From Candidatus Latescibacterota bacterium (lineage in GTDB: Bacteria > Latescibacterota > UBA2968 > UBA8231), in NCBI GenBank assembly GCA_965261395.1, contig OZ253462.1, positions 3,328,001 to 3,392,000 of the forward strand: a stretch of DNA of 64,000 nucleotides, given 5' to 3'. The position numbers and the translations under genes are program-made. Below the pieces are notes generated by a model. It was not told the origin of the DNA. It worked only from the letters and a program-made list of their open reading frames with translations, and did no database searches. Positions 1-64,000 of the stretch are shown one piece after another (the first letter of the stretch is position 1; each line of letters begins with the position of its first letter).

Positions 1-2
1 TG

Positions 3-866
3 CCGGAGCGGCTCGTCGTCATTGGCGGCGGTGCCATTGGGTTGGAACTGGGTTCCGTGTGGGCGCGGCTGGGTGCCCAAGTGCTCGTAGTGGAGGCTAT
101 GGATCAGATTTTGCCGGAGATGGACCAAGAGATGGCCCAGCAGCTAGAACGGCTGCTCAAGCGACAGGGACTCAAGGTGTTGCTCGGTGCCAAGGCCCAA
201 GCAGCCGCGATCGCAGAAGGCCAAGTGACGCTGACCATAGCGGCCGGCGATCAAGAGCGCGTCGAGACGTGCGATCAGGTATTGGTGGCGGTGGGGCGCA
301 AACCATGCAGCGCGGGATTGGGGCTGGAAGACGTGGGCGCGGCAATCAACGAGCGGGGACAGGTGCTAATTGACGCGCAGGGGCGCACCAATGTCGAGGG
401 AATCTGGGCTATCGGCGACCTTGTGCCCGGGCCGATGCTGGCCCACAAGGCCGAGGCCGAAGGCGTCGCGGTTGCCGAGCGGATAGCCGGACGCGCCGGG
501 CAGGTCAATTACGAGGCCATCCCCTCGGTAGTGTACACTCATCCAGAACTAGCCTCCGTCGGCATCAGTGAGGAAGAAGCCACCGTGGCCGGCCACAAGA
601 TCGCCGTCGGCAAGTACCTCTTTCGCGGCAATGCTCGCGCCCACTGCATGGACGACATCGACGGCCTAGTCAAGATCGTCGCCGATGCACACACCGACCA
701 GCTTTTGGGAATGCACATCCTCGGGCCGCAGGCTTCGCACCTGATTGCCGAGGGCGTCTTGGCCCTAGAGTTCGGCGCGAGTGCCGAAGACGTGGCCCGC
801 ACCGTCCACGCGCATCCGGCGCTGTCAGAGGTCGTAGGCGAGGCAGCGCGGGCCGTAGCGTCATGA
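3..866 (+). CDS. lpdA: Dihydrolipoamide dehydrogenase, 5'-truncated by the window edge
   Basis: Frame is open from position 3 (PERLVVIGGGAIGLELG, NAD-binding motif); GD..PGPMLAHKA and C-terminal HAHPxLSE motifs. Confidence 0.95.
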   Translation, partial: PERLVVIGGGAIGLELGSVWARLGAQVLVVEAMDQILPEMDQEMAQQLERLLKRQGLKVLLGAKAQAAAIAEGQVTLTIAAGDQERVETCDQVLVAVGRKPCSAGLGLEDVGAAINERGQVLIDAQGRTNVEGIWAIGDLVPGPMLAHKAEAEGVAVAERIAGRAGQVNYEAIPSVVYTHPELASVGISEEEATVAGHKIAVGKYLFRGNARAHCMDDIDGLVKIVADAHTDQLLGMHILGPQASHLIAEGVLALEFGASAEDVARTVHAHPALSEVVGEAARAVAS

Positions 867-1636
867 GGCTCGCTGACAAAGTCGTCCTCATCACCGGCGC
901 TGGCTCGGGCATCGGCCGCCAAACCGCGCTGCACTGCGCCCGCGAAGGCGCGCACATTGCAGCCGTTGACATCGACGCGGCCACGGCCGAGCAAACGGCC
1001 ACCACCATCGCCGCTGACAACGGGCAGGCCATCGCCATCGCCGCGGACGTGTCCCGCGCCGCCGACTGCGAGCGCATGGTGCAGCAAGCCGAAGCCGCTT
1101 ATGGCCGCCTCGACGTGCTGTTCAACAACGCCGGCATCTCACACCACGCCGACGCCGACGCCATCGACACCGAAGAAGAGGTCTGGGATCTGACCATGGC
1201 CGTCAATCTCAAGGGCGTCTTTTTGGGCTGCAAATACGGCATCCCGGCCCTGCGCCGCGCCGGCGGCGGCGCCATCGTCAACACCGCCTCTTTTGTCGCC
1301 TTGCTCGGAGCGGCCACGCCCCAATTGGCCTATACCGCCAGCAAGGGCGGCGTCCTCGCGCTAACGCGCGAGTTAGCGGTTGTCCACGCCCGCGAAAACA
1401 TCCGCGTCAACGCGCTCTGCCCCGGCCCCCTGCGCACCGAGCTGTTGATGAAATACCTCGACAGCGAAGAGAAGCGCCAGCGCCGCTTGGTCCACATCCC
1501 CATGGGGCGCTTCGGCGAGGCTGAAGAAATCGCCCGCACGGTCGTCTTCTTGGCCTCGGACGATGCCTCCTTCATCACCGGCGCGACTTTCGCCGTCGAT
1601 GGCGGCATCACCGCTGCCTATGTCACTCCAGAGTGA
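863..1636 (+). CDS. SDR family oxidoreductase
   Basis: TGAGSGIG, NNAG and YxxxK (YTASK) motifs; ATGA overlap with lpdA. Confidence 0.93.
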   Translation: MRLADKVVLITGAGSGIGRQTALHCAREGAHIAAVDIDAATAEQTATTIAADNGQAIAIAADVSRAADCERMVQQAEAAYGRLDVLFNNAGISHHADADAIDTEEEVWDLTMAVNLKGVFLGCKYGIPALRRAGGGAIVNTASFVALLGAATPQLAYTASKGGVLALTRELAVVHARENIRVNALCPGPLRTELLMKYLDSEEKRQRRLVHIPMGRFGEAEEIARTVVFLASDDASFITGATFAVDGGITAAYVTPE

Positions 1637-1644
1637 GGCCGCCC

Positions 1645-2295
1645 ATGCGCTTTGCGGCCGCAGTTTTCGACCTCGACGGCACCCTGCTCGACACGCTCGC
1701 CGACCTCGCGGATTCGACTAACGCTGCGCTCGCCGCGGCTGGGCATCCGCCGCATCCCATTGACGCGTACCGCTACTTTATCGGCAACGGCATTGAAAAC
1801 TTGGTGCGCTGCGCCCTGCCTGCCACGGCCCGCGACGACGCTTCCGTCGCTCGCGCCAAGGCCGCGATGGAAGCCGAGTACAGCCGGCGCTGGCAGGCCA
1901 AAACCCAGCCCTACGCAGGCGTCCCCGAGTTGCTCGACGCACTGAGCGAGCGCCAGATGCCCATGGCCATCCTCTCCAACAAGCCCCAAGCCTTTACGCG
2001 CCTCACCGTCGATGCACTGCTGCCGCGCTGGTCCTTCCACCCGGTCTGCGGGGCGCAGCCCGACGTCCCGCGCAAGCCCGACCCGGCGGCGGCCCTGTAC
2101 ATCGCCGCGGCCCTCGGCCACAGCCCGGAAGAGTGCCTCTACTTAGGCGACACGGACACGGATATGCAGACTGCTACTCGCGCTGGCATGTACGCCTTGG
2201 GGGCCACGTGGGGCTTTCGCTCCGGGGATGAATTGCGCCGTAGCGGCGCCCGCGACTTGCTCGACGCGCCGCTGGACCTATTGAATTTCCTGTAA
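1645..2295 (+). CDS. HAD-family hydrolase (phosphoglycolate phosphatase-like)
   Basis: FDLDGTL, KPDP and GDxxxD motifs; ATG 1645 preferred over GTG 1633. Confidence 0.9.
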   Translation: MRFAAAVFDLDGTLLDTLADLADSTNAALAAAGHPPHPIDAYRYFIGNGIENLVRCALPATARDDASVARAKAAMEAEYSRRWQAKTQPYAGVPELLDALSERQMPMAILSNKPQAFTRLTVDALLPRWSFHPVCGAQPDVPRKPDPAAALYIAAALGHSPEECLYLGDTDTDMQTATRAGMYALGATWGFRSGDELRRSGARDLLDAPLDLLNFL

Positions 2296-2324
2296 ACCAC
2301 TGCATAACTCAGAAAGGGCGAACC

Positions 2325-3638
2325 ATGAGCGAATTTTTTGAGGGCATCGAAAAAATTGCCTACGAAGGCCCGGATTCTAAAAACCCCCTAGCCTTCAAGC
2401 ACTACGCCGCCGAGGCCACGGTCGGCGGCAAGACCATGGCCGAGCACCTGCGCTTTTCCGTGGCCTTTTGGCACAGCTTTAAGGGCGGGGGTATCGATCC
2501 CTTCGGCCCGACTCCGGTGTACGACCGCCCCTGGGACCGCGCCGCCGACCCCATGCAGCGCGCCGAGGACACCTTGCGCGCGGCCTTTGAGTTCATCACC
2601 AAACTCGGCGCGCCGTTCTACTGCTGGCACGACCGCGACATCGCGCCCGAAGGCGAGACCCTCAAAGAGAGCAACGACCGCCTCGACCACATCGTGGGGC
2701 TGGCCGAGCAATTGCAAGCCGACACGGGCGTCCGCTTGCTCTGGGGCACGTCCAACTGTTTCTCGCACGCGCGCTTTACTCACGGGGCCGCCACCAACCC
2801 CGACGCCCACGTCTTTGCCTGGGCCGCGGCTCAGATCAAGAAAGCCATGGAATGCACCCATCGGCTCGGGGGGGCCAACTACGTGTTTTGGGGTGGGCGC
2901 GAGGGGTACTCCAGTTTGCTCAACACCAACATGGCCCACGAGCAAGACCAGCTCGCGCGCTTCTTGCACATGGCCGTTGAACACAAAAAGGCAATCGGCT
3001 TTACCGGCACCCTGCTCGTGGAGCCCAAACCCAAAGAGCCGACCAAGCACCAGTACGACTACGACGCCGCTACCGTCTTGAGCTTTCTCCGCAAATACGA
3101 CCTGTTGGACGAGTTCAAGCTCAACATCGAAGCTAACCACGCCACCTTGGCCGGCCACACCTTTGAACACGACCTCCAGCTCGCCTCGGCCGATGGCAAA
3201 CTGGGCAGCATTGACGCCAACCGCGGCGATTACCTGCTCGGCTGGGACACCGACCAATTCCCCACCGACCTCTACTCCGCCACCTACGCCATGCTGGTGA
3301 TCCTCAAACAAGACGGCATCGCGCCTGGGGGCATCAACTTCGACGCCAAGGTGCGACGCGGTTCCTGTGACTTGGAGGATCTCTTCCACGCCCACATCGG
3401 CGGCATGGACTCGTTTGCCCGCGGACTAACGCTGGCCCAGCGCATCATCGACGACGGCGCACTCGACGCCTTTGTCGAGGCGCGCTACGCCTCGTACCGC
3501 AGCGGCATTGGCGAGAAGATCATGCGCGGCGAGACCAACTTCGCCGAGCTAGCGGCATACATCCACCAGCACGGCGAGCCGGAAAAGCGCAGTGGCCGCG
3601 AGGAAATGCTGGAGAATATCGTCAATAGTTATCTGTAA
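2325..3638 (+). CDS. xylA: Xylose isomerase (class II)
   Basis: WHDRD, FWGGREGY, EPKPKEPTKHQYD, NIEANHATL and GWDTDQFP motifs. Confidence 0.98.
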   Translation: MSEFFEGIEKIAYEGPDSKNPLAFKHYAAEATVGGKTMAEHLRFSVAFWHSFKGGGIDPFGPTPVYDRPWDRAADPMQRAEDTLRAAFEFITKLGAPFYCWHDRDIAPEGETLKESNDRLDHIVGLAEQLQADTGVRLLWGTSNCFSHARFTHGAATNPDAHVFAWAAAQIKKAMECTHRLGGANYVFWGGREGYSSLLNTNMAHEQDQLARFLHMAVEHKKAIGFTGTLLVEPKPKEPTKHQYDYDAATVLSFLRKYDLLDEFKLNIEANHATLAGHTFEHDLQLASADGKLGSIDANRGDYLLGWDTDQFPTDLYSATYAMLVILKQDGIAPGGINFDAKVRRGSCDLEDLFHAHIGGMDSFARGLTLAQRIIDDGALDAFVEARYASYRSGIGEKIMRGETNFAELAAYIHQHGEPEKRSGREEMLENIVNSYL

Positions 3639-3671
3639 GGAAGGACGCCGCGAGAAATACGGGGGCTAAGC

Positions 3672-4658
3672 TCAATTGTCCCGTGGCACGGCCATCATCC
3701 GCTCCAACGCCCGCCGCGCCCCCACAATCACCTCGTCGTCCAGCTTGATTTCGTAGCGCTTGTAGAGCAGCGAAAAGTACACGTCTTGCAGGTCGGTGAT
3801 TTTCATGTAGGGGCAGTGTAGCCGGCAGCCAATGCAGCCGTCAGCCGCTACGAACTCTTGGTGCGGGAAGCGCTGCCGGAGCTGGTGCAGCATGCCGTTT
3901 TCCGTGGCGATGATGAAGCTCTTGGCCTCGGGGTACTTTTCCACGGCCTTGAGCATCCCCGTGGTCGAGCACACTTCGTGCGCGATTTCGACCACGTCCT
4001 CGCGGCATTCTGGGTGCGCGATGATGACGGCCTCGGGAAACTCGCTGCGGGTGCGCTCGACGCTGGCGGCGCGCAGCACGTCGTGCGTCGGGCAAACGCC
4101 GTCGTACACGACGATCTCTTTCTCCGGCACCTGCTCGGCCACCCAGCGGCCCAAGTTGCGGTCGGGCGTAAAGAGGATCTTGTCGCTATCGAGGCTGCGC
4201 ACCACCGAGACGGCGTTGGCCGAGGTGCAGCAGATGTTGGACTCGGCCTTCACCTCGGCCGTGGAGTTGACGTACGTCACCACCGTGTGATCGGGATAAT
4301 CTGCTTTCCAATCGTCGAGGCTTTCGGGGGTAATGGAGTCGGCTAGCGAACAGCCCGCGCCTAAATGGGGCAAGAACACCTGCTTGTCGGGGCTGAGGAT
4401 TTTGGCCGACTCGGCCATGAAATGCACGCCGCAAAAGACGATGCGCTCGGCATCCGCCTTGGCCGCTTCCACTGACAGCCCGAGCGAATCACCCGTGAAA
4501 TCGGCCAAGTCTTGGATCGGCGGAATTTGGTAGTTGTGCGCGAGGATGACCGCGTTTTTCTCGCGGCGCAAGCGGTTGATCTGGGCGATGAGCTCCTCGG
4601 CGGGCAGGTCGCTGTGGTACTGCCCAGCGGCTGGGGCAATCGTCTCTGAGTAAGTCAT
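3672..4658 (-). CDS. nadA: Quinolinate synthase A
   Basis: ILAHNYQ, GDSL, FCGVHFMAE, GCSLA, YVNS, AHPEC and CPYMK motifs; start MTYSE overlaps the upstream ORF stop. Confidence 0.96.
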   Translation of the reverse strand: MTYSETIAPAAGQYHSDLPAEELIAQINRLRREKNAVILAHNYQIPPIQDLADFTGDSLGLSVEAAKADAERIVFCGVHFMAESAKILSPDKQVFLPHLGAGCSLADSITPESLDDWKADYPDHTVVTYVNSTAEVKAESNICCTSANAVSVVRSLDSDKILFTPDRNLGRWVAEQVPEKEIVVYDGVCPTHDVLRAASVERTRSEFPEAVIIAHPECREDVVEIAHEVCSTTGMLKAVEKYPEAKSFIIATENGMLHQLRQRFPHQEFVAADGCIGCRLHCPYMKITDLQDVYFSLLYKRYEIKLDDEVIVGARRALERMMAVPRDN

Positions 4659-4864
4659 GGCTTGCCTTGCGCTCCTTCGTCGGGGGGGATGGTCTCGGTG
4701 CCGTTGGGAAAAACGCGCCAAAACTCCTTGCGAATGAGGCCGGCGATCATGGCGCTTTTGCTGCTGCCGTGATAGCGGGCAATTGCGTCGAGCATCTCGT
4801 GATCCCTGTCGGGTGCCGAAAAGGTTCGCACCTTGGCCCGGCGACTGTGATCTTTGGTTGGCAT
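4655..4864 (-). CDS. Small ribbon-helix-helix (CopG-like) DNA-binding protein
   Basis: 69 aa; VRTFS strand followed by helices EMLDAIARYHG and SKSAMIAGLIRKEF; translationally coupled to nadA. Confidence 0.7.
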   Translation of the reverse strand: MPTKDHSRRAKVRTFSAPDRDHEMLDAIARYHGSSKSAMIAGLIRKEFWRVFPNGTETIPPDEGAQGKP

Positions 4865-4902
4865 TATATCTTTCTTATATAAAATTTAATTAATATGTAT
4901 GT

Positions 4903-4931
4903 AATTTAATGAATCACTGGCGGTCCGTCAA
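4903..4931 (-). promoter_or_regulatory. sigma70-type promoter for RHH-nadA
   Basis: TTGACG-17 bp-TAAATT on the minus strand in an AT-rich gap. Confidence 0.6.
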
Positions 4932-5004
4932 TATAGAAGTAACCATTTTTTAACAGAATTTTCGCAAGCGAGCTGCGACAATAAGAAAGGTGTGGGACGC
5001 GGGC

Positions 5005-6231
5005 CTATAGCTGGCTAATCCGCTCCATGGCCTCTTCAATCCGGTCGCGGTGATTGAAGGCCGATAGGCGCAGATATCCCTCGCCAGCCGCGCCAAAACC
5101 CGCACCCGGCGTGCCGACGATGTGGGCCCTGTCGAGCAAGCAGTCGAAGTAAGTCCAACTGTCCTGCCCGTCGGGCGTGGCTACCCACAAATAGGGAGCG
5201 TGCTCGCCCCCGTACACGGTAAGCCCGGCCGCCCCCAACTGCTGGCGCATGATCGCGGCATTTTCCATGTAGAACGCAACCCGCTCGGCAATGCCCTGCT
5301 GGCCGGCCGGCGAGTACGCGGCTGCCGCGCCGCGCTGCACCGGATACGCCACGCCGTTAAACTTGGTCGAGTGCCGCCGCGCCCACAGTCGATGCAGATC
5401 CACTTCCTCGCCCGAGGCAGCGCGGCCCTTGAGTTCCTTCGGCACCACGATGTACCCACAGCGCAGACCGGTAAAGCCGGCGTTCTTGGAAAAGCTGCGA
5501 AACTCGATGGCTACCTCTCGGGCACCTTCGACCTCGTAGATGGAGTGCGGGACTGACGGATCGGTGATGTAGCTTTCGTAGGCCGCGTCAAATAGAATGA
5601 CGGCCTGCTCGCGACGGGCGTATTCGATCCAGCGGGCCAAGGCGTCGCGGGTCATCACCGCGCCCGTGGGATTGTTGGGCGAGCACAAGTAGATCAGATC
5701 GACGTGGCCTGTGGGCAGGTCCGGGATGAAGTCATTGGCGGCCGTACACGGCATGTAGATCAAGCCGGCGTACGAACCGTTCGCATCGGCTGGGCCAGTG
5801 CGGCCGGCCATGACGTTGGAATCGCAGTACACTGGATAGACCGGATCGGTCAGCGCGACCACGCAATCGCCGGCGAAAATTTCCTGCACATTGCCCGAGT
5901 CGCACTTGGACCCGTCGGAGACAAAAATCTCGTCGCTGTGCACCTGCACGCCGCGTGCGGCAAAGTCGTGCTCGACAATGGCTGCGCGCAAAAAATCCTG
6001 GCCTTGGTCGGGCGGATAGCCCTGTAAGGTGTCGTCGTGGGCCATTTCCTCGACGGCCTCTTTCATCGCATCGACAATCGGCCGCGGGATGCCCTTGACC
6101 ACGTCGCCGATCCCCAAGCGGATCACGTCGGCTTGGGGGTGAGCGGCGGCAAACGCATCGACCCGGCGGGAGATTTCTGGAAAAAGGTAACCGGCTTTGA
6201 GCTTGAGGTAATGATCGTTGATATGCACCAT
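5005..6231 (-). CDS. dapL: LL-diaminopimelate aminotransferase
   Basis: [30 protein letters not shown] and [14 protein letters not shown] motifs. Confidence 0.95.
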
Positions 6232-6309
6232 GACATTGCTTTCTTTTGTGAGAGTGAGCACAAAAATCTAACCATAAGACCCGTGATTTCAAGCGGAGGA
6301 GACTCGCTC

Positions 6310-7263
6310 GTGGATATAAGTTTTATGACCAGTGCCGGCGGCGCCAACAATTGGAGCCTCGACGAATGCGCCCGCTGGGCGCGGGAGCACGATTTCGACT
6401 GCGTGCGCTTGAACGACTCCGGCGCGCTCGACTCGGACCACATTCTATCAGTCGGGCCGGACTCCGTGCTGGAGACCTTGCGCCAGCACGACCTGTACCT
6501 CGCCGCCCTCACCGCGCACTACAACCTGCTCGACGACGACCGCGAACAGGCTCGCGCCGCCCAAGCCAAGCTGCTCAAGGCCATTGCGTCGGCCCGCGCC
6601 CTCGACTGCCCAGTCATCGTCACCAGCAGCGGCGCGCCCGTCCGCAACGGCCAGTTCTACGGCATGTTCTCCTCGGAACCCGGCAACCCCAGCGATCGCT
6701 CCGACGAATTAGTTGATCGCTTCCAAGCCATGTTCGAACCCGTGGTGCAAGCGGCCGAAGACAGCAATGTCCGGCTCGCACTCGACGTGGCCGTGCGCAT
6801 GGGACAAATCGGCTGCAACCCGGAGATGTGGGGAAAAATTCTCAACGCCGTGCCCTCGGATCACCTCGGCTTGTCCTGCGATCCCTCGCACTGGCTGTGG
6901 ATGCACATCCTGCCGGTCGAAGACGTCATCCGCGACTTTGCCGGCCATTGGTACTACGCCGATGTCAAGGACTGCGAGATTAGCCCGCGGATGCTCTACC
7001 GCCAGGGCATCATCGGCAACTGGTGGTGGCAATACCGAGTCCCCGGCCGCGGCCAACTCAACTGGAGCACCATCATCGGCGCGCTGTGGGAATCCGGCTA
7101 CGACTACGTGCTGTGCGTCGAAAACGAGGACCGCGGCTTCCCCGGTCTAGAGGGCTTTGCCTTTGGCGGCCAACACCTGCGCGGCTTGCTGCCGCCCAAG
7201 GAGTCTGGTTTTAAGCGACAAGGAAGGCATTGGAAGACGAGCGGATGGGAGCGCAAGAAGTAG
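6310..7263 (+). CDS. Sugar phosphate isomerase/epimerase (AP-endonuclease-2 TIM barrel)
   Basis: DPSH, KD, PGRG and GYD..L.VE.ED motifs; GTG start after GGAGGA. Confidence 0.82.
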   Translation: MDISFMTSAGGANNWSLDECARWAREHDFDCVRLNDSGALDSDHILSVGPDSVLETLRQHDLYLAALTAHYNLLDDDREQARAAQAKLLKAIASARALDCPVIVTSSGAPVRNGQFYGMFSSEPGNPSDRSDELVDRFQAMFEPVVQAAEDSNVRLALDVAVRMGQIGCNPEMWGKILNAVPSDHLGLSCDPSHWLWMHILPVEDVIRDFAGHWYYADVKDCEISPRMLYRQGIIGNWWWQYRVPGRGQLNWSTIIGALWESGYDYVLCVENEDRGFPGLEGFAFGGQHLRGLLPPKESGFKRQGRHWKTSGWERKK

Positions 7264-7287
7264 GGGCGACCGGCCGGTCGCCCCTAC
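7260..7287. repeat. GTAG-type REP palindrome, copy 1
   Basis: GTAGGGGCGACCGGCCGGTCGCCCCTAC, a perfect palindrome; near-identical copy at 25954. Confidence 0.85.
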
Positions 7288-7353
7288 TTGCCGTTAGAAC
7301 CATTTGCCCTACTATTATTTATTTGCTGCGCTGCAAACAGCCACAGAGGAGCT

Positions 7354-9027
7354 ATGAGCACGGACAAAAACCGCGACTTCATTCGCGAAGCCATCGATGC
7401 CGACCTCAAAAGCGGTCGCTACGACAGGGTCATAACCCGCTTCCCACCAGAGCCTAACGCGTACCTGCACATTGGCAGTGCCAAGGCCATTTCGATCAAC
7501 TTCGGCATTGCCGCCGACTACCAAGGCCAGTGCAACCTCCGCTACGACGACACCAACCCCACGCGCGAAGAGCAAGAATACGTGGACTCCATGCAGGAGG
7601 ACATTCGCTGGCTCGGCTACGACTGGGGGCCGCAGCCGTACTACGCTTCCGATTACTTCGGCCAGCTCTACGAATGGGCCGTCGTGCTCATCAAAAAGGG
7701 CTTGGCCTACGTGGACGACCAGACCGCGGACGAGATTCGGGAAAATCGCGGCACGCTCAACGAGCCGGGCAAAAACAGCCCGTATCGCGACCGCTCCATC
7801 GAGGAAAACCTCCACCTCTTCGAGCAAATGAAAAACGGCGCATTCCCCGATGGCAGCCGCGTGTTGCGCGCCAAAATCGACATGACCGCGCCCAACATCA
7901 ACCTGCGCGACCCAGTCATGTACCGCATCATGCACACCACCCATCACCGCACCGGCGCCGCCTGGTGCATCTATCCGCTCTACGACTGGGCCCACGGCCA
8001 AAGCGACTCCATCGAGGGCGTTACGCACTCGCTGTGCTCAGACGAATTCATCAACAATCGCCCCCTGTACGATTGGTTCATCCAACAGCTCGGCATCTTC
8101 CCCTCGCGCCAAATCGAGTTCGCCCGCGGCAACATCACCTATACCGTCCTGTCCAAGCGATACATCCGGCCGCTCATCGAGCAACAGCTAGTGTCTGGCT
8201 GGGACGATCCTCGGCTCTACACTTTGCGCGGCCTGCGCCGCTTGGGCTGCCCGCCCGAAGCCATCCGCCGCTTCTGGGCCGCAGCGGGCATCGCTCGCCG
8301 CGGCAACAACATCGACATCTCCCTCCTCGAATACTGCATCCGCGACCAGCTCAACAAGACCGCGCCCCGGCGCATGGCCGTGCTCAACCCGCTCAAAGTC
8401 GTCATTGAAAATTACCCGGAGGGCCAAAGCGAGATGCTAACGGCCATCAACAACCCAGAAGACGAAAGCGCCGGCACCCGCTCCGTGCCCTTTTCGCGGC
8501 AGCTCTACATCGAGCGCGAGGACTTTATGGAAGACCCGCCGCGCAAGTTCTTTCGCCTCGCCCCAGGCCGCGAAATCCGGCTGCGCTACGCCTATTTCAT
8601 CACCTGTACCGAGGTGGTCAAAGACGATAGCGGCGAGGTTGTCGAACTGCGCTGCACGTACGACCCGGCCACCCGAGGCGGTAACGCACCCGACGGCCGC
8701 AAAGTCAAGGCCACCCTGCACTGGGTCTCGGTCCCCCACGCGGTCCCAGCCGAGGTGCGGCTCTACGACCGGCTCTTCAAGGTCGAAAAACCGCTCGCAG
8801 CCCCGCCCGAAGGTACCTGGCTGGACAACCTCAACCCGGATTCGCTCAAAGTTCTCAACCCTTGCTATCTAGAGCCGTCCCTCGCCGACATGGCCCGAGG
8901 GGACTCCTGCCAGTTTGAGCGGCTCGGCTACTTCTGCGCCGACCGCGAGGACCACGCGCCGGACGCACCCGTCTTCAACCGCACCGTCACCTTGCGCGAC
9001 ACCTGGGCGCGGATACAGAAGGGCTAG
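7354..9027 (+). CDS. glnS: Glutamine--tRNA ligase (atypical HIGS signature)
   Basis: [40 protein letters not shown] and [11 protein letters not shown] motifs. Confidence 0.9.
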
Positions 9028-9045
9028 CCACACCCACCGCCGCGC

Positions 9046-9816
9046 ATGCGGATTTCGCGCATCCTATCGGCCCTGCTACTGGCGGCTCCCGTTGCCGCCG
9101 AAGAGGTCGTCGTGCCGGCCGGCCCCTTCACCATGGGCATTGATCACCCGCGAGCCACCGACGAAAAGCCCAGCCGCCAAGTCTATCTCAGCGCCTTCTC
9201 CATCGACCGCTACGAGGTCACCAACGCCCGCTTTGCCGCCTTTGTCGCGGCCACCGGCTATCAGACGGAGGCGGAAAAACGCGGAGCCGAAAAGGCCGAC
9301 GGCATTAGCTGGCGTCAGCCCCACGGCCCCGGCTCAGCCGCCGACCCGGGCCATCCGGTCGTCTATGTTAGCTGGCAAGATGCCCATGCGTATTGCGCTT
9401 GGCGCGGCGGACGCTTGCCCACCGAAGCCGAGTGGGAAAAAAGTGCGCGCGGCAGCGATGGCCAGCTCTGGCCTTGGGGCGCGAAGTTTGCCGCGGGACG
9501 CGCCAATCTCTGGGGACCGGAAGACGGCTATGCCGGGCTAGCACCCGTCGGCTCTTTTCCCGCAGGAGCCAGCCCGTACGGCGCGCTCGACATGGCCGGA
9601 AACGTCTGGGAGTGGTGCTCCGATTGGTACGACGCCAACTATTATGCCACGGCACCGACCAAAGACCCGCAAGGGCCAGAAACCGGCCGCCTCAAGGTCC
9701 TGCGCGGCGGCTCGTGGATCAACCCAGGACCGGCGCTGCGCAGCACCAACCGCTTTGAGGTCCTGCCCGTAGAACGCAGCCCCTATATCGGCTTCCGCTG
9801 CGCCCGCTCTCCATGA
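9046..9816 (+). CDS. Secreted FGE/SUMF1-domain protein lacking catalytic cysteines
   Basis: Signal peptide; EVTN, RLPTEAEWE, MAGNVWEW, RGGSW and GFRC motifs; no CxxxxC after RGGS. Confidence 0.9.
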   Translation: MRISRILSALLLAAPVAAEEVVVPAGPFTMGIDHPRATDEKPSRQVYLSAFSIDRYEVTNARFAAFVAATGYQTEAEKRGAEKADGISWRQPHGPGSAADPGHPVVYVSWQDAHAYCAWRGGRLPTEAEWEKSARGSDGQLWPWGAKFAAGRANLWGPEDGYAGLAPVGSFPAGASPYGALDMAGNVWEWCSDWYDANYYATAPTKDPQGPETGRLKVLRGGSWINPGPALRSTNRFEVLPVERSPYIGFRCARSP

Positions 9817-11447
9817 CCCTGCTTACCGCGCTCTGCGTCGCGCTTTTAGTAGCCTGCGACGACGCGACGACGCCCAAGCCTGCGCCCGCACACTTTGCCG
9901 AAGTGGCCGCCGCTTCTGGCCTCCACTTTGAGATGCGCTCCGGCGGGCAGGTCAAAAACTACATCCTCGAATCCAAGGGCGGCGGCGGTGCTTTCCTCGA
10001 CTACGACGGCGATGGCTGGCTCGACATCTACCTCGTCAATGGTGCCCAGCTCGGGGGCACGGCTCCCCCCAACGCCCTCTATCGCAACCAAGGCCATGGC
10101 GCGTTTGACGACCGCACGCAAGCGGCCGGCGTCGGCGATGACCAGTGGGGCATGGGCTGCGCCGTGGGCGACTACGACAACGACGGTGCGAGCGACCTCT
10201 ACGTGACCAACTACGGCCCCAACGCCCTCTATCACAACGAAAGCGGTGGCACCTTCCGCGAGGTAGGCCAAGCGGCTGGCGTCGATCTAGCCGGTTGGAG
10301 CACCAGCGCGACCTTCGGCGACTATGACCGCGACGGCGACCTCGACCTCTACGTGGCCCAGTACCTACAATTTGCGGCCGAGCACGTGCCGCCTCGGGGC
10401 GGGATGTGGAAGGGGGTTCTAGTGTTCGCCGGCCCACTCGGCCTCATCGGCGCACAAGACGCCCTTTACCGCAACGAGGGCGCCGGCACCTTTCGCAATG
10501 TTACCGGCCAAGCCCATGTCGAACAAGCAGAGCCGACCTACGGACTTGCCGCGCTCTTTTGCGATTACGACCGCGACGGCGACCCAGACCTCTACGTGGC
10601 CAACGACTCCGCGCCCAACTTCCTCTACCACAACGAGGGCGGCACCTTCCGCGACATTGGCATTGCGGCAGGTGTGGCCCTCAGCGCCGAGGGGGTAGCC
10701 CAGGCCGGCATGGGCATTGCCTATGGGGATTACGACCGCGACGGATTTGGGGATTTTCTGGTGACCCATTTTGAGGACGATTACAACACCCTCTACCGCA
10801 ATCGCCGCGACGGTACCTTTGCCGTGGCCAGCGCTGCGGCCGGCCTCGCCGAGCCGAGCCTGCCCCACTTGGCCTTTGGCACGTGCTTTCTCGATTACGA
10901 CAACGACCAAGACCTCTTCGTCGCCAACGGACACGTCTATCCCCAAATACGACACTTGAACCCGGACGGGTACGCCGAACCCAACCAGCTCTTCGCCAAC
11001 GAGGGACCGGCCGCGGCCTACCGATTCTCCTCGGTTTCAGCCGGGGATTTGGGCCACCCTGCGGTCAGCCGTGGTGCGGCCAAAGGAGATTGCGACAACG
11101 ATGGGGACGTGGATCTGTTGGTGTTCAATCTCGACGGCCCACCGTCTCTGCTGCGCAACGACAGCGGCAACCAACTCAACTGGCTGAGCCTGCGGTTGGT
11201 CGGCACCGCGTCCAACCGCGATGGCATTGGGGCGCGGGTCGCCGTGGTCAGTGGCGGGGTCGAACAGATCGCCGAGCGGATCAGCGGTGGCAGCTTTCTC
11301 TCGCACAGCGACGGGCGCGTCCACTTCGGCTTAGGCACGAACACCACGGCCGAGCGAATCGAAATCTACTGGCCTTCGGGCCGCGTCCAGCGCTTAGAGG
11401 ATGTGGCCGCTAATCAGTTCTTGGTAGTAGAAGAGCCGGAGCGTTAG
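9813..11447 (+). CDS. CRTAC1-family lipoprotein (FG-GAP/VCBS repeats plus ASPIC/UnbV)
   Basis: Lipobox LLVAC; repeated DYDxDGxxDLYV; C-terminal NRDGIGA..HFGLG..WPSG. Confidence 0.92.
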   Translation: MTLLTALCVALLVACDDATTPKPAPAHFAEVAAASGLHFEMRSGGQVKNYILESKGGGGAFLDYDGDGWLDIYLVNGAQLGGTAPPNALYRNQGHGAFDDRTQAAGVGDDQWGMGCAVGDYDNDGASDLYVTNYGPNALYHNESGGTFREVGQAAGVDLAGWSTSATFGDYDRDGDLDLYVAQYLQFAAEHVPPRGGMWKGVLVFAGPLGLIGAQDALYRNEGAGTFRNVTGQAHVEQAEPTYGLAALFCDYDRDGDPDLYVANDSAPNFLYHNEGGTFRDIGIAAGVALSAEGVAQAGMGIAYGDYDRDGFGDFLVTHFEDDYNTLYRNRRDGTFAVASAAAGLAEPSLPHLAFGTCFLDYDNDQDLFVANGHVYPQIRHLNPDGYAEPNQLFANEGPAAAYRFSSVSAGDLGHPAVSRGAAKGDCDNDGDVDLLVFNLDGPPSLLRNDSGNQLNWLSLRLVGTASNRDGIGARVAVVSGGVEQIAERISGGSFLSHSDGRVHFGLGTNTTAERIEIYWPSGRVQRLEDVAANQFLVVEEPER

Positions 11448-11465
11448 CGCGAAGTGTCCCGCTCC

Positions 11466-13376
11466 CTATTCCTCGCGGATCACCAACCGATCATTCGTTG
11501 CGATAGGGCCGGGAACGATCTGGGTGTGGCCGGAGGGCCAGCGCACTTCGATAGCATCCACCACCTCGGCATCGTCTAGACCGAAGTACAGCGGCAATGC
11601 GCTCTGCGAGAGGTAGCCCGACTTGCCGTCGCGCACTCGGGTGTAGGTGTGTGCGCCAGCCTTCACTTGCACGATCGCGCCCAGACCGTCGCGGTTTGAG
11701 CGGACCCCTTGCAAGTCAATTTTGAGAAAGCGAAGGGCCTTTTTGTCACTCAGGTCGCTGATCAATACTTGGGGTGGGCCATTGAATTCGTTGGTAACGA
11801 TGTCCAAGTCGCCGTCGCCGTCGAGGTCGAAGATCGCCGAAGAACGCGAACCCTGTGCCCCCCAGACCTCGACCTGGCCCTCCTGACCCGCACAGCGGAT
11901 ATGCCCGCGGTCCACCCCAGTGCAGTCGAGCACAAACCAAGGTTTGGCCGTCTGGCGGCGCGGCTCAACCCCCAAGACGAATTCCGCGGCGAGGAAGGTT
12001 TGCCCGCGGTCGTTCAACAGCAGGGAATTGATACCGTAGCGGAAGGGATAATTCATACTCGCAGTGATGAACACATCTTCATAGCCATCGGCATTGAGAT
12101 CGCCAACGCTAAGCCCCCACGGCCAATAGTTTTCAACACCAATCTGATCGGATATCTCACTGAAGTGCCCCCCGCCCAAATTGCGGTAGAACGCATTGCC
12201 GAAGATGCTGTGCCCGTCGCTTACGAGAAAATCCTCGGGGTACTGCATATCCGCTTTTAGCTTCTCCTGTTCCGGCCCAATATCCTCGCTCATATCCGAG
12301 TGCATATCGGTGATGAGCATGTCGATACGACCATCGTTGTCGTAGTCGAACCCCTTAACTCCCATGGACCCCCAAGGGGTACGAGGGAACAGGTCGCGGC
12401 TTTTGTCAGTGAAGTATTGGCCCTCAGTATTCTCATAGTAGTGGTCATGGCCCTGCATGTTCAGGACGTAGAGATCGACCCACCCATCCTCGTTGGCGTC
12501 TATGGCACAGGCCTCGCCGGACCAGCTAGTATCTTGCAGACGCGTTTGGGCGGATACATCGACAAAGCGATTGTCGCCCGCGTTTTTGAACAGGATGCTT
12601 TGTTCAAATCGCTCGGGTTTGAGGTGGCCAGCAAAGGCGTCCTCTAGGCCGATGTAGTACTCGTATGCGATCGCGTGCTGCGGGTCGGAGTTGTAGGTGG
12701 TTGCCGGGGTGGCCACCTCAGTAGTGTAGTTGCCGACGTTGGCGAGGAATCCATCGAGCAAGCCGTCATTGTCGTAGTCGAAGAACAAGGCCGCGGAGGA
12801 GTGCCCCTTGTAATTGAGACCGGATGGGGCGGAAATATCCTCGAATTTGCCCGTGCCATCGTTGGCAAACAAGCGGTTGCCATCGCGGAGGACCGTGGCG
12901 TAGAGGTCTGGATCGCCGTCGTTGTCTAGATCGGCGAACGAGGCGGTAACGCCGATCGGGGCAGCTACTCCGACGCCGGCGGCTGTCGTAATATCCTCGA
13001 ATTTGCCGTCGCCCAAGTTGCGCCATAGCTCGTTAGTTCCGGCCTGCGTCGCAAGGTACAGGTCGTGCCAACCGTCGCCATCCACATCGGCAACGGCGAT
13101 GCCATTGCCGTGATCGTAGTGAATCGGCAGCCAGTGTTTGCCCGACTCCTCGGTAATCTGGTTGTGGAAGTGAATACCGCTTTGTTCAAGCTGGTCGAAA
13201 AAAGAGAACTGGTGAAATATGTCGAACTGTTCCGCCGCGGCGAGTTGCCCTGCCCTACGGTCTTCTATCCAAGGCGGGGCAAAGATCGCGGGAGGAACGT
13301 ACAAGGGCTTGAGGCTCTGCGCCTCGGCCACGGCCACGCCGTAGAAGGCAGCCATCAGTAATAGGAGTCGGTTCAT
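11466..13376 (-). CDS. CRTAC1-family secreted protein (FG-GAP plus ASPIC/UnbV)
   Basis: Signal peptide; DxDxDG repeats; NRDGLGA..YLSQ..FGL..WPSG. Confidence 0.92.
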   Translation of the reverse strand: MNRLLLLMAAFYGVAVAEAQSLKPLYVPPAIFAPPWIEDRRAGQLAAAEQFDIFHQFSFFDQLEQSGIHFHNQITEESGKHWLPIHYDHGNGIAVADVDGDGWHDLYLATQAGTNELWRNLGDGKFEDITTAAGVGVAAPIGVTASFADLDNDGDPDLYATVLRDGNRLFANDGTGKFEDISAPSGLNYKGHSSAALFFDYDNDGLLDGFLANVGNYTTEVATPATTYNSDPQHAIAYEYYIGLEDAFAGHLKPERFEQSILFKNAGDNRFVDVSAQTRLQDTSWSGEACAIDANEDGWVDLYVLNMQGHDHYYENTEGQYFTDKSRDLFPRTPWGSMGVKGFDYDNDGRIDMLITDMHSDMSEDIGPEQEKLKADMQYPEDFLVSDGHSIFGNAFYRNLGGGHFSEISDQIGVENYWPWGLSVGDLNADGYEDVFITASMNYPFRYGINSLLLNDRGQTFLAAEFVLGVEPRRQTAKPWFVLDCTGVDRGHIRCAGQEGQVEVWGAQGSRSSAIFDLDGDGDLDIVTNEFNGPPQVLISDLSDKKALRFLKIDLQGVRSNRDGLGAIVQVKAGAHTYTRVRDGKSGYLSQSALPLYFGLDDAEVVDAIEVRWPSGHTQIVPGPIATNDRLVIREE

Positions 13377-15049
13377 TGTCTCTCTAATTGTGCTAGTTGT
13401 TCCCGCGCCTTGGCGTGGTTGGGGTTGTATTCCAGTACTTTTTCAAAGGCGCGTCGGGCGAGGTCTGCGCGGCCAAGACGCATCGACAACTGCCCCGCGC
13501 TGTAGCGAGCCTGCACATCGCTGGGCTCGATTTCAATACACGTCTGGAAACTGTGTGCCGCCTTGCGGTGCTCGCCCAACTGCACGTACACCTGACCCAA
13601 GAAATAGTGGCTGTCGCGGTGGTCCGGATCAATGGCCAAGGAGCGGTGGAAGGCGGCTACTGCCGCGGGCAAATCGCCGGCTTGGTATGCCGCCTTGCCC
13701 TGGCCGTAGTGCGCCCGCACGGAAGTAGAGTCCAAGTCCAGCGCCCGGGCAAAAAACGAGCGCGCCGAGTCCGGGCGACCAGCGGATGCGTGGGCTTCGC
13801 CCAAAAGACAATGTGCTTCCACATTGTGCGGGTCAAGGGCAATGGCTCGCTCTAAAGCCGAGATGCCTGCTGCCGGCGCGTTCTGGTACAGGCGGACCAT
13901 CGCCAAGCGGATATGCGCCTGCACGTAGGACGAATCAATTTCGATGGCGCGCGCCAGCAGAGCAGCAGCGCGGTCCCAGTAGCGCTGGTTGGCGTTTCTG
14001 ATGCCCTGCTTATAGTGCCGCTCGGCTGCACTTAGGCGCTGGAACGCGGTCGCAGCAGCCTCCGCCTCCGCCTGTTGCCCCACCTGCGCGTAGGCCTGGC
14101 TCAACAGGTAGTAAGTTCGGGGGTTCGACGAGTCTAAGTGGAGTACCTGTTCGAGAGCGGCAACGGCTTTGGTAGGCCGCTGTTGTTTAGTATGTATCCC
14201 GGCCAAGCCAATGAGAGACCCCACGTGCTCCGGCTGGAGGACCAAGACGCCTTTGAAACCGGCGGCGGCGGCTTCTAAATCACCGCTGCGGACCAGCAGG
14301 TCGCTGCGTCGGTACAGGGCCTCGGCGTGGTCTGGCTGGAGCGCGAGGGCCGCGTCGTAAGCGGCCAACGCTTGAGCAAAAGACGCCAAGGACCGGTGCG
14401 CTTCCCCCAAGCGAAAGTAGTAATGGGAATGGTCCGCTCTCAGGGCGATGGCCTGCTGAAGACAGGCGGCTGCGTCCCCGTAGCGATGATCTAGCTGGAG
14501 GGCTGTGCCGAGCGCGTAGTGAAAATCGGCCCTGTCTGGGGCGAGGGCCACGGCGCGTTCAAAGGCAGGTACGGCATGTCCGTTTTCGTCTAGGCGGGCA
14601 TGAGCCAGCCCAATGTAGAAGTAGGTCTGCGCCAGCCTAGGGGCATAGGTGGTCGCCTCGGTGAGAACGGTCAGTGCCCGGCGCAGGCGGCCCTGCTTGA
14701 GGAAGGCCCCGCCGCGCTGGCTCAACAGCGCACCCCGCTGCTGGTTTTTCCGCTGAATCAGCGAGTCTGGCAGGGCGCGTTCCAGATGTTGTCGATAAAC
14801 CTGGACCTGAATGGTATCGAGGCTCTGGTTATCTGCCGCTAGGAGGTAGCGATCGATGAGCAGCTGGAGGTACTGGCGCTTGTCCACCGCCTCACTAGGC
14901 TGTCCGGCCGGGAGCTGCTCGACGAAGGCACGCAAGTGCTGGGCCGTAATCTGGTGTGGCCCGACCTCGGCGACGACCGGGTCTTCGGCGGCGATACAGG
15001 CTGACGTTAGATACGCCAAAACGCAGCCTAGCAGCCGCGAACATCGCAC
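13373..15049 (-). CDS. Secreted TPR protein with short SurA_N-like N-terminal segment
   Basis: About a dozen TPR units (e.g. A..LAPD.A..HY.LG); GTG start 15049 inferred from a signal-like stretch. Confidence 0.8.
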   Translation of the reverse strand: MRCSRLLGCVLAYLTSACIAAEDPVVAEVGPHQITAQHLRAFVEQLPAGQPSEAVDKRQYLQLLIDRYLLAADNQSLDTIQVQVYRQHLERALPDSLIQRKNQQRGALLSQRGGAFLKQGRLRRALTVLTEATTYAPRLAQTYFYIGLAHARLDENGHAVPAFERAVALAPDRADFHYALGTALQLDHRYGDAAACLQQAIALRADHSHYYFRLGEAHRSLASFAQALAAYDAALALQPDHAEALYRRSDLLVRSGDLEAAAAGFKGVLVLQPEHVGSLIGLAGIHTKQQRPTKAVAALEQVLHLDSSNPRTYYLLSQAYAQVGQQAEAEAAATAFQRLSAAERHYKQGIRNANQRYWDRAAALLARAIEIDSSYVQAHIRLAMVRLYQNAPAAGISALERAIALDPHNVEAHCLLGEAHASAGRPDSARSFFARALDLDSTSVRAHYGQGKAAYQAGDLPAAVAAFHRSLAIDPDHRDSHYFLGQVYVQLGEHRKAAHSFQTCIEIEPSDVQARYSAGQLSMRLGRADLARRAFEKVLEYNPNHAKAREQLAQLERQ

Positions 15050-15096
15050 GAAATTTTTCTGTTCAAAGTGGGCGACCAAGGGAAGGGGGCAACGAA

Positions 15097-17226
15097 TTAG
15101 TAAATGAGTGAAATAGTGCCGATTCGATTCTCCGATTCTTCGTCGGTGTCCAGCGAGATGCGGTATATGTAATGGCCCGGCGGCACCTGTTGGCCTTGGT
15201 CGTTTCGGCCATCCCACACCGGCACATTGACCTCTTGGTCGAACACGCCGCGGATCACGCCTTGCCGCTCGAGTTGGCGCACGCGCAGGCCGGCCAAGTC
15301 GTAGATATCGATAGTTAGCAGACGCTGTACCGATATATCGTGTAGCTGGAAGCGAAACTCGGCTGCGTCATTAACGCCGTCGCCGTTAGGAGTGAATGGG
15401 TTGGGTGCTAGGTGAACTTGCTCTAGAGGGTTCGCGCCCAGCTTGTCGGTCCGCACCCCCAGAGAGTTGCCCGGAAAGTCGATATTGGCATCTCCTGGGT
15501 TGATTAGCTGTTTGACGCCCGCGCCCGTGCTGTCGAAGACCCAGCCTTGAAATTGGGTTCCATAGCGCACCACGTGGGCGGCGAATTCTACCTCAATGAG
15601 CTTGAACGTGTCGTCCGTACCCACCAGCTTGGGCAGGGCCACGACGATGCGGTCGTCGAAAATCTCGACCGGAAAGTCGCTGCCCAAGGCGACGCCATCG
15701 ACGCGCACGGCATGCACGGCCTCGGCGCGGGTCAGCGTGAAAATTTCCAGCCGATCAAAGCCCGTGTCGCTTGGAGCAAAAGTTGGGCGCACGCTATAGG
15801 TGAAGGTCGTGCTCTCGCTGCGCGAGACGTCCTGCGGCCAAATCTCCCCGACAACCTCTAAGGCGGCTGGCGGCGCGAACTGGATCTCTAGTTCGCGCAG
15901 TGCACCGGCCTGGTGCAGGCTCGACAGGAAGATGACCTGGATTTGCAAATAGCGCTCGGGGCCGGGCGAGAGGATTGGGGTGCCGTCCGCCCACTCTACC
16001 GCCTCTGCGGTAGAATCGCGCTGACCGGCCGTCAGCGCGTAGGGGGCCGACCAGAAGCTCCAGTTTTCTTCGTCGAGGGTCGTAAAGCGCACAGACAAAT
16101 CAGCGCGTTCAAACTCCTTGCGGATTAGCTGCGTCGGCTCGCCCTCTATGTTGCTCGGCACCCAGTACAAATTGGGATCTGGGTCGCGGCCCGAGCGCGT
16201 GCGGATAATCACATTAGACCCCTCCTCAAACGCGCCGTCCCAACGGATCTTGCCCCACGCCATGGGTGTGCCAAAGTCGAGCACGGCCGTGGTGTACACG
16301 GCGCGTCCGACAAAGCCCTCGCCAAAGATCTCAAATTCGGCGATCTCCCAGTTTTCAATCGGGTTGAGCGGACGCACGGCCACCCACTGGAACTGCTGGG
16401 TTGGGAAGCGGATATCGACTATTGGGTCCAAATTTTCGGTTTCCTTGCCCAAGGTAATCAGCCGCGAGTCGTTGGGCGGGTCCACGCGACGGCTGCTTAT
16501 CGAGGCGAACCAGCGGTTCGCGGAGGTGCTCAAATAGCAATGGGGAGCAAAGTTGTTGAAGCTATTGGCCGCCGAGATCTCGTACCAAGGCAGGAAATTC
16601 TCGGTGAAATCCTCCTCGGCCAAGCCTTCCTTGGCCAGTCGCGGCTCCCCCATCAGCGCGAGCAGCTCGTCGATTTTGGGGTTGGCGGTGCCCAACCGCG
16701 GGTAGAAGCGGATCCGATTGATAGGGTAGTTGACGCCCAACTCGACAATCGAATTCTGGACGTACAACCGGCTCTGGATCCCGCTGCTTGCGCTGGTGCT
16801 GACGTTGAAAAACGCCGCCGTGTTGGGGTCGCCGTCGAACATGGGGGCAACCTGCACCAATTGGGTGGAGATGTCGCTGCAGCTCCCGCTGGTGGTGATG
16901 TTGTTAGAAATGCCACGGGCAATGCGGGTGCGGACCTCGGGGTGCGCCAAGTTCAAATCCGGCGGCACGAAAAACGGGCGCATCCACAGCCCATCGTCCG
17001 CATCGACGATCTCGTTGAGCGTATCTTCCCAAGTGGCATAGGCGATATTGGAAGCCACCGGCTGCATCTCAAGCAGCGCGCCTGCACTGTCGAGCACCGC
17101 GTAGTGGCCCGGCTCAAAGGACAGGGCCGCCGTCCAAGCATTGCCATCCTCGCCGAGTTTATACGAGTTGAAAGCGAGGGCCGGTGAGACGACCAGCACG
17201 CCGAGCAAAAGACCAACAAAGAGCAT
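15097..17226 (-). CDS. Secreted protein with C-terminal NPFTPNGDG/FlgD-Ig domain (paralog A)
   Basis: Signal peptide MLFVGLLLG..ALA; PNPFTPNGDGVND, IYDLAG..VR, WDGRN..G..VPPG.Y motifs. Confidence 0.85.
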   Translation of the reverse strand: MLFVGLLLGVLVVSPALAFNSYKLGEDGNAWTAALSFEPGHYAVLDSAGALLEMQPVASNIAYATWEDTLNEIVDADDGLWMRPFFVPPDLNLAHPEVRTRIARGISNNITTSGSCSDISTQLVQVAPMFDGDPNTAAFFNVSTSASSGIQSRLYVQNSIVELGVNYPINRIRFYPRLGTANPKIDELLALMGEPRLAKEGLAEEDFTENFLPWYEISAANSFNNFAPHCYLSTSANRWFASISSRRVDPPNDSRLITLGKETENLDPIVDIRFPTQQFQWVAVRPLNPIENWEIAEFEIFGEGFVGRAVYTTAVLDFGTPMAWGKIRWDGAFEEGSNVIIRTRSGRDPDPNLYWVPSNIEGEPTQLIRKEFERADLSVRFTTLDEENWSFWSAPYALTAGQRDSTAEAVEWADGTPILSPGPERYLQIQVIFLSSLHQAGALRELEIQFAPPAALEVVGEIWPQDVSRSESTTFTYSVRPTFAPSDTGFDRLEIFTLTRAEAVHAVRVDGVALGSDFPVEIFDDRIVVALPKLVGTDDTFKLIEVEFAAHVVRYGTQFQGWVFDSTGAGVKQLINPGDANIDFPGNSLGVRTDKLGANPLEQVHLAPNPFTPNGDGVNDAAEFRFQLHDISVQRLLTIDIYDLAGLRVRQLERQGVIRGVFDQEVNVPVWDGRNDQGQQVPPGHYIYRISLDTDEESENRIGTISLIY

Positions 17227-17347
17227 GTCCCGACCTCGATTTTTAGGGAGTGGAGGGCGTGAATGCAACATAGTAAAAAAAAACCCGCTATGCACTCTTT
17301 TGGCTAGGTTCTATATTAGCACATTCATTCCTAACAGGCAGGGTTTT

Positions 17348-20011
17348 ATGGGTTATCGGCTCATGTTGGGCATTCTCTGGGGGGCGCTAACGCTCGCCAC
17401 CGACCTGCTAGCACTCGATACCCTGCGGGTGGGCAACAACGGCAACGTCTCTTGGGCTGGACAGACCTTCGGCACCGCCGTGCAGACGCTCCCCGCCGAA
17501 TACAAGGTCAGCCGGTTCTCGACCGAGGTCGGCAATGTACCGGGCGACGTCATCGACCTGTCCAACCTAGTAGTGGTAAGCCCCCAAGTACTGGTCAAAA
17601 CCCTCATCCAAGCGCCGCCCGAACTGCTCGCCGGCGAGCTCGCCCTAGCCGAAGAAAAGCTGCTAGACGCGGTCTCATCCCTGCCGGGGGCGACGGCGAT
17701 CACGCCTTCCCAGCGCGAGGGACTCTCTCTGATTCACCTTGATTTTGCGGACGACATTCCCCTCGACGAGGCCGTGGCGCAGGTGGCTGCCGCCCTAGAT
17801 CCGGTGCGTTCCGCAGGCGTTGATCCACTCATCCTGCCGGTCTTGTTAAGCCCGGATCACGTCGTCCGTGGCGAGAACGTGGCCCAGCGCGCTCTCGGGT
17901 GGGGCGGCGGCATTACGGCACCGGCCATCAAGGACGTGCCCGCATCTGCGCTGGAGGCGACCTTGCTGGAGCTAATCGAGCCGGGCGGGGCCGAAGACGC
18001 GTTCGCCCGCAAGGGGGCCTTCGGGGCCTTGGGCACCTTTATCGTCCTCGATCTCGGCAGCCCCATTGGCATCAACCGCATCCGCTTCTATCCGCGCAAC
18101 ACCGTGCAGAGCGCGCCCCAGTACCCCTTTCAGACGGATTTTATCCGCCAGTTCGAGCTGCTCGCCCACGACGGGCAAGACCTCGTCTTAGACGGCACCG
18201 GACGCTTCGTGCCCCAGCTCGACGACTTCGAGCTGCTGCTGAGGACCACGACCAACGAAGAGTCGGTAGTGGAAGTGGTGATCGAACCCGCCCAGACCGC
18301 GCGCTTTGTGCGGCTCAAATCCACATCTTCCTTCCCCTATGAAATCGACGAGTTTGAGGTCTTCGGCGAGGGCTTTATCGGCACTAGCCGCTACATCTCC
18401 CACGTGTACGACTTGGGCGCACCCGCCACTTGGGGCCACATAAGCTGGCGGGAAAAAACCGTGGATTTGCGCACCCGCAGCAATCCGACCGACTCCACAC
18501 CCCAAGCCAGCACCTGCCAAGTCAAATCCGCGGTATTCACCACGCCCGACGCCATCCCAAGCGACTACGGCGATTGCACTCCAACGGCGCGTTTTACCGC
18601 GGACCAAGGCTACACCAACGTGTACGAGTGCTTCCAGACCCACTGCGGCGAGACCGTGCTGCCGGGCCGCCAGCAAAGCACGGAGCCAACAGCCAGTGAA
18701 CCCTCGCGCCTGTCAGGGCATACCAGTGGCGTCTCTGAGATCATCGTCCGCACCCGCACGGGCACCGACCCGACCCCAGTGCTCTACAAGCGCGGCAACG
18801 TGCAGCGCGTGTCGGACGACCAGCTTTCCTCCTCCATAGACCATCCGGGCGACCAGCTCGCGCGCGACGAATATCTCGATCTCGTGCCCGATCTCGAAGC
18901 CGTGCCCCCGCAGGTTTGGGGCAAGGGGGCAATCGAAGAGGATCTGCAAAACTGGAGCCCTTGGTCGTCGCCCCACCAAGGCGGCACGCCGGTTTTGTCG
19001 CCGGGGCCGCGTCGCTACATCCAGTTTTCCGTCGATTTCCTCAACAGCGAAATCAACGCGACGAAGGCGTTGGAGCAGCTATCCATCGAATACTTGCTGC
19101 CACCGATTGCCGAGGAACTCGTCGCCGAGATCTTCCCGCGGGAGGTGGAGGTCTTTGAATCGGTGGATTTCACGTATGCAGTGCGCGCCAAAATGGAGTT
19201 CGGCGGGGTCAAGGGGTTCGACACCTTTGAGCTGCTAACCTCCAGCCGAGTGCTGGGCATCGACAAGATCGAGATATGGGAACTGCCCGACCGCTTAGTC
19301 GCCGAGCAGGCCCTAAACGCCGACATCGTAACTGCTCCCAATGGCCTGTCCGCAGTCCAGACGCCCGACGGCACCCAACACGCCTTACCCTATACCGTAG
19401 AGTCCGCAGACGGCGGCTCCTTTGTCATTCAAGCGGTAACCGAGCGCAACGCGATCGTGCGCTTTCCCCAAATCATCCGACCACCCGACGGCGGCCAGAT
19501 GCTGCTGAAAATCAAGTTCCGCGGGCGCGTGCTGCTATACAGCACCTTGTTCCGCGGACAGGCCGTGCTTTCGTCGCAGGCCGGCAGCATCCAGCGCATC
19601 TCCGCGGGCAACGCCGACTTCTTAGGCGAAGGCGACCTACCCACGGCCTCTGGCATTACCGTGTTAAGCCCAGACATTAACAAAGGCGACCTGTTTGGCT
19701 CCTTTGCCATCGAGCCGGGTGTATTCACCCCCAACGGCGACGACATCAACGACGCCGTGACCATCGGCTACGACATCCTCGCGGTGACTCGACCAACCGC
19801 TGTAGCAGTGCACGTCTTCGACCTGTCTGGCCGCCTCGTAAAGCCACTCTACTCAGGGACAGATCTGAGCGGCCATTACGACGGCCTGTCTTGGGATGGC
19901 CGCGACGCCGACGGCAACCGGGTGCCACCGGGGCTGTACTTGGTGTCGCTTGCCGTAGATGGCGATGCGCGTCGGACGCGCAGGGTGCACACGGTAGGTG
20001 TGGCGTATTGA
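17348..20011 (+). CDS. Secreted protein with C-terminal FTPNGD/FlgD-Ig domain (paralog B)
   Basis: Signal peptide; RIRFYPR, FGEGF, RTRTG, WSPWS, SPGPRRY, FTPNGDDIND and WDGRD motifs. Confidence 0.85.
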   Translation: MGYRLMLGILWGALTLATDLLALDTLRVGNNGNVSWAGQTFGTAVQTLPAEYKVSRFSTEVGNVPGDVIDLSNLVVVSPQVLVKTLIQAPPELLAGELALAEEKLLDAVSSLPGATAITPSQREGLSLIHLDFADDIPLDEAVAQVAAALDPVRSAGVDPLILPVLLSPDHVVRGENVAQRALGWGGGITAPAIKDVPASALEATLLELIEPGGAEDAFARKGAFGALGTFIVLDLGSPIGINRIRFYPRNTVQSAPQYPFQTDFIRQFELLAHDGQDLVLDGTGRFVPQLDDFELLLRTTTNEESVVEVVIEPAQTARFVRLKSTSSFPYEIDEFEVFGEGFIGTSRYISHVYDLGAPATWGHISWREKTVDLRTRSNPTDSTPQASTCQVKSAVFTTPDAIPSDYGDCTPTARFTADQGYTNVYECFQTHCGETVLPGRQQSTEPTASEPSRLSGHTSGVSEIIVRTRTGTDPTPVLYKRGNVQRVSDDQLSSSIDHPGDQLARDEYLDLVPDLEAVPPQVWGKGAIEEDLQNWSPWSSPHQGGTPVLSPGPRRYIQFSVDFLNSEINATKALEQLSIEYLLPPIAEELVAEIFPREVEVFESVDFTYAVRAKMEFGGVKGFDTFELLTSSRVLGIDKIEIWELPDRLVAEQALNADIVTAPNGLSAVQTPDGTQHALPYTVESADGGSFVIQAVTERNAIVRFPQIIRPPDGGQMLLKIKFRGRVLLYSTLFRGQAVLSSQAGSIQRISAGNADFLGEGDLPTASGITVLSPDINKGDLFGSFAIEPGVFTPNGDDINDAVTIGYDILAVTRPTAVAVHVFDLSGRLVKPLYSGTDLSGHYDGLSWDGRDADGNRVPPGLYLVSLAVDGDARRTRRVHTVGVAY

Positions 20012-20018
20012 GGGGAGG

Positions 20019-22220
20019 TTAGCGCCCAGCCCCCTTCAATCGCTCGTTCCACTGCTCTTTAAGTTGCTCGAAAATCTCCGCCGAGCGCCCCTCTCGGTAG
20101 TACTCGGTAAACTGCTCCAAGTGCTTCACTCCTTTGAGCGTATCCCCTAAGACCATGTACAAATGGCCGGCTAAGCGGTTGCCTTGATAGTGCGCTGGCT
20201 GAACGGCCAAAATGGCCTGCACCTGTTCCATGGCGGCCGCGGCGCGGTGCTCGACGACATACTGGGTGGCCAATAGCAAGCGGGCATCGACCGCGGCCGG
20301 GCTGCGAGCAATCACTTGCAGCAAAAGGGCCTTGGCCTCCTCGGCTTGGTCGGCGAAGAAGAGCAAGCGGGCCAAGCGGTAGCGCGCCGCAGCCTGCAGC
20401 GAATCCGTCGCTAGGATCTGCCGGTATTCGGCGCGGGCTGAGTCCAAGCGTTCCAGCCGCTCATATAGCTCGCCCAACTGCAGGCGCGCCTGCAGCGAAT
20501 CCGGTTTGGCGGCCACGAGCGCCCCATATGCGGCAACGGCTTGCTCCAATTGCCCTAACTGGGCGTGGGCATAGCCGAGCCGCCCGTAGAGATCCGCCGC
20601 GTCCGCGTCTTTGGCACCTAACAAGCCTTCGTAGGCAGCGATCGCTGCGGCATAACGGCCGGTTCGCAAATAGATGTTCCCCAGCGCCAGACGCGCCCGC
20701 GCAACTTCGGGAAAGCGGCGGATGAATTCGCCGTATGCAGCAACGGCTCGGTTGTATTCGCCGCTGCGGGCATACAAAGAGGCCAAGTTGAAACGCGCCC
20801 ACTTTATATCCGGGTCGAGCGTCAGCGCTTGCTCATAAGCGGCTATGGCATTGATCGGCAAACCCTTTTTCTCGTACACATAGCCCAATCGATAGTGCGT
20901 GTGGGCGTCGCCCTCCACATTCATCGCCCCCACCCGAAAATTGCACGCGACCACCAACAGGAATGCGGCACCGCAACCGACGAGCAGGTCCCGGTACGCC
21001 CCTCGTCGCCACAGCAGGTAGAGCTCCCGGCCACCATACGCGGCGAACATCAGTAGGATGGGGATCACGGGCAGGCGATAGCGCGCGCTAATAAAAAAAG
21101 CCACCACCGTCAGCATGTACGCACCGGCGAACAAGGCGAGCAACAGGGGTTCGGGGCGGCGCAGCAACCCGCTCCGATAGCTCAGGCCCAGCCCCACCAG
21201 CGCAAGCGGTGCCAGCAGCCCAAAGGGGAATGCCACGCCGTACTTCCACAAAAGCACGTGCAGCAACGGCGCGTACTGGCGGGCAAAGTAGAGGTCCTGA
21301 TTGCGGCCGATCTCGTCGCCATGCCAAAACAAATACAACTTGTACAGCAGCAGCTTCAGGTAGGTAAAAGGCTGATGGCGAATGAAATCCCAAGCTTCGG
21401 CAAAGAAAAAGCGGGATTGGGCCGAAGGCTGAGAAATGCCGGCCTCCACGCGCGGCCGCGCGGTTAATTCCAGCCACGCCGGCCCCGGCTGGATCGCCAC
21501 GGTCTCGTCGTAATGGGCGTTGTTGCCAATGTAAAAATTGAGACCAGCGTTAGAAGAAATAAGCACCCAATCGCCGCCCACATAGTAGTTGCGCAGGGTG
21601 ACCGGCGCGATGGCTAAAGCAGTCCCCAACAACAGTACGGCCACTCCCACTAATCGACCGCGACGCACCCATACCAACCACAGGGCAGCCACCGGCACAA
21701 ACGCCAGCACATTAGCCACGCACAGCGCGGAAAGGCCGCAGAGGAATCCAGGCAACAAAAGCCGCCGCGGTCGCCCCTCGGCCGCCCACAGCAGCGCCCA
21801 TAGCGCGAGCAGGTTTAACACCAGCGCGAGGGCCGGCGGCAGCAACTCAGCCTCGAAGAAGATGAAAGGCCCGTAGCAAGCGGCTAGCCCGGCCGCCAGA
21901 TAACCTACGGCAGGCGAAAAGACGCGCCCCAAGCGAAAAATCAGCAGGCACAGCGTGGCCCCCAGCGCGGCTTGGACTAGCCGCGGCAGGGTAAAACTCG
22001 GCTCAAAAAGCGCGTAGAGCGCGCCGAGGAAATGCGGGTAGAGCGGAGGTTGCCAAAAGGGCTGATCGCCGAAGTGGCCGAGGGCCATCGCCGCGGCCGC
22101 TTGGGTATAGGTTTTGGCGTCGACGAGGGGAAAATCGTAGAACGGGCTGCGCTGGCTCTGGAAGATGTACAGCAGCCGCAGCGCAAAAGCCGCGCCCCAG
22201 ACGAGCGCGAGTTTTCCCAC
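20019..22220 (-). CDS. GT-C (PMT_2/ArnT-like) membrane glycosyltransferase fused to TPR repeats
   Basis: DA.TY, PPLYP.FL, RNY, NFYIGN and ARYRLP motifs, multiple TM helices, C-terminal TPRs. Confidence 0.85.
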   Translation of the reverse strand: MGKLALVWGAAFALRLLYIFQSQRSPFYDFPLVDAKTYTQAAAAMALGHFGDQPFWQPPLYPHFLGALYALFEPSFTLPRLVQAALGATLCLLIFRLGRVFSPAVGYLAAGLAACYGPFIFFEAELLPPALALVLNLLALWALLWAAEGRPRRLLLPGFLCGLSALCVANVLAFVPVAALWLVWVRRGRLVGVAVLLLGTALAIAPVTLRNYYVGGDWVLISSNAGLNFYIGNNAHYDETVAIQPGPAWLELTARPRVEAGISQPSAQSRFFFAEAWDFIRHQPFTYLKLLLYKLYLFWHGDEIGRNQDLYFARQYAPLLHVLLWKYGVAFPFGLLAPLALVGLGLSYRSGLLRRPEPLLLALFAGAYMLTVVAFFISARYRLPVIPILLMFAAYGGRELYLLWRRGAYRDLLVGCGAAFLLVVACNFRVGAMNVEGDAHTHYRLGYVYEKKGLPINAIAAYEQALTLDPDIKWARFNLASLYARSGEYNRAVAAYGEFIRRFPEVARARLALGNIYLRTGRYAAAIAAYEGLLGAKDADAADLYGRLGYAHAQLGQLEQAVAAYGALVAAKPDSLQARLQLGELYERLERLDSARAEYRQILATDSLQAAARYRLARLLFFADQAEEAKALLLQVIARSPAAVDARLLLATQYVVEHRAAAAMEQVQAILAVQPAHYQGNRLAGHLYMVLGDTLKGVKHLEQFTEYYREGRSAEIFEQLKEQWNERLKGAGR

Positions 22221-22224
22221 CGCG

Positions 22225-24933
22225 CTAGATGCCCAAGCCGGCGTACACCGTGATAAAGCCCTCGGTCACCGTGCGGGTTTTGATGTCTGGATCTTCAAAG
22301 TCGCGCGCGTCGAACTTCAGGCCGACCTGAGTGGTCAGCACGTAGCCTTGGTATTCGGCCACGTTGGTGACTTGGCTGGCAGTAATGAAGGACTGGAAGT
22401 TGTTGATCTCGGCCTCCAGATCCCGCAACAGCACGTATTCAACGCCGGTCGCTATGGTCGTGCGACGCATTACGGGCAGCTCCACTACCACGCCGAATAT
22501 CTCGGTCAGCTCTTCGCGGTCGTCCTTGGTAAACAGGTCGTAGGTCTGGCGGCGGTATTCACTTTTCCATCTCGGCAACACTCGCAGGCGCGACAGCTCG
22601 ACGAGATAATCGGCCTTGTTGATGACGCCCAAGAAAAACTCCTCGTCGTCCAAGCCGAACTGGGTGCGCGCCGTTTGGCCGAGGCGCTGGTGCCAGAGGT
22701 CGTATTTGAGCGAATTTTTAATCGTCAAATCCTCCAGCGGCTCGTACGTGTGGCCGATGTACAGCGAATTGTTGAGCGCGTCGCGCGCCAACAGTGGGTC
22801 TGGCACTTCCACGTTGCGGGAGTCGCGCAGGGTATTGCGATTGTGCCACTGGATTAGGTCGTCTGGAATGTCGTCCGCCACGCTCTTGAGCACTTCCATG
22901 ACCTTGAGCCGCCCCCAATTCGGATGATCCACATCGACGGTCAGCACACCATATGTGGCGCGGTTGCGCTGGTCTGAGGTAATCCGCTTCTCGCGCAAAT
23001 GTCCGGCAGTCACGCGGATTTCCGGGGTGATGTTGACGCCAGCATACACGTTGAAACCACGGCGGTCGCGCTTGTAGGGAAAGTCCGGCTCGTTGTCGTT
23101 TTCAAAGCGATCGACCCAGCCATTGTTGTTGGCGTCAATGCCGTAGAGAAATTCGGGACGATCTACGTGTTGCCGGAGGAAAGGCTCCTCGTAGTCCGGG
23201 ATCAGGTTAATAACGCGGCCATTGTCGTTTTGGTTGAAGTCGGGAATGAAGTCGTTGTTTTCGTCCCAACCCGGAAAGACCGCGCGATCGACCGACAGAG
23301 CGTCGTTGCGGCCCCAATCCGGGATGCGGTCTTGATCGTCGTTGTCCTCGACGAATTCCACCAGGAATCGCTCATTGCTGCCCGGGTTGTGGTCGGCAAA
23401 ATAACCGGAGTTGTAATCGATGAAGCCGTCTTGCTCGCTGATGTACGTCGAAGTGGCATAATCTGGGTCCATGCGGAACGCCTCGGCAAAAAAGAAATAC
23501 GGAGCGGCGCGCTTCCACAGGTTGAACATGTAGGCGTCCGCCGAGGGCTTCGCGGACGTACCCGACGAAGTGCTGTGATCGGTGTTGCCCTGGTCAGCGC
23601 TCGGATAGGGATACTTGCGATACGTGCGGCTGTTGTCCCACTCGCCGTACAAGTGAAAGCCCTTGACATCTTCCAACGCGAGCGTGAACCCAAATATCTG
23701 CGTTGCAGTGGGCAGGCCGTACTCAAACGAGACGACTTGCAGATTGGTGTTGTCCTTGACGTTGCCTGTGGCTCGCGCGACCAGCAGGAAAATGGGATCG
23801 TTGTTGCGGCCAGTTTGGCGGTTGGACGTAGCCTGCACTTTGTAGTCATTACCCAAGACCAAGTCGAACTGGACCTTGCGAATCTGCGACTTGTCCTGCG
23901 AAGCGACTAACAAAAAATCCGTGCTGTTGAAATCGTAGCGCAAGCGGATTTGCTCGTTGCCGTCGGCCGAGATAAAGCCCTCTTGCGGGAAGCCGCCTTC
24001 AACGACCGGTTCAAACCCAATCTCCTTGCCGCGGTCCACACTACCGTCCAAATAGGTAATGATGATGTCCGAGCCGGCGCTGAAAAACGCCGCGCCGCCC
24101 TCGCCATCGGCCGGTGAGTCGTCGCTGAGCAAAATTTCGATCCAAGAGATGGCTTCGTTCTTCTGATCTACGGTCAGTTCGCCCGCGAGGGGATTACCGC
24201 CAAAGCCGTCGGTGAGAGTATTCGACTGATGGGCATTGACAAAGTTGAAACCCAGCGTGGTGAAATCGCCCACCTGAACAGTGGTGCGCCCCCCCATCAG
24301 CGTGGTGTTGTTGGTGCGGTTGATGCCCTCGACATTCGTGCCCGAGCCACCCGATTCGCTCAGCCGCGAATACAGGAAGGTGAGCAAGTATTTGTCCGTG
24401 GCCAAGTCGAACTGGACCCCGTCGAAATCGGGTTTGGAAAAGGTCATGGGCGTCAAGGTCGTACGGATGCCGTTGCCAATGGTGATGGCGTAGTGATACT
24501 CGCCGACGGAGTCCGAGGCGATAAGCAGACTGTTGAACCAATTGCCAAAGCGACCATCCTTGAACAGCTCGTTGCCGCGCTGCAAGGGCTGGCTCTGGCT
24601 ATTGTTGTAGATGAGCCAGCCGCGATTGACGAAATTGCCAAAGAAGTCGTAGAAGTAGCTGCCCTCCAACGCCACATCGACGTAGCGCTGGTACGGCGAG
24701 CGGGCGTAGTTGGAATACTCCCACTGCCGCCAGCGGTACTCGTTGAAGAGCTCCTGCGGGATGTACCACTTTTTTACGGCCGGGTCTATCGCATCGAAAA
24801 GAACGCCCGAACCCTGTGGCTCGAACGTGGTCCTGCCGCCGCGTTGGACACCCAGCCGACTGCCGTAGTTTTGGGCACTGGCCGCGCCGGCTAGAATACA
24901 AAGCAAAGACGCAATAAAAAAACGCGTTCTCAT
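22225..24933 (-). CDS. 902-aa secreted protein, probable outer-membrane beta-rich protein with DxDxD Ca-binding motifs
   Basis: Signal peptide; EDNDDQD, DENNDF and DANNNG motifs; amphipathic strands ending VYAGLGI; RBS AAGGAG. Confidence 0.7.
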   Translation of the reverse strand: MRTRFFIASLLCILAGAASAQNYGSRLGVQRGGRTTFEPQGSGVLFDAIDPAVKKWYIPQELFNEYRWRQWEYSNYARSPYQRYVDVALEGSYFYDFFGNFVNRGWLIYNNSQSQPLQRGNELFKDGRFGNWFNSLLIASDSVGEYHYAITIGNGIRTTLTPMTFSKPDFDGVQFDLATDKYLLTFLYSRLSESGGSGTNVEGINRTNNTTLMGGRTTVQVGDFTTLGFNFVNAHQSNTLTDGFGGNPLAGELTVDQKNEAISWIEILLSDDSPADGEGGAAFFSAGSDIIITYLDGSVDRGKEIGFEPVVEGGFPQEGFISADGNEQIRLRYDFNSTDFLLVASQDKSQIRKVQFDLVLGNDYKVQATSNRQTGRNNDPIFLLVARATGNVKDNTNLQVVSFEYGLPTATQIFGFTLALEDVKGFHLYGEWDNSRTYRKYPYPSADQGNTDHSTSSGTSAKPSADAYMFNLWKRAAPYFFFAEAFRMDPDYATSTYISEQDGFIDYNSGYFADHNPGSNERFLVEFVEDNDDQDRIPDWGRNDALSVDRAVFPGWDENNDFIPDFNQNDNGRVINLIPDYEEPFLRQHVDRPEFLYGIDANNNGWVDRFENDNEPDFPYKRDRRGFNVYAGVNITPEIRVTAGHLREKRITSDQRNRATYGVLTVDVDHPNWGRLKVMEVLKSVADDIPDDLIQWHNRNTLRDSRNVEVPDPLLARDALNNSLYIGHTYEPLEDLTIKNSLKYDLWHQRLGQTARTQFGLDDEEFFLGVINKADYLVELSRLRVLPRWKSEYRRQTYDLFTKDDREELTEIFGVVVELPVMRRTTIATGVEYVLLRDLEAEINNFQSFITASQVTNVAEYQGYVLTTQVGLKFDARDFEDPDIKTRTVTEGFITVYAGLGI

Positions 24934-24945
24934 ACCGGACTCCTT

Positions 24946-24982
24946 AAAAAAATAAGGCGATGAGCTGGGTAGCCCATCGCCT
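24946..24982 (-). terminator. Intrinsic terminator between the TWGxIK protein and the 902-aa gene
   Basis: 12-bp stem AGGCGATGRGCT/AGCYCATCGCCT followed on the minus strand by TATTTTTTT. Confidence 0.7.
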
Positions 24983-25020
24983 GTAAATCTAAATCGAATG
25001 CCGGGTCGAGCCAGCAGGAC

Positions 25021-25923
25021 CTAGTGGTTAAACTCGGTTTTGATGCGGCCCCAAGTGCTGGATTCAACGGCTGTGGGGGCGGCTCCCCAGTCGATGGCGT
25101 CGTCGAGTTCGCTCATGACCATGTCGTTGTCTGCGCGGCAGCAGCCATTGGGCGATACCGACCAGAAACCCTGATAGTCTTCGAGAGCGGCTCCGCCTTC
25201 AATGTCGAAGTCGCCGAAGGTCCAGCTAATGGCGATGATCTGGCCTTCTTCGAGGTCGGTTTCTTCAGCAGCGGCCCGGTCGCCATCGTCGGGAATGAAG
25301 TCAAAGGGCCGGATCCAAGCCTCGTAGAAATACGTGCTCTCGCCGAACTCTTCTCCTGAAAACGTGTATGCGAACCTCCAGGCATCGTTGTTGTCTGGAT
25401 CGAGGACCCAGTCAAACGGGGGATTATAACCGCCCCACGCCCCAGCCGTCGGCGGCATGGACCAGTTGTACCCCACCTTGAGGATGCCGCCTTCCGTCCC
25501 GGGGGCATAACCGCCGCCGCCCTCGGCCTCGGGGTGGGTCGGCGACACATAGACTTCCCAAGCGTCGTCTGCCCACCAAGCATTAGGCTCTTCGGCGTCG
25601 CGGGTGTGGACGTTGTCGAAAACCTCGGCCATGAAATAGAGCAGGTTGGTATTGTCGTTCCAGCCGACAATCTGCCGCACGCTCAGGTCGCTTACGTCGA
25701 TCTCGCCGCGCAACTTGCTGTACACCGAATCGGAGTACTTGTCGTTGCCGACTTCGTAGGGAATCTGGGGCACGGCGGCCCAGTCTGCGTGATTGCCGTC
25801 GATGACCGGTATATTTTCATCCGGGAACTGCACGGCGAACAGGAGTTCGCCGGGAGGAAAGTGAGCCAGAGCCGGTAGCGCAACCACCGCGACGAGCAAG
25901 GCGCTTACTAACGTTTTTCGCAT
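25021..25923 (-). CDS. Secreted acidic CBM9/DOMON-like protein with C-terminal TAVESSTWGRIK tail
   Basis: Signal peptide MRKTLVS..ALA; PVIDG..DW, GWND..LYF..V.D, D.WE and YE.WI motifs; RBS AAGGAG. Confidence 0.75.
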   Translation of the reverse strand: MRKTLVSALLVAVVALPALAHFPPGELLFAVQFPDENIPVIDGNHADWAAVPQIPYEVGNDKYSDSVYSKLRGEIDVSDLSVRQIVGWNDNTNLLYFMAEVFDNVHTRDAEEPNAWWADDAWEVYVSPTHPEAEGGGGYAPGTEGGILKVGYNWSMPPTAGAWGGYNPPFDWVLDPDNNDAWRFAYTFSGEEFGESTYFYEAWIRPFDFIPDDGDRAAAEETDLEEGQIIAISWTFGDFDIEGGAALEDYQGFWSVSPNGCCRADNDMVMSELDDAIDWGAAPTAVESSTWGRIKTEFNH

Positions 25924-25953
25924 CTCCATCTCCTTGTAAATTGGCGTGAATAG

Positions 25954-25981
25954 GTAGGGGCGACCCACCGGTCGCCCCTAC
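25954..25981. repeat. GTAG-type REP palindrome, copy 2
   Basis: GTAGGGGCGACCCACCGGTCGCCCCTAC; differs from copy 1 only in the loop. Confidence 0.85.
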
Positions 25982-25997
25982 CTATATATCGCGCTTC

Positions 25998-26026
25998 AAG
26001 GTACTCCCAACAACGTTGAAAGTCAA
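25998..26026 (-). promoter_or_regulatory. sigma70-type promoter for the 25923 gene
   Basis: TTGACT-17 bp-TACCTT on the minus strand. Confidence 0.55.
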
Positions 26027-26102
26027 GCGTCTTTTTTCCGTACCGCCGTGTTCATAGCTGCCGTTGCCTAAAATTCTAATTCCTTGTTATCAAAGGAGTT
26101 AT

Positions 26103-27845
26103 CTACTTCTGGCTCAGTGCCTGACGAATGCGCTCGGCCTCGCGGTGCGCCGGGTCGAGACGCAGCAAGGTCGTCCAAGCAGCGGCCATTTCCTCGTGGC
26201 GCTGCTGGCGGCGGTACAGCTCGCCCAAGCGGTAATACGCCTTAACAGCCTCGGCGTCTAGTGCCACGAGCGCGGTGTATTGCCGGATGGCGGCTTCTGT
26301 GCGGCCGACGCGCTCGTAGGCACGGCCGAGATTGTAGTGAGCTTTCAGATGGTGCGGTGCCAAACGCAGCACCGTGCCATAGTGTCCTATGGCCTCCTCG
26401 TAGCGGCCAGCTTTCTGGTAGGTCAGGCCGAGGTTAAAATGCGTTTCAACGTGGGTGGGATTCAGGGCTAATGCGGTTTTGAAGGACGTGATAGCCTCCT
26501 CGTAACGCCGTGCCGCGCTGTGCAGTATTCCGAGGTTGAAATGCGCTCGCAGCCGAGTCGGCTGGATGACCACCGCCCGCTGGTAGTGGTGGAAAGCGCG
26601 GGCGTATTGTCCCTGCTGATAGTAAGCAAACGCGAGGTTGTCGTGGGCGCGGGCGTTGTCTGGATAGTGTGCCAAAACCGCAGCAAACAAGCGGGCGTCG
26701 CTGTGCCAATCTCGGTTGCGAACTATGGTGCGCGCACCGCACAGCACCACTGCGCACAGCACCACCGCCCAAATTAGGCGCTGCTGTCGCGGATTTTTCC
26801 GCAGCCAGTACTGCCCGGCCCACCCCCAAGTCAGGGCCACCGGGATCATGGCCAAGTGCAGGTAGCGCTCGGCCATGCCGCTGGGTGCGAGAAAAAACAA
26901 ATTGGCCACCGGCAGCAGGCACCAGCCAAAGAACGCGCTGGTGAAGACGAGAAAGCGCGATCGCACCACCCAAGGCAGCGCAACTAACGCGATCACACAT
27001 GCCAAACCCGCGATAAACCACAGGTCCCAAGGCGACGCTACCGGGGGAATTGACGCATGCGAGTAATCTGCCGACAGGTGCAGCGGCGCGGCGATCAGCA
27101 GCAAATAGCGCGGTAGAATGGCCACGGCGGTGCCGAGCCGCTGCCACGGGCCAAGGTCGGCTAAAAAATTGGTAGAAATTGGCCCGGCAGGGGCGTCGGC
27201 CAACGCCAGCCAACGCAATGCCAAGACGCCCAGCAGGGCCACCCCATATCCCCAGTGTCGCTTGCTCCAAGCCGCTGCCCCCTCCCGTGAGTCGGCCAAG
27301 AACAGCGCGAGCGGCAAAACCATCGCCGTCTCCTTCGACAGGCAGGCCCCCGCGTACAGCAAATAGGCTAGTACGCGCCGCCGCCGGTGTGCTAGCAAAG
27401 CACTCAGCGACAACAGGCTGGCCAGCAAGTCGCCCCGCGCCGAGACCCAAGCCACCACTTCAGTCTGGAGGGGATGGCTCGCGTACAGTAAAGCGACCCA
27501 CAGCGCGGCGCGATCCTCGCCGAGCAGGTCGCGGGCCAAGGCGTACAGGAGCAGGCTATTGACCGAGTGCAACAGGACGTTGGTCAGATGATAGCCCCAA
27601 GGGGCTTCCCCGAAGAGCTGGAAATCGAGGCCGAGCGAGAGCAAGGTGAGCGGCCGGTACAGCTCCAGCCCCATCCAGCTAGCGCCAAAAAGCTCGCCTA
27701 GGGCCAGAGTGCGCACCGCGTCGCTAGCGAGGTACGCCGAGTCGTCGAAAACAAAGCCGTTGCCCAAGGTATTGGCGTAACACACCAGCGCCAACGCCGC
27801 TATGCAGATGGGGTGCGAAGTCGAAAACCGGATGCTAAAGCGCAT
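26103..27845 (-). CDS. TMTC-like protein O-mannosyltransferase (DUF1736 plus TPR)
   Basis: FVFDD, YRPL, YHLTNVLLH, HPLQTEVV.W..R.DLL, SKE, LSADY, AERYL and RNRDW motifs, followed by TPRs. Confidence 0.88.
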   Translation of the reverse strand: MRFSIRFSTSHPICIAALALVCYANTLGNGFVFDDSAYLASDAVRTLALGELFGASWMGLELYRPLTLLSLGLDFQLFGEAPWGYHLTNVLLHSVNSLLLYALARDLLGEDRAALWVALLYASHPLQTEVVAWVSARGDLLASLLSLSALLAHRRRRVLAYLLYAGACLSKETAMVLPLALFLADSREGAAAWSKRHWGYGVALLGVLALRWLALADAPAGPISTNFLADLGPWQRLGTAVAILPRYLLLIAAPLHLSADYSHASIPPVASPWDLWFIAGLACVIALVALPWVVRSRFLVFTSAFFGWCLLPVANLFFLAPSGMAERYLHLAMIPVALTWGWAGQYWLRKNPRQQRLIWAVVLCAVVLCGARTIVRNRDWHSDARLFAAVLAHYPDNARAHDNLAFAYYQQGQYARAFHHYQRAVVIQPTRLRAHFNLGILHSAARRYEEAITSFKTALALNPTHVETHFNLGLTYQKAGRYEEAIGHYGTVLRLAPHHLKAHYNLGRAYERVGRTEAAIRQYTALVALDAEAVKAYYRLGELYRRQQRHEEMAAAWTTLLRLDPAHREAERIRQALSQK

Positions 27846-27893
27846 AACGGCATTTCCTTAAGCAAATGTTTCTTTGTATAATGCAACGTAACT

Positions 27894-29558
27894 ATGGATA
27901 CTTTAAACAGAAACCTTTTGCGGCGCAGATGCGCCATCGCGTGGGTGGCATTGATTTTGTGGGTGGCCTGCAGCCAGCAAGACGCGCCACCGGTAGCCAC
28001 CGTCGGCGAGGTGCCCGTCACAGGAGCAGAACTGCGCCGATTTGCGTCAAACGTGCTGCCGGGGCTGCGTCCAGCCCAACAGGGGCAAGCAGCGCGGCAG
28101 GATTACTTGCAGACCTTGATCGACCGCCATCTCATGCTGCGCCAAGCGCGCGAAATGGGATTAGACAGCGAGCCGGCCGTGTGGGTCGAGCAGCTACTCC
28201 AGCGGCGCACCTATCTGGCGAACCTGTACCGAAAGCGCGACCTGCATCCCCAAGCGCAAGTTGCAGACGCGGACATCGCCCACTTTTTCGCAGAACAAGA
28301 CCTCGGGCGCGAGCGCCTCATGACGGCCATTTTGCTCCAGACCAAGGCCGAGGCACAAGCGATCCAGCGCCAGCTCGCAGCCGGCGCTTCCTTTGCCGAC
28401 CTCTCCGCTCAACACACGCTCGACCCGCGCACGGCCGCCCAGCGCGGCCAGATCGGCTTTGTCAATCGCTCCATGGCCAGCCGCCTTGGGGTTCCAGAGG
28501 TCGTATTCGATCACCAGCCGACCGGCGTCGTATCCGAGCCGTTGCCCTTGGGCCGGCGATTTCACTTGGTGCGCTTTATAGAGGATCGCCAAGTAGAGAT
28601 CGATAGCCAGCGCGACTTGCTCGCCCAACAGATGGCCAAAGCCAAGAGGCGGGAGGTCGAGCGGCAGCAGGTCGAACTCCTCGCCTATGAATTGGGCTGG
28701 CATTTGACCGCGCAGGGGCTAGCCGCCCTGCCATCGCAAGCGAATGCACCTCTGTTCGCGTATGCAGGCGGTCAGGTCTCCACCGAAGAATATCTAGAGG
28801 TACTGAAGAAGCATCAGATAACGCGACCAGAGGCGCTACGGGACAGCGCGGCCATTGCGGCTTTTGCGCGCCGCGCTATCCTGCCGGAGCTCGTTTTGGC
28901 CGACGCGGCCGAAAAGGCGGGCTATCACCAAGAGCCAGAGGCCGCGGCGCATTTGGCCAAGGCCGACGAAGAATTGCTGCTCAAGGCCGCGTATCAACGC
29001 CAAGTAAGCGATGCGGTCGCCGTAGCCGCAGCCGATGTCGAGCGCTATATCGCAGAGTATCCCGAACGATTCACCATCCCGGAGTCCATCTGCTTTGACG
29101 AGCTGATCGCGCCCAGCCTGCCAGAGGCACAGCAGCTCAAAGAGACCTTGACCGGCCAAGAGGATTGGGCCGCACTAGCCGAGGCTCGCGACTTCCCGCT
29201 GCGACCGCGGCGCGCCGACGGCCTCGTCTGCATGCACCGCTACAACAGCATTCCGTACCCCCAGCTCTGGCGCGCCCTGCAACAGGCCGAGGTAGGGGTC
29301 CTAAACGGCCCCGTGCGAACCCGCGAGGGATTCGCTTTGTTCGTGGTGATCCGCACCGAGCCCGCCCGCCCAGAGCCGCCACAGCAGGCACGGCAACGGG
29401 CGCGGGCAGCCCTCGTGCAGCAGGCCGAACAAGCGCGCTTTGACCAATGGATTGCGGCACTGCGAGCAAAATACCGCGATGAAATCGACATATCCGCCGA
29501 GCAACTCGCCGCTGCCCTGCCCGATTCGCTGCTAGCCAACCTAGTACAGCGCGAGTGA
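27894..29558 (+). CDS. PpiC/SurA-type peptidyl-prolyl isomerase lipoprotein
   Basis: Lipobox LWVAC; GASFADLS..T.D...GQIG and SEP....FHLV parvulin motifs; a second degenerate parvulin domain. Confidence 0.82.
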   Translation: MDTLNRNLLRRRCAIAWVALILWVACSQQDAPPVATVGEVPVTGAELRRFASNVLPGLRPAQQGQAARQDYLQTLIDRHLMLRQAREMGLDSEPAVWVEQLLQRRTYLANLYRKRDLHPQAQVADADIAHFFAEQDLGRERLMTAILLQTKAEAQAIQRQLAAGASFADLSAQHTLDPRTAAQRGQIGFVNRSMASRLGVPEVVFDHQPTGVVSEPLPLGRRFHLVRFIEDRQVEIDSQRDLLAQQMAKAKRREVERQQVELLAYELGWHLTAQGLAALPSQANAPLFAYAGGQVSTEEYLEVLKKHQITRPEALRDSAAIAAFARRAILPELVLADAAEKAGYHQEPEAAAHLAKADEELLLKAAYQRQVSDAVAVAAADVERYIAEYPERFTIPESICFDELIAPSLPEAQQLKETLTGQEDWAALAEARDFPLRPRRADGLVCMHRYNSIPYPQLWRALQQAEVGVLNGPVRTREGFALFVVIRTEPARPEPPQQARQRARAALVQQAEQARFDQWIAALRAKYRDEIDISAEQLAAALPDSLLANLVQRE

Positions 29559-29573
29559 AATGGAGGAATTCCC

Positions 29574-32500
29574 ATGACCATCCAACGCACACCCTTACGC
29601 TGGATCCTGCCGCTGTTCCTTTTCTTGAGCCAAGCGGGAGCACAGGAGGGGTTTGAGCTAACCGCCGACGGCATGGCCATAAATCGAGCCGCGCAATGGG
29701 AACACTGGACGCGGCCCAAACACGCCGTGCGCATCAACCCCCAGACCCATGCTATTATTCCGCGCCGCATAGGCCAAGCGACCGACGCCATCCTAGACGT
29801 CGACCGCTTCCAGACCCTGATCGGCAACCAGAGTGCATACGACAAACTGGTTAAGGAATTAAACCGCGCCGACCGCCCCATACCGCTCAACATCCGCACG
29901 GCCCCGGCCACCGTAGCCGGGGTGCCGATCATCTATCTAAAGGCCAACACAAAGAAGAACATCGAGATCGGCGATCCGATCATCTGGTATTACTATCACG
30001 GCGGCATCCGCCACGCCGGCACCAGCGCCGAAACCGCCGCGGCCATACTCGACGGCGACCCCGCGACCTATTGGGAACCCAGCACCTTGGTCTCCCGCAC
30101 CGAATACAACGACCTCGCGCCGGCCGCCAAGGGGCCTATCTACTTTTTCGTCAAAGGCGACGATGGCCTAGAGCGGCGGGTAGATGAAGCCGCGTACGAA
30201 GCAGCTGCCCCGGGGGATCGCCGCGTGGAATACCACAACCACTCGCTCGAAAATTGGACGGTCGATATCGACTTAGGCCGGCTGGTGCCAATCTCCAAGG
30301 TGGTGTTGCGCTTCCTAGACCCTGGCGAGGGCGAACCTTTCCGCCAAGTGCGCCTACTTGGCACGCCTTCGGACGCCCGGGGTGCGGCTTTATCGCTCAT
30401 AGACCGCACCATTGCCCCGGTCGAAAACCAAACCTCGGTGGAGTTCAACCTCGACCCAGATGATGAGGGTATTTACCGGCAACTCCACATCCTCCGCATC
30501 GCGGTCACCGACAGCAAGCTAAACAAGTTCGCGGCCGTGACGGAAGCTGAGTTCGCCGCCCTGTCGCTCGACCAACAGGGCGGCATCGACTACCACATCG
30601 TCAACGCGGCCGGCACTGAGACCAAGGTCGCCCGCAGCATCTACGAGGACGTCTCTCCCGAGCGCCGCGGTCGCCTCGTCCACCATCGGCGCGAGCGGCC
30701 CCGCCTAGCGGCCGTAGAAGTGTGGACCCAGGGCGACAACATCGCCCTCGACGTAATCAATGGCGGCGGCAGCGTCGAGCTGACCGGCACCTTCGGCGGC
30801 CTGCCCGGCTTCGACGGCCGCTACGAGAGCAACTTCCTCCAATTCGTCTGGTCGCCCGACCCCCGCTTTGAAGATCGCGGCATTATGATCCTCGACCTCG
30901 GGGCGCGCTTCTGGCTCAACTACTTCCGCATGGTAGGCGGCATCAGCGGGGTGGACGAATTGGTCGTCCGCATCTCCGACGGCACCCGAGATTCCAACGG
31001 CAGCCTGAAGTGGCGCGAGATGTACCGCCGGGCAGGATCTGCACAGAATTCTACCCCATGGTCGGGGGTATCAGTGGGTGCGGCGGAGAACGGGTTCGAA
31101 AGACTTGAGCAAGTGCGCTACCTGAACAGCCAGATATATACCAGCCAAGCAGGCCGCGCCGGCGGGTACAACACCGGCGACCGCATCCGCGAGGTGCAGC
31201 TATTCGGCGAGGGCTACCCCTCTGAAGTCACAGTCACCTCGCCGATGATCGAGCTGCCCGGCTCGGTCATTCTCGGCCCCATTGAATGGGAAGCCGACCT
31301 GCCGGACTCAGACCTAGTCGATGTCCAGATCCGCACGCGCACCGGCGACCGCCTCGTAGAGATCGTCGAGTACTACGGCAACGGCGGCGATCTCAAGACC
31401 GAAACCGAGTACACCAACCTGCCGACCAACTTTAAGGGACCGGTCGTGGATAAGCTGCAGCCCGGCGGCGGCTGGAGTAGCTGGAGCCAGCGCTATACCC
31501 GCTCGGGCCAGTTCGTGACCTCCCCCAGCCCGCGCCGCTTCTTGCAGATCCAAGCGCGGCTGCTCTCCACCTCGCCCGACGTGGCGGCCAGCCTGCGCTC
31601 CATTACCGTGAAATTCCTGCCCCCAGTGGCGCACCGGACCGTCGCCGAGATCTGGCCCAATACGGTCGAGCCGCGGGAAATGCGCGAGTTTGCACTTTAC
31701 CTCAAGCCCACTTTTGTCGAGCACCAGCCCGGGGGACCGCCCAGCCGACGCTTTGACGAGATATTGCTGGACGCCGCACCCATAGAGACGCTCTCTATCA
31801 CCGATGTGGCTCTCGGCCAGGAAGAAGATTTCGATCGTGGCCAACCCCGCCGCCTCTTCTCCGCCGCCAGCGCGGACGTGCTGATCGACGCGGCCACTGG
31901 CGATTCCCTGAAGATCTTCCCGGCGGATACTGGCACCGGCCTGCGATTACTCCTCCCCGAAAAGGTGGCCTTGCAGGCCGCAGACGACGATACCCGCACC
32001 TATTATCGGGTCGTTACCGAAGAGGGCGAGCAGGTGCCCGTAGATGACGACGGGCGCATACTCAACGAGCTGACCTATCTCGGCCTGCCACTTGAGGAGC
32101 AGGGCGACATCCTCTACTTCGCCCAGCGGGGCCGCGACGCGGACGGCAACCCCATTGTCGAAGCCGTAGAGGAATTCGCATACCGGAGCTTGGCAGATTC
32201 GCTCCAAGGCGAGATTCGCTACTTTCGCCGGCTGGTGGGCAAGGGCGGCGAATTTCCCTTTGACCGGCAGGGGAACTCATTGACCCAAGCCGCGTACAAC
32301 GCCCTGCCCCAAAGCCAGCAAGGGTCCATCGCCGCAGCCGGCGAGTTGGTGAGGGTGCGCTTTCACGCTTCGGTGTTGCTCAACGGCACCACTGTAGATG
32401 CCGCAATCCGCGATTCGGCTTTTCCCGATACCTATCAGCAAGTCGATCCCGGAGACGCCACTACCCTGACGCCTAGTACGGCCCTGAGCATCTCCGTGCC

Positions 32501-32834
32501 CTTGTCCGACCGCGTCGTGCAAGGCTTCGCCATCGCGCCCAACCCTTTTACCCCCAATGGCGACGGCACCAACGATCAAACCCACATACGCTTTGCGCTC
32601 GGCAACCTCAATGCCGAGCGCACCATCCAAGTGCGAATCTTCGACTTGGCCGGACATCTCGTGTGGAGCGGGCGTCGACAGAGCTTTGGGGAGCAGGTAT
32701 TCACTTGGGACGGACGCGGCGACGACGGTCAACTCGTGCCGCCGGGGGCGTATCTCTGCAAGATAGACGCCGACGTAGATGCAGCCTCTGCGTCCCACAC
32801 CAGTGAGACGCGTCTGATCGGGGTGGCGTACTGA
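29574..32834 (+). CDS. 1086-aa secreted protein with NPFTPNGDG/FlgD-Ig tail (paralog C)
   Basis: Signal peptide; FGEGY, IRTRTG, WSSWS, SPSPRRFLQ, AEIWP, PNPFTPNGDGTND and WDGR motifs; ends GVAY. Confidence 0.85.
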   Translation: MTIQRTPLRWILPLFLFLSQAGAQEGFELTADGMAINRAAQWEHWTRPKHAVRINPQTHAIIPRRIGQATDAILDVDRFQTLIGNQSAYDKLVKELNRADRPIPLNIRTAPATVAGVPIIYLKANTKKNIEIGDPIIWYYYHGGIRHAGTSAETAAAILDGDPATYWEPSTLVSRTEYNDLAPAAKGPIYFFVKGDDGLERRVDEAAYEAAAPGDRRVEYHNHSLENWTVDIDLGRLVPISKVVLRFLDPGEGEPFRQVRLLGTPSDARGAALSLIDRTIAPVENQTSVEFNLDPDDEGIYRQLHILRIAVTDSKLNKFAAVTEAEFAALSLDQQGGIDYHIVNAAGTETKVARSIYEDVSPERRGRLVHHRRERPRLAAVEVWTQGDNIALDVINGGGSVELTGTFGGLPGFDGRYESNFLQFVWSPDPRFEDRGIMILDLGARFWLNYFRMVGGISGVDELVVRISDGTRDSNGSLKWREMYRRAGSAQNSTPWSGVSVGAAENGFERLEQVRYLNSQIYTSQAGRAGGYNTGDRIREVQLFGEGYPSEVTVTSPMIELPGSVILGPIEWEADLPDSDLVDVQIRTRTGDRLVEIVEYYGNGGDLKTETEYTNLPTNFKGPVVDKLQPGGGWSSWSQRYTRSGQFVTSPSPRRFLQIQARLLSTSPDVAASLRSITVKFLPPVAHRTVAEIWPNTVEPREMREFALYLKPTFVEHQPGGPPSRRFDEILLDAAPIETLSITDVALGQEEDFDRGQPRRLFSAASADVLIDAATGDSLKIFPADTGTGLRLLLPEKVALQAADDDTRTYYRVVTEEGEQVPVDDDGRILNELTYLGLPLEEQGDILYFAQRGRDADGNPIVEAVEEFAYRSLADSLQGEIRYFRRLVGKGGEFPFDRQGNSLTQAAYNALPQSQQGSIAAAGELVRVRFHASVLLNGTTVDAAIRDSAFPDTYQQVDPGDATTLTPSTALSISVPLSDRVVQGFAIAPNPFTPNGDGTNDQTHIRFALGNLNAERTIQVRIFDLAGHLVWSGRRQSFGEQVFTWDGRGDDGQLVPPGAYLCKIDADVDAASASHTSETRLIGVAY

Positions 32835-32896
32835 CATCACCCATCCCGCCAATATGCTATCTCCATGCAGCCGCCCCCTGACCTTTACCCCATCCC

Positions 32897-34849
32897 TTGA
32901 CCGCGACTTCACCTACCGCACAGCGGCCCGGCCTCCGCGCCCTCCTCGTCGGCGCGGCCGGTGCTTGGGCCATTGGTGCCGGCGTCCCGTATTGCAACAT
33001 GGTGCTTCACGGCTCCCGGATCGCCTCGTACTTCAACACGCCCGCTGCGATCATTCTCTTCTTCTTACTCGTCTTTGTCGTCAACACCCTGCTGGGCCTA
33101 GTGCGCCGCTCTTGGATGCTGAACCGCGCCGAGTTGGCCCTGATCTACATCATGTGGATCGTCGCCACCTCCATCCCCGAGTGGGGGCTTACCGCCTTCC
33201 TGCTGCCCGATATTACCAGCGTCATCTACTACGCCACCCCCGAAAACAACTGGGCCGAGCTGCTCCACCCGCTGGTCCCCGATTGGCTCATCCCACACCA
33301 CGACTTCGACCAAATCAAGAATTTCTACGAGGGCGCCCCCCAAGGCGGGGGCATCCCCTGGGGCTTGTGGCTGCCCCCGCTATTTTTTTGGCTGCCCTTC
33401 GTCCTCGCGCTCTACTTGGCGATGATTTCCCTCATGGTCGTGTTGCGCAAGCAGTGGATCGAAAACGAACGCTTGATTTTTCCGCTGGTCCAGCTACCCA
33501 TTGCCATGCTCCAAGACGACGATGCCCGCCCGGGTGTGCTCAACGCCTTTTTCAAGAATCCGCTGATGTGGATCGGATTCGCCATACCCGCTATCGTCCA
33601 GAGTGCCAACGGACTGAACCACTACTTCCCCTACTTCCCCCGCGTCAGCCTCGATCATGAGATCCCGCTCTTCCGCGACAGCATCCACATCCCGCTCCGC
33701 CTGAGCTTTCAGATGCTTGGCTTTTCCTACTTCGTCAACCGCGACATCGCCTTTGGACTGTGCTTCTTCTACCTGCTCAACACCGTCCAACAGGGCATTT
33801 TCAACATCTTCGGGGTCCAGAAAATCGACCCGGTACTCGGCGCGTATAGCACGTACACCGGCTCTATCATCGTCCACCAAGGGTTTGGCGCGATCATCGC
33901 CTTGGTGCTCTTCGGCCTGTGGACGGCCCGCCGCCACCTGCGCGATGTGGCGCGCAAGGCCATTTTCGGTGCGCCGGACATCGACGACTCTGGAGAGATT
34001 CTCTCCTACCGCGCGGCCCTGCTAGTGCTAGCCGGTAGCCTCGCCTTTATGAGCGTGTGGCTGTGGCAGTCGGGCCTGCCCGCCTGGGTCACCCCCATCT
34101 ATCTCTTCTTCGCCTTTGTCCTCTTCGTCGGCATCACCCGCGTAGTTGCCGAGGGAGGACTCGCCTTTATCTTCGCGCCCATGATCGCCTCAGATTTTGT
34201 CGCGGCCGGCTTTGGCACCCGCACCATCGGCGCGTCTGGCGTCACCGCCCTCGCCTTTACGTACGTGTGGGCCAGCGACATCCTCACCTTTGTCATGGCC
34301 TCCTGCGCCAACGGCCTCAAGCTGGCCGAGGAAACCATAAAAAAGGGACGCCGCCTCATCTTCTGGGGCATCCTCCTCGCCATTTTCGTCACCCTCGGCA
34401 GCTCGATCTGGGCCATCCTCGACTTGGGCTATCGCTACGGTGGGATCAATACGGACTCGTTCTTCTTCGGCAGCGCGGCGCGCTACCCCTTTGACAACGC
34501 GGCCGCCCGCCTGCAAGCCCTCGATGGGCCGCACTGGGAAAACTGGGCCTATACCGCCCTCGGCGCAGGGGTCATGGGGCTTTTGCTCGCGGCCCGCCAA
34601 CACCTGTTCTGGTGGCCTTTCCATCCCTTGGGCTTTCCCATCAGCGCGGTCTTCGGCACCATGTTTTTCAGCGTCTTTCTCGCTTGGCTTTGCAAGACCC
34701 TCGTCCTCCGCTACGGCGGCCCAGCGCTCTACCTGAGAACCCGGCCCCTCTTCATGGGTCTAATCCTCGGCCAGTTCGTCACTGCCGGTCTCTGGTACGC
34801 CATCGACTACTTGGCTGGCGAGAGCGGCAACGCGGTGATGATCTGGTAG
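32897..34849 (+). CDS. DUF6785/DUF6784 polytopic membrane protein (putative transporter)
   Basis: Many TM helices; QWIENERLIFPL and WWPFHPLGF..YGG..Y....P.F.GLILG motifs. Confidence 0.78.
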   Translation: MTATSPTAQRPGLRALLVGAAGAWAIGAGVPYCNMVLHGSRIASYFNTPAAIILFFLLVFVVNTLLGLVRRSWMLNRAELALIYIMWIVATSIPEWGLTAFLLPDITSVIYYATPENNWAELLHPLVPDWLIPHHDFDQIKNFYEGAPQGGGIPWGLWLPPLFFWLPFVLALYLAMISLMVVLRKQWIENERLIFPLVQLPIAMLQDDDARPGVLNAFFKNPLMWIGFAIPAIVQSANGLNHYFPYFPRVSLDHEIPLFRDSIHIPLRLSFQMLGFSYFVNRDIAFGLCFFYLLNTVQQGIFNIFGVQKIDPVLGAYSTYTGSIIVHQGFGAIIALVLFGLWTARRHLRDVARKAIFGAPDIDDSGEILSYRAALLVLAGSLAFMSVWLWQSGLPAWVTPIYLFFAFVLFVGITRVVAEGGLAFIFAPMIASDFVAAGFGTRTIGASGVTALAFTYVWASDILTFVMASCANGLKLAEETIKKGRRLIFWGILLAIFVTLGSSIWAILDLGYRYGGINTDSFFFGSAARYPFDNAAARLQALDGPHWENWAYTALGAGVMGLLLAARQHLFWWPFHPLGFPISAVFGTMFFSVFLAWLCKTLVLRYGGPALYLRTRPLFMGLILGQFVTAGLWYAIDYLAGESGNAVMIW

Positions 34850-34903
34850 GGCGGCACTTTCTGGCGGCAGTTAACGCCGTGCTCTAACTTCAACTAAGGC
34901 ATC

Positions 34904-37900
34904 ATGGCCAACCCACATCTCCAACCCATCCTCGCGCCGCTAACCGCCCTGCGCCGCCGCGCCCTCGTCCTCGCTCTCGGTTCTGGAGCAGCTCTGTGCC
35001 TCGCCGCTGGGCTGGGCCTTGCCCTGCTGTGGGTGCTACTCGAAGCCCTTTTCTTTCTCTCGCCACCTTGGCGCACGGGCTTGGGCATCTTGGCACTTTT
35101 GGCTACCGGGGGGGCGCTGGCGTTTGCCCTGCGGCGGCACTTGCCCGTTCTCCTCTCGCAGCACCGCTTCGCCCTCTTCGTCGAAAGGCGCTGTCCCCCG
35201 CTCCAGCAGCGGCTTATTAGCGCGCTAGAGCTATCCGACGCCGACCCAACCCTTCACTCGCCCGCGCTGCTTGCGGCGGCGGGCGAGCGGGCTGCCGCGC
35301 TCTTGCGCGCCGCCGACCCGTCCCAAGTCCTCGACCGCGGCCCACTGCGCACCTACCTGCGCCTGCTCGGCGGTACAGTCGCCTTAGTCCTCCTCTGCGG
35401 CGCACTGTTTGGCGACGAGCTCGCCCAAGCCGCCCAGCGCTGCGCCCATCCCTTCACCACATACGAGCGCCCTCCGCGCACTCTGATCACCGTCCAGCCC
35501 GGTGACCTCGAAATCGTCAAGGGCGAAGACGCCACCCTGCAAGTGCATTTTGCCGGGCACAAGCCGCGCCGCGCCCGCATCGTGCGCCGCCCGAGCACAG
35601 CAGCACCCTACCAGATCGAAGAACTCGTGGTCGATCGCGCCGACTCGGTCACTTATACCTTTCCCCAGATCCAGCGGTCCTTCCGCTACGCCATCGCGGC
35701 TGGCGACGATCGCTCTCCCGAATACGAGGTGCGCGTCATCGACCCTCCGGCCGTCAAGCACTTGCGCCTGCACTACCAGTACCCTGCTTACAGTCAGCTA
35801 CCCGACCGCATCGAAGAGGAAGGCGGCGACATCCAGGGCCTGCCCGGCACCCGCGTCGCCTTGGAAATCGCGGCCAGCAAGCCCCTGTCCAAGGCCACCT
35901 TGGTCCTCGACGACACCTTGTCGCTATCCGCCCAACTCGACGGCGCGACTGCCCGCGTCGCCTTCCAAATCGAACGCCCGGGTGCGTACCACATCGCCCT
36001 TGTCGATCGCAAGGGCGCGCAAAACAGCGACCCCATCCGCTACGCCATCCAAGTGCGCGAAGACCACAAGCCAGAAGTCGCCATCGTTGATCCCGGCCGC
36101 GATAGCGACCTGCCCGAGTCCCTCAAGGTGCTGCTCAAAGCCGAGGCCAGCGACGACTTTTCCGTCGAGGAAATCGCCTTGGTCTATCGAGTCAACAGCG
36201 GCCCCGAACAGCGCCGAGCTTTGCCCATCAGCCCCCAGCGCGAGGTGTTCCTCAGCCACATCTGGGACTTATCAAGCGCCAACCTCTTGCCCGAAGACCG
36301 CATCTACTACCATCTAGAGGCCCTCGACAACAACCAAGTATCCGGCCCGCAAAGGGGCCAGAGTCGCCAGTACGCGCTGCGCTTTCCCTCCCTGTACGAA
36401 CTCTACTCAGAGGCCGACCAAGCCCAGGGCGAACAACTGTCCTCCTTGGAGGAAATCGCGACCCAGGGACAGGCTCATCAGGAGTACATCGAGCGGGTGC
36501 GCCGCGAGTTGCTCAAAAGCGAGGAACTGAGCTGGGAGCAAAAGAAGGAACTCGAAGCGACGCTTACAGCCGAGGCCGAGCGCGCCCGCGCCGTAGAGGA
36601 GCTCGCGGCCGAATTGGAGAAAACCATCGATTCTATGAAAGCCGAGGGCACGGGCAGCGAAGAACTGCTCGACAAGCTCGACCACATCCGCGAACTCATG
36701 GGCGACATCGCTACCCCCGAGATCCAGCAGGCCCTCGCCGACCTCCAAAAAGCCGCCAGCGATCCAGACCCCCAAGCCCTCGCCGACGCCCTCAAGCGCT
36801 TTAACGAAGACCAGCAAGCCTTCCAGCAACGGCTCGACCGCACCATTGCCCTGCTCGAACAGGTGCGGACCGAGCAGCAGCTTCGCGCCATCGTCGAGCA
36901 AGCCGCGGAACTAGCCCGCCGCCAAAGCCAGATCAACCGCGAGCTCGCGGACGGACAGAGTGGCCTGCGCCAGCAGCTACAGGAAGCCAGTTTGCAGCGC
37001 GACACCGAGCGGCTCGCCGAGCAACTCCAAGAGCTGAGCGCATCCACAGCCGAGCAAAATCCCGCGCTCGCCGAACAGCTAGCGCACCGCGCCGAGGACC
37101 TAGAGAGCAAGACACTCTCCGAGCGGATGCGCCAGATGGTGCGCCAGATGCGGGCCAAATCCCAGGGCGCGGCCCAGCAGACCGGGCAGGCTCTGGCCGC
37201 AGACCTCGACTCGCTAGCCGAGGACTTGCAGCAGCTACAAGACGAGTACCTCGCCGCAGAAAAGGACCAACTCAGCCGCGAGCTGCGCCGCGCTATGCGC
37301 GACCTCGTCCAGCTATCCCAACGCCAAGAGAGCCTGTTTGCCGACGCCCGCGCCCAAGACCAATTCGCGCTCCTGCAAGGCACCAGTCAGGTTGTGGAGC
37401 GCATCGCCGCCGTGGGCCAGCGCACCTTGGCCCTCGCCCCCGATTTGAGCGCAACCATCGGCTACGCCCTGCGCCACATGCACGACGCGGCTCAGCGCCT
37501 TGGCCAGCGCGACGCGCAGGGCGCGCTCAATCCCCAGAGGAAGGCCATGCGCTACCTCAACGAGACCGTCCTGCTCCTGCGCGAGAGCCTCGACAACCTC
37601 GCCAAAGCGCAGACCCCTTCGGCCTTTGCCGAGGCCATGCAGCAGCTACTCGGCCTCTCCGAGCAGCAGAGTCAACTCAACCAAGCCTCCGAGCAGGCCA
37701 TGGGCCAGATGCCAGGCGCTGGACTCCAGCAACAAATCGCGCGCCTCAGCGCCCAACAGCAGGGCCTCATGCAAGCACTCGACGAGATCAGCCGCTCGCT
37801 GCGCGGGCATCGAGGGGCGCAACAGCGGGTGCAAGCCATACAGGAAGAGATGCGAGACGTGCTCGCCGACTTACAGCGCGGGCGACTCAACCAGCGCACG

Positions 37901-38176
37901 CAGCGAAATCAGGAGCGCATCTACCAGCGCATGCTCGACGCCAGCCGCTCTATCCACAGCCGTGGCTTTGATGAAAAGCGGCGCAGTATCACGGCCACTG
38001 ACCAACCCTACGCCGGCCCAACCGCCCTGCCCGCAGATCGCGAGCAGACGCCCGACCTGTGGCGCGAAGCCCTGCGCCAAGCGCTCGCCGGCCCCTATCC
38101 CGAGGAGTACCGTACCTTGCTCCGGCGCTACTACGACCAAATCTACCAAGACCTGCAAGAGCGCGAAGTCCCATGA
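34904..38176 (+). CDS. DUF4175-like membrane-anchored Ig plus coiled-coil protein
   Basis: N-terminal TM helices, YP.Y, D..P.V.I..P, A.DDF and LDNN.VSGP motifs, long Q/E-rich coil, C-terminal P.EY..L...YY. Confidence 0.75.
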   Translation: MANPHLQPILAPLTALRRRALVLALGSGAALCLAAGLGLALLWVLLEALFFLSPPWRTGLGILALLATGGALAFALRRHLPVLLSQHRFALFVERRCPPLQQRLISALELSDADPTLHSPALLAAAGERAAALLRAADPSQVLDRGPLRTYLRLLGGTVALVLLCGALFGDELAQAAQRCAHPFTTYERPPRTLITVQPGDLEIVKGEDATLQVHFAGHKPRRARIVRRPSTAAPYQIEELVVDRADSVTYTFPQIQRSFRYAIAAGDDRSPEYEVRVIDPPAVKHLRLHYQYPAYSQLPDRIEEEGGDIQGLPGTRVALEIAASKPLSKATLVLDDTLSLSAQLDGATARVAFQIERPGAYHIALVDRKGAQNSDPIRYAIQVREDHKPEVAIVDPGRDSDLPESLKVLLKAEASDDFSVEEIALVYRVNSGPEQRRALPISPQREVFLSHIWDLSSANLLPEDRIYYHLEALDNNQVSGPQRGQSRQYALRFPSLYELYSEADQAQGEQLSSLEEIATQGQAHQEYIERVRRELLKSEELSWEQKKELEATLTAEAERARAVEELAAELEKTIDSMKAEGTGSEELLDKLDHIRELMGDIATPEIQQALADLQKAASDPDPQALADALKRFNEDQQAFQQRLDRTIALLEQVRTEQQLRAIVEQAAELARRQSQINRELADGQSGLRQQLQEASLQRDTERLAEQLQELSASTAEQNPALAEQLAHRAEDLESKTLSERMRQMVRQMRAKSQGAAQQTGQALAADLDSLAEDLQQLQDEYLAAEKDQLSRELRRAMRDLVQLSQRQESLFADARAQDQFALLQGTSQVVERIAAVGQRTLALAPDLSATIGYALRHMHDAAQRLGQRDAQGALNPQRKAMRYLNETVLLLRESLDNLAKAQTPSAFAEAMQQLLGLSEQQSQLNQASEQAMGQMPGAGLQQQIARLSAQQQGLMQALDEISRSLRGHRGAQQRVQAIQEEMRDVLADLQRGRLNQRTQRNQERIYQRMLDASRSIHSRGFDEKRRSITATDQPYAGPTALPADREQTPDLWREALRQALAGPYPEEYRTLLRRYYDQIYQDLQEREVP

Positions 38177-38994
38177 AAATACCCGCCCTCATCTATGCCC
38201 TCGGCCTGTGCAGCGCGGCCGCCGCAGCCGACGACCTACAATCGCAGGTCGAGCAAGCGCACCTGTTGCTAGAGCACGACGCACAGGGAGCTTGCACCGC
38301 CCTGCAAGCGGTAGTCGAAGCGCCGCAACGCGGGCCGTGGACCGAGCCGGCCCTGATGCTGATTGCCGAGTGCAGCTTGCGCCTCGGCGACCTGGACCGC
38401 GCCGATCGCTTTTGGGCGGACTTGACAAAGCGCGGCGGCCCGGCTGCGTACGCGGCCCGCTATCACCGCGCCGAGTTGCTCTACTTCCGCGGCGACTTTG
38501 CCGCAGCTACAGCCGCCTTGGCCGCGCTGGGTGCTGCCGACCCGGGCCATGCCTTTGCCAACGATGTCCTCGCCCTACTCGCCGTCTGCGAAGAGTACGC
38601 AGCGTCCGATGGCCTCGCCGATCTCAGCCGCGCCCAGCTCTTAGAGCGACAAGGACAGAGCGAATCGGCCGAGGCGCATTGGGCTGCCCTCGAAGATCGC
38701 GCCGAGCCAGATCTCGTCGAGTGGAGCCTGCGCATCCGCGCCGAATTGCGCGCGAGCCAAGGTCGTTCTGACGAAGCCATAGCCCTGTACCAGCGCCAAA
38801 TCACCCACTTCCCCCAAGGCGAGCACGTCGTCGCGGCCTATCTCGGCCTAGCCGCGCTCTACGAGCACCAAGGCGCGATGGAGCAGGCCCTCAAGACCTG
38901 CGAAACCGCGCTTCTCCAACACCCGCACGACGCCCGCGCCCCAGAGGCGCGCCTGCGCATCGAGCGGCTCCGCCACCTGCGCGAAAGCGGCTGA
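38173..38994 (+). CDS. Secreted TPR (CpoB/BamD-like) protein
   Basis: Signal peptide MKIPALIY..; TPR-like units; ATGA coupling with the previous gene. Confidence 0.75.
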   Translation: MKIPALIYALGLCSAAAAADDLQSQVEQAHLLLEHDAQGACTALQAVVEAPQRGPWTEPALMLIAECSLRLGDLDRADRFWADLTKRGGPAAYAARYHRAELLYFRGDFAAATAALAALGAADPGHAFANDVLALLAVCEEYAASDGLADLSRAQLLERQGQSESAEAHWAALEDRAEPDLVEWSLRIRAELRASQGRSDEAIALYQRQITHFPQGEHVVAAYLGLAALYEHQGAMEQALKTCETALLQHPHDARAPEARLRIERLRHLRESG

Positions 38995-38998
38995 CCCC

Positions 38999-40258
38999 AT
39001 GCCCATCCTCTTTGCCCTAGCCCTTTGCACCCTCGCCTTCCTCCCGGCCCATGCCGAGCGGATCCTCGTGCCCATGGACACCTCCCAGCGCGACCATCTG
39101 CGGGCCTACGGCCTCGCTTTCTGGACCTTGGAGCGCGGCATTCCAGTCGAGTGGCTGCTCAATTATCGCGGCGGCGCATTCCTCGTCGAAGCACACGCCC
39201 TCATCGCCAGCGAAGCCATCCTGCGCGGCGTCAGCACCGAGCACATCTCCGAGGCCCAAGCTGCCCAGATCTACGCGGAGATCGACGCATCCAACATGGA
39301 AGTCGTGCGCTTGGAAAAGGTGCCGAAGATCGCCGTGTACACGCCGCCCAACAAACAGCCCTGGGACGATGCGGTGACCCTCGCGCTGGAATACGCCCAA
39401 ATCGACTACGAAAAAATCTGGGACGACGAAGTACTCCAAGGCGCACTCGACGACTACGATTGGCTGCACTTGCACCACGAGGATTTCACCGGCCAGTACG
39501 GCAAGTTCTATGGCTCCTACAGCAATCAGGCTTGGTACCGCGAACAGCAGGCCGAGTACGAGCAGATGGCCCACCGCCTCGGCTACGCCAAGGTCTCCGA
39601 GCAAAAGAAGGCCGTAGTCGTCAAGATCTACGAGTACCTAGCCGCGGGCGGCTTCCTCTTCGCCATGTGCTCGGCCACCGACACCTTTGACATAGCCTTA
39701 GCCGCCCTCGACGTAGATATATGCCACGCGGTCTTCGACGGCGACGGAGCTGACCCCAACGCCCAGGCCAAGCTCGACTTCAGCCGCACCATGGCCTTTG
39801 AGAATTTCGCGCTCGAAACCAACCCGCTGGTGTACGAATTCTCAAACATCGACACCACGCCGGACGACATGCGCCGGGTCCGCACGGCCGAGGCCGAGTA
39901 TTTCACGCTGTTTGAATTCTCCGCCAAATACGACCCAGTGCCGACGATGCTCACCCAGTGCCACACCAATATCGTCGATGGCTTCCTCGGCCAGACCACG
40001 GCCTTCCGCCAAGCGCTGATCAAAGACTCAGTCATCCTCCTCGGCCAAGAAGAGGGCACCGACAGTGTCAAGTACATCCACGGCCGCGTCGGCAAGGGCA
40101 CCTTCACCTTCTATGCCGGTCACGACCCAGAAGACCACAGGCACCACGTCTATGACCCGCCGACCAGTCTCGTCCTGCATCCCAATTCGCCCGGCTATCG
40201 GCTAATTCTGAACAACGTGCTTTTCCCAGCGGCCAAGAAAAAGGAGCGCAAGACCTGA
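38999..40258 (+). CDS. Secreted conserved protein with GATase-like fold (family often labelled asparagine synthetase B)
   Basis: Signal peptide; WLLNYRGG, PWDDAVT, DWLHLHHEDFTGQYGKFY, FAMCSATD, GHDPED and SPGYRLILNNVLFPAA motifs. Confidence 0.75.
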   Translation: MPILFALALCTLAFLPAHAERILVPMDTSQRDHLRAYGLAFWTLERGIPVEWLLNYRGGAFLVEAHALIASEAILRGVSTEHISEAQAAQIYAEIDASNMEVVRLEKVPKIAVYTPPNKQPWDDAVTLALEYAQIDYEKIWDDEVLQGALDDYDWLHLHHEDFTGQYGKFYGSYSNQAWYREQQAEYEQMAHRLGYAKVSEQKKAVVVKIYEYLAAGGFLFAMCSATDTFDIALAALDVDICHAVFDGDGADPNAQAKLDFSRTMAFENFALETNPLVYEFSNIDTTPDDMRRVRTAEAEYFTLFEFSAKYDPVPTMLTQCHTNIVDGFLGQTTAFRQALIKDSVILLGQEEGTDSVKYIHGRVGKGTFTFYAGHDPEDHRHHVYDPPTSLVLHPNSPGYRLILNNVLFPAAKKKERKT

Positions 40259-40259
40259 G
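40223..40259 (+). repeat. 37-bp gene-end direct repeat, copy 1 (native 3' end of the 38999 gene)
   Basis: TTCCCAGCGGCCAAGAAAAAGGAGCGCAAGACCTGAG. Confidence 0.95.
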
Positions 40260-40332
40260 TATTTGAAGAACCATATTTTGACGGGAAAAAGGGAACTGCT
40301 GTGAAACCGCTTTCTCAAAGGAGGAATTGACT

Positions 40333-40575
40333 ATGCCCATGATAGCTGTGCCTGCCCATTTTGATGGGAAGCGCATTTGCTTGGATGAACCATTTGAACT
40401 AGAGCCGAATGCGAAACTGATTGTCACCATTCTATCAGGACGAGAATCTGACAGTGAGCATACAGCTTGGTCGCGTTTATCCGGTCAAAGACTAAAAGAC
40501 GCCTACGGCGAGACCGAACCTGAGTATTCAGCGGATTTACTCAGAGAGGTGAATCCCGACTATGAAGGAAGGTGA
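40333..40575 (+). CDS. Putative antitoxin of a PemK/MazF-like pair
   Basis: RBS AAGGAGG; AHFDGKRI.LDEP..L.PN..L.VT and AYGE.EPEY motifs; overlaps the toxin start. Confidence 0.7.
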   Translation: MPMIAVPAHFDGKRICLDEPFELEPNAKLIVTILSGRESDSEHTAWSRLSGQRLKDAYGETEPEYSADLLREVNPDYEGR

Positions 40576-40898
40576 CGTCGTTATTACACCAGTACTTCAG
40601 GCCGATGGGGAACTAAAGGACAGACCTGCCATTTTCCTGCGGGAAATGCCGCTCTATCGCGATCTGCTCGTTTGCGGTGTAAGCACACAGTCAGTACGTC
40701 CAGTACGTCGAGAACTTTGACGAAATTATTTCTCCTGCTGACGCGGATTTCAAGTCGAGTGGTCTGCGCTCAAAATCTCTGATTCGACTTGGCTTTCTCG
40801 CTGTATTACCGCGTCGTCGCGTACTTGGCTCTATTGGTTCCATTTCGGCGAAACGGCACAAGCATCTATTGAAAACGCTGAGTGATTACCTCACTTGA
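40562..40898 (+). pseudogene. PemK/MazF-like toxin, frameshifted
   Basis: MKEGDVV..LQADGELKDRPA..CGVSTQ stops at 40720; continues in +1 frame as QYVENFDEII..SGL..SLIRLGFL..IGSIS to TGA 40898. Confidence 0.8.
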
Positions 40899-40899
40899 C

Positions 40900-40936
40900 T
40901 TCCCGGCGGCCAAGAAAAAGGAGCGCAAGACCTGAG
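40900..40936 (+). repeat. 37-bp gene-end direct repeat, copy 2
   Basis: TTCCCGGCGGCCAAGAAAAAGGAGCGCAAGACCTGAG; one mismatch to copy 1; immediately precedes ATG 40937. Confidence 0.95.
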
Positions 40937-41638
40937 ATGGTCGAGGCCCTGTTATTTGACCTCGGCGGCGTGGTGATCGAGATCGACTTCGACCGCGTCT
41001 TGCGGCGCTGGGAAACCATTTCGGCCTTCTCCTTCACCGAACTGAAATCCACCTTTCACTTCGACACAGCCTACCAGCGGCACGAGCGCGGCGAGATCGA
41101 CGGTGCCGAATATTTCGCCCATCTACGCGACTTCCTCAGACTCGACGGCAGCGACGACGAAATAGCGGCCGGCTGGAACGCCGTCTTTGTCGCGGAAATC
41201 CCCGCCGCGTTGGCGGCTATAAGCAAAGTACGCAAGCAATTCCCCTGCTACGCCTTCACCAACACCAATCCCACTCACCTAGCCGCTTGGAAGATCGGCT
41301 ATCCCGCAATTTTCCAGAGCTTCGACTACGCCTTCATCTCCTCCGACATCGGCCTACGCAAACCCGAACGACGCGCATTTGATGCCATCGCCGCCGACAT
41401 CGGCGTGGCACACGCAAACATCTTGTTCTTCGACGACACTCAAGAAAATATCGCCGGTGCCGATGCCGCCGGATTGCAGACGGTATATGTCCAATCGCCC
41501 GACGACATACACTATGCTCTGGCGAGTTTGAATGACCGTTGCAAAGATGGTATCTTGAAGGGAAGTAGTCTGCCATTATGGCTACAGGAGACAACTAAAA
41601 ATGAACGCCCTAAAGATGACAGCGAATCAGATTCATGA
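40937..41638 (+). CDS. HAD-family phosphatase (YihX-like) with read-through tail
   Basis: FDLGGV, TNTN, RKP and FFDD..EN motifs. Confidence 0.85.
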   Translation: MVEALLFDLGGVVIEIDFDRVLRRWETISAFSFTELKSTFHFDTAYQRHERGEIDGAEYFAHLRDFLRLDGSDDEIAAGWNAVFVAEIPAALAAISKVRKQFPCYAFTNTNPTHLAAWKIGYPAIFQSFDYAFISSDIGLRKPERRAFDAIAADIGVAHANILFFDDTQENIAGADAAGLQTVYVQSPDDIHYALASLNDRCKDGILKGSSLPLWLQETTKNERPKDDSESDS

Positions 41639-41828
41639 ACTCGGTATTGAGGCACTTTTGAATAAACTCGGCCCTGTTGGAACGATTCGTTTTCTCCATC
41701 AGTACGAAACGGGCAAGGGCAATTACTCCATTGATCGGCAGCAATGGCTTACCGTGCCAGATGTCGAGACGCTCTCAAACCAAATACAACGGGCACGCAA
41801 GGACGATTCTTCCAGCGAAAAGTCATAA
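41601..41828 (+). CDS. Small antitoxin-like protein, orphan
   Basis: RBS CAGGAG; G.EAL...LGPVG..RF..QY..G.G.Y motif typical of small partners of PIN toxins; no toxin alongside. Confidence 0.55.
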   Translation: MNALKMTANQIHELGIEALLNKLGPVGTIRFLHQYETGKGNYSIDRQQWLTVPDVETLSNQIQRARKDDSSSEKS

Positions 41829-41870
41829 CCCCTGCATTGACTGTCCGGACGTTGGATAAACTCGGTTTAC

Positions 41871-42044
41871 CTACCTGCGCTTGAAGAAGAAGCGAATATT
41901 GGCGTCCTCGTCAAAAATCATCTGACCGCCCGCGGTGTTCGCAAAAGCCACTAAGGTTTTCAGCAGGTTTTTAGGTGAAGACACGTCCCGCTTAAATTCC
42001 AGCGTCTTACCTTCCTTGCGTCTGAGAAGATCGGCAACATTCAT
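41871..42044 (-). pseudogene. Truncated AlbA_2 (Schlafen-like) domain fragment
   Basis: 57 aa MNVADLLRRKEGKTLEFKRD..KTLVAFANTAGG then a premature end; 26-bp tandem duplication over its start. Confidence 0.75.
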
Positions 42045-42190
42045 CGCTTGAGAAGATCGGCAACATTCATCGCTATTATTCGCCTAATCGAAGTGGAGTA
42101 GGGGAAATTCGCTCGCCTTAATATACAGAAATAGGGCCTCTCAAGAAGAACCCGAGTACGCCTCACGGTCGCGCCCGGCTACCGGTTAAT

Positions 42191-42227
42191 TTTCTCGGTG
42201 GGCTAAAAAAAGAGCAAAAGACCTGAG
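42191..42227 (+). repeat. Degenerate third copy of the gene-end repeat
   Basis: TTTCTCGGTGGGCTAAAAAAAGAGCAAAAGACCTGAG aligns with copy 1; identical 3' AAGACCTGAG. Confidence 0.65.
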
Positions 42228-42232
42228 CAGGC

Positions 42233-42277
42233 ACAACGACAGCCCAGACCACTCAAAGCGGTCTGGGCTGTCGTTGT
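42233..42277. terminator. Perfect 18-bp hairpin, probable terminator for convergent units
   Basis: ACAACGACAGCCCAGACC-9 nt-GGTCTGGGCTGTCGTTGT. Confidence 0.65.
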
Positions 42278-42343
42278 AGCGGCTCGCTGCTTGCTACTTC
42301 TGCCGCACTAAAGCGAAGCCTTCGTCGAGACGTACTAACTAGC

Positions 42344-43450
42344 TGACGTTACGCACCTGTGATTTATCCTAGGTATATTCCCAGTATGGACCAACACCTT
42401 TTAGCATTGTATAGCGATTATCTGCTCAGTTCGTTTGGCGCGACCACGGCCACGGGCCTATCGGCACTGGTGGACGGGGCCTTAAGCCATGATCAAGTCA
42501 CGCGCTTTCTGTCGGGTGCCGACTATGATGGCCGCACGCTGTGGCAGCAGGTCAAGCCGATGGTACGCGAGATCGAACAGGACGATGGAGTGCTCATCGT
42601 CGATGACACGATCCAAGAAAAGCCGCATACGGATGAAAATGACCTAATCTGTTGGCACTATGATCACAGCCAGCATCGTACGGTCAAGGGGATCAATCTG
42701 CTCAACTGCGTGTATCATGCCGGCGGGGTGAGTCTGCCGGTAACCTATGAGTTGATCCGTAAACCCATTCTCTTTAGTGAGGTGCAAACTCGTCAGGTCA
42801 AGCGCAAGAGTCTGCATACGAAAAATGAATTGATGCGGCAGATGTTGCGCGTTTGTCAACACAATCAGCTCCCCTATCGCTATCTGTTGGCCGATAGCTG
42901 GTTTTCGGCCAAAGACAACTTAACCTTCATCCACCAGACCCTCCACAAGCACTTCGTCGTCGCCCTTAAATCCAATAGGACGGTCGCCTTGAGCTATGAA
43001 CAGAAACGGCAAGGAGCCTTCGCACGCATCGACGCACAACCGTTGCCTGAACATCAACCGGTACTCGGCTGGATCAAGGGCTTGGATTTTCCCGTCCTGT
43101 TGCTCCAGCAGGTCTTTACAAACCAAGATGGCAGCACCGGCACCTTGTATCTGGCGTGCAGTGATCAGACGTGTGATGGAGCCACCCTCGAAGCAATCTA
43201 CCAGAAACGGTGGAACGTGGAGACGTTTCATAAAACGCTCAAATCCCATGCCGCCTTAGCCAAGTCGCCCACCAAGCGGGTTCGCACCCAAAGCAACCAC
43301 TGTTTTATGGCCCTGTATGCCGCCGGGCGCTTGGAGGGCCTGCGGATCAAGCACCGACTCAATCACTTCGCGCTGCGATCCCGACTCTATCTCAAGGCCA
43401 TTCGATGTGCCTTCGATGAGCTACAAAGTCTGAAAACTGCGTAACGTCAG
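42344..43450 (+). mobile_element. IS701-like insertion sequence with 13-bp IRs and 7-bp target duplication
   Basis: IR CTGACGTTACGCA/TGCGTAACGTCAG; TAACTAG at 42337-42343 and 43451-43457. Confidence 0.9.
42386..43444 (+). CDS. DDE transposase (IS701-like)
   Basis: SHDQVTRFL, LIVDDT..EK, ADSWF and YQKRW.VE.FHK.LK motifs. Confidence 0.9.
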   Translation: MDQHLLALYSDYLLSSFGATTATGLSALVDGALSHDQVTRFLSGADYDGRTLWQQVKPMVREIEQDDGVLIVDDTIQEKPHTDENDLICWHYDHSQHRTVKGINLLNCVYHAGGVSLPVTYELIRKPILFSEVQTRQVKRKSLHTKNELMRQMLRVCQHNQLPYRYLLADSWFSAKDNLTFIHQTLHKHFVVALKSNRTVALSYEQKRQGAFARIDAQPLPEHQPVLGWIKGLDFPVLLLQQVFTNQDGSTGTLYLACSDQTCDGATLEAIYQKRWNVETFHKTLKSHAALAKSPTKRVRTQSNHCFMALYAAGRLEGLRIKHRLNHFALRSRLYLKAIRCAFDELQSLKTA

Positions 43451-43923
43451 TAACTAGTATGCTGGGCGGCGGTACTTTCCAAGTTGAACTGGTCTAGGTT
43501 GTCAAAGGTAGCTACCACCTCATAAGATTCAAGTAGGCTGCTCACATCTCCTTTGATCTTGACCAATTCGCCCTCTACTGAGTACACCTTAGCATTAGCT
43601 ATGCCTAAAGTGACTGCGTTTAGCAGGAAGGATGCGAAGGTACTTTTTATTGTGATCGCGAGGTTGATGATGGCGTCTGCATCACTCTGCTGCAGCTTCT
43701 CGGCTAGGATCTCCGAAACGTCAAAGGCACTGGTATAATCGAACTTGATCATTTTGCTCTCATCTAAGCGTTCGATGACCTCGACGCGCTCGGTCGGGTT
43801 GTTGAGCATCAGTGGTATCGAGCCTCGACCACTAATTTTGGCCACCGTGCAGCTACTAACCATGGCCATGAGCAACACGAGTGAGACCAAGGTCCCTACC
43901 TTGTTGGTGATTTTCATTTTCAT
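43447..43923 (-). CDS. Lipoprotein of unknown function; 3' end abuts the IS
   Basis: Lipobox MVSSC; RBS GAGG; upstream TTGACA-16-TATTCT; stop codon lies inside the IS right IR. Confidence 0.75.
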   Translation of the reverse strand: MKMKITNKVGTLVSLVLLMAMVSSCTVAKISGRGSIPLMLNNPTERVEVIERLDESKMIKFDYTSAFDVSEILAEKLQQSDADAIINLAITIKSTFASFLLNAVTLGIANAKVYSVEGELVKIKGDVSSLLESYEVVATFDNLDQFNLESTAAQHTSY

Positions 43924-44117
43924 AACGACCTCTTCTGAAAAAAAAGATAAAAGAAAGGACCGACTCGCCGAGCTTGGCGACCCTATCGCTCCACGCTTTA
44001 CGGCGGTCGGGCTTTAGTTAAGAATAACCCATTAAAACGAGATGTCAAACTGGCCAAGCTGTCCCGCCTCCCCTACCTTTTACCGCTCCACCAACCCATT
44101 GTCCTGAAAGGAAGTAC

Positions 44118-45107
44118 ATGTCAGACACCGAGGCCGTAGCTCAGCTCGGCCAAATCAGGGACCGCATCTACGGCGAGGTCGGCCAAGTCGTCATCGGCCA
44201 GAAGCAGATCGTCGAGGAACTGCTCATCGCCTTGCTCGCCGGCGGCCACTGCCTACTCGTAGGCGTACCTGGCTTGGCCAAAACTACGCTCATCCAAACC
44301 CTCGCCCGCACGCTCGATCTCTCCTTTGGCCGCATCCAATTCACCCCGGATCTGATGCCCTCGGACATCACCGGCACCGAGGTCCTCGAAGAGGACATCG
44401 ACACCGGCCGCAAGGCATTTCGCTTCATCCGCGGGCCCCTGTTTGCCAACGTCATCCTCGCCGACGAAATCAACCGCACGCCCCCCAAGACCCAAGCGGC
44501 CCTGCTCCAAGCCATGCAGGAACACGCAGTCACCGCAGCCGGCGAGACCATGCAGCTCAGCGAGCCATTCTTCGTGCTCGCCACCCAAAACCCCATCGAG
44601 CAAGAGGGGACCTACCCCCTGCCCGAAGCCCAACTCGACCGCTTTATCTTCGAGCTGTGGATCGACTATCCCAGCGACCGCGAGGAAGAGGACATCGTCC
44701 GCGCCACCACCAGCGTCGCCCAAGCCACCGTCCGCCAAGTCGTCGATGCCCAGCAGATCGTCGAGCTACAACAGCTCGTGCGCCGGGTGCCCGTGGCCGA
44801 TCACTGCGTCCGCTACGCCGTCTCGCTGGTGCGCTCGTCCCGGCCCGGGGACGCCCAAGCACCGGATTACATCCGCGAAATGGTTAGCTGGGGCGCCGGC
44901 CCGCGCGCTTCCCAGTACTTGGTCTTGGCGGCCAAGGCGCGGGCCATCCTCGCCGGCCGACACTCGGTCGCCATCGAGGACATCCGCGCCGTGGCTCTGC
45001 CGGTGATGCGCCACCGCATGGTCGTCAACTTCCACGCCGAAGCGCAAAACATCAGCGCGGTCGGTCTGATCCAACGCCTGCTCGCCGACGTGGAGCCAGA
45101 GTCCTAA
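44118..45107 (+). CDS. moxR: MoxR-family AAA+ ATPase
   Basis: GVPGLAKT, RIQFTPDLMPSDITG, DEINR..PKTQ.ALL and NPIEQEGTYPLPEAQLDRF motifs. Confidence 0.96.
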   Translation: MSDTEAVAQLGQIRDRIYGEVGQVVIGQKQIVEELLIALLAGGHCLLVGVPGLAKTTLIQTLARTLDLSFGRIQFTPDLMPSDITGTEVLEEDIDTGRKAFRFIRGPLFANVILADEINRTPPKTQAALLQAMQEHAVTAAGETMQLSEPFFVLATQNPIEQEGTYPLPEAQLDRFIFELWIDYPSDREEEDIVRATTSVAQATVRQVVDAQQIVELQQLVRRVPVADHCVRYAVSLVRSSRPGDAQAPDYIREMVSWGAGPRASQYLVLAAKARAILAGRHSVAIEDIRAVALPVMRHRMVVNFHAEAQNISAVGLIQRLLADVEPES

Positions 45108-45108
45108 C

Positions 45109-46008
45109 GTGAGCGAAGCCGTCTCCTACCTCCACCCGGAAACTATCTCGCGCCTCACGCGCCTCGACCTGATTGCGCGGCTCGTAGTCGAGGGCTTTAT
45201 CACCGGCCTGCACCGCAGCCCGTACCACGGCTTCTCGGTCGAATTCTCCGAGCATCGTCCCTATCTGCCGGGCGACCCCCTGCGCGATCTCGATTGGAAG
45301 GCATACGCCAAGTCCGGCCGCCTGTACGTCAAGCAGTACGAAGAGGAGACCAACCTCAAAGCCTATCTGCTGCTCGACGTGTCCGGCTCCATGGACTTTG
45401 CGGCTGGCGCGCCGATGAGCAAATTTCGCTACGCAGCCTCTTTAGCGGCCGCGCTAGCGTACCTCATGCTCAAGCAGCGCGACGCGGTTGGCTTGTTGCT
45501 CTACCACCACCAGACCGAGGCGTACGTGCCGCCGCGCTCGGTGCAAAGCCACCTCCAAGTGCTCCTCAAGACCATCGACCAAGCGAGGCCGCACAAGGAG
45601 ACCAGCATGGCCCCGGCCTTCCACGACCTCGCCGAGCGCATCCGTCGCCGCGGCCTCGTCATCGTGCTCTCCGACCTGCTCGACGCGCCCGACCAAGTCC
45701 TCGAAGGGCTGCGCCACTTCCGCCACCTGCAGCACGAAGTGATCGTCTTCCACCTGCTCGACCCCCGCGAGCGCGACCTCGCCTTCCGCGACCAGACCCG
45801 CTTCTACGACCTCGAAGACCCAGACCAAACCCTCACCACCCAGCCCTGGCACATCCAGCACGAATACCGCGCGCTGATGGACGAGCTGATCCAGACCTAT
45901 CGGCTCGGGTGCGCCGAGGCCGGCATCGACTACGCCCTGCTCGACACGGCGACCCCCTTTGACGTGGCCCTGTCGCGCTACCTAGCGCAGCGCAAAAAAA
46001 TGGGCTAG
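45109..46008 (+). CDS. DUF58 (VWA-like) MoxR partner
   Basis: G.HRSP..G.SVEF.EHR.Y.PGD..R..DWK and LLDVSGSM motifs. Confidence 0.94.
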   Translation: MSEAVSYLHPETISRLTRLDLIARLVVEGFITGLHRSPYHGFSVEFSEHRPYLPGDPLRDLDWKAYAKSGRLYVKQYEEETNLKAYLLLDVSGSMDFAAGAPMSKFRYAASLAAALAYLMLKQRDAVGLLLYHHQTEAYVPPRSVQSHLQVLLKTIDQARPHKETSMAPAFHDLAERIRRRGLVIVLSDLLDAPDQVLEGLRHFRHLQHEVIVFHLLDPRERDLAFRDQTRFYDLEDPDQTLTTQPWHIQHEYRALMDELIQTYRLGCAEAGIDYALLDTATPFDVALSRYLAQRKKMG

Positions 46009-46028
46009 CCGCCGTCCCGCCCTGAAAC

Positions 46029-46056
46029 TTGACTTTTTTGTACAGATTCCTAAGTT
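46029..46056 (+). promoter_or_regulatory. Putative suf promoter, possibly overlapping an Rrf2/IscR-like site
   Basis: TTGACT-16 bp-TAAGTT upstream of the sufB RBS; left half resembles an IscR type-1 box. Confidence 0.4.
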
Positions 46057-46088
46057 CTTGAGACCGCGCCTAGATACAAGGAGCCAAC

Positions 46089-47552
46089 ATGAGCGAAAGC
46101 ACCCAAACCCTAGAGCAGTTTGCCAACCGCGACTACGAGTGGGGATTCGTCACCGATGTGGAGACCGACTCCGCCCCGCCCGGCCTCAACGAAGAAATCA
46201 TCCGCTTCATCTCCGCCAAAAAGGACGAGCCTGAGTTCATGCTCGAGTGGCGGCTCAAAGCCTATCGCCGCTGGCTGGCTATGGAGGATCCAACGCGTGG
46301 CAAAGAGAGCCAGCGCTGGGCCATGGTCCACTATCCCAACATCAACTATCAAGACATCGTTTATTACTCGGCCCCCAAGAAGAAACAGCTCGACAGCCTC
46401 GACGAGGTCGATCCCGAAATTTTGGCCACCTACCAGAAGCTGGGCATCCCCCTCGTCGAGCAGCAGATGCTCGCCGGCGTGGCCGTGGACGCCGTCTTCG
46501 ACAGCGTCTCCGTGGCCACCACGTTCAAGGACAAGCTGGGCGAGTTGGGCATTATTTTTTGCTCCATGTCCGAAGCCATCCACAATCACCCTGAACTCGT
46601 GCGAAAATACCTCGGCTCGGTCGTGCCCTATACCGACAATTTCTTCGCCACCCTCAACTCCGCGGTCTTTACCGATGGCTCCTTTGTGTACGTGCCTCCA
46701 GGCGTGCGCTGCCCCATGGAGCTATCGACGTACTTCCGCATCAACGCGGCGAACACGGGCCAATTCGAGCGCACCTTGGTCATCGCCGACGAGGGCGCGT
46801 ACGTGTCATACTTGGAAGGGTGTACGGCGCCCATGCGCGACGAAAACCAGCTCCACGCGGCCGTCGTCGAACTCGTAGCCTTCGGCGACGCGCAGATCAA
46901 GTACTCCACCGTGCAGAACTGGTACCCGGGCGACGAAAACGGCAAAGGCGGGATCTACAACTTCGTCACCAAGCGCGGCGCGTGTCGCGGCGACCGCTCC
47001 AAAATCTCGTGGACCCAAGTCGAGACCGGTTCGGCCATCACTTGGAAATACCCCAGTTGCATCCTCCAGGGCGATCACTCGGTCGGCGAATTTTACTCGG
47101 TGGCCGTCACCTCCAAGCGGCAGCAGGCCGACACCGGCACCAAGATGCACCACATCGGCAAAAACACCCGCAGCACCATTATCTCCAAGGGCATTTCGGC
47201 CCAGCGCGGCCAAAACACCTATCGCGGCAAGGTGCAGGTGCTCAAAAACGCGGCCGGCGCTCGCAACTTCACTCAGTGCGATTCCATGCTCATCGGCGAC
47301 CAATGCGGCGCGCACACCTTTCCCTACATCGAGGTCCGCAATCCCACCGCCCACGTCGAGCACGAGGCTTCCACCTCCAAGATCGGCGAGGACCAAATTT
47401 TCTACTGCAACCAGCGCGGGATTTCCACCGAAGACGCCATCTCCATGATCGTCAACGGCTTCTGCAAGGAAGTCCTCGCCGAGCTGCCGATGGAGTTCGC
47501 CGTCGAAGCACAAAAGCTGCTCGGCATCAGCTTAGAGGGCAGCGTCGGGTAG
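46089..47552 (+). CDS. sufB: Fe-S assembly protein SufB
   Basis: [37 protein letters not shown] and [13 protein letters not shown] motifs. Confidence 0.98.
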
Positions 47553-47654
47553 ATGAATGCGTGAGGATATCAGCAGCACCCTGTGCGACGATGGTAGCGA
47601 GATTACGATTGAAATTACTATTCAGGCACGCAAGACAGATGGCTTCTTCGAATT

Positions 47655-47707
47655 GACTTCTCGACAGCAGACCATGCTATAAGTACATGGTCTGCTGTCG
47701 AGAAGTC
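47655..47707. repeat. Perfect 22-bp inverted repeat overlapping promoter-like hexamers
   Basis: GACTTCTCGACAGCAGACCATG-CTATAAGTA-CATGGTCTGCTGTCGAGAAGTC. Confidence 0.9.
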
Positions 47708-47766
47708 CCAGATCGCACAACGCGAGGGCACCGGGCGGTCGCCCAAGAAAGAAAGGAGGAACAACA

Positions 47767-47919
47767 ATGAAAAAACTCTATAAGCTATATGTGAGGGTTG
47801 TAAATTTTGCAGCCACCTCAGTCTTATTGGGATGGATTTGTTTTGTTCTCGGTGGGATTTCTACGGAGTCCCCCCTCTTGTCATTCGTTTTTCAAGCGAT
47901 CGCCCGGAACCTGCCCTGA
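47767..47919 (+). CDS. 50-aa hydrophobic small protein, below the ORF-track cutoff
   Basis: AAGGAGGA RBS; MKKLYKLYVRVVNFAATSVLLGWICFVLGGISTESPLLSFVFQAIARNLP. Confidence 0.65.
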   Translation: MKKLYKLYVRVVNFAATSVLLGWICFVLGGISTESPLLSFVFQAIARNLP

Positions 47920-48070
47920 GACCGTTACCGCACTTATTGAGGACTGCATAGCTAAAGAAATACAGTCTGGGGCGAAGCAAGAATGAGACGCCATTCCATT
48001 ATAAATGCAGAGATCAATAATAGAATCCGTCTAAAAACAACAAGACATCCATTGAAGTTGGAGACAAGAA

Positions 48071-48953
48071 ATGGGACATCATTATATTCCACAACATCAT
48101 TTGCGAGGATTCGCGATTTCACCTGAAAAATCTGAGGTATGGGTATATGATAAAAAACAACATGAACTTAAACTACTACCGATCAAAAATATTGCTCAGA
48201 GCTCTTATTTTTACCCCGATAAAGATGAGAAATTTCTTGCTCAAGACATTGAAAGTCCAGCTCAACCCATTTTAAAAAAAATACAAACGGATTCACATGA
48301 TATTTCTATCGAGGAGAAAGAATTGCTATCAGTATATATAGTCTCTATGATATTAAGGACTCCAAAATGGAGAGAATATTTAGAAAACAATATCATCCCT
48401 AATGGATATAGAGATTTTATATCAGATCCTGATAAAATAGCAAAAAAATTAGATATGACAGTTGAGCAAGTAAAATTTGAGGCTGAACAATATGAAAGAA
48501 ATGTCTTGAAATCAGATAGTAAGAAGTTTGCTCGTACTGAACAATTAGCAGTTATACGTTATAATGAAAAAATAGGTAAAAAATATCTCTCACGTATGAA
48601 TTGGGCTATAATACAATCAAATTCTTCGTATAAATTTCTTACCAGCGATAATCCAGTATTTACGTATAAAATATAGTACTCTACCGGCCTCGAACTCAGA
48701 AATTATTTTACCTTTAACTTCACTCTGCGCCCTACATATCAGTTCGTATAATTCTGATAATAACCGCAGTATAACTTATGTCAAAGGTAATAGTGAAGTG
48801 ATTAAACAAATAAATAATCAGACAGTTTGGAGGTCAGATCGATTCCTATTCTATTATGTGAAATTTCCTTGGATCAAAAAGTTAGTTGAAAATATGAGTG
48901 ATGAAAAGTTACGTCCAATAGTGTGGACACGACGAGGCCCGAAGCTCGGTTAG
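48071..48953 (+). pseudogene. DUF4238-domain protein with +1 frameshift
   Basis: HHYIPQ..LRGF and FLTSDNPV, stop at 48676; +1 frame continues EIILPLT..INNQT...RFLF to TAG 48953; very AT-rich. Confidence 0.8.
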
Positions 48954-49108
48954 AAACTGTATTATTGATCTCTGCATTTATAATGGAATGGCGTCTCATT
49001 CTTGCTTCGCCCCAGACTGTATTCCTTTAGCTATGCAGTCCTCAATAATATGCAACACCTGCTCTACGTTGCCGCGTAGCTTGGTGAGAGGCAAAAAAGG
49101 AACAGGCC

Positions 49109-49618
49109 ATGACAACCGCAGAACAAGCCCAAGTTCCACTTTGGCAGGACCGGATCGTCAAAGACCCGCTAATACTCGGCGGCAAACCGACAGTGAAAGG
49201 CACCCGACTCTCCGTTGAATTCATAACCAACGAACTCGAACATGGCCGCACCGAAGCTGATATCATCAGTGACTACTCGCCGCATCTCACTTCGGAAGAT
49301 ATCGAGGCATGTCGTCAGTACAAAGCTACCGGTGCCAAGCTGTCCTACACTACCTGGGCCATGCAGGACGCCTTGATGGATGGCAACATTACCGCAGAGG
49401 AATTTGAGGCTCTAAAAAAGGAACAAATCACCTGGGAGGAACTGCACACTCTGAAGGGCGGCGGCGTCACTTGGGCACAACTCGACGCGCTAAGAGAAGG
49501 CAAGATCACTTGGGCACAATTGGACGACCTGAGAGCTGGCAAGATCACCTGGGAAGAACTCGATGCCGCAATGGGCGGTAGATACAAGATGATCTGGGAA
49601 AACGGCGAAAGACCGTAA
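49109..49618 (+). CDS. DUF433 antitoxin-like protein with six 13-aa C-terminal repeats
   Basis: RIVKDP.ILGGKP.VKGTRLSV..I and Y.PHLT.EDI.A motifs, then repeated xITWxxLDxLxxG units. Confidence 0.85.
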   Translation: MTTAEQAQVPLWQDRIVKDPLILGGKPTVKGTRLSVEFITNELEHGRTEADIISDYSPHLTSEDIEACRQYKATGAKLSYTTWAMQDALMDGNITAEEFEALKKEQITWEELHTLKGGGVTWAQLDALREGKITWAQLDDLRAGKITWEELDAAMGGRYKMIWENGERP

Positions 49619-49622
49619 GATC

Positions 49623-49670
49623 GTGAGAATACTAGCCGACGAAAATATGTCGGCGCACGTCGTTGCATAA
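49623..49670 (+). pseudogene. Stub of a DUF5615 (VapC45-like PIN) toxin
   Basis: GTG-start MRILADENMSAHVVA-stop directly after DUF433, matching the M(R/K)xLxDEN N-terminus. Confidence 0.65.
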
Positions 49671-49697
49671 CACTACAACCCTAATCGAAAGCGCACT

Positions 49698-50447
49698 ATG
49701 CTCCACATCGAAAACCTCCACGTCTCCGTTGAAGACACCCCCATCCTGCGCGGTGTCAATCTGCAAGTGGAACCCGGCGAAATCCACGCCATTATGGGGC
49801 CCAACGGCTCAGGCAAAAGCACCCTCGCGCAAGTCCTCGCGGGCCGCGAGGGCTACGACATCACCGAAGGGTCGGCCACGTACTGCGGCCAAGACCTGCT
49901 CGAACTCGCGCCGGAAGAGCGGGCGTGTGCCGGGATGTTCCTCGCCTTTCAGTACCCGGTGGAAATCCCCGGCGTCAACTCCACGTACTTCCTCCGCCAA
50001 AGCTACAACGAAATCCGCAAGCATCGCGGCGAGGAGATGGTGGACGCCATCGATTTTCTCGGCCTGATCCGCGAAAAGCTCGCCTTGGTGGAAATGGACG
50101 AGAGCTTTCTCAAGCGGCCGGTCAACGAGGGCTTTTCCGGCGGCGAGAAAAAGCGCCACGAGATCTTGCAAATGGCCGTGTTGGAACCCAAGCTCTCGAT
50201 TCTCGACGAGACCGACTCCGGTCTCGACATCGACGCGCTGCGGATCGTCGCCCAAGGCGTCAATCAACTCCACGCCCCGGACAAAGCCGTCGTCGTCGTC
50301 ACGCACTACCAGCGCCTGCTCAACTACATAGTCCCCGACTTCGTCCACGTGCTCTACGAGGGACGCATCGCCCAGTCGGGCGGCAAGGAACTGGCGCTGA
50401 CGCTAGAGGAAAAGGGCTACGATTGGGTCAAGGAGCAAGCGGCATGA
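49698..50447 (+). CDS. sufC: Fe-S assembly ATPase SufC
   Basis: GPNGSGKST, FQYPVEIPGV, GFSGGEKKR, LDETDSGLD and VTHYQRLL motifs. Confidence 0.98.
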   Translation: MLHIENLHVSVEDTPILRGVNLQVEPGEIHAIMGPNGSGKSTLAQVLAGREGYDITEGSATYCGQDLLELAPEERACAGMFLAFQYPVEIPGVNSTYFLRQSYNEIRKHRGEEMVDAIDFLGLIREKLALVEMDESFLKRPVNEGFSGGEKKRHEILQMAVLEPKLSILDETDSGLDIDALRIVAQGVNQLHAPDKAVVVVTHYQRLLNYIVPDFVHVLYEGRIAQSGGKELALTLEEKGYDWVKEQAA

Positions 50448-51736
50448 ACGGCGTCGCCTACTATCAGTCCTGCTTTAACGACCTCGTCGGCACCGGCGCG
50501 CTGCTGTCGCTGCGTCAAAAGTCTATTGAGCACTTCGCCGCTGCTGGCTTTCCGACGACCAAAGACGAGGAATGGGCTTTTACGAACATTGCCCCGCTAA
50601 CTCGGATCAACTTTGCGCTAGCCGATTCCACGACGGCACCTGTCGTTCTCGACGACTACCGCTACGGCCTCAACGGGCTGGTCTTTGTCGATGGCCACTT
50701 TGCCCTCGCGCATTCTCATCTCAACGGCCTATCCGCCGGTGTGCGCGTCGAGCGTTTGAGCGAAGCCATTGCCTCAAACGGCGACCTAGTCTCGGGGTCC
50801 CTAGGCCAGGCCGCTACCACTGAGGACGAGGCCTTTACCGCGCTCAACACCGCCTTCTTGCAAGACGGTGCGGTCGTCTATCTGCCTCGGGGAGCTGTCG
50901 TCGAGCAGCCCATCCACTTGCTGTTTGTATCTACCGGCCAACGTGCCAACGTCGTTTCCCATCCGCGCGTCCTCGTGGTCGCCGAAGCCAACACCCAGGC
51001 GACCCTAGTCGAAAGCTACGTCGGTCTAGGGTCAGAACCGTATCTGACCAACAGCGTCAGCGAATTCTTCGTCGGCCCCAACGCCGTGCTCGACCACTAC
51101 CGGGTCCAGCGCGAGTCCGCCGCCGCCTTCCACATCGCAGCGACCCACGTCCGCGAAGAACGCGCCGCCCAATTCCGCTCGACCGCCATCACCTTGGGAG
51201 GACGCCTGACCCGCCACCACGTCCACACCTCCTTAGTAGGAGAAGGCGTTGACTCCACCCTCAACGGCCTCTACATCGAGGACGGAGCGCAACACGTCGA
51301 TAACCACACGCTCATCGAACACGTCGAGCCTCACTGCCAAAGCCACGAGTTCTACAAGGGCATTCTCGGGGGGCGGTCCACCGGCGTCTTCCGCGGCAAA
51401 ATCCACGTGCACCAAGCCGCGCAAAAAACCGACGCCTACCAAGCCAACCAAAACCTCCTGCTGTCGGAGACGGCCCAAATCAACACCAAGCCCCAGCTCG
51501 AAATCTACGCCGACGACGTCAAGTGTTCGCACGGAGCCACCATCGGCCAGCTCGACGAAGACGCCCTCTTCTACTTGCGTTCCCGTGGCATCGGCCACCG
51601 CGAGGCCGTCCAAGTGCTGACGCGAGCCTTTGCCGGCGAAGTCCTCGACCGCGTGCGCGTTCCCGCCCTCAAAAACCAACTCGACCAACTAGTAGATCGT
51701 CGGCTGGACCAAGCCGCCGCCGGAGTTGCCCCGTGA
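50444..51736 (+). CDS. sufD: Fe-S assembly protein SufD
   Basis: PT.K.EEW.FT, AQKTDA.Q and KPQLEIYADDVKCSHGAT.G motifs; ATGA overlap with sufC. Confidence 0.96.
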   Translation: MNGVAYYQSCFNDLVGTGALLSLRQKSIEHFAAAGFPTTKDEEWAFTNIAPLTRINFALADSTTAPVVLDDYRYGLNGLVFVDGHFALAHSHLNGLSAGVRVERLSEAIASNGDLVSGSLGQAATTEDEAFTALNTAFLQDGAVVYLPRGAVVEQPIHLLFVSTGQRANVVSHPRVLVVAEANTQATLVESYVGLGSEPYLTNSVSEFFVGPNAVLDHYRVQRESAAAFHIAATHVREERAAQFRSTAITLGGRLTRHHVHTSLVGEGVDSTLNGLYIEDGAQHVDNHTLIEHVEPHCQSHEFYKGILGGRSTGVFRGKIHVHQAAQKTDAYQANQNLLLSETAQINTKPQLEIYADDVKCSHGATIGQLDEDALFYLRSRGIGHREAVQVLTRAFAGEVLDRVRVPALKNQLDQLVDRRLDQAAAGVAP

Positions 51737-52962
51737 CCGTCCCCCTCGACGTAGCCAAAATCCGCCGCGATTTCCCCATACTCGGCGAGAAAATTCGCGG
51801 CAAGGATCTCGTCTATTTCGACAACGGCGCGACCACCCAAAAGCCGCTGACGGTCATCTACGCGCTCCAGCGCTACTACGCTCGCGAAAACTCCAACATC
51901 CATCGCGGCGTACACTTCCTCAGCCAACAGGCGACCTTTGCCTACGAGCGTGCGCGCGGCCGGGTCGGCCAGTTTATCAACGCCCGCGAGAGCAGCGAGG
52001 TCGTCTTCGTGCGCGGCACCACCGAGGCGCTCAATCTCGTCGCTCACAGCTACGGTCGATCGCAGCTAGGCCCCGATGACGAGATCATCGTCTCGCAGCT
52101 AGAGCACCACTCCAACATCGTGCCGTGGCAAATGCTGTGCGAGGAAAAGGGCGCGCGCCTGCGGGTAGTGCCCATCAGCGATGCGGGCGAGTTCCTCTTC
52201 GACGAATACGAGCGCCTGCTGTCCGAGCGCACCCGTATCGTGGCCGTTGCCCACGCTTCCAACGCCCTCGGCACCATCCTGCCGGTAAAGGAAATCGTTG
52301 CCTTGGCCCATCAGCACGGCGCAGTCGTCGTCGTCGATGGAGCACAAGGAGTGCCTCACCTGCCAGTGGACGTGCAGGACCTCGACTGCGACTTCTACGC
52401 CTTTTCCGGGCACAAGCTCTTCGGCCCCACTGGCATCGGCGTGCTCTATGGCAAGCAGGCTCTTTTAAACGCCATGCCGCCCTATGAAGGCGGCGGCTCC
52501 ATGATAGAAAAGGTCAGCTTTGCCGGCACCACGTATGCCGCCCCGCCGGCTCGCTTTGAGGCCGGCACGCCGCACATCGCCGGCGGCATGGGCTTGGAGG
52601 CAGCCATTGATTACGTCAACTCCGTGGGCCGGGAGCAGATCGCCGCGTACGAGGCCGACTTGCTCGCGTACGCAGACGCCGCTCTCGCCGCCATTCCGGG
52701 CCTGCGCCTGATTGGCACAGCCCGCGAGCGCGTGGCCGTCCTCTCCTTCACGCTCGGCGACATCCACCCGCACGACATCGGCACCGTCCTCGACGCCGAG
52801 GGCATTGCCGTGCGCGCTGGCCATCACTGCGCCCAGCCGACCATGCAATTTTACCAAGTGCCAGCTACGGTGCGCGCCTCGTTGGCTTTTTACAACACGC
52901 ACGCGGAAATTGATGCCCTAGTTGCGGCGTTGCACAAGGTCAAGAAGGTGTTTGGAGGGTGA
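51733..52962 (+). CDS. sufS: Cysteine desulfurase SufS
   Basis: YFDNGATTQKP, EHHSNIVPW, SGHK and RAGHHCAQP motifs. Confidence 0.97.
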   Translation: MTVPLDVAKIRRDFPILGEKIRGKDLVYFDNGATTQKPLTVIYALQRYYARENSNIHRGVHFLSQQATFAYERARGRVGQFINARESSEVVFVRGTTEALNLVAHSYGRSQLGPDDEIIVSQLEHHSNIVPWQMLCEEKGARLRVVPISDAGEFLFDEYERLLSERTRIVAVAHASNALGTILPVKEIVALAHQHGAVVVVDGAQGVPHLPVDVQDLDCDFYAFSGHKLFGPTGIGVLYGKQALLNAMPPYEGGGSMIEKVSFAGTTYAAPPARFEAGTPHIAGGMGLEAAIDYVNSVGREQIAAYEADLLAYADAALAAIPGLRLIGTARERVAVLSFTLGDIHPHDIGTVLDAEGIAVRAGHHCAQPTMQFYQVPATVRASLAFYNTHAEIDALVAALHKVKKVFGG

Positions 52963-53006
52963 GACGTGGGTAGTGGCTTATACGATATTAACGAGGTATT
53001 TCGACT

Positions 53007-53459
53007 ATGACTGAGCTTCGCGATCTGTACCAGCAGATCATCCTCGATCACAACAAAAATCCGCGCAACTTCGGCAAGCTGCCGGAGGCCAATCGCACGC
53101 AAGAGGGTTACAATCCCCTGTGCGGCGATCACCTACACATCTATCTCCACATGGCCGACGAGCGGATTGCCGACATTAGCTTTGAGGGATCGGGTTGCGC
53201 CATTTCCAAAGCCTCGGCTTCGCTGATGACCGCCGCCCTCAAGGGCAAGCGTCCCGCCGAGGCGGTCGAGCTATTTGAGCAGTTCCAGCAGATGGTGACC
53301 GCGGACCCGGACGCGCCCGTCGATCACCAAACCTTGGGCAAGATGGCCGTCTTCGCTGGGGTGCGCGAGTTTCCCATGCGCGTCAAGTGCGCGACCCTCG
53401 CTTGGCACGCCGCCAAAGCGGCCATAGAACAAAACCCGTCTCCCGCATCCACCGAATAG
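53007..53459 (+). CDS. sufU: SufU scaffold/sulfur-transfer protein
   Basis: LY...ILDH..NPRN, NPLCGD, GCAISKAS and RVKCATLAWH motifs. Confidence 0.95.
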   Translation: MTELRDLYQQIILDHNKNPRNFGKLPEANRTQEGYNPLCGDHLHIYLHMADERIADISFEGSGCAISKASASLMTAALKGKRPAEAVELFEQFQQMVTADPDAPVDHQTLGKMAVFAGVREFPMRVKCATLAWHAAKAAIEQNPSPASTE

Positions 53460-53487
53460 AAACGCGCCATCTAAAAAGGAGTCCTCC

Positions 53488-53826
53488 ATGGAACTGTTGC
53501 ACGAAAAAACCTTTCCCTCCGACTCTACCGAGGCCAAAGTGGTGGCCGTGCTCAAGACCTGCTACGACCCCGAGATTCCGGTCGATATCTTTGCCCTCGG
53601 CCTGATTTACGAAATTGAGGTCAGCGACTCGCAGGACGTCCACGTGACCATGACCTTAACCTCGCCCGCCTGTCCGGTAGCCGGCACGCTGCCGCCGGAA
53701 ATCGAGCACAAAATCAAGGCCCATGTCCCGGGTATCGCCACCTCCTTGGTCGAGGTCGTGTGGGATCCGCCGTGGACGATAGACATGATGACCGAAGGGG
53801 CCAAACTTGAACTAGGCATGATGTAG
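53488..53826 (+). CDS. sufT: SufT/DUF59 Fe-S assembly protein
   Basis: YDPEIPV.I..LGLIY, MTLTSPACP and WDPPW motifs. Confidence 0.9.
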   Translation: MELLHEKTFPSDSTEAKVVAVLKTCYDPEIPVDIFALGLIYEIEVSDSQDVHVTMTLTSPACPVAGTLPPEIEHKIKAHVPGIATSLVEVVWDPPWTIDMMTEGAKLELGMM

Positions 53827-53831
53827 AGAAG

Positions 53832-53900
53832 CAGTGGTTAGTGATCAGTGGCCGGTAGCCAGTCCCTTCCCTAACCGGGGCCACTGGCTACTGATCTCTG
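53832..53900. repeat. Imperfect heptamer tandem/inverted repeat
   Basis: CAGTGGT TAGTGAT CAGTGGC CGGTAGC CAGT... followed by complementary GCCACTG GCTACTG ATCTCTG. Confidence 0.55.
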
Positions 53901-53918
53901 CTCAGTGGAGAGATTCTT

Positions 53919-54377
53919 ATGAAACTCAGCTCGAGCGAAGAATACGGCTTGCGCTGCCTGTTGCAACTGGCCCGCCAGACCCCCGGCAGCCTGACCATCC
54001 CGGAAATCAGCCAAGCCGAGGGGATCACCCATCACAACGTCGCCAAGCTCTTGCGCATTCTCCGGCAGGGCGGCTTGGTAGAAAGCGCCCGCGGCCAACA
54101 AGGCGGCTACGCCCTTGCCAAGCCCCCCCACCAAATTGCCGTGGCCGACGCGCTCGCCACGCTGGGTGGTCGCCTCTTCGACGACGATTTCTGCGACCAC
54201 TTCGCCGGCAGCGCTGATTGCTGCACGCACTCGCTCACTGCGTGTTCGGTGCGCGCGCTGTGGGGGCAAGTGCAGCAGGCCGTTGATCAAATCTTATCGC
54301 GCACAACCCTCGCCGACCTGCTCGAACAGGGCTACGCCCTCGCCGACGAAGAGGCCCTGCTCGATATATCGGCTTAG
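53919..54377 (+). CDS. Rrf2-family regulator with Fe-S cysteines
   Basis: EYGLRCL..LA, S.RG..GGY.L and C.....CC....C..R.LW motifs. Confidence 0.93.
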   Translation: MKLSSSEEYGLRCLLQLARQTPGSLTIPEISQAEGITHHNVAKLLRILRQGGLVESARGQQGGYALAKPPHQIAVADALATLGGRLFDDDFCDHFAGSADCCTHSLTACSVRALWGQVQQAVDQILSRTTLADLLEQGYALADEEALLDISA

Positions 54378-54391
54378 AGGGTGTCGTGCAG

Positions 54392-54649
54392 TTAGTAGTG
54401 ATACCGACAAGACAAGATAAAAAGGGTGTCTGACTCTATGCGGTAAACGAGACGATGTTCTCGAGTAATTCGACGGGACCAACATCCCTGAAAATCATGT
54501 TTCAGAACTTCGGGTTTGCCAAGCCCTGTAAACGGGTTGCGCTGGGTATCTCGAATGAGTTCGTTGATTTTCTTGAAGGTGCTTTTGCTAGTCTGATACC
54601 AGTAGAGATAATCCTGCCAAGCGTCTGCATGGAAGCTAATGTGTCTCAT
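54392..54649 (-). CDS. yoeB: Txe/YoeB family toxin
   Basis: AW.DY.YW, PF.G.GKPE.LK, WSRRI..EHRLVY and CRYHY motifs. Confidence 0.95.
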   Translation of the reverse strand: MRHISFHADAWQDYLYWYQTSKSTFKKINELIRDTQRNPFTGLGKPEVLKHDFQGCWSRRITREHRLVYRIESDTLFILSCRYHY

Positions 54650-54900
54650 TCCTCGATTAAGTCTCGGGAAGCAAAATTGCGCTGGCCGTGCTGGAAATCC
54701 TCTAGTGCCTTCTGGAGGTGAGCCGCGTTTTTTGGTGAAGAGAGCAGGTAATCTGTCTCGTCCACGCTGCGTTCCTCTTCTTCTTGTAACTTTTTTACAG
54801 CACGATCAATCAAGCTGCATATATCTTCCCCGGTACTTTGCGAAAGCTCCTCTAGTACCGTCTTCTGCTCAGGAGTAAATTCAAATGGAGAAGTGCTCAT
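54646..54900 (-). CDS. Antitoxin with YefM-like C-terminus
   Basis: ETDYLLSSPKNAAHL; coupled to yoeB; RBS AAGGAGG. Confidence 0.85.
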   Translation of the reverse strand: MSTSPFEFTPEQKTVLEELSQSTGEDICSLIDRAVKKLQEEEERSVDETDYLLSSPKNAAHLQKALEDFQHGQRNFASRDLIEE

Positions 54901-55100
54901 GGTGACCTCCTTCAATTCTCCGCTTCGCGGTCAAAGGGCAGACACAGACCTCTTCAAGAGGTTCGGCGACCATGCCCATTCCTTGCTCTCACAAGCTAAT
55001 AAACACGGCCCTTTAAGCAACACCACGCGGTTGGCTTGGCTAACCAATTTCTGCGTACAAGGGGCGGTACCCGGAATAATGCACAAGCGTTCTACTCATC

Positions 55101-55943
55101 TCACCCCCGAAACGGATTCTCCTCCTCCTCGGCTCGGTGCCGATAGAGCGGCTTGACCGCCTCTGGCAGAGCCTCGTAGGCCGCCCTCGGCACAATCGCA
55201 TTGTTGCGCCCGCCAAATTCCACGCTCAACCACCACGGACAATAGCGCGTGATAATCGCCACCCTCGGCTCCGGGCTGGGGTTTGCCGCAGTCGAATGCC
55301 AGATCCGGCTGTCCATCACCAGTGCGCTGCCCTCCGGGCCGACGACCTGGATCTCCCCGCGAATCGGCTTGAACTGGTCCATCCGCTCTTCCAGCCCTTC
55401 GGGCGTCTGGTGCATCCGCGGATTGAGCGGGTCGCGGTGACTGCGCGGCACCACCCACGTCCCGCCGGTCTCTGGACCAAACGGCGACAGCATCCACAGC
55501 ACCGATAGCTGCATGGTCGCGTCCGGGAAGGGCTGAGCCACCCGGCCGGCGAAGTCCCCGTCGGTCAGATCGTGCGGCCAATCCGAGTGAAAGCCGCGCC
55601 AGTCCAAGTCCTCGCGGTTGGGCACTTGCGTCTTAAACTCAGTTTGCGCGATCCGCACGTGTCCCCCAAAAACAGCCCGCGCCACCCCCAACAAACGCTC
55701 GTCGCCCAGATACGGGGCAAACTCCGGCAAATACGCGATCAGGCAAACGCCCGGCTCGCCGTTGGGGCCGGTCTGCCGCCCAATGTGCCCGCCCATGGCC
55801 TCGTAGTCCTGCAGCGCCTTTTCGTGCGCTTCTTGCACGTGCGCTCGTACTCGGTCGATGGCGTCCTCTGGAATAATCCGCTCCAAGACGCACCAACCCT
55901 CGCGGCGCAGTTGATCCACTTTCTCGTCTATACCAGCGTCCAT
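55101..55943 (-). CDS. Phytanoyl-CoA dioxygenase (PhyH) family
   Basis: H.D (FHSDW), GGT.VVP.SH and D.R.WH...N motifs. Confidence 0.9.
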   Translation of the reverse strand: MDAGIDEKVDQLRREGWCVLERIIPEDAIDRVRAHVQEAHEKALQDYEAMGGHIGRQTGPNGEPGVCLIAYLPEFAPYLGDERLLGVARAVFGGHVRIAQTEFKTQVPNREDLDWRGFHSDWPHDLTDGDFAGRVAQPFPDATMQLSVLWMLSPFGPETGGTWVVPRSHRDPLNPRMHQTPEGLEERMDQFKPIRGEIQVVGPEGSALVMDSRIWHSTAANPSPEPRVAIITRYCPWWLSVEFGGRNNAIVPRAAYEALPEAVKPLYRHRAEEEENPFRG

Positions 55944-56034
55944 AAGACCTCCTTTTCTCGGTTGCCCAAGCAATTGCGTACTGCTATACTAGACCCACTT
56001 GCCAACGCACCCCACCCTTTTTCCGGACCTTCCC

Positions 56035-57303
56035 ATGCACATCACCGACATCGAAGTTCACGCTATCTGCCCGTCGTATTGCGACTTCAACGCCCTGCCG
56101 TTGGCCCGCTACCACGGCGCGCGCATCCAACGCCGCGCCATCCTCGTCGTCCACACGGACAACGGCCTAGAGGGCCTCGGCGAGAACATCGGCGACGCGC
56201 CAGACGGCGACGCCTTGCGCGCAAGATACATCGGCACCTCGCCCTTTGACTGGATCAACGCCGAGCAGGATCTCGGCATGAACATGGCCTGCTACGACCT
56301 AATGGGCAAACACCTCGGCATCCCGGCGTGGAAGCTGATCGGCCCCAAGGTCCGCTCGTGGATTCCGGTCGCCGCTTGGACCGTGGCGCAGGCCCCGGAC
56401 GCCATGGCCGAAGAAGTGCGCCAAGCTGCCGCTCGCGGCTATCACTGGATCAAGTACCACGTCGATGAAATGCAGGACGTCATCGCCCAAACCGAGGCCA
56501 TGCAGGAGGCGGCCCCGCCCTATTTCAAGATCCACTACGACTTCAACGCCAACAGTAACTACTACACCATGCGCACCATTCTCGCCGAGCTGGTCAAGTT
56601 CCGGGTCGCCGGCCGCTTTGAAGACGTAGTCCAAGGCACGGACGAAGATGCCTACCGCATGTTGCGCGAACAGTGCCCGCTGCCCATCATCGGCCACCAC
56701 GTCCCGCCCGAAGCCATGACCAAGCGCTACGTCGATGGGACCATGGCTGGGCACGCTCCCATCGGCAGTGCGGTCAAAGCCGCCGCCATTGCCGAGCGGC
56801 TCAACATGCCCCTCATGTACCAACAGACCGGTGGCACCATCAACCAAGCCTTCTTAGCCCACGAAGTCGCGGTGTTCAAAATGGCCACCATCGACCACGT
56901 CAATTGCTGCCACCTGTGGCGGGAGGACGTCGTCAAAGACCCCATGCCTGTAATCGACGGCAGCGTCGCCGTGCCCGCAGGGGCGGGTCTAGGGATCGAA
57001 CTCGATCGCGCACAATTGGAAAAATTGGCCGGTGCGGCCCCGGTCGATAAAGGCCGCTTCTTGATCCGCATCCGCTCCGCAGGTGGTCTCACTGCGTATG
57101 TGCGCCACGACCCCGATCCGAACGGCTCTACCGACAATCTGCGCTTCCAAGACCGCCTGCACAGGCAAGGCATCCCCGGGCGGCCCCCTTCGTACGCCAA
57201 CCCGCTCACCACCGAATTCTGGGACGCAGAAAAAGACCCCGAACACTTCGAGGAGCTGTGGCGGGTTACAGCCGACGGCCCTTTATGGAAAAAGGAATAT
57301 TAG
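56035..57303 (+). CDS. Mandelate racemase/muconate lactonising enzyme family protein
   Basis: TDNG.EGLGE, A.YDL.GK.LG.P.WKL.G, KYH, DFN, FED and P.G.GLG.E motifs. Confidence 0.85.
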   Translation: MHITDIEVHAICPSYCDFNALPLARYHGARIQRRAILVVHTDNGLEGLGENIGDAPDGDALRARYIGTSPFDWINAEQDLGMNMACYDLMGKHLGIPAWKLIGPKVRSWIPVAAWTVAQAPDAMAEEVRQAAARGYHWIKYHVDEMQDVIAQTEAMQEAAPPYFKIHYDFNANSNYYTMRTILAELVKFRVAGRFEDVVQGTDEDAYRMLREQCPLPIIGHHVPPEAMTKRYVDGTMAGHAPIGSAVKAAAIAERLNMPLMYQQTGGTINQAFLAHEVAVFKMATIDHVNCCHLWREDVVKDPMPVIDGSVAVPAGAGLGIELDRAQLEKLAGAAPVDKGRFLIRIRSAGGLTAYVRHDPDPNGSTDNLRFQDRLHRQGIPGRPPSYANPLTTEFWDAEKDPEHFEELWRVTADGPLWKKEY

Positions 57304-57304
57304 G

Positions 57305-58114
57305 ATGAACGAAGACGAAAAGTATTTCTTCGACCTCAACGGCTACATCGTCGTGCGCAACGTCTTGTCAGCCGAGGACATCGCGCTGGCCAACGAGGCC
57401 ATTGACCGCCATGCCGATCAGATCCGCGAGCGCATCGGCGAGCTGTCGCTGTCGGCTGGCTCCAAAGCGCTCGAAGGCAGCACCGGACGCGGTGACCTCG
57501 GCGGCGCGCTCTCGTGGCCCGATCCCTACGGCCGTCCTTTCCGGGACATGTTGGTCAACCCCAAGGTGGTGCGCTGCCTGCACGAGATTTTGGGCACAGG
57601 CTTCCGCCTCGATCACAATCTCGGCATCATCACCATGCGCAAAGGGGCCGAGGGCCACCTCCTGCACGGATCGTCTGGCCCCGGCTTTGACCGCCATCAG
57701 TACTACATCTTCAAAGACGGCAAAATGCACAACGGCCTGACCGTGGCCGCCTACCAACTAACAGATGTCCGCGAGGGCGACGGGGGCTTGTGCTTAATCC
57801 CAGGCAGCCACAAAGGCAACTATCCCTGTCCGATGGCGCTCCGGCGCGGCGAGGCGTATCGCGAATTCATCAAGCCGATTACCTGCAACGCTGGCGACTG
57901 CATCATATTCACCGAGGCCACCACCCACGGTACCCTGCCTTGGACCGCCGACCACGACCGCCGCACCGCCCTCTTCCGCTTCTCACCGGGCAACCTCGCC
58001 TACGTGGCCCACAACTGGCCCGAAGACATGCTCGCCCTAATGACCGACGAGCAGCGCAAGGTCCTCGAACCGCCCTATCACGCACGGCTGGAGCGCCCTG
58101 TGTTGGAAGTGTAG
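57305..58114 (+). CDS. Phytanoyl-CoA dioxygenase (PhyH) family
   Basis: FDLNGY.V, FRLDH, DGG...PGSHK.N and GD...FTEA..HGT.PW motifs. Confidence 0.88.
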   Translation: MNEDEKYFFDLNGYIVVRNVLSAEDIALANEAIDRHADQIRERIGELSLSAGSKALEGSTGRGDLGGALSWPDPYGRPFRDMLVNPKVVRCLHEILGTGFRLDHNLGIITMRKGAEGHLLHGSSGPGFDRHQYYIFKDGKMHNGLTVAAYQLTDVREGDGGLCLIPGSHKGNYPCPMALRRGEAYREFIKPITCNAGDCIIFTEATTHGTLPWTADHDRRTALFRFSPGNLAYVAHNWPEDMLALMTDEQRKVLEPPYHARLERPVLEV

Positions 58115-58660
58115 CCGTGTCGAATTAAAAAACCCGTATTGACGAAGGAATCGCGCCGATGCACACGCGGGCCTCAATGTGACTGGGACGACGGCGTATG
58201 ATTAGGCGCGGGCATTTCGGGGGAAAAGGCACTCACGGGAAATATTATCTAGGAGTTGGATTAAATGGAAAGGACAACTTGGAGAACAAAGACGCTTGAT
58301 GCCTTCTCTGTCAGCATTGATGAGTTGGAAGGGCTCTGCTCTCGGTTACGGCAGGAGTTTGGCAACGACAACGATGTCCGTACCTATATTAAGTTTGAAT
58401 TCTCAGATGAGCGTCTGAATTTTGACTCAGTTGAGGAAATAAAAAATCACAATATTAATTATGATAAGGTAACGGCATTTACTATTAGCATATACGGAGA
58501 TAATAAGTCTATTCACCTCAATTCATGTAACCCTTCTTTTATTTCGTTGGTTGGGATAGACGCAATTATACGATCGTCATCCGATAAAGAATCGTGGTGC
58601 GCAGGCGTGAATGAGGCAACCGTTTTCTATTTGAAGAGATATAGAGTCTTTTATTACCTC

Positions 58661-59766
58661 GCGGATTCAACTCGTAAGCGCAATTTTGAAATGTCCAGGT
58701 TGAACTTCTGTTTCCTTGCCTAAGATCTCATGTGGCGTTTGAAATGCCAAGCCCTTTCGCGGCCGATGATTGAGCCGATCCATGATGTGGTGTACCTGCG
58801 CCTCGGACAGCGTATCCAGGGCCGTCCTTTTGGGCACATACTGGCGAATCAGCCCGTTGGTGTTCTCGTTGAGTCCCCGCTCCCAGGCATGGTAGGGATG
58901 GGCAAAATATACGACCGCGTCCAACGCCTGGCCGATCGTGGCATGGTGGGCAAACTCTTGGCCGTTATCCGCCGTAATCGTCTCGGTATGCCCCTTATGG
59001 GGAGCGAGCAACGCAATGGTGGCCGCCGCCACGTGCTCGGCCTGTTTGGAGGGGACTTTGCCCAGCAAGGTATAGCGCGAGCGACGTTCGACCAAGGAGA
59101 CGAGGGCGCCTTTGCGCTGGCCGCCCATCACCAGGTCGATTTCCCAATCGCCGATGCGGCTTTTTTCCTCGACGATGGCCGGTCGCTGGTCCATGCTGAC
59201 CCGGTCTTTAATCTGCCCTCGGGCATCGGCCTTTCCATAGCGTTTCTTGCGTTTCTTCTGACTGTGGCGCAGATGGCGATACAACGTACCGCCCGCCTGG
59301 CGATCGGCCTGGATGTGCTGGTAGATGCGCTCCGGACTCAATCGAAGACCGCCGGCCGCCTCCAGCCGACCCGCAATCTGCGCTGGACTCCACTCCTGAC
59401 GCAGATCCGCTTCGATGCGCTCGATGACAGCCGCCGTCATCTTGGTCGCCTTCGCCTTGTGGCGACGACGCGCCAACGCTTTGTGGTGGGCTTGACGGGG
59501 ACGATAGCCGCGCTGCCCTTGATTGCGCCGCAACTCCCGACAAATCGTCGAGGGCGATACCTCCAGCGTCGCGGCGATGCGCTGCTGATCATGCCCGGCT
59601 TTCTTCAGGGCGTAAATTTGGTATCTTTGATACTCGGTCAACTGGTGATACGTTCCCATAAGCGCCTCCGTTGGGAGCTGCGTTTGAAATGGCCAGGGGA
59701 AATATACCAGTTGGCCTTTTCTCTGCCAGCTACCCAAGCGATTGCACTTACGAGTTGAATTCAAGC
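58661..59766 (-). mobile_element. IS30-family insertion sequence
   Basis: IR core ATTCAACTCGTAAG(C/T)GCAAT at 58665-58684 and 59741-59760; CTC duplication at 58658 and 59767. Confidence 0.9.
58667..59659 (-). CDS. IS30 transposase
   Basis: STI.REL.RN, GDWEID, VER.SR, ADNG.EF, WERG.NEN.NGLIRQY and LN.RPRK motifs. Confidence 0.96.
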   Translation of the reverse strand: MGTYHQLTEYQRYQIYALKKAGHDQQRIAATLEVSPSTICRELRRNQGQRGYRPRQAHHKALARRRHKAKATKMTAAVIERIEADLRQEWSPAQIAGRLEAAGGLRLSPERIYQHIQADRQAGGTLYRHLRHSQKKRKKRYGKADARGQIKDRVSMDQRPAIVEEKSRIGDWEIDLVMGGQRKGALVSLVERRSRYTLLGKVPSKQAEHVAAATIALLAPHKGHTETITADNGQEFAHHATIGQALDAVVYFAHPYHAWERGLNENTNGLIRQYVPKRTALDTLSEAQVHHIMDRLNHRPRKGLAFQTPHEILGKETEVQPGHFKIALTS

Positions 59767-60090
59767 CTCATACGTAGACCAGTAATCCGATATATCGGCC
59801 TACTACTATGGTTTGGACATGTAGTATATTCATTTTTCTTATCTAAGATATATGGCATTTCAGGAGTACCATTTTTAATAATAATAGTTTCTCTCTGGGC
59901 AATTGTCTTTACATTTCAATTGCTGCCACCCGGCACAGTCAAGATTCGTCATAAGAATTATGATATCAAGACAATTGCTGCCGTAGTGGTCGCTTGTGCT
60001 GCCATTATAGGTGTTATCTTTAAGGCCATTGACATGCTAGTTAGTAATTAACCAAAACCTTCAACTAAACCCACAGCTTAGGAAGATCCC

Positions 60091-60924
60091 ATGACCAAAC
60101 GCAAAATCGTCGTCACCGGTGCATCCGGGTACGTCGCCGGCCGCATGTTACCGGCCCTACAAGAACGCTACGAAACCGTTCTACTGGATATAAAAACGAC
60201 CAATCGCCAAGGTGAAGAAGTCACAGGAATCCACATCGCAGATCTGTTGGAGAAGGATCGCGATGCCTACCGAGAACACTTCAGAGGAGCCGACGCGGTA
60301 GTCCACTGCGGCTTTGTCCGAACGGGGCAAGGCGAACAGCGCTTCTGGAATGAGACCGACAATATCACCATGGCCCACAATGTGTACCGAGTCTGCCAAG
60401 ACGAGGGCGTGCGGCGGGCCGTGATCGTCAGCTCCAATCACGCAGCCGACTACTACGAAAATTTGATCTGGTCGGGACGCATGGACTTTGTCACGCCCGA
60501 CATGCTGCCGCTATCGGACAATTTCTACGGCTGGGCCAAGGCTTCGTATGAACTGCTGGGCTTCATGTTCGCCTGTGGCGAGGAAGGACCGGCCCTAGAA
60601 AATGTGCAATTGCGCGTCGGCGGTCCCCGCGAGACCGACATCGACGGCTGCGGCAACGATCTACAGAAAATGCACCGAGGCTTGGGGGCCTATCTGAGCG
60701 TACGCGACCAAGTGCAACTGGTAGTCAAGAGCATTGAGACCGAAGATATCCGCGACGCCAACGGCGTACCCTTCCAGATTTTCTACGGCATCAGCGGCAA
60801 CGCGCACAACTTCTGGAGCTTGGCCAATGCCCGGCGCGTGATCGGCTACGCGCCCCAAGACGACAGCCAAGTGCGCTTTGCCGACAAAATCGCGGCGGTT
60901 ACTCAAGCAGCGCAAGAAGGGTAG
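60091..60924 (+). CDS. NAD-dependent epimerase/dehydratase (uronate dehydrogenase-like)
   Basis: TGASG, SSNHA, YGWAK and C-terminal GY.PQD motifs. Confidence 0.85.
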   Translation: MTKRKIVVTGASGYVAGRMLPALQERYETVLLDIKTTNRQGEEVTGIHIADLLEKDRDAYREHFRGADAVVHCGFVRTGQGEQRFWNETDNITMAHNVYRVCQDEGVRRAVIVSSNHAADYYENLIWSGRMDFVTPDMLPLSDNFYGWAKASYELLGFMFACGEEGPALENVQLRVGGPRETDIDGCGNDLQKMHRGLGAYLSVRDQVQLVVKSIETEDIRDANGVPFQIFYGISGNAHNFWSLANARRVIGYAPQDDSQVRFADKIAAVTQAAQEG

Positions 60925-60925
60925 T

Positions 60926-61996
60926 ATGAGCGAATTCGACGAAGAAACCCGCGTGGACGCGGAAGAGCTACTGGAGTTGGTAGGCACCATTTTCGAGCGA
61001 TGCGGCATGTCGCAAGCGGATACCGCCCTGCTGACCGACTCGCTCGTGTACGCGGATCTGTGCGGAACCCATTCGCACGGCGTCCTGCGGGTACCCGAAT
61101 ACGTAGAGAAGCTGACAACTAAGGGCGTGAATCCAACCGCCAAGCCCGAAGTCGTCGGCGAGGGCCCCTCGTTCGTGGTCGTGGACGGACGCAATTCAAT
61201 GGGACAAATCGGCACTGCCTTAGCTATGCGAGAGGTGATTAGCAAAGCAGCGAAAACCGGCATTGCAGCGGGAGCCATTCGCGGCAGCAATCATTGCGGT
61301 GCCATGGCGTATTTCGCCCGCATGGCGCTGCCGCACGACATGATCGGAATCGCGACCACGAATGCGCTTCCGACGATGGCACCCTGGGGAGGTACCGAGC
61401 GAATCTTGGGCATCAATCCGATCGCGTTCTCCGTACCAGCGGGGAAGATGACTCCCATTGTGTACGACGCTGCGTTTAGCGGGTCTTCCCACGGAAAAAT
61501 TCGAATCTACGAACAGAAAGGAATGCGCCTGCCCGAGGGATGGGCACTAGACCGGGAAGGCCAGCCGACGACCGATCCCAAGGTGGCGATCGACGGCCTG
61601 CTAGCCCCCATCGGAGGGTTCAAAGGGGCTGGGCTGTCGATGATTATGGGCATCCTCTCGTCTTTCCTTTCCGGTGCCAGCTACGGGACCGAACTCGGTA
61701 GCATCGAAGACGGGCCAACCCCCGGTGCAGACGGCCATTTCGTCGCCGCCATCCACATCGCCTCCTTCGAAGACATCGAACGCTTCAAGTCAAGAGTGGA
61801 CGCCGCCATCCAGCAGATCCACGACTGCCGGCTTGCTCCCGGTTTCGACCGAGTGTACGCCCCAGGCGAGCTAGAAACGATTCGCCGCGCCGAGTATCGT
61901 GCGAATGGAATCCCGCTCAATCACGTGACGCTGGCGGACATGCGCGAGACGGCGGAGCGACTCGGTATCGATGTGGAAGAATACGAATGGCTTTAG
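60926..61996 (+). CDS. Ldh_2 family oxidoreductase (malate/L-sulfolactate/ureidoglycolate dehydrogenase-like)
   Basis: SHGV.R, NHCGA, G.NP, P.GWA.D..G.PT.DP, GG.KG.GL and PGE motifs. Confidence 0.92.
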   Translation: MSEFDEETRVDAEELLELVGTIFERCGMSQADTALLTDSLVYADLCGTHSHGVLRVPEYVEKLTTKGVNPTAKPEVVGEGPSFVVVDGRNSMGQIGTALAMREVISKAAKTGIAAGAIRGSNHCGAMAYFARMALPHDMIGIATTNALPTMAPWGGTERILGINPIAFSVPAGKMTPIVYDAAFSGSSHGKIRIYEQKGMRLPEGWALDREGQPTTDPKVAIDGLLAPIGGFKGAGLSMIMGILSSFLSGASYGTELGSIEDGPTPGADGHFVAAIHIASFEDIERFKSRVDAAIQQIHDCRLAPGFDRVYAPGELETIRRAEYRANGIPLNHVTLADMRETAERLGIDVEEYEWL

Positions 61997-62267
61997 GAAA
62001 AGAGGACTTCGCGGACTATGTGCTAGAAGGGACCGAAGGGCCGGCATCGGGGCGGAACAACGGAGGAGCCTAGCTATCGTGCAGGCGAGATACGAGTCGG
62101 CCAGTGGCAGCGCGGTCATCAACCTGTGGGAGGAACTCGGGGAGCAGCAACAAGCAGCAACAAGGGTTTTCAAAACACTTCTTATAATCCGTAAGCTATG
62201 ATTCATCGGTTCTATTCTTATCGAAGATACATTCCCGTAATTCCTTGTATACCTTAGTTCCCTGAGT

Positions 62268-63421
62268 GGCGTTGTTGCATGAAAGCGGTGTTAGGGTCTT
62301 GAACTGAGTCAGGCTCTCCAGTTAGATTGGTTCGTGATTTCCAGCAAGAAACACGTACCTCTCTTCCCTGAGAGCCTGTGATGAGCAAACTATCGGGCGG
62401 TTCGCCCTCGGTCAAGTCGAAAGCGGTGTATCGGGTCCAGAATTGGTCGTCGTATAATCGGGCGTTGATCGCCCGTGGTAGCCTGACGGTCTGGCTGGAC
62501 GATTCGTTGTGGAAGCAGTGGTATGATCAGGGGCCGTCTCAACGGGGTGCTCCGTTTGTATATTCGGATCCAGCGATTGAATGGATGTTGACGATGCGGG
62601 TGTTGCTTCGGTTGCCGTTGCGCCAGACGCAGGGCTTTATCCAATCGCTTTTGGACTTGATGCAGTTGGACTTGGCGACGCCGGATTACTCGACCTTGTC
62701 GCGTCGCCAAGGGAACTTGGCGGTGGTGTTGCCGAGAAAGTGCCCCGATAAACCGATGCACTTGGTGGTAGATTCGACCGGCTTGAAAGTCTACGGTGAG
62801 GGCGAGTGGAAAGTCCGTCAACACGGCTGGACCAAACGGCGGACTTGGCGCAAACTGCATGTGGGGGTCCACGAGGCCACCGGCGAGGTGGTCGCCCAGA
62901 CGTTGACGTCCCATCGGATCGATGATGCCTCGCAGGTCGCCCCCTTGCTGACCCAAGTCGACGAGGCGGTGGGGGCAGTAGGTGGAGATGGTGCATACGA
63001 CAAACGTAAGGTTTTCGACGCGTTGGCCACACCGCCGAGCGGCCCATCGATTCAGCCCATCATTGCGCTGCGCAAAGACGCTACGATCCAGCAGCATGGC
63101 AATTGTAAGGCACCCGCGTTGGCACGGGATGAGATCCTTCGAGCCATTCGACACCAGGGACGCAGCGGGTGGAAACAGGCCAGTGGCTATCATCGACGCT
63201 CGTTGGCTGAAACGCAGATCTATCGCTATAAGCACCTCATCGGCGACAAGCTGAAGGCACGTAGCTGGGCTAACCAACAGGTCGAAAGTCGCTTGGGCTG
63301 TGCCATCCTCAATCGAATGATCCATCTGGGCAAACCCCAGTCGTATCGAGTAGAAAAAATTAACTGAACAAAAAACAACATTCGACCATGATACCCCAGA
63401 TATGATTCATGCAACAACGCC
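62268..63421 (+). mobile_element. IS5-family (IS903 group) element, no target duplication
   Basis: 16-bp IR GGCGTTGTTGCATGAA/TTCATGCAACAACGCC. Confidence 0.92.
62378..63367 (+). CDS. IS5/IS903 transposase
   Basis: NW..YN..L..RGSL, PDYSTLSRR, DSTGLKVYGEGEW, WRKLH, DGAYD and YHRRSL.ET motifs. Confidence 0.96.
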   Translation: MMSKLSGGSPSVKSKAVYRVQNWSSYNRALIARGSLTVWLDDSLWKQWYDQGPSQRGAPFVYSDPAIEWMLTMRVLLRLPLRQTQGFIQSLLDLMQLDLATPDYSTLSRRQGNLAVVLPRKCPDKPMHLVVDSTGLKVYGEGEWKVRQHGWTKRRTWRKLHVGVHEATGEVVAQTLTSHRIDDASQVAPLLTQVDEAVGAVGGDGAYDKRKVFDALATPPSGPSIQPIIALRKDATIQQHGNCKAPALARDEILRAIRHQGRSGWKQASGYHRRSLAETQIYRYKHLIGDKLKARSWANQQVESRLGCAILNRMIHLGKPQSYRVEKIN

Positions 63422-63429
63422 CTTGAAAG

Positions 63430-64000
63430 GGCTTTGGTGCATGAAAACTGTCGGGGCCGTGTTGCCCCTTGTCTGGTGTGTTTTAGACTTCCTTGGTTAT
63501 CGGATAGGACTCGGGCTTAGCCAAATGCAATAGCCGGTTGAGTATGGCACATCCCACTCGTGTTTCGGTTTGTTGGTGGGATAGGGTTCGGGCGTGCAAG
63601 GTGTCGCCGAGGCTCTGTTTGTAGCGGCCGATCTGGGTTTCGACGAGGGATCGGCGATGATAGCCACTGGTTTTTTTCCAGGTTCGACGGCCCCGGCTAC
63701 GGATGGTTCGGATCGTCTCATCGCGGGGCAACGGCTCCGCGTTGCAGTTGCCATGTTGCTGGATTTTGGCGTCTTTGCGCGGCGGAATGATCGGCCGGAT
63801 CGGCGGCCCTCGGTCCGGCGCAGCCAACGCCTCAAACACCTTGCGTTTATCATAGGCTCCATCCCCGCCCACCGCCGCGATGGGGGCCGCGACTTGCTCC
63901 AGCAACGGCTCGACCTGCCCGGCATCATCTGGGCGATTGGCCGTCAACGTCTGGGCGACGATCTCGCCGGTGGCTTCGTCGACCCCAAGGTGCAATTTGC
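63430..64000 (-). mobile_element. Second, divergent IS5/IS903 element, partial; transposase 63483 to beyond 64000
   Basis: IR GGCTTTGGTGCATGAA at 63430-63445; KLHLGVDE, GDGAYD and YHRRSLVET motifs. Confidence 0.92.

Follow-up and report, generated by a model that had tools for sequence, protein, structure and literature searches.

The 64,000-nucleotide stretch of DNA analysed here (the window) contains a core of genes at positions 15097–32834, frequently extended by the gene at 32897–34849. This core is a single copy of an envelope cassette of seven genes from the Latescibacterota, which we tentatively read as an elaborated variant, specific to this lineage, of the Bacteroidota operon that pairs a type-B CTD cargo with a cognate outer-membrane partner. 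The core genes travel, duplicate, and diverge as a group, so that the cassette amounts to seven envelope genes kept as a block, in several old and diverged copies per genome, in an uncultured phylum. No paper describing it was found in the literature searched. Its products may act in protein export, anchoring, and glycosylation. All 13 open reading frames that the original prediction had assigned to a single system lie where it placed them, and nearly all of its domain calls are real; the SurA_N part of a TPR protein is not supported.

Synteny was counted around P902 (22225–24933, minus strand), a protein of 902 aa that carries a signal peptide and belongs to an unannotated family. Species-representative genomes contain 570 or more relatives of P902, and the counts use 63 fetched loci of such relatives with full 10-kb flanks from Latescibacterota MAGs. 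The tail-bearing proteins L, M2, and M1 have family members near P902 at 62, 61, and 60 of the 63 loci, respectively, GT-C-TPR glycosyltransferases at 62, SurA-like proteins at 58, and P315-like proteins (‘TWGxIK’, ~300 aa) at 54. All seven core families occur together at 48 of 63 loci, and exactly three tail-bearing proteins are present at 50 of 63. The original prediction had staked itself on co-localisation of these families in other genomes, and they do co-localise. The block is kept through at least seven different gene orders; P902 is flanked by L directly upstream and the glycosyltransferase directly downstream at 39 of 63 loci, or by P315 upstream and the glycosyltransferase downstream at 19 of 63, and a minimal form with seven genes in a single-strand operon occurs at locus L066.

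The cassette is also repeated within genomes. At least three to four cassette loci per chromosome were found among the best 80 of the 570 P902 matches, and P902 paralogue clades hold one leaf per genome (20/20, 15/15, 9/9, 7/7, 6/6, and 5/5). For 41 pairs of loci, each pair from a single genome, identity in P902 correlates with identity in L, M1, and M2 (Spearman 0.82–0.83) and, more weakly, with identity in P315, SurA, and the GT (0.43–0.48). Judged by median identity between paralogues, P902 is the best-conserved cassette member (56% versus 32–41% in the other families), and type-F cassettes carry two P902 genes each. Because the cassette co-occurs and duplicates as a block inside genomes, the earlier claim of one system stands for a core of seven of the 13 genes; it fails for the FGE gene, and the remaining genes are accessory only. 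That unrelated envelope genes merely lie side by side does describe the FGE gene (3 of 63 loci) and some flanking genes, which are unrelated to the core, but for the core itself a chance neighbourhood is rejected as exceedingly improbable, given the recurrence of all seven families, their several arrangements, and the paralogous copies inside single genomes.

Three large secreted paralogues with a shared C-terminal domain had been proposed, and the PN.FTPNGD tail is present in all three. L (29574–32834, plus strand, 1086 aa) combines a signal peptide, a region of discoidin type, and a core to which M1 and M2 are paralogous; M1 (17141–20011, plus strand) is a 956-aa ORF with a likely start at 17348, giving 887 aa, and M2 (15097–17295, minus strand) a 732-aa ORF with a likely start at 17226, giving 709 aa. 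Paralogy among them extends well past the tail (BLASTP 3.6e-41 over 469 aa; M1 is paralogous to M2), and the family alignments match in hhalign with a probability of 100 (E 6.6e-71). By profile match, each ends in an Ig-like domain of ~100 aa of the CHU_C/FlgD-Ig kind, located at 32502–32831 in L (plus strand; CHU_C 39.3 bits, FlgD_ig 28.9), 19679–20008 in M1 (plus strand; CHU_C 24.7 bits, below the cut-off of 27, FlgD_ig 29.3), and 15100–15429 in M2 (minus strand; CHU_C 39.1 bits, TIGR04131 25.9, below the cut-off of 35). A tail HMM matched only L, M1, and M2 among the 545 window frames of at least 60 aa and, over 1.7 Mb of loci, 218 cassette proteins and 11 others. Among 16 homologues of L, 13 contain F5_F8_type_C; the window copy of L has no match to it and carries an insertion at that place. 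All eight exported proteins of the window have a hydrophobic signal-like stretch at the N-terminus. In public records, relatives of M2 are mostly named ‘hypothetical’, with a few named ‘gliding motility-associated C-terminal domain’ or ‘FlgD immunoglobulin-like’.

The proposed resemblance of these tails to type-B T9SS domains holds in part. The Pfam family CHU_C, the type-B T9SS domain, matches 103 of 103 cassette tails, but all three window tails (25.9, 17.8, and 26.2) fall below the NCBIfam type-B cut-off of 35, which only one of six cassette tails from the loci passes. FlgD_ig matches 101 of 103 tails, and in a PDB profile search the tail matched Ig domains of FlgD at 2e-8 and the C-terminal domain of PorU at 6e-4; as the FlgD Ig domain is matched about equally, the tails are perhaps plain Ig-like modules. 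Tail identity is 43% within a protein family versus 37% within a cassette, and since the tails cluster by protein family and not by cassette, they give no sign of cassette-specific co-adaptation. Four non-cassette neighbours, including an M36 peptidase and a deiminase-like protein, exceed the NCBIfam type-A sorting-domain cut-off of 23 (40.5, 37.0, 37.4, and 32.0 bits), and cassette-bearing genomes therefore encode CTD-tagged enzymes. A scan of 40 window ORFs and of 23 sampled neighbours detected no T9SS core gene, and the Bacteroidota O-glycosylation motif showed no enrichment.

P902 has no Pfam, NCBIfam, or PDB match, and its relatives form 741 clusters at E ≤ 1e-3. Putatively, it forms a large, Ca-binding beta-barrel in the outer membrane and serves the tail-bearing proteins as their partner. 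An outer-membrane location is suggested by its signal peptide, its OMP-like composition, the C-terminal strand with a final aromatic residue seen in many distant relatives, and matches to the SlpA_C beta-barrel in 13 of 45 distant relatives, always in the same profile region, all of them below the cut-off of 35 and none in the window P902. Residues 528–625 form a block rich in Asp and Asn that includes a DxNxNGxVDxxE loop. The more specific proposal of a PorP/SprF barrel fails, since P902 is no homologue of that family: the window P902 matches no PorP/SprF, PorV, or SprA model in either at E ≤ 0.01, nor do its relatives (0 of 27 in Pfam at E ≤ 5, and 0 of 45 distant relatives at E ≤ 0.05).

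The core GT-C (PMT_2-type) membrane glycosyltransferase with its periplasmic TPR domain (20019–22220, minus strand; PMT_2 36.8 bits, cut-off 26.1) has nine TM-like segments, and its gene adjoins P902 on the downstream side at 62 of 63 loci. Residues D34, E125, R210/N211, E303–D309, and R380–R382 are at least 90% conserved across 65 relatives. TMTC/PMT enzymes glycosylate beta-sandwich domains. A second, TMTC-like GT-C-TPR protein (26103–27845, minus strand; PMT_2 38.7 bits; TMTC_DUF1736 24.5 bits, below the cut-off of 27) is accessory, with its GT and TPR parts both matched at 19 loci, all in the orthologue group of the window (L001–L025). The call of two GT-C-TPR glycosyltransferases is thus borne out, with PMT_2 above cut-off and TPR in both, as is that of a SurA/PpiC foldase, which has two parvulin domains (27894–29558, plus strand; Rotamase 46.5 bits, Rotamase_2 43.3 bits; SurA_N_3 22.0 bits, below the cut-off of 27.2) and is possibly a lipoprotein (motif ..LWVAC).

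The signal-peptide protein P315 (25021–25968, minus strand) is a 315-aa ORF with a likely start at 25929, giving 302 aa, and its C-terminal end is STWGRIKTEFNH. The different tail (TWGxIK) attributed to it is kept in 55 of 55 complete relatives, as TAVExxSWGxIKxxF at about 25024–25074. A new lead is the invariant His that forms the first mature residue: all 24 aligned sequences have it, and a regex for it matches 53 of 55. A CBM9-like region is weakly indicated (CBM9_1 21.8 bits, below the cut-off of 23.4; 27.4 in one paralogue). In the gap between P315 and P902, a terminator-like hairpin with a U-run (24955–24982, minus strand) is followed by AAGGAG; the fold of 24934–25025 on this strand reaches −34.8 kcal/mol (z −3.65), which none of 200 shuffles matched, and the stem recurs in 8 of 19 orthologous loci inspected.

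A frequent accessory neighbour is the polytopic membrane protein, confirmed as DUF6785+DUF6784 (32897–34849, plus strand; 434 and 90 bits; nine TM-like segments), which has no PDB relative by sequence and lies near P902 relatives at 35 of 63 loci. The presumed SurA_N-TPR hybrid (13373–15217, minus strand; likely start 15049, 558 aa) retains its TPR families, but its first 160 residues match no Pfam family at E ≤ 0.05; TPR-like neighbours occur at 31 of 63 loci. Both CRTAC1-like propeller proteins (9813–11447, plus strand, with lipobox LVAC; 11466–13376, minus strand) carry FG-GAP_3 and UnbV_ASPIC as expected, with CRTAC-like neighbours at 27 of 63 loci. The FGE-sulfatase-domain protein (9046–9816, plus strand; 237.7 bits; 103 bits against the GldK model, cut-off 350), which may be non-catalytic, as its C-terminal region reads as lacking the paired cysteines, was ruled out as a cassette member and lies outside it.

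Other roles for the core can be weighed against this evidence. A self-contained, T9SS-independent export and display machine, unlikely in our estimation, would make P902 both the translocon through which L, M1, M2, and P315 pass and their anchor, with the SurA-like and GT-C-TPR proteins as its dedicated periplasmic helpers, in a new family that is loosely usher-like or two-partner-like. A chaperone-type and a barrel-type gene in every cassette, the unusual size and conservation of P902, its doubling in type-F cassettes, and the lack of T9SS core genes in the window or sampled neighbours would all fit, but the type-A domains on neighbours argue for a general CTD pathway in these genomes, neither an energy source nor a plug element is evident, and longer proteins include no fused forms, which is weak evidence. 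Nor do we consider it probable that the cassette is a Sus-like nutrient-capture unit, in which P902 would serve as a channel for diffusion or uptake, L, M1, and M2 would bind glycans at the surface, P315 would be a binding or copper-dependent oxidative module, and DUF6785/6784 would be an inner-membrane importer, with the tails serving complex assembly only. This would suit the several diverged cassettes per genome, the F5/8-type-C domains of L homologues, the CBM9-like signal and N-terminal His of P315, a trait typical of metal-binding, LPMO-like proteins (PMC10952591, PMC12537917), the adjacency of DUF6785, and the GH42 or GDSL-esterase genes that adjoin some cassettes. Against it, P902 shows no TonB-dependent receptor or plug signal and is strongly conserved, not diversified, glycoside hydrolases and regulators are inconsistent members, and the dedicated GT-C and SurA genes of every copy are left unexplained; its physiology overlaps that of the type-B-like reading, from which it differs in the role of P902.

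A structural envelope complex without secretion is rather improbable. The tails would be ordinary FlgD-type Ig domains on periplasmic or outer-membrane-associated proteins, and P902 a giant, abundant barrel resembling SlpA/OmpM, with a role in organising or tethering the envelope, as FlgD_ig in nearly all tails, FlgD as the top PDB match, and the constant region of the sub-threshold SlpA_C matches would lead one to expect. SlpA itself is a 30-strand barrel that has about 900 residues and carries metal-binding insertions (PMC9388160). However, P902 lacks any SLH, coiled-coil, or OmpA-type peptidoglycan-binding domain, the SlpA_C matches stay below cut-off and bypass the window P902, the PN.FTPNGDG motif together with universal CHU_C favours the sorting-domain branch, and multiple diverged copies per genome would be odd for a housekeeping tether.

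Under the type-B-like reading, which we put forward as plausible though somewhat doubtful, Sec would carry all cassette components through the inner membrane, and in the periplasm the SurA-like protein would escort P902, the large paralogues, or both. The GT-C-TPR protein would move sugar from a polyprenyl-phosphate donor onto these same proteins, much as TMTC/PMT enzymes act on beta-sandwich domains, and P902 would be inserted as a large Ca-binding beta-barrel. The C-terminal domains would target L, M1, and M2 to a T9SS-type translocon, encoded elsewhere, for passage through the outer membrane and would then retain them on P902, like PorP/SprF for SprB, with P315 docking through its own tail. 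At the surface, discoidin-type and CBM9-like modules may bind glycans or surfaces, and the diverged cassettes of a genome could differ in specificity.

Among known systems, type-B cargo genes commonly have porP/sprF-like genes directly downstream that encode cognate shuttles (PMC12618676), and PorP binds PG1035 and SprF binds SprB (PMC9143113). Like these operons, the cassette places the P902 gene directly downstream of a tail-bearing gene at 39 of 63 loci. It differs in the partner itself, P902 being far bigger at 902 aa than PorP/SprF-type shuttles. To our knowledge, known type-B operons are without SurA-like and GT-C genes; the cassette, unlike them, carries both.

The core of this region is a genuine multi-gene system, undescribed in the literature searched, which comprises three large tail-bearing paralogues (L, 29574–32834, +; M1, 17141–20011, +; M2, 15097–17295, −), a 902-aa protein (P902; 22225–24933, −), a 315-aa ORF (P315; 25021–25968, −; likely 302 aa from 25929), a SurA-like protein (27894–29558, +), and a 733-aa GT-C-TPR glycosyltransferase (20019–22220, −). 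Scanning one genome per species recovered at least 570 confirmed P902-encoding sites, the best 80 of which were fetched with 10-kb flanks, and for the 63 loci with full flanks the window proteins were compared by BLASTP with all locus ORFs. Neighbors of the L type (1086 aa) and of the 733-aa GT-C-TPR type were each present in 62/63 loci, followed by M2-like (61/63), M1-like (60/63), SurA-like (58/63), and P315-like (54/63) proteins, and exactly three tail-bearing proteins occurred in 50/63. The original prediction had proposed a check of co-localization and had treated the whole region as one system; all seven core families do occur together in 48/63 loci, which upholds the claim for the core, while the FGE gene (3/63) falls outside of it. 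Some of the 15 incomplete loci miss a member merely through the flank limit or the greedy choice of ORFs, and in L027 a SurA-like ORF is visible in the locus yet absent from the gene set behind these counts. DUF6785 (35/63), TPR (31/63), and CRTAC-like (27/63) proteins are further neighbors, and assorted metabolic genes are found outside the core.

Latescibacterota are widespread and uncultured, and few of their envelope gene sets recur as often or are as well conserved as this cassette, with at least 570 P902 genes in species representatives and several per chromosome. Among the best 80 P902 loci, nearly all records are labeled Latescibacterota, with some Gemmatimonadetes/Gemmatimonadota, one Bryobacterales, and a few labeled ‘uncultured bacterium’; the distant P902 clusters are Latescibacterota-labeled too, and one partial member is labeled Firmicutes. 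At least three to four cassettes lie on a single chromosome among the best 80 of at least 570 P902 sites. The P902 tree contains clades to which each genome contributes exactly one leaf (20/20, 15/15, 9/9, 7/7, 6/6, and 5/5) and an additional 4/4 tandem-partner clade, with a support of 1.0 for most clades; the one-leaf-per-genome pattern indicates that the cassette copies are old paralogues kept in parallel. Across 41 within-genome locus pairs (median P902 identity of 56%), the identity of P902 tracks that of L, M1, and M2 (Spearman 0.82–0.83) and more weakly that of P315, SurA, and the glycosyltransferase (0.43–0.48), with p-values that are inflated by the non-independence of the pairs.

The members are shuffled into at least seven gene orders among the fetched loci, including a single-strand operon of all seven genes in L066 (P315-M2-M1-SurA-L-P902-GT), and P902 genes and tail-bearing ORFs do not always pair off 1:1 within a locus. 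Six loci have a gene for a TPR-only protein of 311–349 aa next after P902. A cassette type shared by L064, L068, L070, L071, L075, L078, and L080 holds two P902 paralogues in tandem order (..L-P902-TPR-M1-M2-P902'-P315), and in L070 and L071 a further ORF of 186 aa, ending in the same C-terminal tail, lies upstream of the SurA-like gene. In the window, the P315-P902 intergenic region contains a strong terminator-like hairpin and U-run (24955–24982, −; z −3.65) followed by AAGGAG; its stem is visible in 8/19 orthologous loci, and the hairpin may set the P315:P902 expression ratio.

The interval 9046–34849 is filled by 13 ORFs with a GC content of 58–65%, and the ORF and Pfam/NCBIfam scans confirmed the predicted 13 envelope genes and their domain calls with some caveats, including that the starts of several window ORFs should be shifted. 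All exported members have signal-like N-termini with hydrophobic stretches. The interval holds an FGE-sulfatase protein (9046–9816, +), two CRTAC1-like proteins with FG-GAP/UnbV_ASPIC matches (within 9813–13376), a TPR protein (13373–15217, −), the paralogues L, M1, and M2 with family matches exclusively at the C-terminus, two PMT_2 plus TPR membrane proteins (the 733-aa core enzyme and a 580-aa TMTC-like enzyme at 26103–27845, −), P902 with zero matches, P315, which has the tail STWGRIKTEFNH and matches CBM9_1 below threshold, the SurA-like protein, in which two parvulin domains accompany a weak SurA_N signal, and a DUF6785 plus DUF6784 protein (32897–34849, +; 434.3 and 90.3 bits, above the Pfam cut-off), for which sequence and profile searches of the PDB gave no useful match. 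The TPR protein had been predicted as a SurA_N-TPR hybrid; Pfam supports the TPR part, and the SurA_N domain was dropped as it gave no signal. A 515-aa GDSL-type esterase gene adjoins DUF6785 in one cassette type (L027:100–1647, −, and 14 similar loci), and the cassette-flanking DUF6785 gene of L063 has a GH42 beta-galactosidase upstream. Neither Rfam families nor tRNA genes were found in the window.

Downstream of the interval, an insertion may have split a MoxR/Bat-like gene set at 34904–46008, where the genes encode a DUF4175 protein (34904–38176), a TPR protein (38059–38994), a 419-aa signal-peptide protein with no family assigned (38999–40258), an IS701 transposase in a low-GC stretch (42359–43444), MoxR (44118–45107), and DUF58 (45109–46008). 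A suf operon (sufB, sufC, sufD, sufS) follows at 46089–52962, in which an insert of 44% GC containing a DUF4238 gene (48071–48676) separates sufB from sufC. Together with the IS30-family (58667–59764, −) and IS5-family (62378–63367, +) transposase genes, the IS701 gene brings three different IS families into 21 kb.

The feature that joins L, M1, and M2 is a tail of the last ~110 residues, ending in VAVAY or similar, on proteins with a Sec-signal-like N-terminus. As predicted, the three share this domain, and they are paralogous over most of their length; a tail HMM searched against 545 window frames matches only these three. An alignment of 103 cassette tails has the invariant core P-N-x-D..N...G...G...W-G...G-Y and the ending ..V-A-Y. 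The original prediction likened the tails to type-B T9SS sorting domains, and this likeness is borne out by Pfam and not by NCBIfam. CHU_C (PF13585) matches 103/103 cassette tails at E ≤ 0.01 (FlgD_ig 101, Por_Secre_tail 4), is precomputed on 114/120 M-type relatives among the matches listed, and exceeds its gathering score of 27 in two of the three window tails (M2 39.1, M1 24.7, and L 39.3 bits; FlgD_ig 20.6, 29.3, and 28.9 bits). All three window tails are below the TIGR04131 cut-off of 35 (25.9, 17.8, and 26.2), and of six cassette tails from the loci one passes (37.5) and five fail (20.3–26.3). In the PDB, the tail profile matches Ig domains of FlgD (2e-8), Fn domains of C5a peptidase, and the C-terminal domain of PorU (6e-4). 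A search for cassette-specific tail signatures was dropped, as tails cluster by protein family (43% identity) and not by locus (37%).

Across 1.7 Mb of loci, the tail HMM matches 218 cassette proteins and 11 others. Four of these others were scanned (L038:3578–4186, −; L011:20124–22550, −; L073:717–2672, −; L075:3–5027, +), and all are above the NCBIfam cut-off for type-A sorting domains (32.0–40.5 bits versus 23); besides two proteins of 202 and 808 aa, the set consists of a deiminase-like protein and an M36 peptidase. This pattern of apparently T9SS-tagged enzymes hints at a CTD-based sorting pathway in the Latescibacterota.

P902 has no match in Pfam or NCBIfam at E ≤ 0.01 and no PDB relative by sequence or profile. 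Its relatives at E ≤ 1e-3 (908 among 8000 scored candidates, with 741 clusters at 50% identity for the family) are all ‘hypothetical’ where named, and no Pfam domains occur on the 120 relatives listed. Type-B cargo operons carry an adjacent gene of the PorP/SprF family; P902 shows no such match, nor do 27/27 of its relatives (Pfam, E ≤ 5) or 45 distant ones (E ≤ 0.05), and none was found among 23 sampled neighbors. A signal peptide (ASA|QN), a composition of 13.2% F+Y+W and 8.1% Gly with one Cys, strand-like alternation at both ends, and a last strand F-I-T-V-Y-A-G-L (whose terminal residue is aromatic, F, W, or Y, in several distant relatives) are suggestive of a putative outer-membrane barrel. 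Also in keeping with such a barrel is a highly conserved stretch rich in Asp and Asn at residues 528–625, within which lies a DxNxNGxVDxxE loop. A further suggestive sign is that SlpA_C (PF21620, the S-layer SlpA beta-barrel) matches 13/45 distant relatives (E ≤ 0.05; best 30.2 bits, below the gathering score of 35), always in the profile region equivalent to residues about 390–500 of the window P902, which itself has no match. P902 has 14 amphipathic strand-like segments against 8.4 ± 2.9 in shuffles, a count that fails to separate it from soluble L/M, and covariation (mutual information, 287 sequences, Neff 116) gives no structural signal, as antiparallel and parallel ladders score equally. 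No fused P902 forms were found among longer proteins, which is weak evidence.

The bodies of the tail-bearing proteins align between residues 101–705 of M and 353–1046 of L. The extra N-terminal part of L matches the F5/8-type-C (discoidin) family in 13/16 homologues; the window L scores nothing, probably owing to a ~60-residue insertion in the discoidin-type domain relative to its paralogues (about residues 170–228). Against the PDB, sequence and profile searches with L and M return tail matches only. In public records, M proteins are mostly ‘hypothetical’, with a few named ‘gliding motility-associated C-terminal domain-containing’ or ‘FlgD immunoglobulin-like’.

P315 carries a different tail. 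The ending [T/S]AVE..[S/T]W[G/A].[I/L]K plus 2–9 residues is common to all 55 complete relatives and occurs otherwise in only two small ORFs of the loci. In the 302-aa model (25929–25021, −), H23 is invariant in 24/24 aligned sequences and is the predicted first mature residue, with the cleavage site predicted by eye (..A|H-x-P-P-G-E-L); H108 is likewise invariant (24/24) and H132 is at least 90% conserved. The regular expression [AGS]H is found in 53/55 relatives, and inspection revealed the His in one of the two relatives missed, the other being an over-long ORF. P315 has no LPMO, CopC, YcnI, or DUF1775 match in Pfam/NCBIfam and no PDB relative by sequence, so that a His-metal protein is a lead and not a classification. 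CBM9_1 (PF06452, gathering score 23.4) scores 21.8 on the window P315, and among 10 paralogues it scores 27.4 on one and 18.7–20.0 on two. In hhalign comparisons, P315 showed no relationship to P902 or L.

Both candidate glycosyltransferases exceed the PMT_2 cut-off of 26.1 (36.8 bits for the 733-aa and 38.7 bits for the 580-aa protein) and match many TPR families. The 580-aa enzyme has a TMTC_DUF1736 signal and an FVFDD near the N-terminus; matches spanning both the GT and the TPR part of this enzyme occur in 19 loci, all from the orthologue group of the window. The membrane part of the 733-aa GT-C protein is strongly conserved, with D34 in the first loop in at least 90% of 65 relatives, and a conserved acidic residue in the first periplasmic loop is a feature of GT-C enzymes. 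In eukaryotes, TMTC and related enzymes add O-mannose to the beta-sandwich domains of adhesion proteins (PMC11292533, PMC7001481), and a comparable O-glycosylation by the cassette GT-C-TPR is a plausible candidate role. L, M1, and M2 show no enrichment of D[ST][AILVMT], the O-glycosylation motif of Bacteroidota (4, 2, and 3 observed versus 2.1, 3.7, and 3.6 expected). The SurA-like protein is above the cut-offs for Rotamase (46.5 bits) and Rotamase_2 (43.3 bits), and SurA_N_3 reaches 22.0 bits against a cut-off of 27.2.

Our leading interpretation, held tentatively and at somewhat less than even confidence, is that the cassette is a variation on an operon of type-B cargo and outer-membrane partner. 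If so, the logic of pairing a type-B cargo with a cognate outer-membrane partner would reach beyond the Bacteroidota with a different partner fold, and would be tied to dedicated periplasmic glycosylation and chaperoning. A more ambitious reading is unlikely: a self-contained export and display machine confined to Latescibacterota, in which a new-family giant Ca-binding barrel would move three Ig-tailed, periplasmically glycosylated glycan binders across the membrane and hold them, accompanied by a tail-docked subunit with an N-terminal-His metal center, in effect a modular, possibly oxidative, glycan-capture organelle duplicated into many specificities. P902 and P315 are the two of seven core families without any annotation, and the invariant N-terminal His makes P315 a directly testable metalloprotein candidate. 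The cassette also offers a concrete target for studying the display of glycan-binding proteins by FCB-group bacteria that lack Sus systems. In the literature searched, no paper names Latescibacterota or Latescibacteria together with type IX secretion (T9SS) and none mentions DUF6785; among the matches listed, the papers naming TIGR04131 are all on Bacteroidota, judged by title, and the accessible portion of the Latescibacteria single-cell genome paper describes no such cassette.

Three rivals remain live. The cassette could be a machine independent of the T9SS; none of the T9SS core genes (SprA/Sov, PorV, PorU, GldK/L/M/N, PorT) is among the 40 window ORFs scanned. The T9SS has been discussed for several FCB phyla (PMC11285876, PMC11205867). 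The four neighbors above the type-A cut-off are an indirect pointer to such a system in these genomes. It could also be a Sus-like uptake unit. The cassette resembles Sus-like loci in its many diverged copies per genome and in what may be a putative outer-membrane protein with surface carbohydrate binders, but its core is without SusC/TonB-dependent receptor, SusD, hydrolase, or regulator families, and P902 and its relatives have no plug or TonB_dep_Rec match. Sus-like loci occur in many diverged copies per genome and combine an outer-membrane protein with surface carbohydrate-binding proteins. Finally, the genes could encode a structural complex, and among giant barrels the Deinococcus SlpA barrel spans ~900 residues (254–1167) with 30 strands and metal-binding insertions (PMC9388160). 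P902 is similar to SlpA/OmpM in its ~900 residues, Asp-rich putative metal-binding stretches, beta-signal-like C-terminus among relatives, and recurrent weak SlpA_C matches; it differs in having no SLH or coiled-coil part and a different gene context, the SlpA_C matches are all sub-cut-off, and the PDB profile search finds no SlpA.

Individual members can be compared with known proteins in the same manner. Like TMTC/PMT O-mannosyltransferases, the cassette glycosyltransferases combine a PMT_2 membrane domain, a C-terminal TPR array, and a conserved loop acid; unlike them, they are bacterial and predicted to act in the periplasm, the 733-aa type is only PMT_2-like, and their activity is a candidate one. 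An N-terminal His is a natural metal chelator and marks histidine-brace and related sites (PMC12537917, PMC10952591). P315 shares with such proteins (LPMOs, CopC, YcnI, ‘anglerases’) an invariant N-terminal His and two further conserved His, a predicted metal site, although its sole family signal is the weak CBM9_1 match and it fits no LPMO/CopC/DUF1775 model.

The reading as a variation on a type-B operon draws on the closest comparison. A type-B cargo gene of Bacteroidota commonly has immediately downstream a porP/sprF-like gene whose product is the cognate shuttle or anchor (PMC12618676, PMC9143113), as for SprB-SprF and PG1035-PorP-PorE, and a PorE-like gene, with TPR and propeller domains, sometimes accompanies them (PMC9143113); type-B secretion in F. 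johnsoniae requires five conserved motifs, A–E (PMC12618676). The cassette differs in its Latescibacterota host and window tails below the NCBIfam cut-off, in a partner, P902, that is much larger than PorP/SprF and from an unrelated, unannotated family, in a fixed number of three paralogous cargoes, and in the presence, within each cassette, of dedicated SurA-like and GT-C-TPR genes plus a 300-aa protein with a tail. Yet its cargoes likewise combine a Sec signal with a CHU_C/TIGR04131-type C-terminal domain, its TPR and beta-propeller accessory genes are reminiscent of the two domain types of PorE, and in 39/63 loci a tail-bearing gene is followed directly downstream by the outer-membrane-type gene, P902.
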